Below, piece after piece: positions 1-64,000 of a stretch of 64,000 bases of DNA (positions within the stretch are counted from its first letter, which is position 1; each line of letters starts with the position of its first letter). The stretch is taken from positions 542,928 through 606,927 of the forward strand of contig JBAZUE010000001.1 in the NCBI GenBank assembly GCA_041661605.1, read 5' to 3'. The translations under genes were made by a program, and so were the position numbers. This stretch comes from Candidatus Omnitrophota bacterium (lineage in GTDB: Bacteria; Omnitrophota; Gorgyraeia; Gygaellales; Profunditerraquicolaceae). Below the pieces are notes generated by a model. It did not search any database and had not been told where the DNA came from. It saw only the letters and a program-made list of their open reading frames with translations.

Positions 1-103
1 AGCCTCTGGCCATCTTGGCGCAAGAGACATCACCCTGCTTGTCAATATAATAGAGATAACCTTTTTCCCTCTTTACTCCCACTTTCATTACTTTATCTGC
101 CAT
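1..103 (-). CDS. hypothetical protein, 5' fragment truncated by window edge
   Basis: Minus-strand ATG at 101-103 with purine-rich GGGGGTGA about 9 nt upstream. The frame stays open to nt 1 (MADKVMKVGVKREKGYLYYIDKQGDVSCAKMARG...). Absent from the ORF track because it is truncated. Confidence 0.35.
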   Translation of the reverse strand, partial: MADKVMKVGVKREKGYLYYIDKQGDVSCAKMARG

Positions 104-133
104 TTTCCGATTCACCCCCTCTCTTTTTATTAA

Positions 134-976
134 TTATGTTCCTATCTTTATCGGCTGCAAAATTTGCTTTAAAGTCGCGATTGCCGAAAGCACCGCCAAA
201 AAGCTGGTCTTCGGGTTCTGCGGATGAAGGATATTCTCGGTACGCGTAAAAATTTTTGCCGCCTTGGATTCAATCTCGATTTCGTGAATATTCTTATTGA
301 CCCGCGGACTGGCGATTATGCGCACCCGGGTTTTGTGCATACCTATGCCGGCTAACCCCAGGACTGCGGCAACATTGATATTCTGCGGGAAATATTTTAC
401 CGCCTGGGCGGCGCTGCCGTTAAACAACAGTTTATCCTGCTTTAATCCGGCAAGCTTAAAGTGCTTTGCCACATATTCAACTCCGCTAAAAGCATTAGGG
501 TTTTTGCGCGTGGTTAAAGTTACCTTGCGCACCCCCGCTATGTTGGCGGCTTTTAAAGCATCTACCCCCGAGATAGCTCCGCTGGGGAAATAAACCATGG
601 CGTTATTTTTCCTGGATAACGAATACAACTGATCTAAATGCCCAACCAGGCCGCCTACGCTCATAACCATAACTTTGCAGCCGCCGGACAATGATTGTGA
701 AGCTATTTCCCAGGAGGCCCTGGCAGAAGAAGCCTCAATTACCAATTCTGAACGCTTGATCAAATCCTTTAAACTATCTGCGCACAATTTTTTGCCAGCG
801 GTTAATTTCCTGGAAAGCGCCTGGGCTTTTTCCGGCTTTATATCATAAAGGGCTACAAGAGAAGCATCTTTACGCAGGCCGTTAACTATCTCCTTTGCCA
901 AAGAGCTGCCGATAGCCCCGCAACCAACAATCCCGATTTTAAGCCGCCTGCGTTTTTTCATTTTAGATATACTCAA
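134..976 (-). CDS. nadX: L-aspartate dehydrogenase (NadX family)
   Basis: Rossmann GIVGCGAIG at the N-terminus. FPSGAISGVDAL, NINVAA and NIHEIEI...NPKTS blocks are typical of aspartate dehydrogenase. Alternative start at M6 (nt 961). Confidence 0.75.
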   Translation of the reverse strand: MSISKMKKRRRLKIGIVGCGAIGSSLAKEIVNGLRKDASLVALYDIKPEKAQALSRKLTAGKKLCADSLKDLIKRSELVIEASSARASWEIASQSLSGGCKVMVMSVGGLVGHLDQLYSLSRKNNAMVYFPSGAISGVDALKAANIAGVRKVTLTTRKNPNAFSGVEYVAKHFKLAGLKQDKLLFNGSAAQAVKYFPQNINVAAVLGLAGIGMHKTRVRIIASPRVNKNIHEIEIESKAAKIFTRTENILHPQNPKTSFLAVLSAIATLKQILQPIKIGT

Positions 977-1811
977 TAATTATGTTATCAATAAGCCTGA
1001 TCCTGCCGACCTTGACCGCTAAAGCAATCAAGCTTCCAGGTATAATTTTCTTTACCTCTTTAAGCTGCTCCCGCTCAACAATAGCGATATAATCAACCTT
1101 GGCATGCCTGTTCTTGGCGATAAGCAGCTTCATCCTGCTTATGATCCTGGCGGCATTACGCTGGCCATTATTGACCATGCACTGGGCAAGCCGCAGGGCC
1201 TTGTATAAAACAAGCGCGCTGCTTCTTTCATCTTTGCTTAAATAAGCGTTGCGTGAACTTAACGCCAACCCATCTTCCTGGCGCACTGTAGGCATAACTT
1301 TTACCTTAACCGGAAAATTCAAATCCTTAACCATTCTGGAAATAATAATTGCCTGTTGGGCATCTTTTTGCCCCAGGTAAAGCGTATCCGGCCGCACGAT
1401 ATTGAGCAGTTTGGCCACAACTGTCGCCACCCCCCGGAAATGCCCGGGACGGCTTGAGCCGCAGAGAAGACCGCTCAAAACTTCCACATTAACAAAAGTA
1501 GAATACCCCTGAGGATACATATTATCCTTATCCGGCAGGAATATAAAATCCACTCCCAGTTTACGACAGAACCCGGCATCTTTCTTAAGCCTGCGGGGAT
1601 ATTTCTTGAAATCTTCTCCCGGCCCAAATTGCTCCGGGTTAACAAAAATACTCACTACAGTTATATCATTTTCTTTGCGCGCCTGTTTAATCAGGCTAAA
1701 ATGTCCGGCGTGCAAAGCCCCCATCGTAGGGACAAAGCCTATGCTTTTTTTAAGCTGCCTGGCCTTTTCTGTTATGAGGCTAAATTTTCCGGGCTCAGAG
1801 ATAAGTTTCAT
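963..1811 (-). CDS. panC: pantoate--beta-alanine ligase
   Basis: PTMGALHAGHFSLI, SIFVNPEQFG and LGQKDAQQ motifs; length 282 aa. Confidence 0.9.
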   Translation of the reverse strand: MKLISEPGKFSLITEKARQLKKSIGFVPTMGALHAGHFSLIKQARKENDITVVSIFVNPEQFGPGEDFKKYPRRLKKDAGFCRKLGVDFIFLPDKDNMYPQGYSTFVNVEVLSGLLCGSSRPGHFRGVATVVAKLLNIVRPDTLYLGQKDAQQAIIISRMVKDLNFPVKVKVMPTVRQEDGLALSSRNAYLSKDERSSALVLYKALRLAQCMVNNGQRNAARIISRMKLLIAKNRHAKVDYIAIVEREQLKEVKKIIPGSLIALAVKVGRIRLIDNIIIEYI

Positions 1812-2209
1812 AAGACTTCTAATAACGGTTTAATTACAAAATCCCGGCTGAACATCCGCGGATGCGGGATAGTTAATATCTTACTGTCCTTAACCTTGTC
1901 CCCGTAAAGGAGGATATCCAGGTCAATCACTCTTGGGCCGAAGCGCACTGCCTTCTTCCTGCCCATCAGGGTTTCAATTTCTTTTAATTTTTTAAGCAAA
2001 GTCAAGGCGGATAATTTTGTATTTATTTTTAACGCGGCATTTAAGAACCTGGGCTGGCCGGCTGGCCCGCCGACAGGAGAACTTTCCATAATCCCGGATT
2101 CTTTAAGTACCCGGGTATTTCTCAACGCGCTGATCTTTTTAATAGCCAATTTTATGTTCTCTCTACGATTGCCCAAATTCGTACCTAAACCGAGATAGCA
2201 AACCGCCAT
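1808..2209 (-). CDS. folK: 2-amino-4-hydroxy-6-hydroxymethyldihydropteridine diphosphokinase
   Basis: YLGLGTNLGNR, GPRVIDLDILLY and IPHPRM motifs; ATGA overlap with panC. Confidence 0.85.
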   Translation of the reverse strand: MAVCYLGLGTNLGNRRENIKLAIKKISALRNTRVLKESGIMESSPVGGPAGQPRFLNAALKINTKLSALTLLKKLKEIETLMGRKKAVRFGPRVIDLDILLYGDKVKDSKILTIPHPRMFSRDFVIKPLLEVL

Positions 2210-3369
2210 TAAGATATCTTCTTTATGCGTTCCAAGGCCTGCCTTATCCGCTCTTTCGATACGGTAAGGGCCATACGAATATAGCCTTGGCCATATTTAC
2301 CAAAACCCACTCCGGGAGTAACCACTATGTCAGCTTCTTTAAGCAGCTTGGCGGAAAAACTTATAGAATCCGCCTTAACAGGGATTTTTATCCAGACATA
2401 GAAGGTAGCCTTCGGCTTTATGGCCTTCCAGCCCAGGGCGGAAAGCCCATCAACTAAAATATCCCGTCTTTCTTGATAAAGCTCGCACATGGATTTCAAG
2501 AAATCCTGCGGCCCCTCGATAGCCGCCACACCTGCCAGCTGGACCGCGGAAAATATCCCCGAATCAATATTTGATTTTACTTTAGCCAGGGCGGAAATTA
2601 ACTGCGTGTTCCCGCTTGCCCAGCCGATACGCCAGCCGGTCATATTATAAGTCTTTGACAAGGAATGAAACTCAATTACCCTCTCTCTTGCTCCCGGAAA
2701 CTCCAGGAGGCTGGGAGCCTTATAACCATCATAAGTCATTTCAGAATAAGCCAAATCTGAAATGATTATGATCTTATTCTTGGCGGCGAATTCAATGAGT
2801 TGGCGGTAAAAATCATCGTCAGCGCAGGCATTCGTGGGATTGTTGGGGTAGTTAACGAAGATCATCTTCGCTTTCTTACGCGTTGAAAGCGGAATCTTCT
2901 TTAAATCAGGAAGAAAATGGTTTGATTCCAATAAAGGCATGATATAGGGTGAGCCTCCTGCCAAAATCGTACCGCCTTTATACGGAGGATAACATGGATC
3001 AGGGACAAGGGCGATATCCCCGGGATTTAAAAAAGCCAAAGGAAAATGCGCGATGCCTTCTTTTGAGCCGATCAACGGCAATACTTCAGTATCCGGATTT
3101 AAATTAACATTAAACCGGCGCTTATACCAACCCTGGATCCCCCGGCGCAAAGCCGGCATCCCCTGATCAAGGGCATAACGGTGATTAGCCGGATCCTGGC
3201 TGGCCTTATTCAAAGCTTCAATAATAAAGGCGGGCGTAGGCTGATCCGGGTCTCCGACTCCTAAATCAATAATATCCCTTCCCTCCTGGCGCGCCTGGCG
3301 CTTGGCTTTATCAATCTCTAAAAATAGATACGGCGGTAATGCTTGTAATTTTTTCGAAAATTTAAACAT
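2209..3369 (-). CDS. dapL: LL-diaminopimelate aminotransferase (DapL-type class I aminotransferase)
   Basis: LPPYLFLEIDKAK...DLGVGDPDQPTP at the N-terminus and SLSKTYNMTGWRIGW (PLP lysine). Sits inside a dapB-dapA-dapF-lysA operon that has no dapD/C/E. Start set to ATG 3369 with AAGGAG upstream; the longer ORF to 3453 would overlap dapB. Confidence 0.75.
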   Translation of the reverse strand: MFKFSKKLQALPPYLFLEIDKAKRQARQEGRDIIDLGVGDPDQPTPAFIIEALNKASQDPANHRYALDQGMPALRRGIQGWYKRRFNVNLNPDTEVLPLIGSKEGIAHFPLAFLNPGDIALVPDPCYPPYKGGTILAGGSPYIMPLLESNHFLPDLKKIPLSTRKKAKMIFVNYPNNPTNACADDDFYRQLIEFAAKNKIIIISDLAYSEMTYDGYKAPSLLEFPGARERVIEFHSLSKTYNMTGWRIGWASGNTQLISALAKVKSNIDSGIFSAVQLAGVAAIEGPQDFLKSMCELYQERRDILVDGLSALGWKAIKPKATFYVWIKIPVKADSISFSAKLLKEADIVVTPGVGFGKYGQGYIRMALTVSKERIRQALERIKKIS

Positions 3370-3392
3370 ATTTTTATAACGCTCCTTATATT

Positions 3393-4109
3393 CTACCTGC
3401 TGTTTAATACATCCTGCATAGAATAAAGCCCGGCCGGTTTTTGAAAAATCCACTTAGCTGCTTTTAAGGCGCCTATGGCAAACAGGTCGCGCGTGTGCGC
3501 CTGGTGCTTAATTTCAATACGTTCAGAGTTCCCGCAAAAAACTACCGTATGATCGCCAAAAATATCACCCAGCCGGATCGAATGCATGGGGATATCTTTT
3601 TTAACAGCCTGCGAGATAACTTCGGCCATCTTCCTGGCTGTACCGCTGGGGGCGTCTTTTTTCGCCTTGTGATGGGCTTCTATGATTTCCACGCTGTAAT
3701 CAGGCCCAAGCTTCTTAGCTATCTCAGGCAGGATCGAAAACAAGACATTTACCCCTATGGCCATATTCGGAGAAAAAACTACCGGCACTACCCCGGAGAT
3801 CTCCGCTACTTTATTTTTTTGCTCATCGCTTAAGCCTGTAGTCCCCAGCACAAGGGCCTTCTTATATTTAGCGACATAATCTAAATGCTCATCAACTGCC
3901 TCCGGCAAAGTAAAATCCACTAAAACATCAACCAGGAATAAACCGTCCAGGTTCGATGAAACTTTCAATTTCCCAAGATCCCTGCCGATTAAAGGAGTGC
4001 CTTTCTTTTCTAAAGCCAAAGCTACCTCTAAATCTTTATCAAAACCGGCAAGCTCAAAAATCCGCCTGCCCATTTTTCCGCAGGCTCCAGTAATTCCTAA
4101 TTTTATCAT
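3393..4109 (-). CDS. dapB: 4-hydroxy-tetrahydrodipicolinate reductase
   Basis: GITGACGKMGRR NAD(P) loop and EAHHKAKKDAPSGTA signature. Confidence 0.9.
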   Translation of the reverse strand: MIKLGITGACGKMGRRIFELAGFDKDLEVALALEKKGTPLIGRDLGKLKVSSNLDGLFLVDVLVDFTLPEAVDEHLDYVAKYKKALVLGTTGLSDEQKNKVAEISGVVPVVFSPNMAIGVNVLFSILPEIAKKLGPDYSVEIIEAHHKAKKDAPSGTARKMAEVISQAVKKDIPMHSIRLGDIFGDHTVVFCGNSERIEIKHQAHTRDLFAIGALKAAKWIFQKPAGLYSMQDVLNSR

Positions 4110-4120
4110 TGCAACTCCTT

Positions 4121-4161
4121 CTTGGGGACAGTTCCCCGATTGGGTTAAGAAACGTCCCTGG
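4121..4161 (-). repeat. 41-nt intercistronic element, copy A1 (dapA-dapB spacer)
   Basis: RNA sense CCAGGGACGTTTCTTAACCCAATCGGGGAACTGTCCCCAAG, directly after the dapA TAA and directly before the AAGGAG RBS of dapB. Confidence 0.85.
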
Positions 4162-5034
4162 TTATAAACCGTATTCTTTGAGGGCTTTTTTCAGTTTATC
4201 CAAATTTACCGGCGACATGCTGCACATCGGCAGGCGGAGGTCCGGCTCGCACATTCCCAATAAGCCCATCGCGGTCTTAATAGGAATCGGGTTAGTCTCG
4301 ACAAAACAAGCCTTAATCAAAGGCAATAATTTATAATGCAGGTTTTGAGCTTTTTTAATATTACCTTTCTCAAACGCGCTGACTAAACCCGCCACATCAG
4401 CCGGCACAATATTAGCCACGACAGAAATAATCCCCGTGCCTCCAATGCTTAAAACAGGCAGGGTAAGAGAATCATCCCCTGACATAAGCTGAAAATTCGG
4501 CGGACAAAGCGCCTTAATCCGCGACATCTGGTCCAGGCTCCCGGAAGCCTCTTTCACCGCCACAATATTCTTGCAGTCTTTGGCTAAACCGGCGATTGTT
4601 TCCGGCTCGATATTGACTCCGGTGCGGCTGGCAATATTATAAAGGATAATCGGTATTTTTACCGACTCGGCAATAGCTTTAAAATGCCTGAACAGGCCGG
4701 CCTGTGTCGGACGGTTGTAATACGGCGAAACTTGTAAAGACGCATCCGCTCCGGAGCTGGCTGCCTGTCTGGTAAGCATTATCGCCTCTTCGGTAGAATT
4801 AGAGCCTGTGCCGGCAATTACGGGAACCCTTTTATTAACCTGATCAATAGTAACTTCGATTACCTTCTCATGTTCGTCAAAAGTAAGGGTTGCTGATTCT
4901 CCGGTAGTGCCGCAGGGCACAATACCGCTGGTACCGTTCTTAATTTGAAAATCGATCAATTCCCTTAACTTCTTTTCATCGACTTTACCATTATGAAAAG
5001 GCGTAACTATGGCTACAATCGAGCCCTTAAACAT
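4162..5034 (-). CDS. dapA: 4-hydroxy-tetrahydrodipicolinate synthase
   Basis: GTTGESATL, YNRP and AVKEASG (Schiff-base Lys) motifs; 290 aa. Confidence 0.92.
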   Translation of the reverse strand: MFKGSIVAIVTPFHNGKVDEKKLRELIDFQIKNGTSGIVPCGTTGESATLTFDEHEKVIEVTIDQVNKRVPVIAGTGSNSTEEAIMLTRQAASSGADASLQVSPYYNRPTQAGLFRHFKAIAESVKIPIILYNIASRTGVNIEPETIAGLAKDCKNIVAVKEASGSLDQMSRIKALCPPNFQLMSGDDSLTLPVLSIGGTGIISVVANIVPADVAGLVSAFEKGNIKKAQNLHYKLLPLIKACFVETNPIPIKTAMGLLGMCEPDLRLPMCSMSPVNLDKLKKALKEYGL

Positions 5035-5830
5035 AATACTCTCCTTTGTAGACTATCCTCGCGCTGCCCTCTAACCAAACATCTTTAAATTTATTATTTT
5101 CTTTATTAAAATATATTTTTAGGACCTGGCCGCTTTGGGTTTTGACCCTGACCAAATCTTTTAAATTATTTTTCAAAGCAAAAATCAGGGCGGCGGCTGT
5201 GCTGCCTGTGCCGCAAGCTAAGGTTTCACCCTCAACCCCTCTTTCATAAGTACGCACGTCAATAAGATTATTTTCTTTAACTTGCACAAAATTCACATTT
5301 GTGCCGGCGGGAGCAAACTTAATATGCCATCTTATCAAGCAGCCGATGCTATCAACATCCATCTTATCCAGGCCATCCACAAAAACCACAACATGGGGAA
5401 CACCGGTATTGATAAAGTTCACTTTAATCAGGCGGCCATTGACTCTTAAAGGGATATCCAGCTTAACTGCTTTAGGATCGGTAAGCTGAATTCTTACCTG
5501 GCTTGCGCAAACCCGGGTATTAATCAGGCCGGCAAGAGTAAGCATTTTAGCTTCTTTCTTACCGCTGAATAAGGCGGCGCAGCGGGCCCCATTGCCGCAC
5601 ATTTCCGCCTCTGAACCATCGGCGTTAATAATACGCATGCGTAAATCCGCATTTTTAGCTTTGCTGATCAATAACAAACCGTCAGCTCCTACGCCGAATT
5701 TCCTGTCGCATAAGGCCCTGGTTAAAGCGCATAGATTACCAGCCGGCTTCTTATCAATAACCACAAAATCATTCCCGGAGGCGACCATTTTAGTAAATTT
5801 TATTTTTTGCATATTATTTATTAAACTCAT
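5027..5830 (-). CDS. dapF: diaminopimelate epimerase
   Basis: ASGNDFVVID, MCGNGARC and ACGTGSTAAA (two catalytic Cys). M7 (nt 5812) is a plausible alternative start directly after the lysA stop. Confidence 0.9.
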   Translation of the reverse strand: MSLINNMQKIKFTKMVASGNDFVVIDKKPAGNLCALTRALCDRKFGVGADGLLLISKAKNADLRMRIINADGSEAEMCGNGARCAALFSGKKEAKMLTLAGLINTRVCASQVRIQLTDPKAVKLDIPLRVNGRLIKVNFINTGVPHVVVFVDGLDKMDVDSIGCLIRWHIKFAPAGTNVNFVQVKENNLIDVRTYERGVEGETLACGTGSTAAALIFALKNNLKDLVRVKTQSGQVLKIYFNKENNKFKDVWLEGSARIVYKGEYYV

Positions 5831-7055
5831 TGCGGATCAAATCCGCGTAAGTTTCTCTTTTTCTGATTACACGCACTTTATCCTTAGATACCATGACTTC
5901 GGCGGCCCTGAGGCGGGAATTATAGTTGCTGGACATACTAAACCCGTATGCTCCGGCACTCATCACCGCCAGATAATCGCCTTCTTTAACATCAGCGATC
6001 AGGCGTTCCTTTGCCAAGAAGTCCCCGCTTTCACAAATCGGGCCGACCACATCGGCTTTTTCAGCCTTAGCAATCTTGCGCAAAGGCAGGATATTGTGAT
6101 ATGCCCCGTAAAGGGCCGGACGGATCAAATCATTCATCCCGGAGTCAACGATAATAAACTTCTTTTTCGGGGTATTTTTGATATATAAAACTTTCGTTAA
6201 CAATATCCCGGCATTACCGGCAATAAAGCGGCCCGGCTCCATAATTATCTTTAAGCCAGTGCTCTTTAAAAGAGGAATTATTTCATCGGCATAAACCTGG
6301 GCGGTCTGAGGGGCCTCCTGATCATAAATAATCCCCATCCCCCCTCCGATATTCAGGTATTCAAGCTTAATACCTTTTGCGCCTAACTTTTTAATAAAAC
6401 AACCCACCTTCTTGAGAGCCGCCACAAAAGGAGCGCTTTCGGTGATCTGCGAACCAATGTGGATATGCAAGCCACAGATTTTCACGTTCTTGAATTTATT
6501 ACGCAGGAGCAGAATTTTATAAGCGTTATTTAAATCAATGCCGAACTTATTGGTAATTTTTCCGGTAGTGATAAATTTATGCGTCTTGGCTTCCACATCG
6601 GGATTTATGCGGATAGCTACCCGGGTAATTTTACCGAGCCTACCGGCAATACGGTCGATGCTCCTTAATTCTGGAAGCGATTCTACGTTAAAGAAAAGTA
6701 TTCCTTTAGTGATTGCCGTGGCAATCTCCGCTTCGGTTTTACCCACAGAGGCATAAACAATTTTATTGGCAGGGCAGCCAACTTTTAAGGCGCGAAAAAG
6801 TTCGCCACCGGAGACAATGTCTAATCCGGCGCCTTTGGCAATTAAAGCTTTTAGTATGGACAGATTGGAATTGGCTTTTACCGAATAGCAGATAAGAGGG
6901 TTGATTTGAGAAAACGCGGCTTTTAATTTTAAATAGTGATCAATCAACGTATGATAGCTATAGACATAAAGCGGCGTTCCAAATGTTTTAGCTAATTTTC
7001 CAACTAAAACATTTTCGCAATAAAGCCGGGTATTCTTATATTTAAATTCGTGCAT
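5814..7055 (-). CDS. lysA: diaminopimelate decarboxylase
   Basis: YSVKANSN (PLP Lys), GGGMGI and CESGD motifs; 413 aa. The ATG is fused to the end of 51-bp element copy 1. Confidence 0.9.
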   Translation of the reverse strand: MHEFKYKNTRLYCENVLVGKLAKTFGTPLYVYSYHTLIDHYLKLKAAFSQINPLICYSVKANSNLSILKALIAKGAGLDIVSGGELFRALKVGCPANKIVYASVGKTEAEIATAITKGILFFNVESLPELRSIDRIAGRLGKITRVAIRINPDVEAKTHKFITTGKITNKFGIDLNNAYKILLLRNKFKNVKICGLHIHIGSQITESAPFVAALKKVGCFIKKLGAKGIKLEYLNIGGGMGIIYDQEAPQTAQVYADEIIPLLKSTGLKIIMEPGRFIAGNAGILLTKVLYIKNTPKKKFIIVDSGMNDLIRPALYGAYHNILPLRKIAKAEKADVVGPICESGDFLAKERLIADVKEGDYLAVMSAGAYGFSMSSNYNSRLRAAEVMVSKDKVRVIRKRETYADLIRNEFNK

Positions 7056-7103
7056 TTGTTTTCTAACCTAATCTACTGCATACAGTTATATACACTGTCT
7101 ACA
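7053..7103 (-). repeat. 51-bp unit-boundary element, copy 1 (class 1, diverged)
   Basis: Plus-strand read CATTTGTTTTCTAACCTAATCTACTGCATACAGTTATATACACTGTCTACA. It contains the argH stop (TAG 7099-7101) and the lysA start (ATG 7053-7055). Confidence 0.8.
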
Positions 7104-8472
7104 ATCGGCGGAGCCAGGCAGATAATTGCTGCTTAACCAGCTTGGGATTCGTGCTGCCAAAAGATTGCTTTAAATTTACCGATGCCCAGGCATTAAGTAT
7201 GTTTCTCACATCCGCTTTAAGTTTTGGGGAATATTTGTTCAGCTCCTTATCGCTTAAAGAAGATATCTTTTTACCCTTATCCAGGCAGTCCCTGACCATT
7301 CTGCCTACAATATCATGCGCCTGACGATAAGAAATTCCCCTCTTAATCAAATACTCCACGATATCCACCGAAAACAAAGATTCATCTTGAACTTTGGCGG
7401 CAATCGCTTCTTTTTCAATCACAATATTGGCAAAGAGCGCCATAAAAATCTCAAGGATATTCTTAATCGTGTCAATCGCGTCAAAAAGCGGAGGCTTATC
7501 TAACTGCATATCCCTGTTATAAGAAGTAGGCAGCCCCTTCATCAGCATTATTACGCTGGAGAGGTTCCCTTGAATTTGCCCTACTGAACCGCGGATCAGC
7601 TCTAATATATCCGGGTTCTTTTTATGCGGCATAATACTGGAGCCGGTGCAAAAAGAAAAATCGATATCGATAAAATTAAATTCTTTTGTCGACCAAAGTA
7701 TCAAATCTTCGGCTATGCGCGATAAATGCACGGAAAGTATCGTTAAATCCGCCAGCACTTCAATTATATAATCGCGGTCGCTGACTGAATCAATACTGTT
7801 AGCGGTCAGGCCGGCAAACTTAAGTTCCTTCTTCACAAAATTCCGGTCAATAGCAAGCCCCGTTCCGGAGAACGCGCAGGAACCCAGCGGCATAGAATCA
7901 ATTCTATTCTTGGCGTCAAGCAATCTCTGCTTGTCCCTTTCCAATGCCTCTATGTATGCCAATAAATGATGCGCTAAAAGCACGCATTGAGCAATCTGCA
8001 TATGCGTATATCCCGGTATGACAACATTAGAATTACTGGCAGCGAATTTTAGTATTGCTTTCTGTAACTGCGCGCTAAACTCCACCAGGTTATCCACCTC
8101 GCTTCTTAAATACATCCTGGTATCCAAAGCAATCTGGTCATTCCGGGATCTTGCGGTATGCAATTTATGAGCCGGCTCGCCGATTTTCTTATTCAAAAGC
8201 TCCTGGATATTAGAATGGATATCTTCAGCGGAGGGATCAAACTTAAATTTTCCGCTGGCTACATCCTTGAGTATCGCATTTAAACCTTTAACTATCCGCG
8301 AACTATCCTTTTGAGGAATAATCTTCTGTCTGGCTAACATTTTGGCATGGGCAATGCTGCCTAAAATATCATATTTAGCCAATCTCTGGTCAAAGGCTAT
8401 CGATGAAGTGAATTTATCGGTCAAAGCATTTGTCTTCTTATTAAACCTTGTTCCCCAAAGTTTCTTCGCCAT
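7099..8472 (-). CDS. argH: argininosuccinate lyase
   Basis: TARSRNDQ and GSSIMPHKKNPD signature. Start moved to MAKKLWG (ATG 8472) because GGAGGA lies 7 nt upstream; the ORF-track start 8556 overlaps argG. Confidence 0.92.
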   Translation of the reverse strand: MAKKLWGTRFNKKTNALTDKFTSSIAFDQRLAKYDILGSIAHAKMLARQKIIPQKDSSRIVKGLNAILKDVASGKFKFDPSAEDIHSNIQELLNKKIGEPAHKLHTARSRNDQIALDTRMYLRSEVDNLVEFSAQLQKAILKFAASNSNVVIPGYTHMQIAQCVLLAHHLLAYIEALERDKQRLLDAKNRIDSMPLGSCAFSGTGLAIDRNFVKKELKFAGLTANSIDSVSDRDYIIEVLADLTILSVHLSRIAEDLILWSTKEFNFIDIDFSFCTGSSIMPHKKNPDILELIRGSVGQIQGNLSSVIMLMKGLPTSYNRDMQLDKPPLFDAIDTIKNILEIFMALFANIVIEKEAIAAKVQDESLFSVDIVEYLIKRGISYRQAHDIVGRMVRDCLDKGKKISSLSDKELNKYSPKLKADVRNILNAWASVNLKQSFGSTNPKLVKQQLSAWLRRL

Positions 8473-8479
8473 CTTCTCT

Positions 8480-8525
8480 TCCTCCACGAGGAGGACACCC
8501 GCGCAATACAAATCAGCGCGGGGTG
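8480..8525 (-). promoter_or_regulatory. argG-argH intercistronic structure: GC hairpin plus SD-sequestering stem
   Basis: RNA sense CACCCCGCGC-TGATTTGTATT-GCGCGGGTG followed immediately by TCCTCC-TCGT-GGAGGA. The GGAGGA is the argH Shine-Dalgarno, 7 nt before the ATG at 8472. Confidence 0.55.
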
Positions 8526-8531
8526 CCTTTC

Positions 8532-9713
8532 CTATCTTTTGTAAGGCATACCCCAAAGTTTGATAAAACCTTCGGCTAATTTCTGATCAAATTTATCTTC
8601 TTTACCGTAAGTGCTTAATTCCTTTTTATAAAGGGAATTCGCGGATTTCCTGCCAACGACAACACAGCTGCCTTTTGATAACTTTAACCTGATAGTACCG
8701 CTTACCAATCTTTGCGTCTTCTCCACAAAACCATCCAAGGCGTCTTTTAAAGCGGAAAACCATAAACCATAATAAACCAGCTCCGCGTATTTAAGGCTGA
8801 TCATCTCCTTATAATGGGCCAGCTCCCGGTCAAGAACCAGAGCCTCTAATTCCTTGTGCGCCGTATAAAGAATAGTGCCCGCGGGAGCCTCATAAATCTC
8901 CCGGGATTTAATCCCCACCAGCCTGTTCTCAACCATATCGCTTCTGCCGACCCCGAATTGGCCGCCGACCTCGTTTAAGTAAATAATCAGCTCCTTTAAT
9001 TTAAGCGTCTTGCCGTCAATCTTGGTTGGCAGGCCTTTCGCAAAAGACACTTCAATATACCGCGGATAACTCGAGGTATGCGTCGGACTCTTGGTAATCA
9101 AATAAGCATCTTCGGGCGGCTCCTGCTCCAAATTTTCCAAAATACCGGCTTCGATACTTATACCCCAGATATTACGGTCAATACTATAAGGCTTTTTCTT
9201 GGTAACGTCTATCGGGATATTATATTTTAAGGCATAATCAATCTCTTCTTCCCGCGACTTGAATTCCCAATCCCGCACCGGGGCGATAATCTCAAGTTTC
9301 GGGTCCAGTATCCCTACGGCAACCTCAAGCCTTACCTGGTCATTGCCTTTTCCGGTACAGCCGTGGGCAACAGCCTGCGCTTTTTCCTTATGCGCGATCT
9401 GCACTAAATATTTGGCGATCAATGGGCGGCCTAATGCCGTTGCCAAGAGATATCTGCCCTCATAAACAGCGTTAGCCTTCAAAGCGGGGACAATAAAATC
9501 CTTGATAAATTCATCCTGCAGGTCGCGGATATAAACTTTGGTTGCTCCGGCAGCCAAGGCCCTGGCTTCAATCGCTTCAAAGTTTTCACCCTGGCCCAGG
9601 CCCTGGCCCAGGTCAGCCACAAAACAGATTACCTCATATCCTTTTTCTTTCAACCATCTGACTATACAAGAGGTATCCAAACCGCCCGAATATGCTAACA
9701 CTACTTTCTTCAT
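8532..9713 (-). CDS. argG: argininosuccinate synthase
   Basis: AYSGGLDTS P-loop, GCTGKGNDQVR and SIDRNIWG motifs. Confidence 0.95.
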   Translation of the reverse strand: MKKVVLAYSGGLDTSCIVRWLKEKGYEVICFVADLGQGLGQGENFEAIEARALAAGATKVYIRDLQDEFIKDFIVPALKANAVYEGRYLLATALGRPLIAKYLVQIAHKEKAQAVAHGCTGKGNDQVRLEVAVGILDPKLEIIAPVRDWEFKSREEEIDYALKYNIPIDVTKKKPYSIDRNIWGISIEAGILENLEQEPPEDAYLITKSPTHTSSYPRYIEVSFAKGLPTKIDGKTLKLKELIIYLNEVGGQFGVGRSDMVENRLVGIKSREIYEAPAGTILYTAHKELEALVLDRELAHYKEMISLKYAELVYYGLWFSALKDALDGFVEKTQRLVSGTIRLKLSKGSCVVVGRKSANSLYKKELSTYGKEDKFDQKLAEGFIKLWGMPYKR

Positions 9714-9722
9714 CTTAACTCC

Positions 9723-10646
9723 TCAATTTAATAATTTTATCAAAATCGCTTTCTGCACATGCATTCTATTTTCCGCCTGGTCGAAAACAATGGAGTTCTT
9801 GCTTTCCATAACCTCATCGGTTATCTCTTCGCCTCTATGCGCGGGCAGGCAGTGCATAACCAAAACGTTCTTAGCGGCGCCGGATAAAAGTTTGGCATTA
9901 ATCTGGAAATCTTTAAAGATAATCTTTCTCTTATTAATCTCTTCTTCCTGGCCCATACTGGCCCAAACATCGGTATAAACTACCTGGGCAGAGTCAACCG
10001 CGCTAAAGGGATCCTCGGTAATCTTTATCCGGCTGCCTGTTTCTTTGGCAATGGCCTGCGAGAGTTTTACAACATTCTCGGCGGGCGCATATCCTCGAGG
10101 GGTAGCCACGGAGATATTCATGCCGGTTTTAGCCGCAGCAAAAAGCAACGAGTTGCAAACATTATTGCCGTCTCCGACATAGGCAAGCGTAACTTTTTTT
10201 AAGTCTTTTAGTTTTTCTCTAATCGTAAAAAGATCCGCTAAGGCCTGGCAGGGATGTGAGAAATCCGACAAACCATTTATCACCGGGACAGTCGCAGCCT
10301 GCGCCATATCCAGGCAATTCTTATGCTCAAAAGTCCTTAAGACAACTCCATCAACATAACGGGAGATGGTTCTTGCCACATCCCCGATGGTTTCTCTGAC
10401 ACCAAGGTTAATCTCTTGCGGAGACAAATAAAGTGAATTACCTCCCAACTGGTACATGCCGACCTCAAAAGAGACCCGCGTCCTGTTCGACGGTTTCTGA
10501 AAAATCAAAGCCAGGGTTTTTCCGGATAAAGATTTAGCAAACTTCTTTTTATTCTTCTTAAGCTGCTCAGTAAGCTTAAAAATAGAATTAATCTCCGTTA
10601 AAGACAGGTCCCCAATTGAAAGCAAATCTTTTTTCATTATGCGCAC
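9723..10646 (-). CDS. argF: ornithine carbamoyltransferase
   Basis: SNRTRVSFE (STRTR-type), HPCQALAD and HCLPAHRGEE motifs. Confidence 0.9.
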   Translation of the reverse strand: MRIMKKDLLSIGDLSLTEINSIFKLTEQLKKNKKKFAKSLSGKTLALIFQKPSNRTRVSFEVGMYQLGGNSLYLSPQEINLGVRETIGDVARTISRYVDGVVLRTFEHKNCLDMAQAATVPVINGLSDFSHPCQALADLFTIREKLKDLKKVTLAYVGDGNNVCNSLLFAAAKTGMNISVATPRGYAPAENVVKLSQAIAKETGSRIKITEDPFSAVDSAQVVYTDVWASMGQEEEINKRKIIFKDFQINAKLLSGAAKNVLVMHCLPAHRGEEITDEVMESKNSIVFDQAENRMHVQKAILIKLLN

Positions 10647-11839
10647 TCCTTGAAAACTTCTTTCAATATTTTTACCGCCTTATCAATCTCATGTTTGACG
10701 GTATTTAACGCCGGCATCAGCCTTAAGACTTTTTCGTGCGTGCAGTTAATCAATAAACCCCGCTCTACGCATTTCTCGTATACCTGCTTTCCATCAATGC
10801 TTAACTCCACACCGAACATCAAACCCATCCCCCGGACATCTTTGATTACCGGATAAGCTGCCTTTAAAAGATTTAGTTTTTCCAGAAGGTACTCTCCCAT
10901 GTTCTGGCAATTCTTAAGCAGCTTTTCCTTCTGTACCGCCCTAAGCACCCCCAAAGCCGCTTTACAGATTACCGGACCGCCGCCAAAAGTAGAGGCGTGC
11001 ATACCGGGGGTCAAAAGATCGCTTAATTCTTTTTTAGCTATCATGACTCCAATAGGCAGGCCTCCGCCTAAGGCTTTAGCCAAAGTTATTACATCAGGAG
11101 TTATACCGTAATGCTGATAGCAGAACATTTTTCCTGTCCTGCCGAGGCCGGTTTGCACTTCATCTACGATTAAAAGTAATTTCTTCTCGTCGCATATCTT
11201 CCTGAGTTCCAGGACAAAATCCCGCTTGGCGATATTTATCCCGCCCTCACCCTGGACAAGCTCAAGCATAATGGCAACGGTCTTATCCGTAATCGCCTGC
11301 TTAACAGCGGCGATATCATTAAATTTAACCTGCTTAAAACCCTCCGGCATAGGGAGAAAACCATTCTGGTATTTTTTCTGCCCCGTAGCCGCCAGAGCAG
11401 CCAAGGTCCTTCCATGAAAAGCATTCTCAAAAGTAATTATTTCAAACCTCGCCTGGCCTGTTTCAGAGGCAAAAGTTGCGCCAAATTTCCTGGCTAATTT
11501 TATTGCCCCTTCATTAGCCTCCGCCCCGGAATTAGCGAAGAATACCTTTCCCGGAAAACTCCAGTAAATCAATTCTTTTGCCAGCTTCGCCTGAAAAGGA
11601 TGGTAATAATTGTTCGGCACAAAGATCAATTTACCCACCTGGTCGCGTATCCCCTGCATGACCTTAGGATGGCAGTGCCCTAAATTGCCCACACCCCAGC
11701 CCGGGAAGAAATCAAGATAAACCTTGCCTTTTATATCCCATAGCCGCGAGCCCTTGCCCTTGACAAAAACAATCGGCACCTTGTTATAGGTGGGCATTAT
11801 GTTTTCTTTATAAACTTCAAATATCTCATCCAGCTTCAT
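10637..11839 (-). CDS. argD: acetylornithine aminotransferase
   Basis: Class III aminotransferase with DEVQTGLGRTGK and TLAKALGGG (PLP Lys); arg operon context. Confidence 0.88.
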   Translation of the reverse strand: MKLDEIFEVYKENIMPTYNKVPIVFVKGKGSRLWDIKGKVYLDFFPGWGVGNLGHCHPKVMQGIRDQVGKLIFVPNNYYHPFQAKLAKELIYWSFPGKVFFANSGAEANEGAIKLARKFGATFASETGQARFEIITFENAFHGRTLAALAATGQKKYQNGFLPMPEGFKQVKFNDIAAVKQAITDKTVAIMLELVQGEGGINIAKRDFVLELRKICDEKKLLLIVDEVQTGLGRTGKMFCYQHYGITPDVITLAKALGGGLPIGVMIAKKELSDLLTPGMHASTFGGGPVICKAALGVLRAVQKEKLLKNCQNMGEYLLEKLNLLKAAYPVIKDVRGMGLMFGVELSIDGKQVYEKCVERGLLINCTHEKVLRLMPALNTVKHEIDKAVKILKEVFKECA

Positions 11840-12690
11840 TTTATAATTTCCGTTCCAATACCCTTGTCAGTGAAAATTTCCAAAAGCAGGCCATGCGGCG
11901 TGCGCGCGTCAATAATATGCGTCTTCTTTACTCCGCCGCTCAATGCCGAAACACAAGCGTTTACCTTAGGAATCATCCCCTGCTGGATGACTTTATGTTC
12001 AATTAACCCGTTTACTTCTTCAACCGTCAGAGTGGAAATAAAGGAGTTCTTATCTTCGGCGTTACGCATAATCCCCTTGACGTTAGTCATCAGAACGAAC
12101 TTTTCCGCCTGGATGCTCGCGGCAATGCTGGCAGCAGCCTCATCGGCGTTCACATTATAAGTCTTTTTGTCTTTTCCCCTACCCATGGGCAAAACGACAA
12201 CTACTTTATCTTTTTTAAGTTCTTCATTCAATAACTCCGTATTAATCTCCTTGATATTTCCCACCAAACCGATATCTATTTTGGTTTTTTTCTTCTCTAC
12301 CTGGATCAAATCATTGTCTTTGCCGTTCAAACCGACAGCCTTTGCCCCCAGATCATTGATCTCTTTTACAATCATCTCATTTAATACCAACAGCTCTTCT
12401 TCAACCAATTGCAAAGTTTCCTCATCGGTGACGCGCATGCCTTCGACAAACTCCGTCTTCTTGCCTGAAGCGCGCATACGATCGCTGATATTCGGCCCGC
12501 CTCCATGCACCAGGATCGTGCGCAGCCCCATAAAGTTCAGAAAGACAATATCCTCCAATACGCCGTTACGAATCTTGGCGTCCCCCATAATACTTCCGCC
12601 GTATTTAATCACGATTACCTTCTTATGGAACTTCTTTATGTAAGGTAATGCCTCAATCAAAACTTCCGCTTTCCTAATGGCTTCTTCCAT
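11836..12690 (-). CDS. argB: acetylglutamate kinase
   Basis: IKYGGS, VHGGGP and NVNADEAA motifs. Confidence 0.92.
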   Translation of the reverse strand: MEEAIRKAEVLIEALPYIKKFHKKVIVIKYGGSIMGDAKIRNGVLEDIVFLNFMGLRTILVHGGGPNISDRMRASGKKTEFVEGMRVTDEETLQLVEEELLVLNEMIVKEINDLGAKAVGLNGKDNDLIQVEKKKTKIDIGLVGNIKEINTELLNEELKKDKVVVVLPMGRGKDKKTYNVNADEAAASIAASIQAEKFVLMTNVKGIMRNAEDKNSFISTLTVEEVNGLIEHKVIQQGMIPKVNACVSALSGGVKKTHIIDARTPHGLLLEIFTDKGIGTEIIK

Positions 12691-12699
12691 TGTTCCTCT

Positions 12700-12846
12700 C
12701 TAGTTGTACTGCGCGTTTATTTTTATATACTCCGGAGTAAGGTCCGAAGTATAAACAGTTGCTCCGGCTCTGCCGTGCGATAAACTTACCTTCAGCTTTA
12801 CCTGTTTTTGTTTTAAAGAACCCAATTTTATTTCAGCTGACCTTCT
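12700..12846 (-). pseudogene. argJ: argJ C-terminal segment in a shifted frame
   Basis: The frame one nt upstream of the argJ frame reads ...IKLGSLKQKQVKLKVSLSHGRAGATVYTSDLTPEYIKINAQYN* (TAG 12700-12702). This is the conserved ArgJ C-terminus (DL..eY..INA.Y). The junction lies in the A-rich CTGAAATAAAATTGG. Confidence 0.7.
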
Positions 12847-13835
12847 TTAATCTTAAAGCCGCTTGAGCCGACTGCGGCGGCTACCCTGCCGAAGTTTGGA
12901 TTTTCGCCAAAAACAGCGGTTTTAAAAAGCGCGGAGTTGGCAATACTTAAAGCTATTTTTCTTGCCTCTTGAAAATCCTTTGCCTGGCAGACATCGATCT
13001 GAATGAACTTGGTGGCTCCCTCGGCATCCTTGACCACCATCTTAGCCAAATCCAGACAAACACACTCTAATGCCTTTGAAAAATCCTCTAAATCTTTGCC
13101 TCCGGAAATAACCCTGTTTTCGGAAGCGGCATTGGCTAAAACCAAAACCGTGTCATTGGTGCTCATGCAGCCGTCGACAGAGATGCAATTAAAGGATTTA
13201 TCCACGGCAGCGCCCAAAGCCTTATCTAAGGCCTGTTTAGTAATCTTAGCATCGGTCATGATAAAACAAAGCATAGTTGCCATATCCGGGGCAATCATGC
13301 CGGCGCCTTTGGCAATCCCGCAAAGATGCACTGGTTTAGAACCGATTTTTAAACTTAAGCTTACCTCTTTAGCAAAGGTATCCGTGGTCATAATCGCTAT
13401 TTCAGCTTTATGTATACCAGAGTAGGATAAACCGGAAACCAATTCCGGAATCCCCTGCCTAATTTTAGCTATATCCAGCCTTTTTCCGATAATGCCGGTT
13501 GAATTTACCAATACAGCGTTCTCCGGAATCTTTAACTCTCTAGCAGCATAAGCAGCAGACGCCTGCGCATCCTTAAGCCCGGCCTTTCCCGTAAAGCAAT
13601 TAGCGTTACCGCTATTGACCAGCACAGCCTGAATTTTCTTGGCAGACTTAAGATGTTTTTTGGAGACGATAAGAGGCGCAGCGATTATGCTATTGGTGGT
13701 AAATTTCGCGCTGGCAAGAGCCGGGATTTCAGAATACAGCAAAGCCAAATCCGGTTTTCCGGATTTCTTTAATCCGCAGGCAATGCCGTTAGCTTTAAAA
13801 CCCGCAGGTAAAATCGCTTTTAAAATTTTTTTCAT
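12828..13835 (-). CDS. argJ: glutamate N-acetyltransferase/amino-acid acetyltransferase ArgJ, N-terminal 335 codons (frame-interrupted)
   Basis: FKANGIACGLKKSGKPDLAL, self-cleavage site ATMLCFIMTDA and NPNFGR motifs. The ORF ends prematurely at TAA 12828-12830. Confidence 0.8.
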   Translation of the reverse strand: MKKILKAILPAGFKANGIACGLKKSGKPDLALLYSEIPALASAKFTTNSIIAAPLIVSKKHLKSAKKIQAVLVNSGNANCFTGKAGLKDAQASAAYAARELKIPENAVLVNSTGIIGKRLDIAKIRQGIPELVSGLSYSGIHKAEIAIMTTDTFAKEVSLSLKIGSKPVHLCGIAKGAGMIAPDMATMLCFIMTDAKITKQALDKALGAAVDKSFNCISVDGCMSTNDTVLVLANAASENRVISGGKDLEDFSKALECVCLDLAKMVVKDAEGATKFIQIDVCQAKDFQEARKIALSIANSALFKTAVFGENPNFGRVAAAVGSSGFKIKEGQLK

Positions 13836-14866
13836 AGTAGACCGGCGGTCTCCGGAAGCTTATACATAATATTCATATTCTGCACTGCCTGACTGGAAGC
13901 GCCCTTTAATAAATTATCGATAACACTGATAACAATGATCGTGCGGCCAAAATCCTTGACCCCGATATCGCAAAAATTCGTCTTAACCACATCTTTGATC
14001 CTAGGAAAAACACCATCCGGCTTAATACGGACAAAAGGCTCGCCCTTATAGAATTTCTTATATAAATCTGCAATGCTTTTAGCCTTGAGCTTAGCCCCGG
14101 GAGCTTTCTTAAGATAGATAGTCGAAAGTATCCCCCTCTCGATAGGCAGCAGGTGCGGGACAAAGACCACTTCCACTTTCTTGCCGGATAGTTTTGAAAG
14201 TACCTGGTTTATTTCAGGAGCGTGCTGATGCACATTGACTTTGTAAGCCCGGAAATCCCCCTGTATTTCAGAAAACAAGAATTCTTTTTCCAATTTTTTA
14301 CTCGCGCCGCTTACGCCGGATTTAGCGTCAATAATTACAGAATCCAGCTCCACCAAATTTACCGCAAGTAAAGGAGCCAGCGCTAAAATTACCGAAGTAG
14401 GATAACAACCGGGATTAGCCAGGAGCTTAGCCGCCTTAATTTTTTCCCGGTAAAGCTCCGGCAGGCCATAAATGGCGCCCTTTAAGTTAGACTTATCCTC
14501 ATGGGCTACTTTGTAGAATTTCTCATACACCGACGGGTTAATGATCCGGTAGTCGGCGCTTAAATCTATGACCTTCTTGCCCAGGCTTAAAAGCTTCGGC
14601 ACAAATTTCATGGATACGGTATGCGGCAGAGCCAGAAAAACCAGGTCGCAGTCCTTCTTGATCTTAAGCCAATCAGGCTTTGTGCAGACCAAGTCTAAGC
14701 GGTGTTTAAATTTTGGGAACACATCGGAGATGACCTGATCACCCTGGCCGCTTTTGCCGGAGTTAAAAAGTCGCGTAATCCTGACATTGGGATGATTGAG
14801 CAGGAGCTCGATAAGCACCTCACCCGTATGCCCGGTCGCCCCGATTATTCCGACATTGATAATCAT
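13832..14866 (-). CDS. argC: N-acetyl-gamma-glutamyl-phosphate reductase
   Basis: IIGATGHTG and LANPGCYPTS (catalytic Cys). Start set to ATG 14866 (AAGGAG 6 nt upstream); the ORF-track GTG 14893 is less likely. Confidence 0.92.
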   Translation of the reverse strand: MIINVGIIGATGHTGEVLIELLLNHPNVRITRLFNSGKSGQGDQVISDVFPKFKHRLDLVCTKPDWLKIKKDCDLVFLALPHTVSMKFVPKLLSLGKKVIDLSADYRIINPSVYEKFYKVAHEDKSNLKGAIYGLPELYREKIKAAKLLANPGCYPTSVILALAPLLAVNLVELDSVIIDAKSGVSGASKKLEKEFLFSEIQGDFRAYKVNVHQHAPEINQVLSKLSGKKVEVVFVPHLLPIERGILSTIYLKKAPGAKLKAKSIADLYKKFYKGEPFVRIKPDGVFPRIKDVVKTNFCDIGVKDFGRTIIVISVIDNLLKGASSQAVQNMNIMYKLPETAGLL

Positions 14867-14914
14867 TAATTCTCCTTGCCTGGAAAGGCACACCTGTTAA
14901 AAGATAATTAAGTT

Positions 14915-14943
14915 ATAATAGAATAAAATCCATCTTCCGTCAA
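14915..14943 (-). promoter_or_regulatory. sigma70-like promoter of the arg operon
   Basis: Minus-strand TTGACG-N17-TATTAT, about 45 nt upstream of the argC ATG. Confidence 0.5.
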
Positions 14944-14997
14944 GGATTTTTCTCGTCGGAACTAAAGATAAGCCTTAACGGATAATAACATGTAACA

Positions 14998-15169
14998 TAA
15001 GATTTCCGGCTTTTGCTGAAGGCACAATTAGAAGATTTTCGGCAAAAGTGTGCAAGGAATTACGACGAACGGAGGACTTTCTTATAAGCGTAAGTCAGTC
15101 CGAGAGTGAGTCGTAAACCGCAGCACACGGCGAAAATCTTCCGTGCCGAAGCAAAAGACGGAAAGCTTA
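14998..15169. repeat. about 170-bp composite imperfect palindrome
   Basis: Terminal arms TAAGATTTCCGGCTTTTGCT / AGCAAAAGACGGAAAGCTTA (18/20 complementary). Inner arms GAAGATTTTCG/CGAAAATCTTC, GTGTGC/GCACAC, TTACGAC/GTCGTAA and GGAC/GTCC. It lies between the rpsI terminator and the arg promoter. Confidence 0.75.
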
Positions 15170-15193
15170 AGAATATTTTATAGCCGTATAAAC

Positions 15194-15219
15194 AAAAAAT
15201 CCCGCTTTGGAAGCGGGAT
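15194..15219 (-). terminator. intrinsic terminator after rpsI
   Basis: Minus-strand TCCCGCTT-CCA-AAGCGGGA followed by TTTTTT. Confidence 0.8.
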
Positions 15220-15260
15220 CGTTTGCGAAAATTATTTTTATATAAAAGGAGCTGCCCCTT

Positions 15261-15656
15261 TTACCTCTTTGTCCACTGGAAGCGCTTACGCGCGCCCTTT
15301 TGGCCGTACTTCTTGCGCTCCTTCATACGCGGATCACGCGTTAAATATCCGTTCTTACGGAAGATATCTTTAAAATTAGAATCAGTAATCAATAAGGCCC
15401 TGGCAATACCTAAACGCAAAGCTCCGGCCTGGCCGGTTAAGCCGCCGCCGTTAAGCCTGGCTGCGATATTGAACTTGCCGGCGGTTTCCGTAACCGCCAA
15501 AGGCTGCTTAGCGATAATACGGTCAGTTTCGCGCAGGAAATATTTCTCAAAAGGACGGCCGTTAATCGTAATCTGGCCATCGCCGGCTTCCATACGGACC
15601 CTGGCGGTTGATTCCTTGCGCCTGCCTAACGCTACATATTTAGTTAATTCAGTCAT
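15261..15656 (-). CDS. rpsI: 30S ribosomal protein S9
   Basis: GGGLTGQAGALRLGIARAL and a C-terminal KKYGQKGARKRFQWTKR. Confidence 0.95.
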   Translation of the reverse strand: MTELTKYVALGRRKESTARVRMEAGDGQITINGRPFEKYFLRETDRIIAKQPLAVTETAGKFNIAARLNGGGLTGQAGALRLGIARALLITDSNFKDIFRKNGYLTRDPRMKERKKYGQKGARKRFQWTKR

Positions 15657-15662
15657 TTATTA

Positions 15663-16094
15663 TCAAACCTCCAAAACAATCGGTTTCAACCCGGTCAATT
15701 TATGTTTATCATCCCGGTAAACCCTTAATTTCTTGATCATATCCCTGCCTAACGGACCAATAGGCAACATCCTTTCCACCGCTAAATGTATAACCGTGGT
15801 TGGATTTTTAGCTAAAAGCTTTTCCAAAACTATCTCACGCTGGCCTCCGGGAAAACCGGAATACCTGCTGTAAGTCTTTTGTTTAAGCTTGCGGCCGGTA
15901 ACCTTGATTTGAGCGGCATTAATCACAATCACTCCATCACCCGTATCAATGTGCGGAGTAAAAATGGGCTTATGCTTGCCTCTTAAGATAGAGGCTACCT
16001 TTGCCGACAATCTTCCAAGAATCTTTCCCTTGGCGTCGACAATATACCACTTTCTTTTAATATCTTCTGGTCTTGCTGTATAGGTTCTTTTCAT
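15663..16094 (-). CDS. rplM: 50S ribosomal protein L13
   Basis: KWYIVDAKGKILGRLSAKVASILRGKHKP and conserved rplM-rpsI order. Confidence 0.95.
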   Translation of the reverse strand: MKRTYTARPEDIKRKWYIVDAKGKILGRLSAKVASILRGKHKPIFTPHIDTGDGVIVINAAQIKVTGRKLKQKTYSRYSGFPGGQREIVLEKLLAKNPTTVIHLAVERMLPIGPLGRDMIKKLRVYRDDKHKLTGLKPIVLEV

Positions 16095-16139
16095 AGAAAG
16101 TTAATTATACCAAAATAAAAAATAAAGTCAAATCTTTTT

Positions 16140-16901
16140 TTAATACTTTACCTTGACCAAACACAGGCCTTTTGCCGGTAAAGCCGGGCCGGCCAGCTTG
16201 CGGTTACCCGATTTCAGGATCTTATTCATGCTGCCTTTAGGAAACCTCCCCCTGCCTATCTCTAATAACGTGCCGGCGATATTCCTGACCATATTATACA
16301 AGAAACTATCCGCTTCTATCTCAATATGCAGCAGGCCTTTGTCCCTGGTTATTTTAATGCGCTTGATAGTACGCACAGGATTCCTGTATCTTGCTTCGGC
16401 AGCCTGGAAAGATTTGAAGTTATGCCTGCCCAAGAGCGCCTTAGCCTCACTGCGCATCAGCCTTATATCCAAAGGATGATGAAAAAAGTAAACACGGTTG
16501 GCCAAAAGCGGGGATGAATATTTACGGTTTAAGATTGTATAACGGTAAACCTTGGATTTGGCGCAAAAGCGGCTGTTAAAATCCGTATCGGCTTTACTTA
16601 TCCGGGTTACCTTGATATCCTCAGGCAATAAACAATTCAATGCCCAGCGCATCCTTTGCAAAGGCATTTTGGATAAACTTTTAAAATTAGCTACCTGTGA
16701 AAGAGCGTGTACACCTGAATCAGTGCGGCCGGCGACAATAAGCTTTATATTTTCCTGCAGGACTTTCTTGAGTACCTGCTCTAAAACATGCTGGATTGTT
16801 TTGCTTGGCTGATAACCGGCGCTGGCTTTTGTATTGTTTTGCACCTGCCAGCCGTGATAATGCGTGCCGTCGTATTCTATTTCGAGCTTGAAATTAAACA
16901 T
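16140..16901 (-). CDS. truA: tRNA pseudouridine(38-40) synthase
   Basis: YDGTHYHGWQ and GRTDSGVHA (catalytic Asp) motifs. Confidence 0.9.
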   Translation of the reverse strand: MFNFKLEIEYDGTHYHGWQVQNNTKASAGYQPSKTIQHVLEQVLKKVLQENIKLIVAGRTDSGVHALSQVANFKSLSKMPLQRMRWALNCLLPEDIKVTRISKADTDFNSRFCAKSKVYRYTILNRKYSSPLLANRVYFFHHPLDIRLMRSEAKALLGRHNFKSFQAAEARYRNPVRTIKRIKITRDKGLLHIEIEADSFLYNMVRNIAGTLLEIGRGRFPKGSMNKILKSGNRKLAGPALPAKGLCLVKVKY

Positions 16902-17905
16902 TCAGCAATCTGGACGGCATTGGTAGCGGCGCCTTTGCGCAGGTTATCCGCTACAACCCACAGCCATAAGCCTTTCTTGTTAAAGGCATCCTGGCGGATT
17001 CTACCGACAAAGGTCTCATCCTTACCCTCAGCATCTTTGGGCATCGGATAAAGATTGTTCTTCAGGTCATCAATAACGACTATACCGGCGGATTTAGCGA
17101 TAATTTTTCTTACTTCATCAGGATCGATCGCTTTTTCGGTTTCGATATAAATTGATTCAGAATGACCTGTCCTTACCGGAACCCGCACCGTGGTAGCCGA
17201 AATCTTGATCTTTGGAGCATGCATAATCTTGTGGGTTTCTTTAACCAGCTTCCATTCTTCATTGGTATAGCCGCCTTCGGCAAAACTGCCGATATGCGGG
17301 AAGCAATTATAAGCCAGCTGCTGAGGCATGGATTTATTCACGCTATCAACCTGCACACTGTCAAATCCACCCTGGGCAATTTTAGCAGTCTCATTGTTCA
17401 ACTGCTCCACAGCGGCCTTACCGGCTCCGCTGGATGCCTGCAAAGTAGTGACAATAATCTTTTTAATGTGAAATTTTTTATGTATCGGGTTAAGCGCTAC
17501 AACCATCTGGATTGTAGAGCAATTGGGATTGGCGATAATTCCCTTATGCTTTTTTACATCGGAGGCATTTACTTCCGGGACCACTAAAGGCACCTTGGAG
17601 TCCATGCGGAAATCCGCTCCGTTATCAATAACCACAGCCCCCCTTTTAACCGCCTCAGCAGCATAAGTTACCGCTGCTCCTTTTTCGCCTTCGGTTCCGG
17701 CGAATAAAGCGATGTCAATACCGTTAAAACCATCCGCTGTAATCGGTTCAACGCTGTATTTCTGTCCGTCAACATTTATATCCCTGGCTGAACGGGCAAA
17801 AACCTTTAATTGGTTAACCGGAAAGTTGCGCTGCTTTAAAACCCGCAGCATCTCAATTCCCACCACGCCAACCCCTACTACAGCCACATTATATTTCTTC
17901 ATCAT
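16877..17905 (-). CDS. asd: aspartate-semialdehyde dehydrogenase
   Basis: VGVGVVG and ANPNCSTIQ (catalytic Cys) motifs; 342 aa. Confidence 0.92.
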   Translation of the reverse strand: MMKKYNVAVVGVGVVGIEMLRVLKQRNFPVNQLKVFARSARDINVDGQKYSVEPITADGFNGIDIALFAGTEGEKGAAVTYAAEAVKRGAVVIDNGADFRMDSKVPLVVPEVNASDVKKHKGIIANPNCSTIQMVVALNPIHKKFHIKKIIVTTLQASSGAGKAAVEQLNNETAKIAQGGFDSVQVDSVNKSMPQQLAYNCFPHIGSFAEGGYTNEEWKLVKETHKIMHAPKIKISATTVRVPVRTGHSESIYIETEKAIDPDEVRKIIAKSAGIVVIDDLKNNLYPMPKDAEGKDETFVGRIRQDAFNKKGLWLWVVADNLRKGAATNAVQIAECLISSSK

Positions 17906-17920
17906 ATTTTCCTTTGCTAA

Positions 17921-18976
17921 TTACAAATTTTTAACTACCAAATCGCCAACTTGAGTGGTAGAGTAACCCATTTTACCGGCAGCCAGAGATTTTAAATCCT
18001 TATTAACAATGCCGATTACCGCCTGCTCAATCGCTTTGGCAGCTTCCGGCTCGCCAAGATTCTCCAGCATCATTCCGGCAGCGCAAATCGCAGCCAGCGG
18101 GTTAATCACATTCTTACCGGTATATTTTGGAGCGCTTCCGCCGATAGGCTCAAACATGGATACACCCTGCGGGTTGATATTCCCACCCGCGGCAATACCC
18201 ATACCACCCTGGATCATCGCCCCTAAATCCGTAATAATATCTCCAAATAAATTGTCGGTAACGATTACATCAAACCATTCAGGGTTTTTCACAAACCACA
18301 TGGTCGTCGCGTCCACATGCGCGTAATCGGTAGTTACGTCCGGATATTCGCGAGCCACCTCATTAAATGTGCGCTGCCAAAGATCCCAGGCATAAGTCAA
18401 CACATTGGTCTTACCGCAAAGGGTCAGCTTCTTCTTTTTATTACGCTTACGGCTGCACTCAAAGGCATAGCGGATACAACGCTCCACTCCCTTGCGCGTA
18501 TTATAAGAAATTTGAATCGCTACCTCATCCTTGGTCCCTTTATCCTTAAACTCCCCCATACCTTTATACAGGCCTTCGGAGTTCTCGCGGACTACCACAA
18601 AATCAATATCCTCCGGTTTTTTATCTTTCAAAGGGCAATACGCGGAATTATAAAGCTTTACCGGACGCAGGTTAATATACTGATCAAGAGCGAACCTTAG
18701 TTTAAGCAATACGCCAGTTTCGATTATCCCGGGCTTTACTTCAGGATCACCTACCGCGCCAAGATAAATCGCGTTGTATTTTTTTAATTCCGCGATATCG
18801 CTGTCATCGACAAGTTTGCCGGTTTTTAGATATCTTTGGCCGCTGAAATCAAAAAATTTGGTTTCATATTTAAAACCGAATTTCTTTCCGGCTTTCTCTA
18901 AAACTTTTAACCCCTCATTAATTACTTCGGGGCCGGTTCCATCACCGGGTATTACCGCAATTTTATGCATATGCAT
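17921..18976 (-). CDS. leuB: 3-isopropylmalate dehydrogenase
   Basis: IPGDGTGPEV, NLFGDIITDL and GSAPKYTGK motifs; adjacent to leuD and leuC. A related beta-decarboxylating dehydrogenase cannot be excluded. Confidence 0.8.
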   Translation of the reverse strand: MHMHKIAVIPGDGTGPEVINEGLKVLEKAGKKFGFKYETKFFDFSGQRYLKTGKLVDDSDIAELKKYNAIYLGAVGDPEVKPGIIETGVLLKLRFALDQYINLRPVKLYNSAYCPLKDKKPEDIDFVVVRENSEGLYKGMGEFKDKGTKDEVAIQISYNTRKGVERCIRYAFECSRKRNKKKKLTLCGKTNVLTYAWDLWQRTFNEVAREYPDVTTDYAHVDATTMWFVKNPEWFDVIVTDNLFGDIITDLGAMIQGGMGIAAGGNINPQGVSMFEPIGGSAPKYTGKNVINPLAAICAAGMMLENLGEPEAAKAIEQAVIGIVNKDLKSLAAGKMGYSTTQVGDLVVKNL

Positions 18977-19001
18977 TTGAACTCCCTAAGCTTTGATTTA
19001 G

Positions 19002-19493
19002 TTAAATCCTTGCCTGTTTTCTAATGTAATTAATCAATCCGCCGCTCTCAACGATTTGCTGCAAAAATTCAGGAAAAGCCTGTGTTTTATACATCTTAGT
19101 CTGGGTTAAATTATTGATCTGGCCAGTTTCCAGGTTTATTTCAACGATATCCCCATCATTAATTTTATCCACATCCTCAGACTCCAGAAACGGCAGGCCG
19201 ATATTTATGGCGTTCCTGAAGAAAATAGCGGCAAAACTTCTGGCGATCACCGCGGAAATCCCGCACCCCTTAATCGCTAAAGGAGCGTGCTCCCGGCTTG
19301 AGCCGCAGCCAAAGTTATCCCCGGCGACAATTATATCCCCCGGGCTGACAGCCTGGACAAAATCCGGCTTTATAGTTTCCATGCAATGCTTACCTAACTC
19401 CTTGGCATCGGTAGAAACCAGATATTTTGCGGCGATAATATCGTCAGTATTTATATCATCGCCAAATTTATGAATCTTGCCTTTAATAACCAC
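19002..19493 (-). CDS. leuD: 3-isopropylmalate dehydratase small subunit
   Basis: GDNFGCGSSREHAP swivel-domain motif. GTG start preceded by AAGGAGAG. Confidence 0.85.
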   Translation of the reverse strand: MVIKGKIHKFGDDINTDDIIAAKYLVSTDAKELGKHCMETIKPDFVQAVSPGDIIVAGDNFGCGSSREHAPLAIKGCGISAVIARSFAAIFFRNAINIGLPFLESEDVDKINDGDIVEINLETGQINNLTQTKMYKTQAFPEFLQQIVESGGLINYIRKQARI

Positions 19494-19504
19494 TTGTTAC
19501 TCTC

Positions 19505-19545
19505 CTTGGGGACACTTCTCCGATTGGGTCAAGAAACGTCCCTGG
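19505..19545 (-). repeat. 41-nt intercistronic element, copy A2 (leuC-leuD spacer)
   Basis: RNA sense CCAGGGACGTTTCTTGACCCAATCGGAGAAGTGTCCCCAAG, 38/41 identical to A1. It sits directly after the leuC TAA and before the GGAGAG RBS of leuD. Confidence 0.85.
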
Positions 19546-20793
19546 TTAGGGAGGAGTGATTTTCCCGGTTATCGCCGATGCCGCGGCTACCGCAGGATTA
19601 GACAGATACACAAATGATTTGGGACTGCCCATTCTCCCCAGAAAATTCCTGTTAGTGGTAGCAATGGCTACCTCGCCGTCAGCTAAAATTCCCATATGCC
19701 CGCCTAAGCAGGGACCGCAGGTCGGAGTCGAGAATATCCCTCCGGCCCTGACAAAAATCTCCGCCAACCCCTCTTTTACCGCCTGCAAATAAATTTTCTG
19801 CGTTGCCGGGAAAATAATTAATTTTACCCCCTTAGCCACTTTCCTGCCTTTAAGTAAAGAGGCGGCGATACGTAAATCTGAAATTCGGCCGTTAGTGCAT
19901 GAGCCGATAACCGACTGGTCAATTTTTATATTTTTCAGGCTGCTGACCGGCTTGACATTGCTGGGCAGATGCGGACAAGCCACCTGCGGCTCTAATTTCG
20001 TAACATCCCACTCGTATATTTTTTCATAATGGGCATCCGGGTCAGAATAATAAAATTTAGGCTTACGTTTAAAACTCGCCACATATTTCCTGGTTTTATC
20101 ATCCGGCTCGATTAAACCGGCCCTTGCCCCGGCCTCAATAGCCATGTTACACATAGAAAATCTGTCATCCATGCCTAGTTTTCTGATTACCGGGCCGCTA
20201 AACTCCATTACTTTATACAAAGCGCCATCTACGCCAATCTGGCCTATGGTATAAAGAATGAGGTCCTTGCCTGAAACCCACTTCTTTAACTTACCTTTAT
20301 ATATAAACTTTATGGATGCCGGAACTTTTAACCAGCATTTACCGTCAATATAAGCGCGGGCCAGGTCTGTCGAGCCCATGCCCGTGGCATAAGCGCCTAA
20401 GGCGCCATAAGTACAGGTGTGAGAATCTGCGCCAATAACCAGGTCTCCGGGCATAACAATCCCTTTTTCAGGAAGCAGCGCATGCTCTATCCCCATAGAC
20501 CCAATCTCAAAATAATTCTTTATCCCCTGTTCTTTGGCAAAATTAGCCAGCACCTTACATTGATTGGCGCTTTTTAAATCTTTAGCGGGAGCAAAATGAT
20601 CCGGGACTAACACAATCTTATCTTTACTGAAGACCTGTTTAAAGCCGGATTTCTTAAACTCCGAAATAGCCAAAGGCGCGGTAATATCGTTGGCCAGGGC
20701 AACATCAACTTTAGCCTGGATAAATTCACCGGGCTTAATTGACTTTTGGTTAGAATGTTTTAATAAGATTTTTTCCGCGATAGTATAAGACAT
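19546..20793 (-). CDS. leuC: 3-isopropylmalate dehydratase large subunit
   Basis: Aconitase-family GADSHT, GSCTNGR and CGPCLG Fe-S ligand motifs. Confidence 0.85.
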   Translation of the reverse strand: MSYTIAEKILLKHSNQKSIKPGEFIQAKVDVALANDITAPLAISEFKKSGFKQVFSKDKIVLVPDHFAPAKDLKSANQCKVLANFAKEQGIKNYFEIGSMGIEHALLPEKGIVMPGDLVIGADSHTCTYGALGAYATGMGSTDLARAYIDGKCWLKVPASIKFIYKGKLKKWVSGKDLILYTIGQIGVDGALYKVMEFSGPVIRKLGMDDRFSMCNMAIEAGARAGLIEPDDKTRKYVASFKRKPKFYYSDPDAHYEKIYEWDVTKLEPQVACPHLPSNVKPVSSLKNIKIDQSVIGSCTNGRISDLRIAASLLKGRKVAKGVKLIIFPATQKIYLQAVKEGLAEIFVRAGGIFSTPTCGPCLGGHMGILADGEVAIATTNRNFLGRMGSPKSFVYLSNPAVAAASAITGKITPP

Positions 20794-20812
20794 TTTAAAA
20801 AAGGGATATTTG

Positions 20813-22057
20813 TTATTGCTTGAACTTCTTTACTATGAGAGAGGCGTTATGCCCACCGAAACCCAAAGAATTAGACATGCAGACTTCTACATTGGTTTTG
20901 CGCGCTATATTAGGCACGTAATCCAGGTCACAATCCGGATCAGGATGTTCGTAGTTGATGGTGGGGGGAATGACTCCGTCTCTAATTGCCAAACAACAGG
21001 TCAAAAACTCCACTCCGCCTGCGGCACCTAAAAGATGGCCGGTTACAGACTTTGTGGAAGAAATCATTACTTTCTTGCTATAGGCGCCAAAGGCCTTCTT
21101 CATAGATAAAGTTTCAATCTTGTCATTCAATTTAGTTGAGGTTCCATGCGCGTTTATATAGGTAACTTCCTCCGGTTTCATCTGCGCATCCTTTAACGCC
21201 ATGGACATTGCCTGAGCAGCCCCGGCCCCGTCAGGATCAGGAGCGGTTATATGATAAGCATCGCAGCTCATGCCAAAACCGGTAATTTCAGCGATAATAT
21301 TAGCGTTTCTTTTTTGCGCGTGCTCTAAAGTCTCTAAAACAACCAGGCCGCATCCTTCAGCCATTACAAAACCATCGCGGTCGCGGTCAAACGGACGGCT
21401 GGCTCTCTTGGGATCATCATTCCTGGTTGAAAGCGCCCTTAAGGCGCAGAAACCACCCACTGATGTAGGCACAATACAACTTTCCGTGCCTCCGGTAAGC
21501 ATTACATCGGCGTCTCCATAAAGGATCATCCTATACGCTTCACCTATGGCATGAGAACCGGAAGCGCAGGCAGTAGCCACACAGGAGTTCGGCCCCTTTA
21601 ATCCATGGATGATGGCAACCATGCCGCTTGCCTCATTTACAATAAGCATAGGGATAAGAAAAGGCGAAAGCCTCGAAGGGCCTTTACTAAGGAAAACCTT
21701 GTGCTCTTCTTCAATAGTATGCAGGCTGCCGATACCTGAACCGATAACTACCCCCATGCGGGTTGCGTCTTCTTTTTTTGAATCTAAACCGGAAGACTCC
21801 ATGGCTTGCTTGGCGGCGGCTATAGCAAACTGCACAAATTTGGCCGTTCTTTTAATATCTTTAAGGGAGATACCGTAACGGGTAGGATCAAAATCCTTTA
21901 CCTCCGCCGAAATCCTAGAATCAAAAGCAGACGCATCAAAGCTGGTAGTCGGCCCAACCCCGCTTTTACCGTCCTTCAGGGATTGCCAAAATGTTTCTAC
22001 GTCATTACCTACCGGCGTAATTGCCCCTAAGCCTGTGATTACTACTCGTTTTTTCAT
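20813..22057 (-). CDS. fabF: beta-ketoacyl-ACP synthase II
   Basis: ATACASGSHAIG (active Cys), INAHGTST and GFGGHN motifs; follows acpP. Confidence 0.92.
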   Translation of the reverse strand: MKKRVVITGLGAITPVGNDVETFWQSLKDGKSGVGPTTSFDASAFDSRISAEVKDFDPTRYGISLKDIKRTAKFVQFAIAAAKQAMESSGLDSKKEDATRMGVVIGSGIGSLHTIEEEHKVFLSKGPSRLSPFLIPMLIVNEASGMVAIIHGLKGPNSCVATACASGSHAIGEAYRMILYGDADVMLTGGTESCIVPTSVGGFCALRALSTRNDDPKRASRPFDRDRDGFVMAEGCGLVVLETLEHAQKRNANIIAEITGFGMSCDAYHITAPDPDGAGAAQAMSMALKDAQMKPEEVTYINAHGTSTKLNDKIETLSMKKAFGAYSKKVMISSTKSVTGHLLGAAGGVEFLTCCLAIRDGVIPPTINYEHPDPDCDLDYVPNIARKTNVEVCMSNSLGFGGHNASLIVKKFKQ

Positions 22058-22079
22058 CTTTTATTCTAATTTTATTCTA

Positions 22080-22119
22080 ACAAAATTTACCCCGCCATCA
22101 CTGAAAAAAGCGGGGTAAA
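22080..22119 (-). terminator. intrinsic terminator/attenuator between acpP and fabF
   Basis: Minus-strand TTTACCCCGC-N14-GCGGGGTAAA followed by TTTTGTT. Confidence 0.65.
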
Positions 22120-22144
22120 TTGTTTATTTAACGCTATCTAATTA

Positions 22145-22381
22145 TTATTTGGCGCTTTTCTCATCAATGTACTTGATGGCATCGCCAACAGTAGTGATCT
22201 TCTCTGCGTCCTCATCAGGTATTTCAATACCAAACTCTTCTTCTAAGGCCATGACCAGCTCTACGGTATCGAGTGAATCCGCGCCTAAATCATCAACAAA
22301 TGACGCTTCAGGAGTTACCTCTTCAGGTTTTACGCCTAACTGTTCTGCTATAATAGACTTTACTTTCTCTTGTACTGCCAT
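22145..22381 (-). CDS. acpP: acyl carrier protein
   Basis: [20 protein letters not shown] with the phosphopantetheine Ser; 78 aa. Confidence 0.95.
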
Positions 22382-22407
22382 TCTTTTTTCCTCCTTGTGT
22401 GGAAACG

Positions 22408-22482
22408 CACCCGCGAAATTTCCCGGTTAGGGAACACCGGCGCAATTCAAATAAGCGCCGGGTGTCTACTTAGCGCGGGGTG
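22408..22482 (-). other. structured fabG-acpP intercistronic region (nested hairpins)
   Basis: Outer stem CACCCCGCG/CGCGGGTG (the same word as at 8496-8525). It encloses an inner stem ACACCCGGCGC/GCGCCGGTGT and a small TTCCC/GGGAA stem. The AAGGAGG RBS of acpP follows. Confidence 0.55.
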
Positions 22483-22500
22483 TTGTGTTATATCTTTGCT

Positions 22501-23244
22501 TTACGCCATGACCATGCCGCCATCTATCGTGATAACCTGGCCGGTTATGTAACTTGATTCATCCGAAGCCAGGAACAAACAAGTATTGGCTACATCCTGA
22601 GGCGTACCAAGTTTAGCTAAAGGTATCGCCTCCAGCATCTTCTTTTTTATATCCTCAGGCAGCTTGGCGGTCATCTCTGTCTGGATAAATCCGGGAGCGA
22701 CAGCGTTAGCATTAACATTACGGCTGGCCAACTCCTTAGCTACTGTTTTTGTAAGAGCGATTATCCCCGCTTTTGAAGCGGCATAATTTGCCTGGCCGGG
22801 GTTACCTATTAAACCGATTATCGAAGCGATACTGATAATCCTGCCGCTTCTTTGTTTTATCATCGGCCTGGATACGGCTTTTATGCAGTTAAATGTGCCT
22901 TTAAGATTAACATTAATTACCGCATCCCAGTCCGCTTGGGACATTCTAAGCAAAAGATTGTCTTTAGTAATCCCAGCGTTGTTAACTAATATATCAACCT
23001 TTCCCATTTTGTCAAGAATTTTATTTACACCTTCTTCAACCTTTTCATAATTGGTTACATCCATCTCTAAAGCCAGCGCTTTACGGCCCAAACCTTCAAT
23101 TTCAAGAGCGGTTTTCTGGGCTATTTCCAAGTTAACATCGGCTACCACAATATCAGCGCCCTCCCTGGCAAAGGTCAGGGCAATTGCCTGGCCTATCCCC
23201 CTTGCTCCACCTGTAACTAAAGCCACCTTATCTTTTAATCTCAT
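22501..23244 (-). CDS. fabG: 3-oxoacyl-ACP reductase
   Basis: SDR motifs [13 protein letters not shown] and YAASKAG. Start set to MRLKDK (ATG 23244, AAGGAGG 5 nt upstream). Confidence 0.9.
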
Positions 23245-23284
23245 TTTATCCTCCTTACCCACGGGGGTACACCGGCCACTTCCT

Positions 23285-24202
23285 TTAAGGCCGGGTGTTA
23301 GACAGTTGCTCGATATCGGCGCTCTTATCTATATTTGTAACCTGCGCGTTACTGTCAATGCGGCGCATCAGGCCTTTTAAAACCTTCCCCGGTCCAAACT
23401 CAATGAAGCTTGTTACGCCCTCGGATAAAATAAACCTCATTGATTCTTCCCATCTTACCGAGCCCCTTATCTGATGGACCAGGTTTTCTATTATCTGGCC
23501 GGTTTTATATTGCGGCTGCGCAGTATAATTACTGACCACAGGAATCCTGGGCTCAGAAACCGATATATTATCCAGAACAAATTTTAATTCTACCGAGGCT
23601 TCGGACATCAATGAAGAATGAAACCCTCCGCTAACCTCAAGGGGGATCACTCTTTTTGCCCCTGCCTTGCTGCATAATTCCATAGCCTGATCAACTGCCT
23701 CCGCTTTTCCGGTAATCACTACCTGGCCGGGACAGTTTAAATTAGCGATTTCAGCTCCGGATTGCAGGCAGATATCTCTTAATGTTTCTAAGGGAAACTC
23801 CAAAACCGCAGCCATTTTTCCGGGATGCTTCCTGGAGGCCTCTTCCATGATCTGGCCTCTTTTTTGTATCAGACGGATACCGTTATCGAAGGTTAGACTG
23901 CCTGCGGCAATCAAAGCGGAATATTCGCCTAAACTTAAACCCGCAGCAAAAGAAGGAACAAGATTTGATTTGGTTTTGAAAACCTCGTAAGCGGCGATAC
24001 TGGCTGTTACAATCGCCGGCTGGGAGACATTAGTTGATTTAAGTATATCTTCAGGGCCGTCAAAACAAATCCTCTTTAACTCAAAACCTAAAAGTTCTTC
24101 AGCCCTATCGAATACTTTTCGCGCTTCAGGGAAAGACTCATATAAATCTTTGCCCATGCCCACATATTGGCTGCCCTGGCCGGCAAAAAGAAAACCTACC
24201 AT
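23285..24202 (-). CDS. fabD: ACP S-malonyltransferase
   Basis: [12 protein letters not shown] and [10 protein letters not shown] (active Ser). Confidence 0.92.
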
Positions 24203-25173
24203 TCAATAACGCAGGCGCCCCAAACCAAACCTGCCCCGAATGCATCCAATAGGATGACGTCTCCTTTTTTAACCCTGCCCTCCTGTACCGCTTCGCAAAG
24301 CGCGGTAACCGTGGAAGCGCTGGACATATTACCGCATCTTTCTATATTAAGGTAAACCCGGTCTTCGGGAATGCCCAATTTCTTGGCTACAGCCATAATT
24401 ATACGCGCGTTTGCCTGGTGCGGAATAATCAAATCCACATCCGCGAAAGTCATACCCGCCTGCTGCAAAACAGTTTCCGCGGCTTTAGTCATGGTATTGA
24501 CCGCGATCTTAAATAGTTCATTGCCCTGCATTTTTATAAAATGCTGGCGGTTCCTTACAGTCTCGGTAGTTGCCGGGTTTGCCGAGCCTCCGGCAGGCAT
24601 ATTCAATATGCCTGACTTTGAGCCATCGCAACCCAGATACGTAGAAATAATCCCCCTGCTCTTTACTTCTGATAAAACCGCAGCTCCCGCTCCGTCTCCA
24701 AACAAAACGCAGGTATTGCGGTCCTGCCAATCCGTGATAGAAGATAAAACCTCAACCCCGATAACCAGGGCATTTTTATAAGTAGAACAGGCAATAAACT
24801 GTTGGGCCACAGAGAGCCCATAGACAAAACCCGCGCAGGCAGCGGAGATATCAAAAGAAGCGGCATGCTTGGCGCCAAGTTTATTCTGCAGGATAGAGGC
24901 TACCGAAGGAAAAGGCATATCTCCGGTAATTGTCGCAACCACTATAAGGTCTAAATCTTCGGGTTTAATTTTGGCGTTTTTTAATGCCTGTTCGGCGGCC
25001 TTAAAAGCTAAATCCGAAGCAGCCTGGCCCTTTGCCGCCAAATGCCTTTGTTTTATCCCGGTACGCGTAGTAATCCACTCATCAGAGGTATCGACCATTT
25101 TCTCAAGGTCGCCGTTGGTGAGTATCTTCTCCGGCAGGTATTCGCCTACCCCGATAATGCCTACTTTTTTCAC
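24196..25173 (-). CDS. fabH: beta-ketoacyl-ACP synthase III
   Basis: SAACAGFVYG (active Cys), PHQAN and GNMSSAS motifs. Confidence 0.92.
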   Translation of the reverse strand: MKKVGIIGVGEYLPEKILTNGDLEKMVDTSDEWITTRTGIKQRHLAAKGQAASDLAFKAAEQALKNAKIKPEDLDLIVVATITGDMPFPSVASILQNKLGAKHAASFDISAACAGFVYGLSVAQQFIACSTYKNALVIGVEVLSSITDWQDRNTCVLFGDGAGAAVLSEVKSRGIISTYLGCDGSKSGILNMPAGGSANPATTETVRNRQHFIKMQGNELFKIAVNTMTKAAETVLQQAGMTFADVDLIIPHQANARIIMAVAKKLGIPEDRVYLNIERCGNMSSASTVTALCEAVQEGRVKKGDVILLDAFGAGLVWGACVIEW

Positions 25174-25184
25174 GATTAACCTTT

Positions 25185-26168
25185 CTACTTCAATGCTTCA
25201 AGAATTTTCGCGTTAACCTGACGCTCGATCTCTTCTTTGGCAACCCTGATGGCGTTCTTTATCGCCTTCTTGTTGGAGCGGCCATGGCCGATGATCACGA
25301 CGCCGTTGACTCCCAATAAAAGCGCTCCGCCATACTCGGCATAATCAATTTCTTTCTTAAAATGTTTAAGGCTGGGCATCATAAAGATCAGGCCGATCTT
25401 GCCCCAAATACTGCTTAAAAGATGCCGTTTCAGGAATATCTGCATGGATTCGGCTGCGCTCTCTGAAACCTTCAAAGCCACATTACCCACAAAACCATCG
25501 CAGATAATAATATCGCATTTGCCGCTGAAAAGATCCTTGCCTTCTACGTTGCCGATAAAATTAAGCTTGCTCTTTTCCAGAAGCTCATAAGCTTCCCGGA
25601 TAAACTCCGTGCCCTTCTTCTCTTCTTCCCCGATATTTAACAACCCCACGATAGGGTTAGATTTATTTAAAATATTCTTGCAGTAGGCGTCGGCCATAAT
25701 CCCATATTGCAGCAGTTGGGTAGGTTTAGGGTCGATGTTAGCGCCGACATCAATAATCAAAGAGTTGCCTTTTAAGGTGGGAGTAACAATACCAATGCCA
25801 GGCCGTTCAATCCCCGGAAGAAGCCCCAGGCCTAAAGTTCCCGCGCAAACCACAGCACCGGTGTTGCCGGCGCTAAAGAAGGCGTCAGCCTTGCCTTCTT
25901 TTACCAAATTAACGCCGATGACAATAGAAGAGTTCCTTTTTCTCCTGATGCTGGCGGCGGCGGATTCGCTCATTTCGATTACTTCAGGAGCATGCTGGAC
26001 GCTGATCCTGCTGCCGGTATATTTAGCCTTATGCAAAAGGGCTTCTATCCTCGGCTGATCTCCTACGAGAACGATATCTATGTCATATTCTTTTGCCGCC
26101 AGGATACTGCCATCAATAACTACATCAGGGGCATGATCCCCGCCCATAGCATCAACGACTATTTTCAT
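25185..26168 (-). CDS. plsX: phosphate acyltransferase
   Basis: VDAMGGDHAP N-terminus and GFVGNVALK; conserved rpmF-plsX-fabH order. Confidence 0.92.
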   Translation of the reverse strand: MKIVVDAMGGDHAPDVVIDGSILAAKEYDIDIVLVGDQPRIEALLHKAKYTGSRISVQHAPEVIEMSESAAASIRRKRNSSIVIGVNLVKEGKADAFFSAGNTGAVVCAGTLGLGLLPGIERPGIGIVTPTLKGNSLIIDVGANIDPKPTQLLQYGIMADAYCKNILNKSNPIVGLLNIGEEEKKGTEFIREAYELLEKSKLNFIGNVEGKDLFSGKCDIIICDGFVGNVALKVSESAAESMQIFLKRHLLSSIWGKIGLIFMMPSLKHFKKEIDYAEYGGALLLGVNGVVIIGHGRSNKKAIKNAIRVAKEEIERQVNAKILEALK

Positions 26169-26244
26169 TAGTTTGTCTCCTAAAGGTGCTTACCCCTGTC
26201 TCGTAAACTCGACAGGGTTTCGCTAAATCAAAACTTTAAGGTGC

Positions 26245-26445
26245 TCATTTTTTCTTTTTCTTTTCTTTAACTTTTATTTCGACGACTTGACGGCCGTCAT
26301 AAAAACCGCAGACCAGGCAAACGCGATGGGAAATTTTTAGCTGTTTGCATTGCGGACAAGGGACTAAATTAGTCTTCTTGATCTTCCAATGTGTACGGCG
26401 CTTGCGGCCGCGTTGTGCTGAATGTTTCCTCTTAGGTAGAGCCAC
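26245..26445 (-). CDS. rpmF: 50S ribosomal protein L32
   Basis: MALPKRKHSAQRGRKRRTH and a CPQC...C..CG zinc ribbon. Confidence 0.9.
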   Translation of the reverse strand: MALPKRKHSAQRGRKRRTHWKIKKTNLVPCPQCKQLKISHRVCLVCGFYDGRQVVEIKVKEKKKKK

Positions 26446-26845
26446 AGTTACATCCTCCTTCGTTTTTGTTTTTGCCGCATTTTACGCAAAGCCCTTTACA
26501 GTCCGGGCCGCATAAGGGCTTTATTGGGTAATCCAACATCACTTCTTCTCTTATATCCGGGTTCAAATCAATAAAACTTGTGCCGCTGTCAAAAGTATAG
26601 CTCAAACGGGTATTCTTATTAAACTGCCACTGGAAATCCTCGAGGCAGCGGGAACAGGGCGCCGAAAGCAGCGCCTGCATATCCAATTCCACGATAATGG
26701 CGTTAATCGCGCGGGAAACAAACGCCTTTAGCTTAAGGCTGGAACGGTATTTTATCAGTTCAGTCTCAAGATCAAGTTCCGCCGGCTTAATCTCTTCTTC
26801 TAATAACAGTCCCTCTGAAGGAACCTGATTGATAAATATCTTCAC
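26432..26845 (-). CDS. yceD: YceD/DUF177 family 23S rRNA accumulation protein
   Basis: Upstream of rpmF as in many bacteria. CSRCLEDF and C-terminal CKGLCVKCGKN Cys motifs. Confidence 0.8.
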   Translation of the reverse strand: MKIFINQVPSEGLLLEEEIKPAELDLETELIKYRSSLKLKAFVSRAINAIIVELDMQALLSAPCSRCLEDFQWQFNKNTRLSYTFDSGTSFIDLNPDIREEVMLDYPIKPLCGPDCKGLCVKCGKNKNEGGCNCGST

Positions 26846-26848
26846 TAT

Positions 26849-27334
26849 TTATTTTCTACGCAATTTTTTCTGCAAGGCCTTGGCCACAAAATCCGGGACG
26901 AAACTTGAAAGGTCAGCCCCTAAACTTGCCCCTTCTTTAATCAACCTTGCCGAAAGATAGCTATAAGACTCATGCGGCATAAGAAAAATCGTTTCAATGT
27001 CGCTGGACAGCTTACGGTTAGTTAAAGCCATCTGGAATTCGTATTCAAAATCCGAAAGCATACGCACTCCGCGCACCAGGACCCTTGCCTTCATTTTATG
27101 GGCAAAATCCACGACCAGGCCGTCAAAATGGGTAACGGTTACTCCATCCATGCCGGCGGTGGCTTTTTTAAGCATATCCATCCTTTGCGCAACGCTGAAA
27201 ACCGGCTTTTTATGCGGATTATGCGCAACCGCCACGATTACATCATGAAAAATTTCATGCGCGCGGCAGATCAAATCAATATGGCCGTTAGTTACCGGAT
27301 CAAATGTCCCCGGATATAAAGCAACCTGGCACAT
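26849..27334 (-). CDS. coaD: phosphopantetheine adenylyltransferase
   Basis: YPGTFDPVTNGHID (T/HxGH) and a typical 161-aa length. Confidence 0.92.
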   Translation of the reverse strand: MCQVALYPGTFDPVTNGHIDLICRAHEIFHDVIVAVAHNPHKKPVFSVAQRMDMLKKATAGMDGVTVTHFDGLVVDFAHKMKARVLVRGVRMLSDFEYEFQMALTNRKLSSDIETIFLMPHESYSYLSARLIKEGASLGADLSSFVPDFVAKALQKKLRRK

Positions 27335-27336
27335 TA

Positions 27337-27879
27337 TTATTCTTTCTTCCTGAAAATAGAGATCAGCGTATCGCCATAGCTGGCTTCTTTGATCAGGTTA
27401 AATTTTGGGCTGGGTTCAGCCAATAATTCTGTTTTAGGATGCTGCGCGACTATCAAACCATTGGGCGCTAATATATCATAACCCTCCAGGGTATGCAAGA
27501 TTTTTTTTGCCATCCCCTCATGGTAAGGAGGGTCCAGGAATATAATATCGAAACTCTTCTTATCCCGGCACAACAGCTTGATCGCCTTCTCCGCGTCCAG
27601 ATAATAGAGATTACAGGAAGAAGCCTTAAGCAGGGCAATATTCTTCTTTATCGCCAAAACAGAATTATGGTTACATTCAACCATAGTCAACTCACTGACG
27701 CCGCGGGAAAGCGCCTCAAACCCCACTGCTCCGGAACCCGCGTAAAGCTCCAGGAAGGACAACCCCCCTATATCCCCCAATATATCAAAAATGGCCTTAC
27801 GCACCTTGTCCTGGGTGGGCCGGATGCCCCGGGGCATAAATAATTTACGATTATGGTATTTACCTGTGGTTATGCGCAT
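27337..27879 (-). CDS. rsmD: 16S rRNA (guanine966-N2)-methyltransferase
   Basis: RPTQDKVRKAIFDIL, ELYAGSGAVGFEALSRG and FLDPPY motifs. Confidence 0.85.
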   Translation of the reverse strand: MRITTGKYHNRKLFMPRGIRPTQDKVRKAIFDILGDIGGLSFLELYAGSGAVGFEALSRGVSELTMVECNHNSVLAIKKNIALLKASSCNLYYLDAEKAIKLLCRDKKSFDIIFLDPPYHEGMAKKILHTLEGYDILAPNGLIVAQHPKTELLAEPSPKFNLIKEASYGDTLISIFRKKE

Positions 27880-29437
27880 AATTTATAAACTCCGAAGCGG
27901 AGATATCATCCAGGTTAACCGTCTGTCCAAGTTTGAAATCTTTGCCAATATCTTTAGTCTCCATAAAAAGCTGATTCATAAGGGAATTGTCGGTGCGATG
28001 ATAGTGGCGGACGATAAATATCTTATCGAATAACATCGCGGATATATTAACGGCATCGCTTAACTGCCGGCTGTCTGAAACCGGCAATAGGAATATATAG
28101 TTATTCAAATAATAAGATTGAGCGAATAATACCCCTCTCATATCGCAGGCAATGACCGCCGATGTTTTTCCTTGCGCCTTCTTATTTATCCAGCGGCAAA
28201 TATTTTTCGGAGCAGGGCCAAATTGCACACTGCTGACCAGAAACGAAGATACCAGCATGAATAAAATAAACAGGACCGCAACCGTTTTATTCCTTGAGAA
28301 AGCAAAACTTAAAAAATACCCTGCCAGCGGAATAAATCCTAAAAAGGAAAACATCCAAAAACGCTCCTGCCGCAGGAGAGCGCCATGCTGAATAACATCC
28401 AGGAGGAACATCGCCAATAAGGGCACGATAAAAATACTTAAACAGAACCAAAGCTGTCTGCGGTATTTAACAAAAATATCCTTTGCCCCGTAAATGGCCA
28501 TATAAATAAAAAAGATCAAACCCGTCAACAAAAATGCCCGCGCCGGAATGCCGGGATAATCAAATATAAGGATATAACGGCTGGCTCCCAGGAATATGCT
28601 GCCTATCTTATTGATTAAGCCGGGATAGCCAAATACCCATTCCGCGTTACGGAAATTATAACCTTTTGCAGCCATCAGGATGAGCCAGGGCGAAAAAAAC
28701 AACAAAGAGCTTAAAACAGCTAAATAGAATTTCCTGATCCTGGCGTTCTCTTGTTTATGGGCAAAGCTGAAATAGATAAGCTGGCCGATAGCGACAAAAG
28801 CATAAAAATAATGCGTATACAGCCCCAGGGTGCTGAATACGGCAAACCAAAAGGCGTCCCAATTCTTATTATTTTTTTCCAGCCTTAATAAAAACAACGA
28901 AGATAATAAACCAATGGCCATAATCAGGCTATAGGCGCGCGCCTCCTGGGAATAGCGGACGCTAAAAGGGCTGATAGCGGCAAATAACGCGCAGAAAACA
29001 GCTACGCGCGGATTAAAAAGACGCAATCCTATCCTGTAAACCAGGAATATGGCAAAGATACCCATCAGAACAGAAAAAAACCTCACAACAAACAGAGAAT
29101 CACCGAACAGTTTCATCCAAATGTACATTATCCAGAAATACAGCGGCGGATGAGTATCCGTATCCAACAAACCGCTGGTTACGTCTTTAATATGTTTGGC
29201 AGAATCATTCTGAAGAAATGGCCTGAAATCCCGCGGCTTTAACAAGGCAGGAACCTCTTTTTTAGAAAGATCATCAACAAACTTTACCACATCAACACCA
29301 TGGCCGCTGGACTCAAAAAGAGTAAAGAATTCATCAGTCCATAAGGAGCGGCTGGAGAGGTTGTTAAGCCGGAAAAATAAGCCGAGTACAAATATAAACA
29401 GCAAAACAAAAAGGATATGTATTTTATTTATAGACAT
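27860..29437 (-). CDS. glycosyltransferase family 39 (ArnT/PMT-like) membrane protein
   Basis: Many predicted TM helices. N-terminal LWTDEFFT (DE motif in the first loop) and DTHPPLYFW, plus a soluble C-terminal region of about 120 aa. Confidence 0.7.
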   Translation of the reverse strand: MSINKIHILFVLLFIFVLGLFFRLNNLSSRSLWTDEFFTLFESSGHGVDVVKFVDDLSKKEVPALLKPRDFRPFLQNDSAKHIKDVTSGLLDTDTHPPLYFWIMYIWMKLFGDSLFVVRFFSVLMGIFAIFLVYRIGLRLFNPRVAVFCALFAAISPFSVRYSQEARAYSLIMAIGLLSSLFLLRLEKNNKNWDAFWFAVFSTLGLYTHYFYAFVAIGQLIYFSFAHKQENARIRKFYLAVLSSLLFFSPWLILMAAKGYNFRNAEWVFGYPGLINKIGSIFLGASRYILIFDYPGIPARAFLLTGLIFFIYMAIYGAKDIFVKYRRQLWFCLSIFIVPLLAMFLLDVIQHGALLRQERFWMFSFLGFIPLAGYFLSFAFSRNKTVAVLFILFMLVSSFLVSSVQFGPAPKNICRWINKKAQGKTSAVIACDMRGVLFAQSYYLNNYIFLLPVSDSRQLSDAVNISAMLFDKIFIVRHYHRTDNSLMNQLFMETKDIGKDFKLGQTVNLDDISASEFINYAHNHR

Positions 29438-29438
29438 A

Positions 29439-31520
29439 TTAACCCACTAACATTAATTTTTCGTATTCCGGGAACCTCTGCAGAAGCTTTTCCTTTAATA
29501 ACTGATGCGGCCGCTCTTCTAAACGGATATCCTGGTTAAGCAGTTTGATTGCTTCCTGTCTGGCTGCCCTAAGCAGCTGCATCTGGGTAAGAGGATTAGC
29601 GAGCCTTAACTCCGCCAAGCCATGCTGCCTGTTGCCAAAGAATTCACCCGGGCCCCTGATCTTTAAATCCTCCTCTGAAATGCGGAAACCATCGTTTGAA
29701 GAAACCATGGCCTTTAACCTTGCCCTGGCCTCTTCGGTCTGGGCATCGGAGATAAGCACGCAAAACGACTGCAGACTTCCCCTGCCGATCCTTCCGCGTA
29801 ACTGATGCAGCTGGCTTAAGCCAAAACGTTCGGCATGAGCAACAATCATACAAGTTGCGTTAGGAATGTCAATACCTACTTCCAGGATAGTGGTTGAGAC
29901 CAAAAGGTCAAGCTCTTTATTCCTGAATTTAAGCATAATCTCTTCCTGCTCTTTTGCCTTTAGTTTTCCGTGGACCAGGCCAAGCTTAAAACTTTTAAAC
30001 TGCCCTTCTTTTAATTCGGCGAACATTTTTTTGGCTCCGGCAATATCTAAAGCGTAAGATTCCTCGATAACCGGATAGATAATATAAGCCTGGCGACCAT
30101 AGTTAAGCTCCTGTCTGGCAATCGCAAAACCTTTTTCTTTATTCTGCTGGCTGAAATGCAGAGTTTTTACGGGAAGACGGCCGGCAGGCAGTTCATTGAT
30201 TACCGAGATATCCAAGTCGCCATAGAGGGTAATCGCCAGTGTCCGCGGAATTGGAGTAGCGGTCATAATCAATACATCAGGGTTGTTGCCTTTCCTGGGC
30301 AAGAGCGCCCTTTGCCCTACCCCAAATTTGTGCTGTTCATCAATTATGGCAAAACTTAAATCTTTAAAATTCAAATCTTCCTGCAAAAGGGCGTGCGTGC
30401 CGATAATCAGGTCGAGCCTGCCTTCTTTAACCTCCTGGTATATCTTCTCCTTTTGCTTATCCTGGCCGGTTAATAAACCCACGCGCAGTTTACGGCCGTT
30501 AAAAATTAAGCCGGCTAACTGAGAGGTTATTTTGGCGTAGTGCTGACGGGCAAGTATCTCTGTCGGCGCCATAAAAGCCGCCTGATGGCCGCTTTGGATA
30601 GCGATCAAACAAGCTATGGTTGCCACCACGGTCTTGCCTGACCCAACATCTCCCTGCAGGAGACGCTGCATAGCCGCTCCGGAGGCCATATCTGTTTTTA
30701 TTTCCTCTAAGACTTTTTGCTGCGCGCTGGTTAGTTTAAAAGGTAGTTGGAGAATAAAATCCTCAATCAGCCTGCCATTAACAGTATGCTTTATGCCTTT
30801 CTTTTCTTTGCGCTTTAGTTTTCTTAAAACAAGGGGAAGCTGAAAAATAAAAAACTCCTCAAAACTCAAACGTATAAGCGCCTGTTTCTGCAGGGCGAGG
30901 TCCTGCGGGAAATGTATGTTCAATAAACTCTGCGCCAGGTTAAGCAGGTTGTTGCGGCTGCGTAAATCAAAGGTGAGGCAATCTTTGGTTTTAGGAAGGA
31001 ATTCATCCATGGCGCTCTTGATCAGACGGCGCATACTGCGCTGGCTGGCACCCTTAGGCAGGGTATAAATCGGCACAATCCTGCCGATATTCAATGAATC
31101 ATCATCCTCCCCGTCAAGAAACTCATACTCCGGGTTATTCATCTGCATCCTGCCGTTATATAACTCCACCTTGCCGTAAACGATCACAGAAACACCCGGC
31201 TTGAGATACTCTCTTAAGTACGGCTGGTTAAACCAGACACAATTGATCTTTCCTGTCTTATCCGCCAGCACCGCTTCAGTTATGCTAAATGTTCGCCTGC
31301 GCCAGGAGTTGCGCTGGTCTCCGAATAAAACTTCAGTTTTTATAGTATAAATCTCTCCTTCCTTAAGTTCGGAAATGCTGGAGAAATTTGTGCGGTCTTC
31401 ATAGCGGCGGGGGAAATAATACAACAAATCTTCGATGGTGTTTATACCTCTAGCGGAGAAGCTCTTTGCCCGTTTAGGGCCTATACCTTTAAGATATTGG
31501 ATAGATGTGCTTTGCAACAT
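29439..31520 (-). CDS. recG: ATP-dependent DNA helicase RecG
   Basis: Wedge domain followed by GDVGSGKT, DEQHKFGV, TATPIPRT and QLRGRIGRG helicase motifs; 693 aa. Confidence 0.92.
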   Translation of the reverse strand: MLQSTSIQYLKGIGPKRAKSFSARGINTIEDLLYYFPRRYEDRTNFSSISELKEGEIYTIKTEVLFGDQRNSWRRRTFSITEAVLADKTGKINCVWFNQPYLREYLKPGVSVIVYGKVELYNGRMQMNNPEYEFLDGEDDDSLNIGRIVPIYTLPKGASQRSMRRLIKSAMDEFLPKTKDCLTFDLRSRNNLLNLAQSLLNIHFPQDLALQKQALIRLSFEEFFIFQLPLVLRKLKRKEKKGIKHTVNGRLIEDFILQLPFKLTSAQQKVLEEIKTDMASGAAMQRLLQGDVGSGKTVVATIACLIAIQSGHQAAFMAPTEILARQHYAKITSQLAGLIFNGRKLRVGLLTGQDKQKEKIYQEVKEGRLDLIIGTHALLQEDLNFKDLSFAIIDEQHKFGVGQRALLPRKGNNPDVLIMTATPIPRTLAITLYGDLDISVINELPAGRLPVKTLHFSQQNKEKGFAIARQELNYGRQAYIIYPVIEESYALDIAGAKKMFAELKEGQFKSFKLGLVHGKLKAKEQEEIMLKFRNKELDLLVSTTILEVGIDIPNATCMIVAHAERFGLSQLHQLRGRIGRGSLQSFCVLISDAQTEEARARLKAMVSSNDGFRISEEDLKIRGPGEFFGNRQHGLAELRLANPLTQMQLLRAARQEAIKLLNQDIRLEERPHQLLKEKLLQRFPEYEKLMLVG

Positions 31521-31526
31521 GGATTT

Positions 31527-31557
31527 ATTATACTATAAAACCTAATAAACCGTCTTA
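31527..31557 (-). promoter_or_regulatory. recG promoter, probably giving a leaderless mRNA
   Basis: Perfect TATAAT (31527-31532) ends 6 nt before the recG ATG, and there is no SD. The upstream TAAGACGGTTTAT resembles the stop-proximal end of the class-2 51-bp element. Confidence 0.5.
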
Positions 31558-31612
31558 AAAAATATTTTTAGGGGGACTTGAAAATGGGGTAGGCATGTGG
31601 CATACTTATATT

Positions 31613-31714
31613 GAACCAAGAGTGTAACAAGCAACAAGGAGGCTAGGAACGATAGCGGGAGCTATTAGGCCTATCACCTACAAAGAAACCCCGGGAAAAT
31701 ACGGGGCTTTTTTG
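31613..31714 (+). ncRNA. candidate ~100-nt small RNA (function unknown)
   Basis: Plus-strand TTGAAA-N17-CATACT promoter (31578-31606) and the terminator at 31689-31713 bracket about 100 nt. That stretch has an ATAGC-GGGA-GCTAT stem and an AAGGAGG run but no AUG/GUG/UUG at RBS distance. Confidence 0.3.
31689..31713. terminator. bidirectional intrinsic terminator
   Basis: CCCCG-GGAAAATA-CGGGG with CTTTTTT on the plus strand and TTTCTTT on the minus strand. Confidence 0.7.
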
Positions 31715-31725
31715 TTAATAAGCGG

Positions 31726-31841
31726 ATAATTTACGGAGTGAGCTTGGCGAACGACGTAAATTATAGCGAAGCGTCCGCGAATTAATACCCGTAGCTGCAA
31801 GCAGATTTTAAAAAATCTGCGCCGCGCTTAGCTACGGGTAT
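31726..31841. repeat. pair of palindromic hairpins related to the 15-kb composite palindrome
   Basis: Hairpin 1 is ATAATTTACG-N19-CGTAAATTAT, with a loop holding GAGTGAG and CGAACGA. Hairpin 2 is ATACCCGTAGCT...AGCTACGGGTAT enclosing GCAGATTTT-AA-AAAATCTGC. It shares TTACG/CGTAA stems and the GAGTGAG, CGAACG and GATTTT/AAAATC words with 14998-15169. Confidence 0.7.
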
Positions 31842-31891
31842 CTTGCTATATAAATCTTCGAGTGATTAGGCGTAGGATATTATATAGGGTG

Positions 31892-31942
31892 TATTTGTTA
31901 TGTAACCATATTATTCACACTGAGTTACATAGACTGTCTACA
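31892..31942 (-). repeat. 51-bp unit-boundary element, copy 2 (class 1)
   Basis: TATTTGTTATGTAACCATATTATTCACACTGAGTTACATAGACTGTCTACA. It supplies the TAG stop (31938-31940) of the DUF3568-like gene. Confidence 0.9.
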
Positions 31943-32327
31943 AATATTCTTTGATCCTGTTCAAAATCTTGGTGCAGGCTGCCTTGTCTCCACTGACCCC
32001 GCCTACACGAACCTCTACTTTTGTAGAAGTATCGGTAACTCTTCTAATATCAATCCAGATTTCCTTGCCATCGGTATAGTGGCTTCTAAACGTGGCGACA
32101 TTGGCTTCTTTAGCTTCTTTAGTTATTTCAAATTTAAAAGACCTTAAAGCCGACTCGGTAGCTTGTATCGTACGATCATAAGAAGCTTCAAATTGCTGGG
32201 TCAATTTTCCGGAAAGCCAGACACCTGTTCCTACGCCGCCTACAGCCCCCGCAAATAAAGCAAAACAACCGTACATATTTAAGAGCAAAAATCCGGAAAA
32301 AACAAAAATCGCCGCTTTCCTAAACAT
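31938..32327 (-). CDS. small lipoprotein (DUF3568-like)
   Basis: Signal peptide with a LNMYGC lipobox-like Cys; about 130 aa. The family assignment is from memory only. Confidence 0.45.
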   Translation of the reverse strand: MFRKAAIFVFSGFLLLNMYGCFALFAGAVGGVGTGVWLSGKLTQQFEASYDRTIQATESALRSFKFEITKEAKEANVATFRSHYTDGKEIWIDIRRVTDTSTKVEVRVGGVSGDKAACTKILNRIKEYL

Positions 32328-32385
32328 TCCCTCCTCCTTTTTTTACGTTAAACAATTCATTCACCTGTAACACAAAATATATCTT

Positions 32386-32847
32386 TTATTTTGCCAAACC
32401 GGGAAAATTATCATTTAGAAATTTTTCCGCATCAATTGCGTTATCCGGGATCTTCTCTCCTTTAGCTATACACCGGATAGTTAATGTTACGTTCGGCTCG
32501 ACAAGCTCCGATAAAGCCGAATTTCCTGAGTCAGTTGCGTCCGGGGAACTATAGGAATTATTTTGGTTCATTCCGGAGACTAAAGAGCAAATCTTGGATT
32601 TATCATCCTTATTCAGTACGACAAAATAGGAGCAGCCTTTTGAGAGGGTTTCTGAAGATGCCCGCTGAAGCGCATACTTTTCAACCTCCTTTTGGCTCAT
32701 ATATGCATTACCGCAAAAAGTTACTGTAATCACATTAGGGGAAATCTTATCCACGATTGCCTGCTTCCTCTGGCTGGATAACTGGAAACTTGAGCAACCT
32801 GATAAAAGAAATAACAACCCTAACGACAAACAACATATTACTTTCAT
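32386..32847 (-). CDS. hypothetical lipoprotein
   Basis: Signal peptide with lipobox LLSGC; GGAGGA RBS upstream; no recognisable domain. Confidence 0.4.
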   Translation of the reverse strand: MKVICCLSLGLLFLLSGCSSFQLSSQRKQAIVDKISPNVITVTFCGNAYMSQKEVEKYALQRASSETLSKGCSYFVVLNKDDKSKICSLVSGMNQNNSYSSPDATDSGNSALSELVEPNVTLTIRCIAKGEKIPDNAIDAEKFLNDNFPGLAK

Positions 32848-32958
32848 AGTATCCTCCTATCTGACTGGATATATATTCCCACCAATTATAAAAAAATAAA
32901 GCGGTTAATTCCTGATTTTTATGACTTTATTCCACTAGGGGAAAATTGGAAGAAAAAC

Positions 32959-34746
32959 TTAATTAGCTCCTGTCGTACGGGATGGCCGGGTGGCGCCATT
33001 TTGCAAGGCTACGGGGCTGGCCCCAAAGTTATAGGTAAGGCTTAAATAAGCTCCTCTTTTCTGGTAAGAGCGCTGCCCGTGATCCGGCCAGGTAGTAAAG
33101 AAATCACCCGACGCGGAAAGCAGCCAATTATCCGTAAGGCGATAGTTGAGGCTTGCCGCAACATAAGCAGTAGGGTGATCTGATTTTTTATGAAGGGTAT
33201 CCGGCTTACGCTGGAATTCATAGCCACCGGAAGCCTTGGCTTCAAAGAATAATTTGCTGGTAAGGTCTAAACCAGTGTAAATACCTAAGGCATGAGAAAG
33301 AAGCGAGCGGGGATTAAAATAGCCATTACTTAATTCCGGTTCAGCCCAGCTTGAATAATAGTAATTGTAAAAAAGCTTGATGTAGGGCTTATGCGAAAGA
33401 CGGTATTCGGTTGTACCGAAAATCTGATTCTGCCGGTTATCATCGCTAAAGTAGCTCCGCTTATATCTTACATTGAAAAACCAGAAACGATCCGGCCTGA
33501 AATCAATAGAAATTGACGGGCTGTTCGTGATAATCTTATTTCTAAGCGCGTCATTATCCTCAAAGGTTTCCCGATCATAAGCAACATCAAGACGCCAGCG
33601 GTCATCCGGCTTATAAGTAAACCAGGTATTCGTGGTAAACGGATTAAAATCAACCTTATTAAATTGTGTTTCATATAGGAACGAGTTGAATTCAAAAGTA
33701 TCCCCGAAGATTTTGCTTAAACCTGCACCCTGGCGGTTTGCGGATATAGCCGGCTGGGCAGCGCCTTTTTTGCGCAAAACCTGATGCTCATATATCCCGT
33801 CAATAGAAGTGGTATAATCTAAATGCAATCCCGAACGCAGGCCTCCGGTTAAAACTGTCTGCGGGGTGCTGTCGTCCGTAAAACGGCTATACGGCCTGAA
33901 AAACGGATACTGTGAATTTTTAATCTGAGAATACAAATCCTGCGCCTCTTTTCGGCCAGGCTCAAATTCAAGCAATTCTTTTATCCTCTCAACCGCACGC
34001 ACGTCATCTCCAAGCCAATGCAAAGCAAAAGCCATGCCCTCAATCGCATCCGGATTTTTAGGATATTGCTTCAATACCTGCTCATAACGGCTTATACCTT
34101 TACGATGATACCCCTGCCAGACTAAAACCCTGGCCTGGGAATTAAGCGCATTAAGGTTACCGGGTTCCTTATCAAGCACTTTCTGATACAGCCGATACGA
34201 TTCCTCAAGTTTATCCTGGAGGCTTAAAATGTTTGCCTTGCCCAAAAGCGCATTCGTATTATCCGGCCAAAGCTTAAGAGCTTCCTCATATACCCGCAAT
34301 GATTGGATTTTTTGGTTATTCCATAAAAGAGCTTCGGCCAATCCCAAGTACACCTGCGGGTCTTCGATCTTGGAGGCAATAATCTCTTTGTATATTTTCA
34401 CTGATTCAGGAATCCTGCCGCTCCATTTATACTGATCCGCAAGCTCTCTTAGTATTTCAGCGGAGCGTTCCGGATGCGTCGAACGCACTTCTTCAAAAAG
34501 TTTTATCGCCTCTTCATGTTTATCCGCATAGGTATAAACACGCGCCCACTCAATGAGCAGGCCGGGATCCTTGTGTAACCCTTCGCTAATCCTGGAGTAG
34601 ACATCGAGGGCGGCAATATAAGATTTATCCTCGACAAGTTTCCTGGCTTTGCCTAAGGAGTCGTTAAAGCTGTCATCAGCATAAACGCTCGAGACGCAAA
34701 ACAAGATAACAAATACCAGAATTATAAACGAACAATTCTTACGCAT
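32959..34746 (-). CDS. TPR-repeat / C-terminal beta-barrel outer-membrane export protein (PgaA/BcsC-like)
   Basis: Signal peptide, then about 250 aa of TPR-like A..Y...L repeats. The C-terminal half has alternating beta-strand patterns ending in AYLSLTYNF. TGATG coupling to the upstream GT2; start set to ATG 34746. Confidence 0.6.
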   Translation of the reverse strand: MRKNCSFIILVFVILFCVSSVYADDSFNDSLGKARKLVEDKSYIAALDVYSRISEGLHKDPGLLIEWARVYTYADKHEEAIKLFEEVRSTHPERSAEILRELADQYKWSGRIPESVKIYKEIIASKIEDPQVYLGLAEALLWNNQKIQSLRVYEEALKLWPDNTNALLGKANILSLQDKLEESYRLYQKVLDKEPGNLNALNSQARVLVWQGYHRKGISRYEQVLKQYPKNPDAIEGMAFALHWLGDDVRAVERIKELLEFEPGRKEAQDLYSQIKNSQYPFFRPYSRFTDDSTPQTVLTGGLRSGLHLDYTTSIDGIYEHQVLRKKGAAQPAISANRQGAGLSKIFGDTFEFNSFLYETQFNKVDFNPFTTNTWFTYKPDDRWRLDVAYDRETFEDNDALRNKIITNSPSISIDFRPDRFWFFNVRYKRSYFSDDNRQNQIFGTTEYRLSHKPYIKLFYNYYYSSWAEPELSNGYFNPRSLLSHALGIYTGLDLTSKLFFEAKASGGYEFQRKPDTLHKKSDHPTAYVAASLNYRLTDNWLLSASGDFFTTWPDHGQRSYQKRGAYLSLTYNFGASPVALQNGATRPSRTTGAN

Positions 34747-36086
34747 CAATTTTCCCTTTGCGAAATAACCCACTCCCTCTTGCCTAAAAGTTCATCTCTT
34801 ATCGCAACCACCTGTATTGTGTTCTTGAATAATGTATACCAGAAAGCAAAAAACGCGTAGTAAATATATTGCCAGGCCGGGGCCCTCGGAAGAGAAGCGT
34901 TTTTGTAGGCGACCAGAGATTCAAACGGGCCGCTGAGCATGACAAAAAACAGGGAGAACCAAAGAAAGCTGTTCATCGGTATCTCTATTCTCCCCCTTGT
35001 TAACCAAAACGCAAAAACCACAGGAAAAAGAAAGTGACTCAAGATATCGTAAATTACGCGCCACATCAAAAGGGTCGTCCACATAAACTTCTGGGATATG
35101 TTAAGTAACTTACTCATCAAGATAGCTGGCTGGTATTTCAGTGAACACTGAAACCACCCCTGCGCCCAGCGTTTCCTCTGAAACCACAGACCTCCCATGG
35201 TCTCAGGAGCCAACTCAGTAGAGATAATGCTGCGGTCGTGGACAATATGATTCCCCTGAAGTATGGCCCGCAGGGTCGTGTCGATATCTTCGGTTAGCCT
35301 GCCGGGGTCAAATTTTATTTTCTTGATAATGGAACTGCGCCAGTAACCGTTTGTGCCGCCGAAAAGAGTGGAATCAAAGATCCGGGACTTGGCGTAATGG
35401 CTGACCCCGTAAATAGCCTCAAACTCTATTTCCACCAACGCAGAAACAGCGCTTTTTCTGCCATTACGGATCTTACACCTCCCCTGTACCACGCTATACC
35501 CCTCATCTAGCCAGCGCCAAGCGCGCTTCAGACAGTCCGGGGCCACCAGATGATCGGCATCCAGTAATACAATCATCTCGCCGGAGGCAATCTCAAGGCT
35601 GTAATTTAAATTTTCGCTCTTGCTCCTTGAGCCGTAAGCGTTTGCCAATATGAGTTCCGGCCACTTATACGCAAGTTCTCTCAGGCGCGGCTCTATTCCT
35701 TCCACCACATGCGGGGTGTTATAAGCCAGAATAACTTCAATTCCGCCCTCGGGACGCTGGATGCGCCCTAGAATATTCAAGAGCGTATCCTCGATAACCT
35801 CGGCCTCATTTGGAAGATAGGCGCTGACGATAAAAGTTGTTTTTGGGACAGGGATATGTTGTGCGGCGGGTAATTCTCTAAACTTTCTGTTCCTGAAAGC
35901 GCTGAAGGAATACAGATACGACAATCCAGCCTGGAATACAAATAACCATACGAAGAAATAATAGGCGTAATTCAGGAAAACCGGCCAGCGCAAGCCTATA
36001 AAGTAAAAGATAAAGGTGGGGATTACTAAAAGGATAAATAAGATCTCAAAGATCTTGCCGCCTTCTATCTTCCTCTTCTTGTCCAA
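34746..36086 (-). CDS. processive family-2 glycosyltransferase (polysaccharide synthase)
   Basis: N- and C-terminal TM helices flank a GT2 core with LLDADH (DxD), RLTEDID (TED) and QRKRWAQGW (QxxRW). Confidence 0.8.
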   Translation of the reverse strand: MDKKRKIEGGKIFEILFILLVIPTFIFYFIGLRWPVFLNYAYYFFVWLFVFQAGLSYLYSFSAFRNRKFRELPAAQHIPVPKTTFIVSAYLPNEAEVIEDTLLNILGRIQRPEGGIEVILAYNTPHVVEGIEPRLRELAYKWPELILANAYGSRSKSENLNYSLEIASGEMIVLLDADHLVAPDCLKRAWRWLDEGYSVVQGRCKIRNGRKSAVSALVEIEFEAIYGVSHYAKSRIFDSTLFGGTNGYWRSSIIKKIKFDPGRLTEDIDTTLRAILQGNHIVHDRSIISTELAPETMGGLWFQRKRWAQGWFQCSLKYQPAILMSKLLNISQKFMWTTLLMWRVIYDILSHFLFPVVFAFWLTRGRIEIPMNSFLWFSLFFVMLSGPFESLVAYKNASLPRAPAWQYIYYAFFAFWYTLFKNTIQVVAIRDELLGKREWVISQREN

Positions 36087-36088
36087 AT

Positions 36089-42849: not shown

Positions 42850-44147
42850 TTATAGATGCGGTCATCAAATATTATATCACTGTGGAGCACCGGGCGCTTA
42901 AGTTTTATTCCACTCAGACAAGTGCATCTGCTAAGCGCTACATATAACTGGCCGTGGGTAAAGGCGCCATGCCCCAAGTCGATGATCACTTTATCAAAAG
43001 TCTGGCCCTGGCTCTTATGAATAGTTATGGCCCAAGCCAGTTTTAAAGGATATTGCGCAAATTCGCCAACAACTTCATCTTCTATCTTATCTTCAGCCTC
43101 ATTGTAACTATATTCAATTTTTTGCCATTTCATGACGGGGATATCGCATGCCAGGCCGTTGATATTGACGACTATCGAATCTTTCGATAAAGCGGTGACT
43201 TTGGCAAGCGTGCCATTCACCCATCTTTTGTCGGGATCATTCTTTATCAATATTACCTGCGCGCCTTTTTTGAGTTTTAAGTATGCGTCGGTAGGATATG
43301 TTGGCTCTTCGAATCTTCCGGTTGCCATGGCCTTATACACTATCTCTTTGCCGGGAAGTTTTGATAAGCGATCCTGGTTAATCGCGTTTGCCAGGCTGTT
43401 GGTCGTTGTCAGGATCACGGTTGAGTCCTTCTTAGAAAACTCTAACCCTTTTTGGACTCTATTATTCAATATGCCCAGGTCATCTTCGGTATGCTCTTTA
43501 TTCCTGACCCGGTTTAAAAGCTCCATGAACGAGCTGTCTTTCTGTCTATATATAGTCGAGAGCTCAATTGTCCTGATATGACAGGCGTCAAACACTTTAG
43601 CGCTGAAAAAATAAGGAGTCGCATATCGTTCTCCCAAAAGCTGTCTTGCTTCATGCTCAACCACAGGAGAAAGCTGGAAAAGATCCCCAAAAAATACCAT
43701 TTGGACTCCGCCAAACGGCGCCTTCATTCTGCCGCGGTTGAGGCGCAATGCATAGTCGATGCCGTCCATAAGGTCTGAGCGGACCATGGATACTTCGTCT
43801 ATTATTACCATATCTATATTTTCAAGCAAGCTCTTGTCTCTAAGGCGTTTTATTGCATCCTTTTGGATAATCTTTGGAGGAAGCCTGAAGAAGGAGTGAA
43901 TTGTCTGGCCGCCAACATTAATGGCCGCCACGCCCGTCGGGGCTAAGACGATTATATTTTTGCCGGTGTTGGCTTTAAAATATTTTAAAAGGGTGGATTT
44001 TCCGGTGCCGGCTTTACCGGTGATAAAAAGGCATTCTTTGGTATACTCCATAAGATCAAAGGCCGACTTGAATTCATCGTTTATATCAAGCTGGTCAGGG
44101 AGTTGGTCTCTGGATATTGTTTGGCTGGTGGAGAATTTCATAATCAA
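42822..44147 (-). CDS. Pif1/RecD-like SF1 DNA helicase
   Basis: Walker A GKAGTGKST, Walker B IIDEVSM, and the C-terminal AITIHKSQGQTFDKVIID motif. The last 8 codons are read from element copy 4. Confidence 0.8.
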   Translation of the reverse strand: MIMKFSTSQTISRDQLPDQLDINDEFKSAFDLMEYTKECLFITGKAGTGKSTLLKYFKANTGKNIIVLAPTGVAAINVGGQTIHSFFRLPPKIIQKDAIKRLRDKSLLENIDMVIIDEVSMVRSDLMDGIDYALRLNRGRMKAPFGGVQMVFFGDLFQLSPVVEHEARQLLGERYATPYFFSAKVFDACHIRTIELSTIYRQKDSSFMELLNRVRNKEHTEDDLGILNNRVQKGLEFSKKDSTVILTTTNSLANAINQDRLSKLPGKEIVYKAMATGRFEEPTYPTDAYLKLKKGAQVILIKNDPDKRWVNGTLAKVTALSKDSIVVNINGLACDIPVMKWQKIEYSYNEAEDKIEDEVVGEFAQYPLKLAWAITIHKSQGQTFDKVIIDLGHGAFTHGQLYVALSRCTCLSGIKLKRPVLHSDIIFDDRIYKVDSLRNLL

Positions 44148-44380
44148 TAATTAAAAAGATCCTTCAGCTGGTACTGCTTAGACGCGGCTTTATTCAACGC
44201 GTTAAGAACCCTACGCTGAATCTTCGGCGTCAGGCGCCTGCCCTTAACCGCCCGGTTAATCATCTTATAAGTTAATTGCTCGGTGGAATTATTGACCAAG
44301 TCCGTAGGCTTAAAATTGTGTTCAGCCATAAGCTTGGCGATCGGCTGCGGACCTAGATCATATATAGTATTTTTATTCAC
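44144..44380 (-). CDS. hypothetical small basic protein (possible DNA-binding), translationally coupled to the helicase
   Basis: 78 aa; GTG start; ATGA overlap with the helicase. The basic region AVKGRRLTPKIQRRVLNALNK suggests nucleic-acid binding. Confidence 0.4.
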   Translation of the reverse strand: MNKNTIYDLGPQPIAKLMAEHNFKPTDLVNNSTEQLTYKMINRAVKGRRLTPKIQRRVLNALNKAASKQYQLKDLFNY

Positions 44381-44420
44381 TGCAAAATACCTGTGGTAAA
44401 TTTAAGATACTCTTAACATG

Positions 44421-44482
44421 TATTTGTTTTGGAACAATATTATTTGCAATGAGTTACATAGACTGTCTACAGGGTCTACAGG
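44421..44482 (-). repeat. 51-bp unit-boundary element, copy 5 (class 1) with 9-bp terminal tandem duplication
   Basis: TATTTGTTTTGGAACAATATTATTTGCAATGAGTTACATAGACTGTCTACA followed by a second GTCTACAGG. The symporter stop TAG (44476-44478) lies in the duplicated unit. Confidence 0.9.
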
Positions 44483-45807
44483 GTTATGTCTTTGGCCAGG
44501 TAATCTTTTGTCTCCGCGTGGACAACGCTGCTCAAGACTAGCAATGAAATAAGATTCGGCAGGGCCATTAAGGCGTTGGCTATATCCGAAAACGACCAAA
44601 CAATAGGAAGCGTAGCCACAGAACCCACCATCACCGCAGCTATCCATAACCAGCGATAAGGCTTAATCGCCCGATGGCCAAAGAGATACTCCGCTGATTT
44701 CTCGCCATAATATGACCATCCAATAATTGTGCTAAAAACAAAGGTGAGCAGCCCGATAGTTAAAACAACCGGCCCTATCACTGGGATCGCGGTAAAAGCT
44801 GTTTTAGTAAGTAAGGCGCCGTCTAAGCCTTTGGTCCATACACCGGAATTAACCAGGACAATTCCTGAGATAGCGCAGACTACCACGGTGTCCCAGAATG
44901 TGCCTGTCGAGGAAACTAACGCCTGCCTGGCAGGATGCCTTGTTTGAGCTGCCGCAGCAACAATAGGCGCGCTGCCTAATCCGGATTCATTTGAGAAAAG
45001 TCCTCTGGCAACACCAAAGCGGACAGCTTCTTTCATTCCCGCGCCGAGAAACCCACCTATGGCGGCCTGGCCGGTAAAGGCGCTCTTAAAAATCAAGATT
45101 ATTGTCGCAGGTATTGTATTAAATTTAAGCGCAAGTATTATAACGCAGCCCAAGACATAAAATACTGCCATCAAGGGAACGAATTTTTCGCAAACCCTGG
45201 AAATTGATGTAATCCCGCCGATTATTACAACTGCCGTAAAAATAGTGATAATTATTCCGGTGATCCACGGCGAAATATGAAATGTGTCTTTTACGAGCAC
45301 CGCTATGGAGTTTGCCTGCACCATGTTGCCGATGCCAAAGGCGGCGATGGCGGCAAACAGGGCAAAGAGTATGCCCAGCCAGCGGCAGTGCATACCCCTC
45401 TCCAAAACGTACATCGGGCCGCCGGAGAATGTGCCGTTTTTGGAGGTTGTGCGGTATTTCACCGAAAGCATTGCTTCGGCGTATTTTGTGGCGATACCAA
45501 AGACTCCGGTAAGCCACATCCAAAGTACAGCGCCCGGGCCGCCGGAAGCAATGGCTGTGCCGACTCCGACGATGTTACCGGCGCCGATGGTTGCGGCAAG
45601 GGCCGTAGTAAGGGCTCCGAAATGGCTGATGTCCCCATCGCCTTCTTTATGCCTGCTGAAAGAAATCTTGATTGCCCTGAAAATATATTTTTGCACAAAC
45701 CCGAGGCGGAAAGTAAGGTAGATATGCGTACCCATCAGCAATACAAGCATGGGCAAGCCCCAGACATAACCATCTACAGTGTTAAGAAGTTTTTCAAGTA
45801 TCTGCAT
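44476..45807 (-). CDS. alanine/glycine:cation symporter (AGCS family)
   Basis: About 11 TM helices. ALATALAATIGAGNIVGV and SNESGLGSAPI motifs are typical of sodium:alanine symporters. Confidence 0.88.
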   Translation of the reverse strand: MQILEKLLNTVDGYVWGLPMLVLLMGTHIYLTFRLGFVQKYIFRAIKISFSRHKEGDGDISHFGALTTALAATIGAGNIVGVGTAIASGGPGAVLWMWLTGVFGIATKYAEAMLSVKYRTTSKNGTFSGGPMYVLERGMHCRWLGILFALFAAIAAFGIGNMVQANSIAVLVKDTFHISPWITGIIITIFTAVVIIGGITSISRVCEKFVPLMAVFYVLGCVIILALKFNTIPATIILIFKSAFTGQAAIGGFLGAGMKEAVRFGVARGLFSNESGLGSAPIVAAAAQTRHPARQALVSSTGTFWDTVVVCAISGIVLVNSGVWTKGLDGALLTKTAFTAIPVIGPVVLTIGLLTFVFSTIIGWSYYGEKSAEYLFGHRAIKPYRWLWIAAVMVGSVATLPIVWSFSDIANALMALPNLISLLVLSSVVHAETKDYLAKDITL

Positions 45808-46902
45808 TTATTTTAACTCACCGGTTACATCAATAATTTGCTGTTGTTTATCATCTATTACTATGGATTTTTGAGGAGCTCCTGGCGCGAGGCTAAATTT
45901 TTTCAGGTCTACCTTTTTCCAGGCGGTATTTTCATAAGTTTTATAATACAAAACAAGGTTTGTTAAATCTTTGATCACTACCCATTGGGCATATCCTTCC
46001 ATATGGACAAGAGGAGCGGGATTTTCTTTAATGGCTCCTTTAGGAATATCGACAATGTTTAAAAGATGCTCTGCCAGATTTACTGCCTCAGCTGCGTCTT
46101 TTGCAGGCAAAGCCGAATCCAAAGAGTACGCCACGCGCACAAACCTGGACGGAGGAGTCCAATCGCCGGGCAGGCCAAGCAGGCCGCTGCCAACGCCGGT
46201 AGGTTCCAGTTTCAAACCGTTAAGCATCCTATCTTTTCTGTCGTGGGCATCCAGATTTATATAATTTCTCAGATTGGTAATCTGCCAGGGAAATTCCGGA
46301 CGATTGGTCATGACTCCCAGCGGATTATCATATATTTTTACTTCTCCGTCAATAAATTCGACGACCAGATTATTTCCGTTGGCATCATGCACGGCGATAT
46401 GCATATATAGCTCTCCGCCTGCTTCTTTCAAATTTATGCCCGTGACGCTTATCTTAGGCAAAGCCTCTTTTACCTCATCCACTGTCGCGAAATTTCCCAT
46501 AATCCAGGAACCAAGGTTGCTCATGGTAACGAATTTACCCGGCTCTGCAGGCTGATACTTTGCGCCTGTGAACATCAACGCGTCAAAAGCAAGGCCCTTT
46601 TCATTAAATCCCTCTACATAGCAATTTTTAAGATTATAGGCATCCACCCCTAAGAATCCATATTTATTCGTCCAGGTTATCCCCTTAGCGCCTTTATCAT
46701 CGATGCTGACAAATTGCTGTCCGGCTGGCACGATGACGACGTTGGAATGAAGATCTATGGGGAATTCCATGGAACGACCGATAACCACGGTATTATCTTC
46801 GGCTTTGATCTGGAAATCAGTACAGGCAAAAGATAGATTAGATGCTAAAACCAAAAAAGAAACTGTCGCGGTTAAGATTACTGCCTTTTTCTTTCCGTTC
46901 AT
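45808..46902 (-). CDS. choloylglycine hydrolase family (linear amide C-N hydrolase, Ntn)
   Basis: Signal peptide ends in FA|CTDFQIK, placing the nucleophile Cys at the mature N-terminus. RSMEF and NRPEFPWQ blocks. Confidence 0.8.
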   Translation of the reverse strand: MNGKKKAVILTATVSFLVLASNLSFACTDFQIKAEDNTVVIGRSMEFPIDLHSNVVIVPAGQQFVSIDDKGAKGITWTNKYGFLGVDAYNLKNCYVEGFNEKGLAFDALMFTGAKYQPAEPGKFVTMSNLGSWIMGNFATVDEVKEALPKISVTGINLKEAGGELYMHIAVHDANGNNLVVEFIDGEVKIYDNPLGVMTNRPEFPWQITNLRNYINLDAHDRKDRMLNGLKLEPTGVGSGLLGLPGDWTPPSRFVRVAYSLDSALPAKDAAEAVNLAEHLLNIVDIPKGAIKENPAPLVHMEGYAQWVVIKDLTNLVLYYKTYENTAWKKVDLKKFSLAPGAPQKSIVIDDKQQQIIDVTGELK

Positions 46903-46939
46903 TTATTTTCTCCTTTTTCAGGTTTAGTTTAGTGATTTG

Positions 46940-46948
46940 ATTATAGCA
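46940..46948 (-). promoter_or_regulatory. extended -10 promoter candidate for hydrolase-symporter
   Basis: Minus-strand TGCTATAAT, about 38 nt upstream of the ATG at 46902 (AAAGGAGAAAA RBS). Confidence 0.4.
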
Positions 46949-47009
46949 CTTTCAGGCAAAAATAATAGGAAAAGACATCTTGCCAGGGCTAATTAGCCTG
47001 CGGTTCTAT

Positions 47010-47774
47010 TTATCTGGTGCTTCGCCTAAATTCAGGCCAGGGGAAACTTTTGCCCGGGCAATCTGTCCTGGCTCCCCGGACCTGGCCATGCCCAAGGATG
47101 CATCCGGAGGAAATATTATAATATTTTCTTAATTTATTTACCAGATAAACCAAGGCCTCCATTTGTTTTGGGGTCGGTGTTTCGTTATTAAAATTGCCCA
47201 CCAAACATATGCCGATTGCTTTTGAATTCATGCCGGAAGCTTTGCAATGAGAGCCATTCTCCTTTTTCAGCCACCTGGGAGAAACTTCAATCTGCCCGTC
47301 TTTTTTGCCTTTGCTGCCGTTATCAATTACAAAATGATACCCTAACCCATCCCAGCCTTTCGAAAGATGCGCCTTGTCAAAAGCCAGCGAGTTGCCTTCA
47401 TCTGTAGCGCTATGATGTATAATAATATACCTCCATTTATTGGATGGATAGAGCGAAACAACCGGGACAAGCGGAGCAGCGGCCGGGATCAAAAGACACT
47501 GGCCTTTTCTTAAAAGGGGTTCTTTTGAATTTAGCCTGTTGGCGCGCAATATTTCATTTGAGGGGACATTGTACATCTTGCTGATCCGCCAAAGAGTTTC
47601 TCCTGGAGCAACGATATGGGAGATATCCTGTCTTGAGGCACAAACAGGAACTTGCGGCTGAAGTTGCCGGGTTTGCACCGGCTGAGGTTTAATCGGAGGC
47701 GTAGCGCAAGAACTTAATATGCATGTCAATATCAAGGCTGCACCGGAATGTATAAATTTGCATGCTTTTTTCAT
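47010..47774 (-). CDS. LysM-domain N-acetylmuramoyl-L-alanine amidase (Amidase_2) lipoprotein
   Basis: Lipobox ILSSC. LysM region HIVAPGETLWRISKMYNV. Amidase_2 region IIIHHSAT...GYHFVIDN...CPG. Start set to MKKACKF (47774); the ORF-track start 47795 lies inside element copy 6. Confidence 0.85.
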   Translation of the reverse strand: MKKACKFIHSGAALILTCILSSCATPPIKPQPVQTRQLQPQVPVCASRQDISHIVAPGETLWRISKMYNVPSNEILRANRLNSKEPLLRKGQCLLIPAAAPLVPVVSLYPSNKWRYIIIHHSATDEGNSLAFDKAHLSKGWDGLGYHFVIDNGSKGKKDGQIEVSPRWLKKENGSHCKASGMNSKAIGICLVGNFNNETPTPKQMEALVYLVNKLRKYYNISSGCILGHGQVRGARTDCPGKSFPWPEFRRSTR

Positions 47775-47778
47775 AATG

Positions 47779-47829
47779 TATTTGTTTTGTAACAATATTA
47801 TTCACAACAAGTTATATACACTGTCTACA
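47779..47829 (-). repeat. 51-bp unit-boundary element, copy 6 (class 1)
   Basis: TATTTGTTTTGTAACAATATTATTCACAACAAGTTATATACACTGTCTACA. It supplies the ABC-F stop TAG (47825-47827). The amidase ATG lies 4 nt beyond the other end. Confidence 0.9.
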
Positions 47830-49717
47830 GTTCTAGGTCTTCAAGGTGCTCCCAGCGCTGGTTGGCCTTGTCCAACTCGCGGGAAAGCTCCTCAGATCTG
47901 GCTTCGGCTTTAGCTTTTTCCTCGGGGCTTTTCTGGTAAAAGTTCAAATCCGCGAATAACGCGTATAGCGCTTTTTGTTCCTCTTCCATTTTTTCTATTC
48001 TTAAGGGCAACTCGGCTAATTCTTTCTGTTCTTTAAAGGTAAGTTTGCGTGGGGTAACCGGCTTTGCTTTTTTTATCGGCTCTTTTTTTACTTTGATCTT
48101 TGGCGGTTCAGGGGTTGTTTCTTGAGGGCGCTGGCTTAACCAGTCGTCATATCCTCCAGGATATTCATTGACTACTCCGTTGCCCTCCAAGGCAATGGTT
48201 GAGGTAACTACGTTATTCAGGAATTGCCGGTCATGGCTGACTAAAAGTAAGGTGCCGTCATACTCCGAGAGCAATTCTTCCAGAAGTTCCAAGGTCTCGA
48301 TATCCAAGTCGTTGGTCGGTTCATCCATTACCAGCACATTAGACGGCTTGGAAAAAAGCCGGGCAAGCAGCAGGCGGTTGCGCTCCCCTCCGGAAAGAAC
48401 CTTGACTTTGGTCCGGCTGCGGTCCGGGGAGAAAAGAAAATCCTGCAGGTATCCCAGGATATGCCGGGGTTTGCCGTTAATGGTTATAGTATCGCCTGAA
48501 TCGTTGACATTTTCAGCCACAGTTTTTTCTTCATCCAACTGGCCGCGCAATTGGTCGTAATAAGCGACTTCTAAGTTAGTGCCCAGGGTGACTTTTCCTC
48601 TCTGCGGCTCAAGTTTGCCTAAGAGAAGGCGTAAAAGTGTGGTCTTGCCGCTGCCGTTGGGGCCGATCAAACCGATTTTATCGTGGCGCATTATATTGGT
48701 GGAAAAATCCCGGATCAAGGTTTTATCGCCATAGCCAAAATACAGCTGGGCTGCCTTGATTACTTTGTGCCCGGAGAGAACTGATTTTTGCGTGCGCATG
48801 CGCACCATACCTTCTTCTTTACGCTGGGTCTTTTTCTCTTGCCTTAAACGTTCGAGGGCCTTGACCCTTCCTTCATTACGGCAACGCCGGGCCTTAACCC
48901 CCTGGCGGATCCAGACTTCTTCTTCGGCTAACTTTTTATCAAAATGATTCCATTCCGATTCTTCAATATCCAATGCCGCCTGTTTACGTTCCAAGAAGGT
49001 TTTGTAATCGCATGACCAGCTAAAGATCCTGCCCCGGTCAAGTTCAAGTATGCGGGTGGCCAGGTGTGTCATAAATAAACGGTCATGGGTAACAAAGAAT
49101 ACTGTGCCGGGATAACCGGCCAAGAAATCCTCCAGCCAGTTTATGGAATCTATATCTAAATGATTTGTCGGCTCATCCAGAAGTAAAACTTCCGGTTTTA
49201 ACACCAGGGCTCTGGCTAAGAGCACGCGGCGTTTCTGGCCTCCGGAAAGAGTCTGAAAATCACTATCGGCGTCCAGCTTCATCCGAGAAATAACATACTC
49301 AACCTGGTTATTCACATCCCAGCTTGCAGTGCGATCCAATTCTGCCTGCAGGTTATCCAGCTGGCGGAATAATTCTTTGGTATGCTCAGTTTGCAGACGA
49401 TGGGTGAGTTTATGGTAGCGGCTTAAAAGATTGGCCTGCTCTCCCAACCCGGAGAGGACAATATCATAAACATTGCCCTCCATTTGGACCGAGACTTCCT
49501 GAGGAAGATAGGCGACCTGGATGCCTTTTTGCAGGACCAGTTGTCCTGCGTCGGGCGAAAGCTCCCCTGCTATTATCTTCATAAGCGTGGTTTTGCCGGC
49601 TCCGTTACGGCCAAGCAGGGCGACCCGTTCGCCCGGCTCCAGCTGCAGGCTTAGGCGGTCAAAAATAAGCGGACCGGCGAACTTTAAACTAATCTCTTGC
49701 AAACTAATTAATGACAT
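47825..49717 (-). CDS. uup: ABC-F family ATPase (Uup-like)
   Basis: Two ABC cassettes (GRNGAGKTT / LSGGQKRR and GPNGSGKTT / LSGGERNR) plus a C-terminal coiled coil; no TM domain. Confidence 0.85.
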   Translation of the reverse strand: MSLISLQEISLKFAGPLIFDRLSLQLEPGERVALLGRNGAGKTTLMKIIAGELSPDAGQLVLQKGIQVAYLPQEVSVQMEGNVYDIVLSGLGEQANLLSRYHKLTHRLQTEHTKELFRQLDNLQAELDRTASWDVNNQVEYVISRMKLDADSDFQTLSGGQKRRVLLARALVLKPEVLLLDEPTNHLDIDSINWLEDFLAGYPGTVFFVTHDRLFMTHLATRILELDRGRIFSWSCDYKTFLERKQAALDIEESEWNHFDKKLAEEEVWIRQGVKARRCRNEGRVKALERLRQEKKTQRKEEGMVRMRTQKSVLSGHKVIKAAQLYFGYGDKTLIRDFSTNIMRHDKIGLIGPNGSGKTTLLRLLLGKLEPQRGKVTLGTNLEVAYYDQLRGQLDEEKTVAENVNDSGDTITINGKPRHILGYLQDFLFSPDRSRTKVKVLSGGERNRLLLARLFSKPSNVLVMDEPTNDLDIETLELLEELLSEYDGTLLLVSHDRQFLNNVVTSTIALEGNGVVNEYPGGYDDWLSQRPQETTPEPPKIKVKKEPIKKAKPVTPRKLTFKEQKELAELPLRIEKMEEEQKALYALFADLNFYQKSPEEKAKAEARSEELSRELDKANQRWEHLEDLEL

Positions 49718-49802
49718 AGTGACTCTCTTAAAATAATTATCTGATTAGATAATTATTTAGATTATTTTTAAAACAAATGATTTCGGAATTATCCTCGGCC
49801 GC

Positions 49803-50240
49803 TTAGGCGCGGTCTCTGCTGCGTTTGCGGAAAGACGGCTTTCTTCTTGCGCCGAAACTGCGGTCTCCCATAGCAGGAGAACCTTCTCTATCTTTACGCT
49901 TGGCAAAACAATCTTTGCAGTATACTGGACGGTCTCCGGTGGGCCTGAAGGGAACCTCGCATTCAGTTTTGCATTCCGCGCAGATAGCTTTGGTAAAACT
50001 TCTATCCTGGAAGCTGTTTTCCCGTCCACCTCTATCGCGTCGAAAAGAGCTCTCGAAGCGTCGGGAAGGCCTGCCGTATTCTTTTCTCTCTGAAGACTTT
50101 TGCGCAGATTGAGCAATCAAGGTATCGATCTTCTGCTCCAGAAAGGTTAGCTGCTGTTGAATTTTACCAATTGTACCGGATAGATCCGGCTGAGCAGGCG
50201 ATTCAGCTGCGTGACTTTTACGTTTAAATATTTTTTTCAT
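49803..50240 (-). CDS. CxxC-x17-CxxC domain protein
   Basis: CAECKTECEVPFRPTGDRPVYCKDCF flanked by R/S/K-rich low-complexity sequence. AAGGAGAAAA RBS. Confidence 0.6.
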   Translation of the reverse strand: MKKIFKRKSHAAESPAQPDLSGTIGKIQQQLTFLEQKIDTLIAQSAQKSSERKEYGRPSRRFESSFRRDRGGRENSFQDRSFTKAICAECKTECEVPFRPTGDRPVYCKDCFAKRKDREGSPAMGDRSFGARRKPSFRKRSRDRA

Positions 50241-50290
50241 TTTTCTCCTTGTTTGTTTATATGGTTAAACTTGCTGTGCTTTGTTTAACT

Positions 50291-50318
50291 ACTATACACC
50301 TTTTACAGGATAAAGCAA
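50291..50318 (-). promoter_or_regulatory. sigma70-like promoter of the CxxC-x17-CxxC gene
   Basis: Minus-strand TTGCTT-N16-TATAGT. Confidence 0.5.
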
Positions 50319-50326
50319 TCGAATGG

Positions 50327-51040
50327 CTATTTTAACGTGGAGCGGGAAAGAAGCTCCCTGGCTCCATTTTTATCCTGAATATAGACTTCAGGGACAAATT
50401 CGATGGAGTTAGGAATAAGATCGGCGATAACTTTCTTTAAACGCGCCTGCTGCGTTTCATTTTGGGGATCAAAAATGGGATTTTGGCTTAAGTCGTTTAA
50501 TAAAAGAATAACCGGCTCGGACGCAAATATAAAATCTTTCAAAAGCTGCTTAACAAGAAGATCTAAATAATCCGGTTTGTCTTTGAACACATCCACAGCG
50601 GTTTTAAAAGTAATCTTTCCCCAATCGTAAGAGACGGTTTTATGCAGCAGGGCGTAGACGGAAGAATATCTGAGCATTCTAATTTTACCGTCTGATAATT
50701 TAGCTGCCTCATTCATGATGAGGGTACTTAACTCCGCGTGTTTAAATGTTTTGATTTCTTTGTGTATGTCGATAGTCAGAAGGTCAAAAATATAAACGCC
50801 GCGGACGCTGGATGTGGCGCTGATTGTGCTACGTTTTAGAAAATCCTCTACCGCATCCCAGAGGATTTTTTCATCATTGCGCACAAAATTTAATACTAAA
50901 AGAGTGCAGGCCTGGCCTTCGCGGACAACTTTATATTGACGGACTTTATCCTCGTTGCGGCCGACATATGAAATTTCGTCAAAAAGCGGCATATGCTGGA
51001 AGAGGTTTGATTTTTGAAATCCGAAATCGATTAAATTCAT
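50327..51040 (-). CDS. hypothetical protein
   Basis: 237-aa ORF with no recognisable motif; starts 14 nt after element copy 7. Confidence 0.4.
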   Translation of the reverse strand: MNLIDFGFQKSNLFQHMPLFDEISYVGRNEDKVRQYKVVREGQACTLLVLNFVRNDEKILWDAVEDFLKRSTISATSSVRGVYIFDLLTIDIHKEIKTFKHAELSTLIMNEAAKLSDGKIRMLRYSSVYALLHKTVSYDWGKITFKTAVDVFKDKPDYLDLLVKQLLKDFIFASEPVILLLNDLSQNPIFDPQNETQQARLKKVIADLIPNSIEFVPEVYIQDKNGARELLSRSTLK

Positions 51041-51049
51041 ATCTTCAAA

Positions 51050-52048
51050 CTAAAGAATTGTTTTGTAACTTATTAATACACAGATAGTTATATAAAGCGT
51101 CTTACTAATCATTGATTCCATTTCCAAACGAGTTTTTGCGCGGGAGGACTGCTCCCTTAGCGGCCGGATGTTGCGGATACCCTTGGTGTACCAGCCAAAA
51201 AATTTGCGGAATAAAATTACCCCGTTTCTTTCTCCGTAAAAATCGACTGAGGCGCCTAGATGTTCCAGCATTACCTTAACTACCTTTGGCCTTTCGGGCT
51301 TTGGGAGGATTTTGCCGGTTTTTAAGAATTCTTTTATTTCTTTGAATATCCACGGGTTTCCAAATGAACCGCGGGCAATAACTAAGCCATCACAATTTGT
51401 TTCGCCAAGCATTTTTTTGGCTAATTGCTCCGAGAAAACGTCGCCACTGGCAATAACCGGTATGCTTAATGCCTTCTTTACTTCAGCAAGTACTTTATAA
51501 TCCACGCTACCGCCGTACTCCTGGGTTTTAGTCCTTCCGTGGATAAATAATCCGCTGACTCCGGCATCCTGGGCGCAAAGCGCTACTTCCCTGGCATTAA
51601 TAGTATCTTTATCCCAGCCTAAACGCATTTTTACGGTTACCGGGATTTTAGAGTTTTTTACTATCAACTTAAGTAATTTATGAAGCTTCCTGGGTTCTTT
51701 TAACAGGGCAGCTCCCTCACCGCGGCGGACGACTTTCTTCGCAGGACAGGCAGCATTAAAATCAAGGATATCAAATTTATAAGCTTTCAGGACGTCCAAG
51801 GCTTTTAGAATAAATTTCTCTTCACAGCCTAATATCTGAACACCCAGAGGCTTATCTTTCGGCAAGGTAGAAAGCATGTGCCGGGTCTTCCTGCTTTTGT
51901 GAGAGATTGAGCGACAGTTGATCATCTCGACAAACGCCAGCTCCGCGCCAAACTTCCGACAGAGCATGCGAAATGGCAAATCTGTTACTCCGGCCATTGG
52001 AGCCAGGATTAAATTTGATTTTAGTTTTAAGCTGCCGATTTTAAACAT
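51050..52048 (-). CDS. dusB: tRNA-dihydrouridine synthase
   Basis: LAPMAGVTDLPFR, DFNAACP and FIHGRT motifs. Start set to MFKIGS (52048). The C-terminal 17 codons are read from element copy 7. Confidence 0.85.
   Translation of the reverse strand: MFKIGSLKLKSNLILAPMAGVTDLPFRMLCRKFGAELAFVEMINCRSISHKSRKTRHMLSTLPKDKPLGVQILGCEEKFILKALDVLKAYKFDILDFNAACPAKKVVRRGEGAALLKEPRKLHKLLKLIVKNSKIPVTVKMRLGWDKDTINAREVALCAQDAGVSGLFIHGRTKTQEYGGSVDYKVLAEVKKALSIPVIASGDVFSEQLAKKMLGETNCDGLVIARGSFGNPWIFKEIKEFLKTGKILPKPERPKVVKVMLEHLGASVDFYGERNGVILFRKFFGWYTKGIRNIRPLREQSSRAKTRLEMESMISKTLYITICVLISYKTIL
51055..51105 (-). repeat. 51-bp unit-boundary element, copy 7 (class 2)
   Basis: GAATTGTTTTGTAACTTATTAATACACAGATAGTTATATAAAGCGTCTTAC. 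The dusB ORF reads completely through it. Confidence 0.8.
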
Positions 52049-52049
52049 A

Positions 52050-52084
52050 CTAAAATAATTTAGCGGAGGCTTCAACCTCCGCTA
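52050..52084 (-). terminator. terminator-like hairpin between element copy 8 and the dusB start
   Basis: Minus-strand TAGCGGAGG-TTGAAG-CCTCCGCTA followed by AATTATTTTAG. The dusB ATG follows immediately. Confidence 0.45.
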
Positions 52085-52093
52085 CAGATTCCG

Positions 52094-52144
52094 TAATTGT
52101 TTTGTAACTTATAGAAATATAAAGAGATACATAAAACGTCTTAT
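52094..52144 (-). repeat. 51-bp unit-boundary element, copy 8 (class 2)
   Basis: TAATTGTTTTGTAACTTATAGAAATATAAAGAGATACATAAAACGTCTTAT. It begins right after the pgi TAA-TAA-TAA triple stop. Confidence 0.75.
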
Positions 52145-52146
52145 TA

Positions 52147-53613
52147 TTATAAGATTAAATTGGGATCTTTAGGGAGCGGGTGATTTTTTATTTCATTGAT
52201 TATGTTTTGGGAGACGCCAGGCTTGCCAAGTTTGTAATACATATAATTCTTGTAGCCTTCTACCCCGGGCTGGTCAAAAGCGTTGATGTTAAGCAGCTCA
52301 CCTTCAAAAGCAGTAGCCATCTCAAAAAAGAATAAAAGCGCTCCCCAGTTATACGCGGATACTTCAGGCATAATAATCGTACAGTTCGGCCGGTTTTCGC
52401 TGGCTAATGCCCACTCTGTCGCCTCCTGGGCCAAATGCATAAGTGAGCTAAAACTTTTCCCGGAAAGCAGATCCCCTTTACCCGGTATTTTTAAATCTGT
52501 TTTAAATTTCTCTACGCGGATAAAAGTAAGAACTTTGTTGTCTTCTCCTTCAACATTATTTTGCTGGATAGAATGCAGATCGTTGGTTCCGGCTGCGGAT
52601 ATGGGGGTCCTGCCTTTGCTAAATAAGGATTTCTCATCCGCCAGCCAATTCTCTGATCCATCAATACCTACTTGGATCTTGCGGTGGTATTTCTTGCCCA
52701 AGCTTTCAGCTAAAAGCTGCACATACCAATCTGCCGTTGATTTAAGGGTTTGAGAAAAAGGCATTAATATGGCTAATGATTTTGCTTTTTTACGGTAGAG
52801 AATTGTATGTAATAAAGCATACATATACGCCGGATTTTTCAATATATCAGCCTGGCTGCAGCGGTCAAACATCTCCTTAACCCCTGAAAAAAGCTCTGTT
52901 ATATTTACGCCCACAATTGCCAGGTGAATCAGGCCCATATTAAACTCTGAGAACCTGCCGCCCACGCCTTTTAAAATCGGAAAGGCGCGAAAGCTTAAAG
53001 GATCTTTTTCCTGCTCACGTTCTACCTTTGAGCGCAGAGCGCCTGATTGCGGGTCTGTAATCGCCAAAATCTGCCTGCCGTATTTCTTGCCTACTCCTTT
53101 TTTAAGCCAAGCTTCCACTAACGCAAATGCCGCCTTAGGCTCTGTGGTTTCTCCGGATTTAGAGATAATAATAACAAATGTTTTCTTGGGATTGAGGTTC
53201 TTTAATAAAACCTGCAGGGTATCCGGATCAAGATTATTGCCTTCTAGGTAAATCCGGGGATTTTTCTTTCTTGAGGCCTTAAATTCATTGTAATAAGGCG
53301 CACACAACGCGTCCTGCGCGGCTTTTAAGCCTAAATATGAACCGCCGATTCCTAAAAAGACAACATTTTCATATTTTTGAGAGATCTGACCCCCGAGTTT
53401 CTGGATCTTTGCAATCACCTCTTTGTCCTGCTGAAAAAGATTCGCCCACTCAAGGCCTAAATTGACTCTTGCTTGAGGATTAGCAATAATTTTATTTAAG
53501 TGCGCTGCGCAAAGTTGCGCCTCGGGAAGGATCTCATCGAGATCCTGCTGGCTTACCCCGTGGTCTCCGACGTTAGAATTAAACATATTGTTAAAATCGA
53601 ATTTTAGGCTCAT
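52147..53613 (-). CDS. pgi: glucose-6-phosphate isomerase
   Basis: LGIGGSYLG, IISKSGETTE and DQPGVE motifs. Confidence 0.88.
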   Translation of the reverse strand: MSLKFDFNNMFNSNVGDHGVSQQDLDEILPEAQLCAAHLNKIIANPQARVNLGLEWANLFQQDKEVIAKIQKLGGQISQKYENVVFLGIGGSYLGLKAAQDALCAPYYNEFKASRKKNPRIYLEGNNLDPDTLQVLLKNLNPKKTFVIIISKSGETTEPKAAFALVEAWLKKGVGKKYGRQILAITDPQSGALRSKVEREQEKDPLSFRAFPILKGVGGRFSEFNMGLIHLAIVGVNITELFSGVKEMFDRCSQADILKNPAYMYALLHTILYRKKAKSLAILMPFSQTLKSTADWYVQLLAESLGKKYHRKIQVGIDGSENWLADEKSLFSKGRTPISAAGTNDLHSIQQNNVEGEDNKVLTFIRVEKFKTDLKIPGKGDLLSGKSFSSLMHLAQEATEWALASENRPNCTIIMPEVSAYNWGALLFFFEMATAFEGELLNINAFDQPGVEGYKNYMYYKLGKPGVSQNIINEIKNHPLPKDPNLIL

Positions 53614-53623
53614 ATTTATCTCC

Positions 53624-54655
53624 TTAACTACCGAATTCGGCTAACCTTAAAATTAATTTCTTAGTATCATCCCAACCCAGGCAGGGATCGGTGATTGACT
53701 GGCCAAAAACACTGCCTCCGACTTTTTGACTGCCTTCTGCCAGGTAGCTTTCCACCATCAGGCCTTTGACTGTTTTCCTTAAATCTTTAGACTGAGACAG
53801 GCTGCTCATTATCTCTTCGGCTATCCGGGGCTGCTGGCTGAAATCCTTATCGGAGTTGGCGTGGTTAGTATCGACGATAAGGGCCGGATTCGCAAGATTG
53901 CGTTTTAAATACAGCTGGATAAAATGAATCAAATCTTCGTAATGGTAATTCGGGATGCTTTGGCCCTGGCGGTTAATCGCTCCGCGAAGGATGCAGTGCG
54001 CAAGAGGATTGCCGTCAGTTTTGACCTCCCAGCCGTTATAGATAAAGGTATGCTGGATCTGGGCGGCTTCCACGGAATTAAGTAAAACGTTCAAATCTCC
54101 GCTGGTGGGGTTTTTCATGCCAACCGGGATATCCAAGCCGCTTACTGTCAGGCGGTGCTCCTGGTTCTCCACGGAACGGGCCCCGATTGTGACATAACTT
54201 AAAATATCCTCCAGATACGGATAGTTTCCCGGATAAAGCATCTCATCTGCGGCGGTTAATCCGGATTCACTTAGCACCCTGATGTGCATGCGCCGGATAG
54301 CCTTAATTCCCCGGGAGATGTCAGGGTCACCGGAGGCCTTAGGTTGATGCAGCATACCTTTATAGCCTTTTCCGGTTGTGCGGGGTTTATTTGTATAAAT
54401 GCGCGGGATTAAAATCAGCCTGTCCTTGACTTTACTCTGAAGAGAACCAAGGCGCGATACATATTCCGAAAGTGCGTTCTCATCATCAGCCGAACATGGG
54501 CCGATAATCAGAAGCAGGCGGTTATCATTTCCTTTTATAACATTTAAGATATCCTTGTCGCGGACCGCTTTTACTTTTTTCAAATTCGCCGACATAGGCA
54601 TCAGCTGAAGGATTTCAGAGGGAGTGGGAATTTTCTGCAGGTATGTAAAACTCAT
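53624..54655 (-). CDS. aroG: 3-deoxy-7-phosphoheptulonate (DAHP) synthase, class I
   Basis: LLIIGPCS, NKPRTT and GMKNPT motifs of type I-alpha DAHP synthases. The paralog (aroF/G/H) is not assignable. Confidence 0.85.
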   Translation of the reverse strand: MSFTYLQKIPTPSEILQLMPMSANLKKVKAVRDKDILNVIKGNDNRLLLIIGPCSADDENALSEYVSRLGSLQSKVKDRLILIPRIYTNKPRTTGKGYKGMLHQPKASGDPDISRGIKAIRRMHIRVLSESGLTAADEMLYPGNYPYLEDILSYVTIGARSVENQEHRLTVSGLDIPVGMKNPTSGDLNVLLNSVEAAQIQHTFIYNGWEVKTDGNPLAHCILRGAINRQGQSIPNYHYEDLIHFIQLYLKRNLANPALIVDTNHANSDKDFSQQPRIAEEIMSSLSQSKDLRKTVKGLMVESYLAEGSQKVGGSVFGQSITDPCLGWDDTKKLILRLAEFGS

Positions 54656-54658
54656 GGT

Positions 54659-54988
54659 CTATTTGTCTTGCTGGATTATTTTAATTGTGGTGCGCAGGCC
54701 GTCTTTCCATGGCCAAAGCATGGCAAGGATGCTGTCGGTATCTGAAGTTTTATAATACAACGTCTGGCCGGGCATGATCCCGCCAAGGCCGTTAACTGTT
54801 TCCTGCAGTTTATATGGCAGCCTGGACTTTGATGGAAAAACCGGCTCCCCCATCATACCCTTCAGCTGCAGGCTGAGTTTTTCCAGCTCCTGCTGGACAA
54901 TGACTGCTTCAAAAAAATTATCGCAATCAGCGCGCAAGGCTTCAAAATTAAAGGCTTTAATATTCTTTCTCAGGGAACTAAAATCCAT
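54659..54988 (-). CDS. hypothetical protein
   Basis: 109-aa ORF, 3 nt upstream of the DAHP synthase gene; no recognisable motif. Confidence 0.35.
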   Translation of the reverse strand: MDFSSLRKNIKAFNFEALRADCDNFFEAVIVQQELEKLSLQLKGMMGEPVFPSKSRLPYKLQETVNGLGGIMPGQTLYYKTSDTDSILAMLWPWKDGLRTTIKIIQQDK

Positions 54989-55042
54989 AGCTCCTCCTTG
55001 GGTTGGTGAATTTATTATAACACAGCTGGAGAATATTTAAAA

Positions 55043-55480
55043 TCAGAGAATCTTTAATAAGTTAAGTCCGGTTTGAGGGTCGATCTCCTTGGTTGCCTTA
55101 ATTCCTTTTAACTCCAGGACTACCGCCTCAATAACCAGGAAAACTTTTGACTTGCCGCGCACGCAGCCGGTTAAGACTTTGTTCTTCTTGCCCATACTAC
55201 CATGGATATGTATCTGCGGGCCTTTGGCATTTACAAAGATTGTGCCAATGCCCATGACCTCCCAGCCGTCTTTAAAATTTACTTTGTTCGGCAGCGGCGG
55301 GATTACCGGTTTCCTGGGTCCGGTAACCAGTTCGCCTTTTTTAAGGGCTCCGATAAAGATCATCGTTGCCGCTTTGATGCGCTCTTTCTTGGCGAAAGAA
55401 CCCAGCTTATCGATTAAAATATCGTCATCTTCGAATTTTAGAAGAAATACCCTGCCGAGCGAGCCTTTAGTATATTTCAT
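55043..55480 (-). CDS. PPC (DUF296) domain protein
   Basis: GRVFLLKFEDDDIL...ATMIFIGALKKGEL...HIHGSMG pattern of PPC/DUF296 proteins. Confidence 0.6.
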   Translation of the reverse strand: MKYTKGSLGRVFLLKFEDDDILIDKLGSFAKKERIKAATMIFIGALKKGELVTGPRKPVIPPLPNKVNFKDGWEVMGIGTIFVNAKGPQIHIHGSMGKKNKVLTGCVRGKSKVFLVIEAVVLELKGIKATKEIDPQTGLNLLKIL

Positions 55481-55706
55481 TTTGCAAAAGCTGATAATAC
55501 TTGGTTAAAGATTTTAAAGCATTAAAAAAGATTAAGCCCGTGAAATAACTTATAATAATAACCACCGCGCTGATAATGATCTTCATTCTCTTGTTAAAAT
55601 CCGGATTAGCCCAAACCAAAGGAAGCATAAGCGGGCCTACACAAAGGAAGGAGATAATTAGCGACCTGGTCTTAAAATACCATTTTTTCTGACCCTTATT
55701 ATCCAT
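55467..55706 (-). CDS. small membrane protein
   Basis: 79 aa with two hydrophobic helices; overlaps its neighbours by 1 and 14 nt. Confidence 0.4.
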   Translation of the reverse strand: MDNKGQKKWYFKTRSLIISFLCVGPLMLPLVWANPDFNKRMKIIISAVVIIISYFTGLIFFNALKSLTKYYQLLQNEIY

Positions 55707-56089
55707 TATTGTTTTTTCTTGCGGGCCTTAGATTTATTTATTCGCGCTTTATGTTCCACGCATAGAACTTCGGCGATGGGAGCGATCTGGCCTCCCTCGT
55801 AAGGGAACTCTTTGCAGGTTACCGGCTTTAAGGCGTAGTCGATCTTATGTATCCTGCATAAGCCATCAGGATCCTGAAAAACGCATTTTTCATCCTCATA
55901 GCTGGTGCCCACCTTGTATCCGGAAGGAAAATCTTTATCTATTTCCAGATGGAAAAAGTCTCCTTTTATGCCAAGGGAAAGTATTTTTTTCGCCTCTTCC
56001 AAATCAATCCAAGCTCCGAAGCGGCAGCAATCCGCCTGGCTCCTGCATTTCTGACAATCAATAGCCTCATCTATTTTTTTGCTTTTCAT
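55706..56089 (-). CDS. YkgJ family cysteine-cluster protein
   Basis: CQKCRSQADCCRF (CxxCx5CC) and later C..C pairs. TATAAT lies 7 nt upstream of the ATG. Confidence 0.65.
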   Translation of the reverse strand: MKSKKIDEAIDCQKCRSQADCCRFGAWIDLEEAKKILSLGIKGDFFHLEIDKDFPSGYKVGTSYEDEKCVFQDPDGLCRIHKIDYALKPVTCKEFPYEGGQIAPIAEVLCVEHKARINKSKARKKKQ

Positions 56090-56096
56090 AATTTAT

Positions 56097-56102
56097 ATTA
56101 TA
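56097..56102 (-). promoter_or_regulatory. -10 box giving a probable leaderless ykgJ-family mRNA
   Basis: The TATAAT ends 7 nt before the ATG at 56089; no SD. Confidence 0.4.
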
Positions 56103-56169
56103 CATTTATTAGCTTAAAATCCCAAATACATTTTATGTACCTGGGATCTTAAAGCCGGTTCTTATTTAA

Positions 56170-56370
56170 TTAGGCGATACGCACATTGACCGCGCGCGGG
56201 CCCTTATCGGATTTTTCGATGTCATAAGAAACTGACTGCTCTTCGGTTAAATCCTCAAATTTGGCTTCAACCAAAGCATTACGATGGAAGAATACTTCCC
56301 TGCCATCAGTGTCGCTGATAAAACCAAATCCTCTATCGCGCACTAATTTCTTAATTTTTCCGGTATTCAT
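56170..56370 (-). CDS. cold-shock domain protein (divergent paralog)
   Basis: RGFGFISD (RNP1-like) and VFFHRNAL (RNP2-like) motifs; 66 aa. Confidence 0.8.
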   Translation of the reverse strand: MNTGKIKKLVRDRGFGFISDTDGREVFFHRNALVEAKFEDLTEEQSVSYDIEKSDKGPRAVNVRIA

Positions 56371-56384
56371 CTATACCTCCTTTT

Positions 56385-56424
56385 TAAAAAATAGCCTGAC
56401 CTCAAAAATTTGAAGCCAGGCTAT
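56385..56424 (-). terminator. intrinsic terminator between the two csp genes
   Basis: Minus-strand ATAGCCTGGC-N14-GTCAGGCTAT followed by TTTTTT. The AAGGAGG RBS of the second csp follows at once, with no room for a promoter. Confidence 0.75.
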
Positions 56425-56438
56425 TCTTTTACCAGTGT

Positions 56439-56639
56439 TTAAAGCTTGACTACGTTAGTAGCCTGTTCGCCCTTGGGTCCTTTTTCGATATTGAACTCTA
56501 CTTCCTGACCCTCAGCCAAAGATTTATAACCCTCACCCTGGATTGCGCTGTGATGTACAAATACATCGCTACCGGATTCAGGTGTGATAAACCCAAAACC
56601 TTTCTGGTCTGAAAACCACTTTACTTTACCTTTTGCCAT
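56439..56639 (-). CDS. cspA: cold-shock protein CspA family
   Basis: [17 protein letters not shown] (RNP1) and DVFVHHSAI (RNP2) motifs; 66 aa. Confidence 0.92.
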
Positions 56640-56663
56640 TATTTACTACCCCCTTCCCTAGAA

Positions 56664-56672
56664 ATTATAGCA
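56664..56672 (-). promoter_or_regulatory. extended -10 promoter of cspA-family gene
   Basis: Minus-strand TGCTATAAT, about 25 nt upstream of the ATG at 56639, with a GGGAAGGGGG RBS. Confidence 0.5.
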
Positions 56673-56716
56673 AATAATGACAGAAATACAGTCGCCGGAG
56701 CAAGAAGCGCCGGAAT

Positions 56717-56753
56717 AAAAAAACCGCGAAGGTTAGTTTTCTAAACCTCGCGG
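56717..56753 (-). terminator. strong intrinsic terminator 95 nt after element copy 9
   Basis: Minus-strand CCGCGAGGTT-TAGAAAACT-AACCTTCGCGG followed by TTTTTTT. Confidence 0.8.
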
Positions 56754-56848
56754 CCTACAAACATCTAATCCTTTATTTACTACTTAGGTAAGTGTAACAC
56801 ATTTTGTCTATTTGTCCAGTAAAATTATGTTTATTTTATCACGGTAAA

Positions 56849-56899
56849 GAATTGTTTCGTATTTACTTGGCAAACAAAGAGTTATGTAAAGCGTCTTAC
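56849..56899 (-). repeat. 51-bp unit-boundary element, copy 9 (class 2, most diverged)
   Basis: GAATTGTTTCGTATTTACTTGGCAAACAAAGAGTTATGTAAAGCGTCTTAC. It supplies the Smr gene stop TAA (56896-56898). Confidence 0.7.
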
Positions 56900-57150
56900 G
56901 ATCTAAAGTGGATGAAGATCCTGCCAAAATTCTTATCATCCTTTTCCAGGCGATGGTAGAGCTGCTTTATATCCGGCTGGGCCAGGAAACGCAGCACGTG
57001 TTTCTTTAATTGGCCGCTGCCCTTACCCGGGATAATCTCAACTTCGTTGATTTTCTTTCTTACCGCCTCTTCTATTACCCGCTTAAGTTCGGATTCGATC
57101 GCCCTGCCGTTGCTATAGATATCGTGTAAATCCAGTTTAATCCTGCCCAT
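56896..57150 (-). CDS. Smr domain protein
   Basis: LDLHD...EVEIIPGKGSGQLKKHVLRFL pattern of Smr/MutS2 C-terminal nuclease domains; 84 aa. Confidence 0.7.
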   Translation of the reverse strand: MGRIKLDLHDIYSNGRAIESELKRVIEEAVRKKINEVEIIPGKGSGQLKKHVLRFLAQPDIKQLYHRLEKDDKNFGRIFIHFRS

Positions 57151-57169
57151 ATAGGTATTATACCTTTAT

Positions 57170-57595
57170 TTAAATCCTGTCCGGGATATCCAGATTACTG
57201 CTGCCCTTAGTTTGTCTTACATAAAGCGGAACAGTAGCCTCAACCCTGCCATCAATTACTATATTCACTACATAATCTCCGGGTTTCTGGAAAGAGACAT
57301 TTTGTCCGTTAAGCACGAATGAAAAGGAAGCTTCGGGAACTGCCACTTGAGGAAGTTGAAAATTAATTTTCATTTCGCTGTTCATTAATTTCTGGCCATC
57401 GGCATCAGTCAATGAAATGTTCAGTTTATGCTCCCCTACCTCCAGCCTGTTAATCAGGAGGCGCAAAGCGACGCTCATACGCGGTATTGCATATGGAAAT
57501 TTATCGACATTTATGCTGTCGAATGTCCTGCATAAAGAAAGGCACCCATTTTCAACCCAGGCGTGATCCGCAACAGCCGCAACTAAAACTTTCAT
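57170..57595 (-). CDS. hypothetical protein (DUF6941-like pattern)
   Basis: 141 aa with ADHAWVENGCLSL....FPYAIPRMSVALRL. The family assignment is from memory only. Confidence 0.35.
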   Translation of the reverse strand: MKVLVAAVADHAWVENGCLSLCRTFDSINVDKFPYAIPRMSVALRLLINRLEVGEHKLNISLTDADGQKLMNSEMKINFQLPQVAVPEASFSFVLNGQNVSFQKPGDYVVNIVIDGRVEATVPLYVRQTKGSSNLDIPDRI

Positions 57596-57607
57596 AATGT
57601 GCTCCTT

Positions 57608-58045
57608 TTAAGGGTTGCTCCCCTGCTTTTTAATTACTTTAAAGGAATTAAAACTTCTATCGCTTTTAGAGCCGGTATATGAAACACGGATCAGGCTCCA
57701 GGTATAGACCTGGCCATTCTGGAAGAAATCAGATTTAACTTTAAAAGAAGACGCATCAGCGGGCAGCTCTTCTTTAAAGATTAAATCCGCTGAGTACATA
57801 TTATAACCTTTATATATCTTAAGGGTAAATCCGCGTATACCGACCAAATCATCCCACCATTTAAACTCCAGAGGTTCATTTGCAATTAAAACAGCTGTAT
57901 CATTAATTGGATACCTCAGCCTGGGCTCAGGCAGGTTGTTAAAAGGCCCGTTATCCAAGCTAAAACTGACTGTCCCCGCGAAGCTTAGGGAGCTTGAGAA
58001 TAAAACCAAGAAGATTGCTATCGCCACTATCTTTTTTATATACAT
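57608..58045 (-). CDS. hypothetical secreted protein
   Basis: N-terminal signal peptide (IAIFLVLFSSSLSFA); no recognisable domain. Confidence 0.4.
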   Translation of the reverse strand: MYIKKIVAIAIFLVLFSSSLSFAGTVSFSLDNGPFNNLPEPRLRYPINDTAVLIANEPLEFKWWDDLVGIRGFTLKIYKGYNMYSADLIFKEELPADASSFKVKSDFFQNGQVYTWSLIRVSYTGSKSDRSFNSFKVIKKQGSNP

Positions 58046-58063
58046 ATGTCACCTCATATTTGC

Positions 58064-58633
58064 TTATCTTTTCTTACCGATGGAGAACGCGCTGCCTAAA
58101 AGTTTGCCTATGCCATAATAGGTGCGATTCGCCGGATTAAAAATCATGGGCTTTATTTTCTCAATATCAGGGGCTCCTTCTTTTGTTAAAAATGTTTCCT
58201 CTACTTTTACATCTTTAATCTGACCGACAAAAAGTGTATGCAATCCCAGCTTAACTGTCTGGATGAGAGCGCATTCTAAAACAAAAGGGAATTCTTTGAC
58301 ATAAGGAGCATCAACGAGCTGGCTCTTTACGGGGGTAAGCCCGGTTGAGCTGAATTTATCTTCTACCCTGCCTGAAGCAATACCAAAATAATCCGCCTCC
58401 TTGATGTGCGCTTCGGAAGGGATACTTATGGTAAAAGCCTTCTTTTCCAGGATATTAGAGTATGTATACGTAGCTTCTCTTAAAGAGATACTGACGCATG
58501 CAGGGTCAGAACAGCATATGCCTCCCCAGGCAACCGCCATCGCGTTCGGCCTGGAATTTTTATCATATGTACCTATAATAAAAACCGGGGTCGGGAAAAC
58601 AATGGTCTTAGCTCCGATAGATTTTTTTATCAT
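58064..58633 (-). CDS. flavin reductase-like (FMN-binding split barrel) protein
   Basis: NAMAVAWGG...ISLR and FVGQI motifs of the flavoredoxin/flavin reductase family. Confidence 0.72.
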
Positions 58634-60381
58634 TTACAATCTGCGGGGCATTTGCCGCACTCCCTCTCAAAAGAATCGCATATGCCATCCCCGCACTTGC
58701 CGGTTGTATCAACGGGATTATTAAACTTGGCTTCCGTAATCATCCCTCCACAACAAGATCCATAGAATTTACTAAGTAAACCGCAATTGCCTGCCGCATT
58801 GATGGTATCACAGCCGCTGTTTGAATAAACCTCCCGGGTAAAAGAACAAGCGCAGCCCTGGCTCGGCACATATTCATTTATTTTCTTTGCCACAGCCATA
58901 ATTTCACCTGAGAACCAAACCGGCGGAACCCAGGAACCGTTAGCAAAAGAACTTTCATCATAAGGGGCAGCCGTATAAGCAAAAATACCTCCGGCGCATT
59001 TTACTGATTTACCGAGAGTTTCCGTAAAACGCAGCTGTTCCGAAGTCTCGCACTGGCCGATTCTTGAACGAAGCTCGCCGTCACAAACATGTTCCCTGGA
59101 AATAAAGGCGAGTTTTTTATGGCTTGCCGCTTTTTTCACAATATCCAAAGCAAGGTAATAAAAGAGGTTGTTTGCTTCCGCGTCAATAGAGCCGGCGAGA
59201 GAAAACCCTATGCCGTCGGCCAGGGATTCTTCACTCAAGAAATCCTCGCTGCTGGCGGAGAAAATAAGAATGTGGTTCGGGTCATTTTTCCTGAATAGAT
59301 CCGAATAGTAGCGCCTGTCAAGCCTGCGCATATAATTCCTAAAGTTATAAAAATCAAGCCCTTTAACAGTCAAGTTATCAAGGCTATTTTTACCCGCAGC
59401 TAATGCGAAAATATCTGTCGGATCAGGAAAAACAGGCACCTGTTTTCCGCCTTTTATCATTTCAATGGGTTTTGGAATTTTAAAATAGTCAAAAGTTATA
59501 GATTTATCTTCCCGGGCTGACTGCAGTCCTGCCTCACTTCCGTATTTTTCCTTAAGCCATTCTTTAAATTTTCTTTCAAAGTATGGGGAGTAGTCGGTAA
59601 ACATCAGTGGCCTGTTTTCTATCTTTTCGGTGGCATTACCAAATCCCCTTAAGTAAATATAGTTTGGCCCATAACCATCCTCCCCTGTCGCACCCACCCC
59701 AACCATCCATCCGGCTAACGCAGGATGGTTTTTATAGTGTTTGATTACACCTTCAAGAAAAGAACCCCAATCTCGCTGGACTTTATCCGAATTCATACTG
59801 GGATTATTATAAACATTGCCGTAAGAATCGGTCTCGCAGAAATCGCAAATTTTAGCCTTATTGTAAGGCGGAAAGTTATTTTCTTTCAGCCACCAGTCCG
59901 GGATAAAAGGAAAAAACACAAACACCGGGATAATATATGCCCCCTGCTTGCCGGCGTAATCAAAAATCTTATCGAGATTATTGAAATCAAGATAAGCGGA
60001 AATACTATTCGCCCGGATAACTGATTTATCGAGATCAGACCACCAGAGGTTAAGCAAAATTAACCTGGCATGGTTGCTAAGCGCCTGGTCGATCAAATCT
60101 TTGGTGTTTGTGAGCCATTTTTCGCTTGCATAGCGCGGCACTTCATTCTTACCTTCGACACTTACACCCATATCAGGCAAGTAATAAATATTTACCGCTC
60201 CGGTATCTATTTCTTCAGAATTAATAAAAAGCCGGGGAGTGCCGTTGACCATCTTAACTTCGCTTATCTTAACGCCTTGGGTCTGGGCTAAAGCGGCGAA
60301 ATTACCGCTTGCAGGATAGGGCTGAAAATGGCAAATCAGAAAAGCAGCCGTAAAAATAATGGTTAAAAATGTTTTTATCAT
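58630..60381 (-). CDS. secreted TIM-barrel glycoside-hydrolase-like protein with Cys-rich C-terminal tail
   Basis: Signal peptide. The central region resembles a GH42/GH5-type barrel (PDWW..., [10 protein letters not shown]...GED). The C-terminus is [21 protein letters not shown]. Confidence 0.4.
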
Positions 60382-60388
60382 ACTCTTA

Positions 60389-61051
60389 TTATCCGGGGTA
60401 GCCTACTGTCTGCGCAAGGATTATTTTTTGTTCCGGCCGCAAATTCATTACTTTAGAAAGCGTCTGTTCGTCAAACAAACCGCGCACAACAGTAGCAAGG
60501 CCTTCGGATGCGCAATAAAGATAAACATTCTGGCTGACAAAGCCCGTATCGCAGGCCGCATAAAATTCAGCCTTAGCGCCCCTTTTGCCGGTACGGGATA
60601 AATCAACCACATAAATCAGGTTCACCGGCGCGATAGCAGCAAAATCCTGTTTACCGGTTATGGCGCGGATATCCCGCTTATTGATAAGTTGAAGAGAATT
60701 TTTAAATGGGTCATAAAGGTAAAGGCCTGATTGCATAGAAACATAAATATCTATTTCCTGGAGATTATTTGCCGAGGGGGCGGTGCGGCCTTTAGTCTCC
60801 GGCCTGTTAACCCCGTTTGCAGCCCAGAGCAGTTCAGAAAGGGCCTGCAGGGATAACGGCCGGTTGTTGAAACTCCGGCTGGTTTTCCTTTCCTTTAGCG
60901 CCTGCATAAAAGGCTTGCCGGCATTGGTACGCGGAGAGATCAATGCAATTGTTTCCGTCTCTTGCGCAAAAGCTAATTGAAAAAAGGTAAAGCTGCTGAT
61001 AATCAATATTGCGGCAGATAATCTCTTAATATTCAATAATTCTTTAGACAT
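60389..61051 (-). CDS. exported nitroreductase-family (SagB-type) protein
   Basis: Signal peptide, then LKERKTSRSF...LSELLWAANGVNR...APSANNLQEIDIYV, the typical nitroreductase fold pattern. Confidence 0.7.
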   Translation of the reverse strand: MSKELLNIKRLSAAILIISSFTFFQLAFAQETETIALISPRTNAGKPFMQALKERKTSRSFNNRPLSLQALSELLWAANGVNRPETKGRTAPSANNLQEIDIYVSMQSGLYLYDPFKNSLQLINKRDIRAITGKQDFAAIAPVNLIYVVDLSRTGKRGAKAEFYAACDTGFVSQNVYLYCASEGLATVVRGLFDEQTLSKVMNLRPEQKIILAQTVGYPG

Positions 61052-61121
61052 AGGTCAATCTCCTTGAATGTTATCTTAAGCGTATCAGGACGGCACCGGA
61101 TTATTTTACTCCAATAAAACA

Positions 61122-61149
61122 AAAATCCCAAGCCTTTTTAAAACCCGGG
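61122..61149 (-). terminator. terminator after the htrA-like gene
   Basis: Minus-strand CCCGGG-N10-CTTGGG (with G-U pairs) followed by ATTTTTG. Confidence 0.45.
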
Positions 61150-61150
61150 A

Positions 61151-61165
61151 ATATTTGTTATACAG
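61151..61165 (-). repeat. partial (tail-only) match to the 51-bp element
   Basis: ATATTTGTTATACAG matches columns 1-15 (TATTTGTTATGTAAC) only. It lies 25 nt after the htrA-like stop and next to a terminator hairpin. Confidence 0.35.
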
Positions 61166-61189
61166 CCCCGCAGCTTAGGAAATGATCAA

Positions 61190-62359
61190 TTATTTGTTAT
61201 TCTTCTTTTTAGCGATGTGAATGATAAACGCATCGTCTTTAATCTCTGTCTTAATGCCATTAGGATCTGCATCCGCAGGCAAAGGAATCACCTTAACAAA
61301 AGACCCTGAAGTCTGCCTGCCCTGAAAACTGCCCGGAGATTTCTCTTCTACGCTGCTAGAGTACTCTCCGGTCAAGGTAATTAAGTTTCCGCTGATATGC
61401 GCTTTTACTTTATTTTTATCCAAACCGCTGATATCAAGTTTCAGGGTATATTCATTTGCCGTCTCATCCACATTTAGCTTTGCGTCATATAATATACGGC
61501 TGTCGACTACGTTATTCTGCCCTACCCTGAAATTGACACTATTCTGTTTCCTTAAATTTACCGGCAAACCTTCATTACGCTTATATTCTTTCAGGGATTG
61601 CTTCAATTTCTCAACAGGAATCGCAAAGCCTATGCTCTGGGAATACTCCACTACCGCTACATTTATGCCGATAAGTTTAGCGTTTAAATTAAACAATGCT
61701 CCACCGCTATTACCCGGGTTAATAGGCGCATCTACCTGAAGCATATCGCCCATAACATAATCTCCCTGAGAAGAGTAAAATTTCCTATTCTTGCCGCTGA
61801 CGATTCCGGAGGTAACTGTATTCTCAAGCCCGAGGGGGTTTCCGATTGCCACCACTGTTTCCCCTAGCATCAGGTCTTTTGTCTGGCCTAAAGATGCCTC
61901 AACGAGCGGTTTTGGCGGAGTGATTTTGATAAAGGCCAGATCGTCATATCTATTCTCATATACCAGCTCACCCTGAACCTGCTTGCCGTCATTTAAAATA
62001 ACAAAGATACTACTGGCCATATTAACCACATGCGCATTGGTTACAATTAATCCGGACTTATCCACAATTACTCCGGAGCCTACGCTTTTTAATTTTAAAG
62101 CCGGAGCCATCCCGTGAAAAGTAGAGAATTGATTATACAAAACATCAAAATCATTGCCATACACCCCCCAATAAGGGTCTTGCTGCAAAAGAATAATTTT
62201 TTCGGTACTGATATTAACCACTGAGTCCGCAGTATCCTTAACAACCTGGACAACAGGAGTCATACGGACATCGATTTCGGCGCTATGAGCGGCTGCCGTT
62301 GTTAATGAGATTACCGCAAAAACAAGAAGATTACTTCTTAAGAAGCCCGATAAACGCAT
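61190..62359 (-). CDS. HtrA/DegP-family serine protease fused to a C-terminal Hsp20/alpha-crystallin-like domain
   Basis: Triad contexts TNAHVV, DDLAFIKI and GNSGGAL. No PDZ-like segment. The last ~100 aa read NEYTLKLDISGLDKNKVKAHISGNLITLTGEY...FVKVIPLPADADPNGIKTEIKDDAFIIHIAKK. Start set to ATG 62359 (AAGGAGG upstream). Confidence 0.8.
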   Translation of the reverse strand: MRLSGFLRSNLLVFAVISLTTAAAHSAEIDVRMTPVVQVVKDTADSVVNISTEKIILLQQDPYWGVYGNDFDVLYNQFSTFHGMAPALKLKSVGSGVIVDKSGLIVTNAHVVNMASSIFVILNDGKQVQGELVYENRYDDLAFIKITPPKPLVEASLGQTKDLMLGETVVAIGNPLGLENTVTSGIVSGKNRKFYSSQGDYVMGDMLQVDAPINPGNSGGALFNLNAKLIGINVAVVEYSQSIGFAIPVEKLKQSLKEYKRNEGLPVNLRKQNSVNFRVGQNNVVDSRILYDAKLNVDETANEYTLKLDISGLDKNKVKAHISGNLITLTGEYSSSVEEKSPGSFQGRQTSGSFVKVIPLPADADPNGIKTEIKDDAFIIHIAKKKNNK

Positions 62360-62412
62360 AAAACTCCTCCTTAACAACAACTTAAACTTCAGCTTTCGAT
62401 CCTGACGAAAAA

Positions 62413-62441
62413 ATTTTACAATTATTTCATTAAATTGTCAA
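62413..62441 (-). promoter_or_regulatory. consensus-like sigma70 promoter of the htrA-like gene
   Basis: Minus-strand TTGACA-N17-TAAAAT. Confidence 0.6.
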
Positions 62442-62461
62442 TTATAAAATGCCCTGTAAAG

Positions 62462-62498
62462 AAAAAGGCCTCTTTTAAAATGCAAAAGAGGCCTTTTT
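62462..62498. terminator. bidirectional intrinsic terminator
   Basis: AGGCCTCTTTT-N7-AAAAGAGGCCT flanked by an A-run and a T-run. Confidence 0.8.
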
Positions 62499-62515
62499 GT
62501 AAATATTAAAATGGA

Positions 62516-62926
62516 TTATTCCTGGTTATTGATTGAGATCAAACTTAACTCATCGCCAACCTGCTTGGCAGTAACTGTTACTTGTAACTTGCTGTCAGCA
62601 TTCTTAAGAAACTCTGCTACTTTGGCATTTGAATCTTTGTCAAATGCATAAAGTTTGCCATCTGCGAAGATAGAATAACCGCTAGCCTGGCAGTTCGGCA
62701 TCAAAGCACACTCCTTAGTATGCGTCTTGACAAATTCCGCCAAATTAGCTTTATTAGTACCTGCGCACATGTTGTCAATAATATCACCCTTTAAGGCCAT
62801 TGTTTCAGGCGTAGTTGCAGGCGCAGCCACAGCCGTAGTTGTATCAACTGGTTTGGCCATATCCTGAGCAAAAGCTAAAGAGCTTACAAAACAAAGAGCC
62901 ATAAGCACGAAAAGTATTTTCTTCAT
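62516..62926 (-). CDS. hypothetical secreted protein
   Basis: Signal peptide LAFA|QD; 136 aa with four Cys; followed by a strong terminator. Confidence 0.4.
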   Translation of the reverse strand: MKKILFVLMALCFVSSLAFAQDMAKPVDTTTAVAAPATTPETMALKGDIIDNMCAGTNKANLAEFVKTHTKECALMPNCQASGYSIFADGKLYAFDKDSNAKVAEFLKNADSKLQVTVTAKQVGDELSLISINNQE

Positions 62927-63048
62927 TTCAATTCACCCCCTTTCATTTAGTTGATTGGTTTAATACAGAAAAGTTAACAAATTAAAATAATATTAGCACT
63001 ATTTCTTAGGTTGTCAATGGATAAAGTAAGACAGCTTGCCTGCGCAGC

Positions 63049-63456
63049 TTATTCTTTCGGATTCTGAATTTGCCAGGAATTCAGCCTTTGGCGGGCGTCA
63101 AAATTAAGCGGGATTATCTCTGTGAACGAACCTCCTGAGGGCTTGCGGTAAATGCAGGTTTCTTTGATGCCGGCCTGGCCCTCAGCCGGCCTGCATAAAG
63201 AGGGTTCTCCGTAAAGATGGAAAATCGCCTGTTTTTGCGTTAGTTTAGCCAGGCGGCCGTTAGCAATATCGGCCCTTAAGTTATTATACAATTTAGCCTC
63301 TTCATTTAACTGAGCCTGCATTTCTTTCTGATTATCGTCTAAGTTTTTCACAAACATAGCTTCGTGAAAATGGGTAAGATATACGCAGCCGGAAATAAAG
63401 ATTGCGGCTACGGTTAAAAAAGATAGATGCGGGGTGAAAATCTTGCTCTTTACCAT
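63049..63456 (-). CDS. hypothetical membrane-anchored/lipoprotein
   Basis: N-terminal hydrophobic segment with FISGC; no recognisable domain. Confidence 0.4.
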   Translation of the reverse strand: MVKSKIFTPHLSFLTVAAIFISGCVYLTHFHEAMFVKNLDDNQKEMQAQLNEEAKLYNNLRADIANGRLAKLTQKQAIFHLYGEPSLCRPAEGQAGIKETCIYRKPSGGSFTEIIPLNFDARQRLNSWQIQNPKE

Positions 63457-63480
63457 TTCGCAGATAAAGTTTTACATCCG

Positions 63481-63858
63481 TTATAATGGGGCTCGTTCTA
63501 CTTTTATAGACTCTCCGTCTTTAACTACAGCAAGAACGCCCGGGTCGCCTTCTATCTTGCCAAAAACATTCACGGTGCTGGCAGGAACAATCTTACCTTT
63601 ACGGCTCTTAGGAGTCAAGCCGAAAAACAAACACATGCAAGGGCCGCTAGGCCAATAAGCCACATCGCCAACTTCAACTACATCACGGGAGCATTCTTTT
63701 TCAATATCTATCTTCGACTTGATATGAAAATAAACCTCTTTTCCCCATAATTCGGCCATAGCCGAAATCGGCAGACTATCCCATATCCATTTCGCTGTCC
63801 AACAGTCATTTAGCTTGGCAAAAACAACCAGTTTTCCTAAAGTAATTTTTATTCTCAT
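63481..63858 (-). CDS. cyclophilin-like fold protein (DUF3830-like)
   Basis: 125 aa with W..LP....A..WG.EVYF.........GDVAYWP.G...C.FFG, the pattern of cyclophilin-like superfamily proteins. Confidence 0.5.
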   Translation of the reverse strand: MRIKITLGKLVVFAKLNDCWTAKWIWDSLPISAMAELWGKEVYFHIKSKIDIEKECSRDVVEVGDVAYWPSGPCMCLFFGLTPKSRKGKIVPASTVNVFGKIEGDPGVLAVVKDGESIKVERAPL

Positions 63859-64000
63859 ATTTAGCCGATATCCCGCTTCTCTTTAATTAAGGATATCCTG
63901 AAAATCAACTTTTGCAAACGCTTCCTCTCCCCTTTTTATTGACTTTTGTCTACCCAGGCGGCAGGAATAAAGATTATATTTATTGCAAGAGTCTGTGAAT

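Follow-up and report, generated by a model that had tools for sequence, protein, structure and literature searches.

A dispersed 51-nt repeat of Candidatus Omnitrophota, probably of the REP/REPIN-RAYT kind, with nine solo copies in one genome stretch

In a 64,000-nucleotide stretch of a Candidatus Omnitrophota genome (hereafter the window), nine copies of a 51-nt sequence lie at the ends of minus-strand genes. Is this sequence a signal that marks the 3' ends of transcription units, as the first-pass annotation described it, or a repeat that has been scattered through the genome by other means? We approached this question from the sequence and placement of the nine copies, from their counterparts in related genomes, and from the genes that they flank there.

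The nine copies and their neighbouring genes

The copies begin at 7053, 31892, 36644, 42799, 44421, 47779, 51055, 52094 and 56849; each is 51 nt long, and their letters had been quoted correctly. Scored with a position weight matrix derived from their own sequences, the nine align without gaps on the minus strand and reach 50–76 bits, and the next site on either strand of the window reaches −9 at most, so the window contains exactly nine copies. A degenerate pattern matches eight of them, where 100 dinucleotide shuffles give an expectation of 0.00. The division into two classes was confirmed by a repeat search, which finds both. On the gene strand, the class 1 unit reads 5'-(T)GTAGACAGTCTAYRTAACT-N17-GTTACAAAACAAATA-3' and the class 2 unit NNAAGACGYTTTAYRTAWCT-N17-GTTACAAAACAATTM, so that class 1 starts with GTAGACAG and class 2 with AAGACGC. 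Among 177 unique copies, the class 1 start (T/A)GTAGAC has an invariant A4, with G5 in 176, G2 in 106 and T3 in 113. The class 2 start, NNAAGACG(C/T), lacks GTAG and carries CGTC only on the opposite strand. Positions A4 G5 A6 C7, T10, T12 A13, A17, T39, A44 A45, A47 A48 and T50 are invariant or nearly so, an apparent invariance that partly reflects the pattern and the matrix with which copies were sought.

The ORF coordinates place the copies in intergenic DNA abutting stop codons, most of them overlapping or adjoining the stop of the upstream gene, and the gene names given earlier were borne out (argH, DUF3568, M42 peptidase, PIF1-like helicase, Na:Ala symporter, ABC-F, Dus, PGI and Smr). 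The stop TAG falls on element positions 3–5 for argH, DUF3568 and ABC-F, and the Smr stop TAA on positions 2–4. The M42 peptidase and helicase stops, both TAA, fall on positions 26–28, and all three reading frames of the unit are closed by position 28. The pgi and symporter stops lie 3–5 nt upstream of the element, and the dusB ORF runs on through all of the 51055 copy to a stop 3 nt beyond it.

Among the class 1 copies, all on the minus strand like those of class 2, the one at 7053–7103 in the argH–lysA gap is the most diverged and has orthologous copies in the relatives L090, L095, L048 and L010. Since its positions 49–51 are the ATG of lysA, copies in short intergenic gaps sit equally tight on the start of the next gene. 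The copies at 31892–31942, after the DUF3568 gene, and at 36644–36694, which the M42 peptidase ORF enters by 25 nt, both have orthologous copies in L037 and L047. The 36644 element encodes the C-terminal tail of the peptidase, VDSLCNLL, and the copy at 42799–42849, within which the PIF1-like helicase ORF ends, encodes the tail VDSLRNLL. The copy at 44421–44471 comes 4 nt after the Na:Ala symporter stop. The one at 47779–47829, nearest to the consensus, lies between the ABC-F gene and a LysM-amidase gene, whose ATG is 4 nt downstream, and has an orthologous copy in L006. In class 2, the copy at 51055–51105 lies within the 3' end of the dusB ORF, the product of which gains the tail SKTLYITICVLISYKTIL by read-through; that at 52094–52144 follows the pgi stop by 2 nt; and that at 56849–56899, after the Smr gene, is also present in L064 and L079. 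A long hairpin (31841–31785) is found downstream of the 31892 copy, and recG lies 371 nt past that element.

None of the nine has a partner copy, so that all are single ('solo') units, and all share the orientation of their genes (9/9, p = 0.004). The co-orientation, together with the placement of every copy over a stop codon or at most 5 nt from one, would suit a dedicated orientation-dependent 3'-end signal, for example a factor-dependent terminator, a site of RNA processing or an element that governs stability. The same can be said of the wider sample of copies that follow a long co-oriented ORF, in which the TAG at position 3 of the element provides the stop most frequently (25 copies; position 16 does so in 10 and position 26 in 5), and of REPs in other bacteria, which reportedly lie for the most part downstream of ORFs and might function as RNA elements (PMC3733652). 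However, the 7053 copy fills the whole argH–lysA gap and holds the lysA ATG, and a terminator at this site would silence lysA. Moreover, ordinary hairpin terminators lie downstream of at least two copies, separately from them: a terminator-like GC hairpin at 52083–52062, apart from the 52094 copy and ahead of dusB, and a canonical hairpin with a T-run at 56755–56717, about 95 nt downstream of the 56849 copy.

Single units also lack significant structure or covariation, which again argues against a dedicated 3'-end signal. Their folds are no more stable than those of shuffled sequences (z = −1.4 to +1.1), their mean folding energy of −2.72 kcal/mol equals that of column-permuted controls (−2.72), and the candidate stem columns 14–20 with 36–42 do not covary (z between −2 and +1.4). 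No Rfam family matched at gathering score on either strand of the whole window. The first-pass annotation was right that the element is neither an intrinsic terminator nor a sigma-70 promoter: it has no GC stem followed by a U-run, no copy was flagged in a terminator scan of 42000–58000, and no promoter-like site on the gene strand coincides with a copy in that interval.

Orientation, pairing and presence in related genomes

An exact-pattern scan with one genome per GTDB species returned 95 stretches in 37 MAGs, 32 of which are labelled Omnitrophota or Omnitrophica; one of the others, L080 (isolate binchicken_co220_28), bears the label Planctomycetales and shows synteny to the window. With a matrix built from the scan hits, these 739 kb contain 186 copies above 20 bits against a background mostly below −10. 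The extragenic placement seen in the window holds throughout, with 183 of the 186 copies outside ORFs in DNA of which crude ORF calls cover 90% (binomial p about 1e-174), but the association with the gene strand does not. Outside the window, a single copy runs in the direction of both its flanking genes in 36 cases and against them in 35; the corresponding counts in STD1_97, the closest relative, are 6 and 7. In L097, where genes were called independently, anti-oriented copies fill gaps between Pfam-annotated genes of the same direction. The description of the element as a co-oriented mark of transcription-unit ends therefore fails outside the window, and the 9/9 co-orientation within it can be accounted for only by local fluctuation, or by its having caused the window to be flagged in the first place.

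The orthologous dusB locus tells against such a mark as well. At the dusB site of L050, which works without the element, the dusB stop overlaps the ATG of the next gene (ATGA). The window copy occupies precisely this overlap and has parted the two genes. The earlier statement that no copy lies between translationally coupled cistrons is thus circular, as the element itself splits the overlap. Taken with the orientation counts, these observations make a dedicated 3'-end signal highly unlikely. A Rho-independent terminator was rejected on the weak folds, the missing GC stem and U-run, and the random orientation to genes in relatives; it shares with the window copies a position directly after stops on the gene strand, and differs from the family, which is orientation-independent in relatives and some of whose copies have separate canonical terminator hairpins downstream. 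A sigma-70 promoter is incompatible with the random orientation and with convergent pairs only 18–20 nt apart.

The Smr-site copy is absent from the orthologous gap in L013 and L066, and the pgi–dusB junction carries a class 1 copy in L019 and the class 2 copy at 52094 in the window. These comparisons are between species about 80% identical, in which exact insertion boundaries are unreadable; the presence/absence differences show that individual sites are dispensable and suggest that copies move. The 51-base repeat is thus probably mobile.

Of the 186 copies, 100 are single and 86 are paired. The close pairs with a gap below 200 nt comprise 42 convergent (tail-to-tail inverted) and 0 divergent ones (p = 5e-13), and the spacer is 17–20 nt in 24 of the 37 doublets with a gap of up to 30 nt. 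Doublet partners are mostly of the same class, differ in the central 17 nt, and fold together as long single-strand hairpins (z = −3.4 to −7.6). Since the single unit is not palindromic, having the folding energy of controls and no covarying stem column, it does not fit the classical definition of a REP, and recognition by a transposase may need the doublet.

Inverted doublets might instead be ordinary MITEs that descend from an insertion sequence with a DDE transposase, each doublet forming one element that has the 51-nt unit as its terminal inverted repeat. At about 120 bp and with long terminal inverted repeats, the doublets do look like a MITE, and the extragenic placement and presence/absence differences would fit one. 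We nevertheless regard this origin as extremely improbable: no consistent target-site duplication surrounds the 37 doublets, half of the copies are intact single units, doublet partners differ in their centres, and the only transposase that inverted copies enclose, as they do at 11 of 12 loci, is a Y1/HUH enzyme.

A Y1 transposase between inverted copies

The transposase gene of L042 (461–1153) matches Pfam Y1_Tnp (E = 4e-15). The best NCBIfam match of its protein is NF047646, REP-associated tyrosine transposase (RAYT; E = 2e-18, 66.8 bits, against a curated cut-off of 80), with the IS200 model far behind (E = 1e-4, 22.4 bits). Its sole PDB match is 4ER8 (TnpArep; E = 0.0015), in which the HUH and Y..NPV motifs are aligned. 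The transposase is about 228 aa long and has a C-terminal extension.

Copies flank the transposase on both sides in L042, L078, L055 and L071, and seven of the 12 transposase loci were retrieved by protein alone (L097, L099, L101, L103, L104, L105 and L106). Among these seven, the flanks are class 1 in L097, L099 and L101, class 2 in L103, L104 and L105, and diverged in L106, and each class flanks its own transposase lineage. The gene lies between convergent copies at all of the 12 loci except L065, where the copy is one-sided. The right-hand copy overlaps the transposase stop in L078, L055, L097, L099, L101 and L103–L105, and clear TTGACA-N17/18-TAnnnT promoters upstream of the transposase adjoin the element and do not lie within it. 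At least four genomes (L042, L097, L099 and L101) share a tyrS–RAYT–rmlA neighbourhood, with class 1 transposases 62–77% identical. This synteny appears to be the signature of a vertically inherited, domesticated, candidate single-locus RAYT. The 64-kb window contains no transposase gene, and to judge from the relatives, one is probably encoded elsewhere in the source genome.

We consider it highly probable (about 85%) that the nine repeats are solo units of a dispersed, non-autonomous REP/REPIN-RAYT ('TIRtron'-like) family of Candidatus Omnitrophota that is tied to a RAYT-type Y1 transposase. Spread and maintenance are most likely achieved in trans by this single-tyrosine HUH (Y1, IS200-like) enzyme. 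The first-pass annotation recognised no described family in the element; it belongs with the repeats of REP-associated tyrosine transposases, and the Omnitrophota family adds a new case to a kind of repeat already described; it is not a new transcript-end signal.

Known systems, a possible mechanism and host function

REPs and REPINs are described as extragenic repeats, often in inverted pairs and mostly downstream of ORFs, that flank single-copy RAYT genes (PMC3733652; PMC3337134; PMC5581495; PMC3333891). Like the E. coli REP/BIME-TnpArep (REPtron) and Pseudomonas REPIN-RAYT systems, the Omnitrophota family has a short, high-copy, almost wholly extragenic repeat, frequent inverted doublets with short spacers that can fold as one long hairpin, a syntenic Y1/HUH gene with inverted flanking copies, repeat classes paired with distinct transposase lineages, and a putative GTAG tag, carried by class 1 units at their outer (5') end, without target-site duplication. 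On the other hand, its unit is AT-rich and 51–52 nt long, compared with 20–40 nt for a REP; a lone unit is not a stem-loop; class 2 has (A/T)AAGACG in place of GTAG; and single units are conserved as well as doublets. In addition, one consensus is common to dozens of species-level MAGs of a candidate phylum, and the transposase, with its length and C-terminal extension, scores below the NCBIfam RAYT cut-off.

TIRtrons, as defined by Di Nocera et al. 2013 (PMC3733652), are RAYT-like genes flanked by long non-REP TIRs that form dispersed families too, in which the repeats stand as singles, dimers or clusters. In layout, the Omnitrophota loci resemble those with TIRYT transposases (e.g. Stenotrophomonas, Acidobacteria): they have long inverted non-REP flanks, one flank that overlaps the 3' end of the gene, and a repeat scattered as singles and dimers. 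The TIRs described there share GGGGWSAS or are mutually unrelated, whereas the Omnitrophota unit is AT-rich and starts with GTAGAC or AAGAC. Its density in the window, about one copy per 7 kb, is in the range of true REP families, unlike that of TIRtrons. With IS200/IS605 and their small derivatives, the family shares the Y1 HUH superfamily, the expected single-strand DNA chemistry and the lack of target-site duplication. Those elements have subterminal hairpins and are multi-copy and horizontally transferred, whereas the Omnitrophota gene has 51-nt inverted ends and a syntenic position, and its product fits the RAYT model better than that of IS200.

Cleavage and joining of the single-stranded repeat by E. 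coli TnpArep were shown with purified protein and ssDNA substrates (PMC3333891, PMC8266576). By analogy with this biochemistry and with work on REPINs, the Omnitrophota transposase would bind the folded single-stranded doublet, cut beside the conserved GTAGAC/AAGAC end, and copy the unit into new extragenic sites. Insertions would survive only where genes stay intact; in a genome as compact as this one, little more than a few bases from one stop codon to the following start would be open to them, and copies would overlap stop codons because surviving insertions sit in these short gaps. The element contributes C-terminal residues to dusB, the M42 peptidase and the helicase, and in one copy the start codon of lysA. 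Any effect on transcript ends would be secondary, arising from transcription of copies in 3' UTRs or intercistronic RNA, and not the raison d'être of the element.

Single copies score like paired ones (median 54 vs 50 bits) and are retained at orthologous sites in genomes that share no more than 70–80% identity in the flanking genes. This persistence and intactness is unlike that of decaying relics and leaves room for a host function. The sites may even have been exapted entirely, as selected binding sites for a RAYT-derived or other DNA-binding protein that acts in chromosome structuring, insulation or regulation; the units would then hardly move any more. The invariant positions kept in single copies at orthologous sites, the undiminished scores of single relative to paired copies and the syntenic, vertically inherited RAYT would agree with this, and host co-option is argued in the RAYT literature (PMC5581495). 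However, the apparent invariance comes in part from the pattern and matrix search, gene conversion or ongoing replacement by an active RAYT gives the same conservation, and the dispensability of single sites speaks against it, so that we see only a slight chance of complete exaptation.

A combined arrangement seems rather unlikely, although less remote: a clade-wide RAYT system in which the recognised unit is the 51-nt non-hairpin itself and single copies are selected at fixed intergenic sites as host binding sites for the domesticated transposase. If this were true, class 2, which has GACG/CGTC and no GTAG, would stand as a repeat class without GTAG that is served by a tyrosine transposase dedicated to it, and the copies would supply stops, C-terminal tails and even starts, and would serve chromosome structuring or gene insulation.

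Two further observations concern the surroundings of the helicase gene. The 44421 and 42799 copies bracket a small ORF and the helicase, a block that is missing in the syntenic relative L080, and a holin-like gene with a Shine-Dalgarno sequence begins 15 nt downstream of the 42799 copy.

Sequence and gene context of the nine window copies

Re-reading the window confirmed both the coordinates and the sequence reading of the nine 51-nt copies first quoted for it. Likewise, a weight-matrix scan of both window strands found nine copies and no more, each on the minus strand and aligned without a gap. The nine score 50–76 bits with a matrix built from these same sequences, and the rest of the window, on either strand, never exceeds −9 bits. 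A degenerate pattern gave 8 matches within the window against 0.00 expected from shuffles. On the gene strand, along which element positions are numbered here, the six class 1 copies (starting at 7053, 31892, 36644, 42799, 44421 and 47779) read TGTAGACAGTCTATGTAACT-N17-GTTACAAAACAAATA, and the three class 2 copies (51055, 52094 and 56849) read GTAAGACGCTTTAYATAACT-N17-GTTACAAAACAATTC. The two classes are defined by positions 8–9 and 49, which vary jointly (AG with A; GC or GT with T), a joint change that could reflect descent or coupled recognition. The element is at least one base longer at its 3′ end, where C or T comes next in 93 of 97 single (unpaired) copies.

Pfam bore out the neighbouring genes as first named, and the placement of their stop codons was derived from ORF coordinates. 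The stop codons of argH, the DUF3568 gene and the ABC-F gene (TAG) occupy positions 3–5 of copies 7053, 31892 and 47779, and that of Smr (TAA) occupies positions 2–4 of copy 56849. The M42 peptidase and the helicase end with TAA at positions 26–28 of copies 36644 and 42799, so that both proteins carry an element-encoded VDSL(C/R)NLL tail. The stops of pgi and the symporter lie 3–5 nt ahead of copies 52094 and 44421, and the dusB ORF runs through the whole of class 2 copy 51055. At the other end of the unit, the lysA ATG coincides with positions 49–51 of copy 7053. No Rfam family matched within the window at gathering thresholds, and the window contains no tRNA genes. Since separate, ordinary hairpins follow four copies on the minus strand (52083–52062, 56755–56717, 36629–36602 and 31841–31785), the elements are probably transcribed within 3′ UTRs. 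Two of these four hairpins have T-runs and resemble canonical terminators.

Distribution, orientation and pairing across genomes

When one genome per GTDB species was scanned with an exact pattern spanning both classes, 95 stretches were found in 37 MAGs, 32 of which are labelled Candidatus Omnitrophota or Omnitrophica. The other labels are Planctomycetales/Planctomycetia, Patescibacteria and Deltaproteobacteria; the fetched loci with non-Omnitrophota labels are L053, L054, L080, L084, L018 and L070. Since L080 (isolate binchicken_co220_28) is syntenic with the window at 82–86% identity, its taxonomic label probably arose through misclassification or faulty binning. The closest genome to the window is MAG STD1_97, at 93–96% nucleotide identity. 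A second matrix, built from the pattern hits and applied with copies defined as scoring above 20 bits (background almost all below −10), detected 186 copies in the 739 kb of fetched loci and window.

Context was assessed with crude ORF calls covering 90% of the DNA, and 183 of the 186 copies were extragenic by these calls (p about 1e-174). Copies less than 200 nt apart form 43 neighbouring pairs: 42 convergent, one tandem and no divergent pair (p = 5e-13). The AACAAWT ends of convergent copies face one another; among the 37 such pairs whose gap is at most 30 nt, 24 are separated by 17–20 nt, and a smaller set by 9–10 nt. The partners of such doublets belong as a rule to the same class, and doublets lie mostly between same-direction rather than convergent genes.

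The first-pass annotation had read the element as a gene-oriented signal at the ends of transcription units, which the wider sample does not support. Of the 100 unpaired copies, those outside the window include 36 that point the same way as both neighbours and 35 that point against both, and in STD1_97 six singles are co-oriented and seven anti-oriented, 12 more copies being paired. With independent gene calls, anti-oriented singles in L097, another fetched locus, fill gaps between same-strand Pfam-annotated genes. Often one copy, whichever its orientation, takes up all the DNA from a stop codon to the following start. Stops at positions 3, 16 and 26 leave no reading frame of the unit open beyond position 28. 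The tight stop-codon association in the window therefore reflects very short intergenic spacers together with this closure of all frames. Co-orientation of 9/9 copies in the window has p = 0.004 if the ratio is 1:1, as found elsewhere. GC skew or replication-strand bias was considered as its cause; since skew is fully confounded with gene orientation in the 8-kb loci, the skew test is uninformative.

Promoters of the sigma-70, extended −10, ECF-like GTAAC/CGTC, sigma-54 and Bacteroidota-type TAnnTTTG kinds were rejected for wrong hexamers or spacing, and promoter readings are also excluded by the random orientation and by convergent pairs 18–20 nt apart. An internal hairpin, in which the central 17 nt would by eye extend a GTAAC/GTTAC stem through compensatory changes, was rejected since column-permutation and per-pair tests gave no covariation and no added stability. 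As single-stranded DNA, single units are no more stable than their shuffled versions (z = −1.4 to +1.1). Averaged over 177 unique copies, folding energy is the same as in column-permuted controls, and candidate stem pairs between columns 14–20 and 36–42, or further in, show no covariation. Doublets form long hairpins (z = −3.4 to −7.6).

A probable REP-associated transposase between inverted copies

In L042, a fetched locus, a 230-aa ORF between convergent copies matches Pfam Y1_Tnp (E = 4e-15). Among NCBIfam models it scores best with NF047646, "REP-associated tyrosine transposase" (RAYT), at 66.8 bits against a curated cut-off of 80, and the IS200 model scores 22.4 bits. Compared with solved structures, it hits only 4ER8 (E. 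coli TnpArep), and the alignment covers both the HUH motif and the Y..NPV tyrosine motif. By tblastn, homologues were found in 5 of the 95 element-selected loci, with convergent copies on both sides in four and on one side in the fifth. Further loci were fetched by protein alone, to remove ascertainment through the element. Three of these (L097, L099 and L101) have class 1 flanks, the left copy supplying the tyrS stop and the right copy overlapping the transposase stop; L103, L104 and L105 have class 2 flanks, and the flanks of L106 have diverged. Combining element- and protein-fetched loci, 11 of 12 distinct transposase loci carry inverted copies on both sides.

Overall, the element is most likely a RAYT-associated repeat; it does not represent a novel type of genetic signal. 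The first-pass annotation did not recognise it as a described family, but RAYT-linked repeats are a known kind of element. A Xer/dif-like site, a DNA uptake sequence, an integron attC site and a LexA/Fur box were set aside given the transposase association.

The class 1 transposase sits in a conserved tyrS-RAYT-(small genes)-rmlA order in L042, L097, L099 and L101, with 62–77% protein identity, and the class 2 lineage adjoins type II secretion or pilin genes. The window contains no transposase gene; the genome that holds L099, SO_2017_LW4_87, is closely related to that of the window, with shared blocks 85–95% identical. In the class 2 loci, a TTGACA-N17/18-TAnnnT promoter-like site directly follows the left copy (L103 ~3884–3925, L104 ~3966–4000, L105 ~3964–4000), its −35 box abutting the element 3′ end. 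The transposase could, by binding its flanking copy, regulate its own expression. Toxin–antitoxin-type genes (BrnT toxin with a small partner ORF; PemK toxin) adjoin the transposase at L097 10785–11289, L101 5791–6289, L102 836–1352 and L104 3462–3782. Downstream of the transposase, a rhamnose/nucleotide-sugar cluster (L042 344–7477, L097 4785–19195) has a copy in nearly every intergenic gap. The L042 copies alternate strictly (+ − + − + − + −) and thus bracket single genes between convergent copies; one gene bracketed in this cluster encodes an ORF6N-domain protein.

Probable mobility and relation to known repeat systems

Orthologous sites differ in the presence and the class of copies. The dusB junction of L050 (about 3790–3990) lacks the element, and dusB ends there in a TGA that shares bases with the following ATG (ATGA). 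Both the window and L016 carry the element plus 14 nt in place of this overlap, and dusB gains a 20-residue tail, which in the window (51050–51160) reads SKTLYITICVLISYKTIL and arises by read-through of the class 2 copy. The Smr-site copy is missing in L013 and L066, and the pgi–dusB junction holds a class 1 copy in L019 versus class 2 in the window. L080 lacks a block consisting of copy 44421, an 80-aa ORF without a Pfam match, a PIF1-like helicase and copy 42799 (window 42796–44486), and only 8 nt separate its symporter from a holin-like gene (L080 6226–6234). From this comparison, the block looks like a cassette-like insertion between two direct element copies. No consistent target-site duplication was found around doublets. 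Extra DNA beside the copy 44421 orthologue in L003 (about 1690–1590) was discarded as a polymorphism: it comprises ~110 nt of unrelated sequence and an N-run, probably an assembly gap, and the apparent 340-nt BLAST "insertion" is largely an assembly artefact. Singles are also kept at orthologous sites, such as argH–lysA in L090, L095, L048 and L010, where flanking genes are 70–97% identical; the centre diverges and the invariant columns are retained. Singles match the consensus as well as paired copies do, with median scores of 54 versus 50 bits.

Gene content differs among close relatives at window 32937–36606, 27880–29428 and 58631–60369. L047 lacks the PgaA-like TPR/beta-barrel and GT2 genes and the 525-aa ORF at 27860–29437, and L064 lacks a 583-aa ORF; one such boundary lies 38 nt from copy 36644.

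The E. coli REP/BIME-TnpArep "REPtrons" are a close description of this arrangement (PMC3333891, PMC8266576). In REPIN–RAYT systems, RAYTs that are inherited vertically and present in single copy replicate inverted REP doublets (PMC3337134, PMC5581495, bioRxiv 10.1101/2022.05.22.493013). Di Nocera et al. (PMC3733652) describe TIRtrons, RAYT-like genes between long non-REP inverted repeats that also occur as dispersed singles and dimers; these are especially close to the Omnitrophota element. The same paper places REPs mainly downstream of ORFs and between same-direction or convergent genes, the impression given by the first reading of the window, and shows this kind of element to be already known, PVC superphylum included. 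Among the papers that the literature searches listed, none joins Omnitrophota with RAYT, REPIN, REP or IS200, and the Omnitrophota lineage of the element therefore appears undescribed.

By analogy, single-stranded DNA would be the substrate of the HUH enzyme, with the doublet hairpin and the conserved end (GTAGAC or AAGAC) as its recognition features. Units may be copied by the transposase into extragenic sites, and insertions into genes would be removed by purifying selection. The Omnitrophota unit fits this picture imperfectly in being long, AT-rich and unstructured, and class 2 lacks GTAG. Because the unit is atypical in these ways, singles stay intact and persist, and the window copies are all co-oriented, the units or the transposase may serve the host in some way, which we consider improbable.

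These observations extend RAYT-linked repeat systems to Candidatus Omnitrophota with an informative variant: a non-hairpin unit, two coexisting classes with cognate transposase lineages, and singles intact across long divergence. Such features bear on what RAYTs and repeats do for the host and are of some interest for RAYT/REPIN biology. For annotation of Omnitrophota genomes, the repeat explains a large share of intergenic DNA in these compact uncultured genomes, and the motif should not be taken for a promoter or terminator. It alters gene ends: dusB, the M42 peptidase and the helicase carry element-encoded tails, and lysA has its start codon inside a copy. It also marks synteny breakpoints and cassette-like insertions.

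An unrelated 47-nt repeat, with no exact match among the 106 fetched loci, occurs at window 4118–4164 and 19502–19548. Its two copies are 91% identical, contain a GGGGA...TCCCC hairpin and lie within two biosynthetic gene pairs, dapA (DHDPS)/dapB and the aconitase-family large and small subunits (leuC/leuD-like).

Follow-up and report, generated by a model that had tools for sequence, protein, structure and literature searches.

A dispersed extragenic repeat of Candidatus Omnitrophota, very probably the unit of a REP/RAYT-type family rather than a promoter

Most known REP/RAYT systems come from Proteobacteria, and the way in which they spread has yet to be settled. REPs are palindromes of 20–50 nt, preceded by the tetranucleotide GTAG and arranged in inverted pairs, and the single-copy tnpA-REP gene is itself flanked by REPs (PMC8266576). 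Under the REPtron rule, each repeat family is served by one transposase (PMC6006769, PMC8266576). The positions of the transposase that contact GTAG include W94, Q95 and R104, the role of W94 being reported as unclear (Quentin et al. 2018, PMC6006769). Di Nocera et al. (2013, PMC3733652) described the related TIRtrons, in which long inverted repeats other than REPs enclose RAYT-like genes (TIRYTs) and also occur as dispersed families of moderate abundance.

Here, a 51-bp element found on the minus strand at positions 31892–31942 of a 64,000-nt stretch of a Candidatus Omnitrophota contig (JBAZUE010000001.1; this whole stretch is hereafter the window) is compared with these systems. The analysis indicates that this element is very probably one unit of a dispersed extragenic family of the REP/RAYT type (REPtron/TIRtron-like), cognate to a Y1/HUH transposase, and not a promoter. 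The family is regarded as REP/RAYT-like because the repeat is partnered with what appears to be a single-copy tyrosine (HUH) transposase. A system of this type is undescribed in Omnitrophota, and no paper in the library searched connects this phylum to REP or RAYT.

The coordinates and sequence originally given for the element proved exact when the window was re-read: the minus strand from 31942 to 31892 reads TGTAGACAGTCTATGTAACTCAGTGTGAATAATATGGTTACATAACAAATA, with the layout TG-TAGACAGTCTA-TGTAAC-TCAGTGTG-AATAAT-ATG-GTTACA-TAACAAATA. This is copy 2 of a class-1 repeat unit that spans 31891–31942 (nhmmer 49.5 bits, E = 2.7e-14) and is composed of a head, a 17-nt middle and a tail. The conserved head TGTAGACAGTCTATGTAACT (31923–31942) is made of columns that are invariant or at least 90% conserved among 60 copies; it carries GTAG at 31938–31941, and the TAG at 31938–31940 terminates the upstream DUF3568 gene (ORF 31938–32327). 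The palindrome TAGACAGTCTA (31930–31940) overlaps this head and is perfect in copy 2 without being a feature of the family. Similarly, only TAAC of the 5′ arm ATGTAAC (31924–31930) and (G)TTAC of the 3′ arm GTTACAT (31900–31906) are conserved family-wide. The middle TCAGTGTGAATAATATG (31907–31923) contains the AATAAT core at 31910–31915, and across a gapless alignment of about 90 copies it keeps its length while its sequence varies by subfamily. In the A-rich tail AACAAATA (31892–31899), A46, A47, A49 and A50 are invariant, and A51 and T52 are at least 90% conserved. All these parts lie on the minus strand. Within the window, TAGACnGTCTA had four perfect and two one-mismatch matches against 0.78 expected, and ATGTAAC-N17-GTTACAT had seven matches with up to two mismatches against 0.12 expected, levels reached by none of 100 shuffles in either case; at zero mismatches the arm pattern was found in copy 2 only. 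A non-coding stretch of 370 nt (31521–31890), for which no Rfam match was obtained, separates copy 2 from recG and contains a long hairpin at about 31787–31839 (minus sense) and a terminator-like site on the plus strand (31689–31706).

Profile searches of the window retrieved exactly six class-1 copies (37–51 bits) and, with a profile built from independent metagenome copies, three class-2 copies (41–47 bits), a copy number far above chance. Besides copy 2, the class-1 units are copy 1 (7052–7103), between argH and lysA, whose head TAG is the argH stop and whose tail ATG is the lysA start; copy 3 (36643–36694), into whose head the ORF of an M42 peptidase extends by 28 nt; copy 4 (42798–42848), between genes for a Pif1-like helicase and a holin-like protein; copy 5 (44420–44471), after an alanine symporter gene; and copy 6 (47778–47829), between an ABC-F gene, whose stop is the head TAG, and a LysM amidase gene. 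The class-2 units are copy 7 (51052–51105; 47.3 bits with the class-2 profile), within the 3′ end of the Dus ORF; copy 8 (52093–52144), after the PGI stop codon; and copy 9 (56846–56898), directly behind the TA that begins the Smr stop codon. The flanking genes are unrelated housekeeping genes (argH/lysA, DUF3568/recG, M42 peptidase, Pif1-like helicase, alanine symporter, ABC-F, amidase, Dus, PGI and Smr). Two of the earlier observations on these neighbourhoods held on inspection, namely that genes start close to the tail (lysA, the amidase, a 237-aa ORF and the holin-like gene, at –5 to +14 nt) and that hairpins follow copies 3 and 8.

All nine copies lie on the minus strand, as do the genes, and the window has a uniformly negative GC skew. 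Y1 transposons often show a replication-strand bias. Across loci, no strand bias relative to GC skew was detected, the sense strand being G-rich in 66 cases and C-rich in 59, so that a bias of this kind does not account for the co-orientation of the nine window copies. One other locus (L056) shows the opposite arrangement, with one unit on the plus strand and eight on the minus strand while the genes are on the plus strand.

Some copies bear local peculiarities. Just ahead of copy 5, a 9-nt stretch of its start is repeated in tandem (CCTGTAGAC CCTGTAGAC; 44474–44482, minus strand), a trace that transposase activity or slippage could have left, and the symporter stop codon is the TAG of this extra partial head. 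Between the co-oriented copies 5 and 4 lie the gene for the Pif1-like helicase and some 270 non-coding nt (42798–44471, minus strand); a related locus (L041, 6180–6290) lacks this whole block, and there the Shine-Dalgarno sequence and start of the holin-like gene follow directly on the symporter stop. In the case of copy 7, the Dus ORF reads through the entire unit to a TAG at 51050 (51050–51107, minus strand), which adds about 19 C-terminal residues relative to the unit-less Dus of L028 and represents an annotation hazard.

The family was collected by a single scan of species-representative genomes with the 19-mer of the head, which returned 54 loci, nearly all of them in Candidatus Omnitrophota metagenome-assembled genomes (MAGs) from at least 20 assemblies or species representatives. 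The tail, which is outside the 19-mer query, was still present at a fixed distance in the Omnitrophota loci. Matches in Cytophagales/Marinoscillum (L003, L013) and SR1 (L037) were without the tail and were discarded as chance, and a phage origin was set aside after a scan of viral contigs gave a single head-only match, also without a tail. Two loci from a bin labelled 'uncultured Planctomycetales' (L041 and L044; CAYRUB01) carry the element and are 82–84% identical to the window over kilobases; this bin is probably a mislabelled Omnitrophota genome. The profile derived from the collected copies retrieved about 95 copies from the fetched loci and the window, and the fetched loci hold about 125 copies in total, all of which are intergenic or overlap gene ends only.

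The unit has a constant length of 52 nt, and about 90 copies from at least 20 MAGs align without any gap. What is conserved family-wide is the head (T/A)GTAGACAGTnTAyrTAAy and the tail TTACAnAAsAAATA at fixed spacing, and nothing else; the 17 nt between them vary in recognisable subfamilies, and the one bearing AATAAT dominates the window. In class 1, positions G4, T5, A6 and G7 (GTAG, in agreement with the GT[AG]G tetranucleotide of REPs) are 90–100% conserved in 60 copies. Among 30 independent copies, which had not been fished with the head 19-mer, GTAG was found in 19 and ATAG in seven. Class 2 is devoid of GTAG and has AAGAC in its place.

These comparisons showed that the architecture first proposed for the element was over-read from one subfamily. 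The original prediction described a perfect palindrome, 7-bp inverted arms, a conserved AATAAT core and a conserved A-rich tail. The palindrome is perfect in copy 2, but across the family its G7–C13 pair is broken in 19 of 60 copies, and it is perfect in only six of the 30 independent ones. Likewise, the arms exist in copy 2, but their outer pairs are broken in 25–44 of the 60 copies and full 7/7 arms occur in none of the independent set. The G–C pair of the palindrome and the outer arm pairs therefore mutate freely among copies, an outcome that the original prediction had itself named as counting against it. AATAAT was recovered in one of the 30 independent copies and is a trait of particular copies or subfamilies. 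The A-rich tail is conserved family-wide, in the form TTACAnAAsAAATA. Among 60 non-redundant copies, neither pairing nor covariation exceeded that of shuffled controls for the palindrome and the arms (245 and 329 of 500 shuffles reached the observed values), and a mutual-information scan of the copies revealed no complementary column pairs that stood out. Folded as single-stranded DNA, single units (n = 60) behaved like shuffled sequence, with mean z-scores of –0.28 (sense) and –0.32 (antisense), and hence lack the palindromic stem-loop by which REP units are defined. Rfam scans gave no match at the gathering threshold and only noise at E-values of up to 10.

The arrangement of the units relative to genes and to each other was also informative. 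The head side always faces a gene, which presents its 3′ end in 48 cases and, on the opposite strand, its start in 37; this mixed orientation fits an element acting at the DNA level. Solo units in gaps between co-directional genes were sense in 19 cases and antisense in 16. Moreover, 33 of 94 copies, about a third, face another copy tail to tail in inverted orientation. The 17 doublets so formed have a spacer whose commonest length is 17 nt (mostly 16–19 nt) and track the background mix of gene-pair types, and no head-to-head pair was seen among the family copies. Class-2 pairs occur likewise at fixed spacing in metagenome loci. The two middles of a doublet are not complementary while the heads and tails are, and it is because of this complementarity that doublets fold strongly, forming long hairpins (z = –6.6 and –5.4). 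In the 48 co-oriented cases, the head TAG is an in-frame stop in 20, as against four and three in the other two frames, a bias that could result from insertion beside the TA of stop codons or from selection against C-terminal extensions. In the JALOBQ01 genome, both inserted solo units (L043, 1123–1174 and 2004–2055) share about 25 nt past the tail (TGGGTAyrAATTTTAAr), which resemble the start of the doublet spacers of the same genome (GGGTAGCTTGAACCCAA; doublets of L015 and L053); this suggests, from the shared sequence, that solos arose from doublets or that the spacer belongs to the mobile unit.

Evidence of mobility came from sites that are occupied in one genome and cleanly empty in a relative. 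Compared with L007 and L010, the window has 59 extra nt at copy 9, inserted cleanly behind the TA of the Smr stop and restoring a TAA; copy 7 has an empty orthologous site in L028; and the units of L043 lie between rmlA and rmlD and between rmlD and rmlB, genes that overlap in four other genomes. A TA target-site duplication at copy 9 would require a 1-nt homopolymer change at the junction and was not adopted. Older occupied sites exist as well. The argH/lysA site of copy 1 is occupied in four genomes, its orthologues in L046, L051 and L026 being filled, and orthologues of copy 6 are present in L002 and L028. At the site after PGI, the window has class 2, L007, L010 and L035 have class 1, and the copy of L028 is decayed. 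At sites conserved between species, the head and tail remain intact and the middle drifts, a pattern that would also fit a host function under purifying selection.

The candidate transposase was found in a relative (L048), where an ORF at 1336–2022 encodes a 228-aa protein with a Pfam Y1_Tnp domain (2.8e-15) and lies between two inverted units with their heads outward. Its best NCBIfam match was the REP-associated tyrosine transposase (REP_Tyr_transpos; 2e-16, 60 bits, under the equivalog cut-off of 80), against 4e-4 and 20 bits for the IS200 family. The only PDB sequence match of this protein, which was also the top Foldseek match of its AlphaFold model, was 4ER8, the E. coli TnpArep bound to a REP hairpin; the next fold matches of the model were the TnpA proteins of IS608 and ISDra2. 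The motifs HYH, LWQGRF and CGRYxERNP (Y-x-E-R-N-P) were invariant in 28 homologues. Homologues number in the thousands, and the closest 120 are of about 228 aa and are labelled as Omnitrophota transposases where a source is named, each protein cluster among them being found on one to three contigs. The order tyrS, RAYT, then PQ-loop and/or rml (rmlA) is kept in six genomes (L048, L040, L055, L056, L057 and L060) at 64–85% protein identity, with small inserted ORFs before the downstream PQ-loop/rml genes in some of them. This kept synteny, together with the restriction of each cluster to one to three contigs, points to a single-copy, non-mobile and vertically inherited gene.

The units bracket this gene in a recurrent manner. 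In five of these genomes (L048, L040, L055, L056 and L060), the upstream unit has the same orientation as the gene and the downstream inverted unit overlaps its 3′ end, while L057 has the upstream unit only. In the same five, the last four to six codons of the transposase (…AIFVL*; 2005–2022 in L048) are encoded by the tail of the downstream unit. Class-1 units occur on both sides of the gene in L070/L117, variant units flank it at a different locus in L058 (62% identity), and class-2 units lie on both sides in L059 (54% identity). In L055–L060, and in both RAYT lineages, the interval from the upstream unit to the RAYT gene holds a conserved non-coding motif (…GTTAGAT…CGTC(A/T)ATT…) followed by AGGAGG, about 30–110 nt before the gene start; this motif may be the gene's own promoter or operator.

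Class specificity was tested by means of a metagenome scan fished with the class-2 element pattern alone, which gave at least 120 loci (787 kb), many of whose units were doublets at fixed spacing. These 787 kb contained 18 RAYT genes, far above the expectation for a single-copy gene. Sixteen of them, of the P0102 type, lie beside class-2 units, on both sides in 13 and on one side in three, with an upstream co-oriented unit at 28–180 nt and/or a downstream inverted unit overlapping the 3′ end; the remaining two, of the P0001 type, are flanked by class-1 units. The second transposase lineage, diverged and paralogous and 51–76% identical to its reference protein, is thus class-2-flanked in 16 metagenome loci. 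The pairing of P0001 with class 1 and of P0102 with class 2, as judged from these associations, corresponds to the one-transposase, one-repeat-family rule of REPtrons. No transposase gene was found in the 64-kb window, and its presence elsewhere in the same genome is inferred from the relatives.

Promoter activity was one of two functions that the original prediction suggested, preferring neither, with TAGACA as the –35 and AATAAT as the –10 hexamer of an activator-dependent promoter with an over-long spacer; a variant would be a hybrid promoter that takes GTTACA as its –35. The gene starts close to the tail speak for it, as does one locus-specific σ70-like match on the minus strand (31879–31906; 10/12 in a consensus scan, 16-nt spacer), a pattern match only, which joins GTTACA of the element to a TATAAT placed outside it. 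Nevertheless, the near absence of AATAAT from independent copies and a TAGACA–AATAAT spacer of 19 nt (19–21 nt) against the 16–18 nt of σ70 promoters make this function highly improbable, and there are also copies between convergent genes and inside the rml operon. Because of the mixed orientation and the 33 copies facing tail to tail, about half of the sites would fire antisense if the element were a one-directional promoter. By-eye inspection in both orientations for σ70, extended –10, ECF-type (TGTAAC…CGT), σ54 and Bacteroidetes-type (–33/–7) promoters found none that fits the conserved boxes at a permissible spacing. An RNA role, in which the 7-bp arms would act as a 3′-UTR stabiliser, a terminator or a processing hairpin, is quite improbable as well. 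Heads often begin at a stop codon, some copies precede terminators, many copies are probably transcribed and doublets would give long RNA hairpins; against this, Rfam matches, covariation and complementary mutual information were all lacking, the folding of solo units on either strand matched that of shuffled sequence, the units occur in both orientations relative to transcription, and no U-tract follows the arms. The orientation-blind pattern argues against both a one-directional promoter and an RNA motif. The other role raised in the original prediction, a 3′-UTR or protein-binding boundary, fared better: the element is extragenic, often starts at a stop codon and contains the putative recognition sequence of a RAYT, so that the boundary idea appears closer than the promoter and right in spirit.

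Mobile or recombination sites of other kinds are extremely improbable. A doublet does resemble a MITE of about 121 bp with 52-bp inverted ends, as would be mobilized by a DDE transposase with TA duplication; yet the copy-9 insertion shows no unambiguous target duplication, and the Y1/HUH enzyme is the only transposase found bracketed by units. The GTAAC…GTTAC arms are superficially like the R″/R′ boxes of attC, but they span only 31 nt, against the 55–140 nt of attC, and the most conserved parts of the unit lie outside them. A cassette boundary of the Xer/dif-like kind could be suspected from the bracketed Pif1 gene and its absence in L041, but the flanking genes are syntenic housekeeping genes. 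Integron attC, Xer/dif, DNA-uptake sequences and nucleoid-protein sites were set aside on architecture and on the link to the transposase. Co-option by the host is compatible with the REP/RAYT-type explanation and, although rather unlikely, deserves more weight. Units would here serve as gene punctuation by providing stop codons, start codons and start contexts that lack a Shine-Dalgarno (SD) sequence, or would bind a nucleoid or boundary protein. In its favour, heads supply in-frame stops in 20 of 48 co-oriented cases, further ORFs besides lysA (in L010 and L043) start at the tail ATG, and orthologous sites are kept across species with a drifting middle. However, intact heads and tails are also to be expected if persistence is limited to units recognisable by the transposase, decayed copies exist (L028), orientation is unconstrained, and no candidate host protein was identified.

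The REP/RAYT-type explanation can be put in mechanistic terms by analogy with E. coli TnpA-REP and with IS200/IS605. The transposase would recognise the GTAG/AGAC region of the head in single-stranded form, probably when a doublet is folded into its hairpin or while the DNA is being replicated, and would then cut and rejoin it; by homology, units would be slowly dispersed and maintained in intergenic DNA. Insertion beside the TA of a stop codon would regenerate TAG (class 1) or TAA (class 2), which would explain why heads often supply the stop of the upstream gene. Effects on the host, such as the supply of stop or start codons, an A-rich SD-less start context or an occasional hybrid promoter, would be secondary. 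The family appears to be selfish or semi-domesticated, with a single-copy transposase of the domesticated type. Against the REP/RAYT-type explanation count the non-palindromic units, the score of 60 bits below the cut-off of 80 and the lack of GTAG in class 2. A more far-reaching version, offered tentatively and as less probable than its alternatives taken together, is that of an ancient cross-species REPIN-like population, in which the unit has lost its self-complementarity and only the doublet remains structured, two co-resident transposase lineages each keep their own class, and units work as gene punctuation through insertion at the TA of stops, donation of ATG, SD-less A-rich leaders and the harmless splitting of coupled operon genes. 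If this were true, the relation would be mutualistic and not merely selfish, in very compact genomes.

An undescribed REP/RAYT system in an uncultured candidate phylum would be relevant for several reasons. It is unusual in its long non-palindromic unit with two putative recognition boxes at fixed spacing, in the one-to-one matching of two transposase lineages with two repeat classes, in a sequence conserved in many species, and in fresh insertions seen at stop codons and inside operons. Together, these traits would amount to a natural cross-specificity experiment on DNA choice by HUH transposases. For annotation in practice, the units are a source of spurious C-terminal extensions, false TTG starts and apparent promoters in Omnitrophota MAGs.

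Among the described systems, the ERIC/IRU and Correia (NEMIS) elements resemble the Omnitrophota units in that they lie between genes in either orientation, are transcribed together with their neighbours, keep their sequence from species to species and occasionally contribute promoter or start signals; unlike these units, ERIC and Correia are palindromes of about 100–150 bp without a dedicated Y1 transposase, and Correia makes TA duplications. IS200/IS605 and their PATE/MITE derivatives have in common with the present system the Y1 HUH fold and insertion beside a short motif without a clear target duplication. In contrast to them, the Omnitrophota transposase is found in single copy in a fixed synteny without tnpB, its repeats vastly outnumber the gene, and the unit ends are without small subterminal hairpins.

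The closest resemblance is to the REPtrons formed by REP/BIME-REPIN and RAYT (TnpA-REP) in E. coli, Pseudomonas and Stenotrophomonas (PMC8266576, PMC3479197, PMC3116915), with which the family shares a high-copy extragenic distribution and, in class 1, the GTAG start. Singlets and inverted doublets with set spacers, doublet hairpins, and an HUH/Y1 gene that appears single-copy and vertically inherited, flanked by inverted units and with its own repeat class per lineage, are further common traits, and the W-Q residues of RAYTs are conserved in the Omnitrophota transposases. The differences are that the 52-nt unit is not a palindrome and is conserved in two boxes at fixed spacing instead of a stem, that class 2 is without GTAG, that the transposase is longer (228 aa, with a C-terminal extension of about 80 aa) and scores below the NCBI equivalog cut-off, and that many species of a candidate phylum share one conserved sequence. 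As in TIRtrons, inverted repeats of tens of nucleotides bracket the gene, the downstream one overlapping its 3′ end, and are dispersed as single, dimeric and grouped copies; unlike them, class 1 carries GTAG, to which TIRs were reported to be unrelated (PMC3733652), and the sequence, the host phylum and the fixed bipartite architecture differ. Since the REPtron traits that could be tested appear to be present except for the palindromic unit, the Omnitrophota system sits between the REPtron and TIRtron descriptions.
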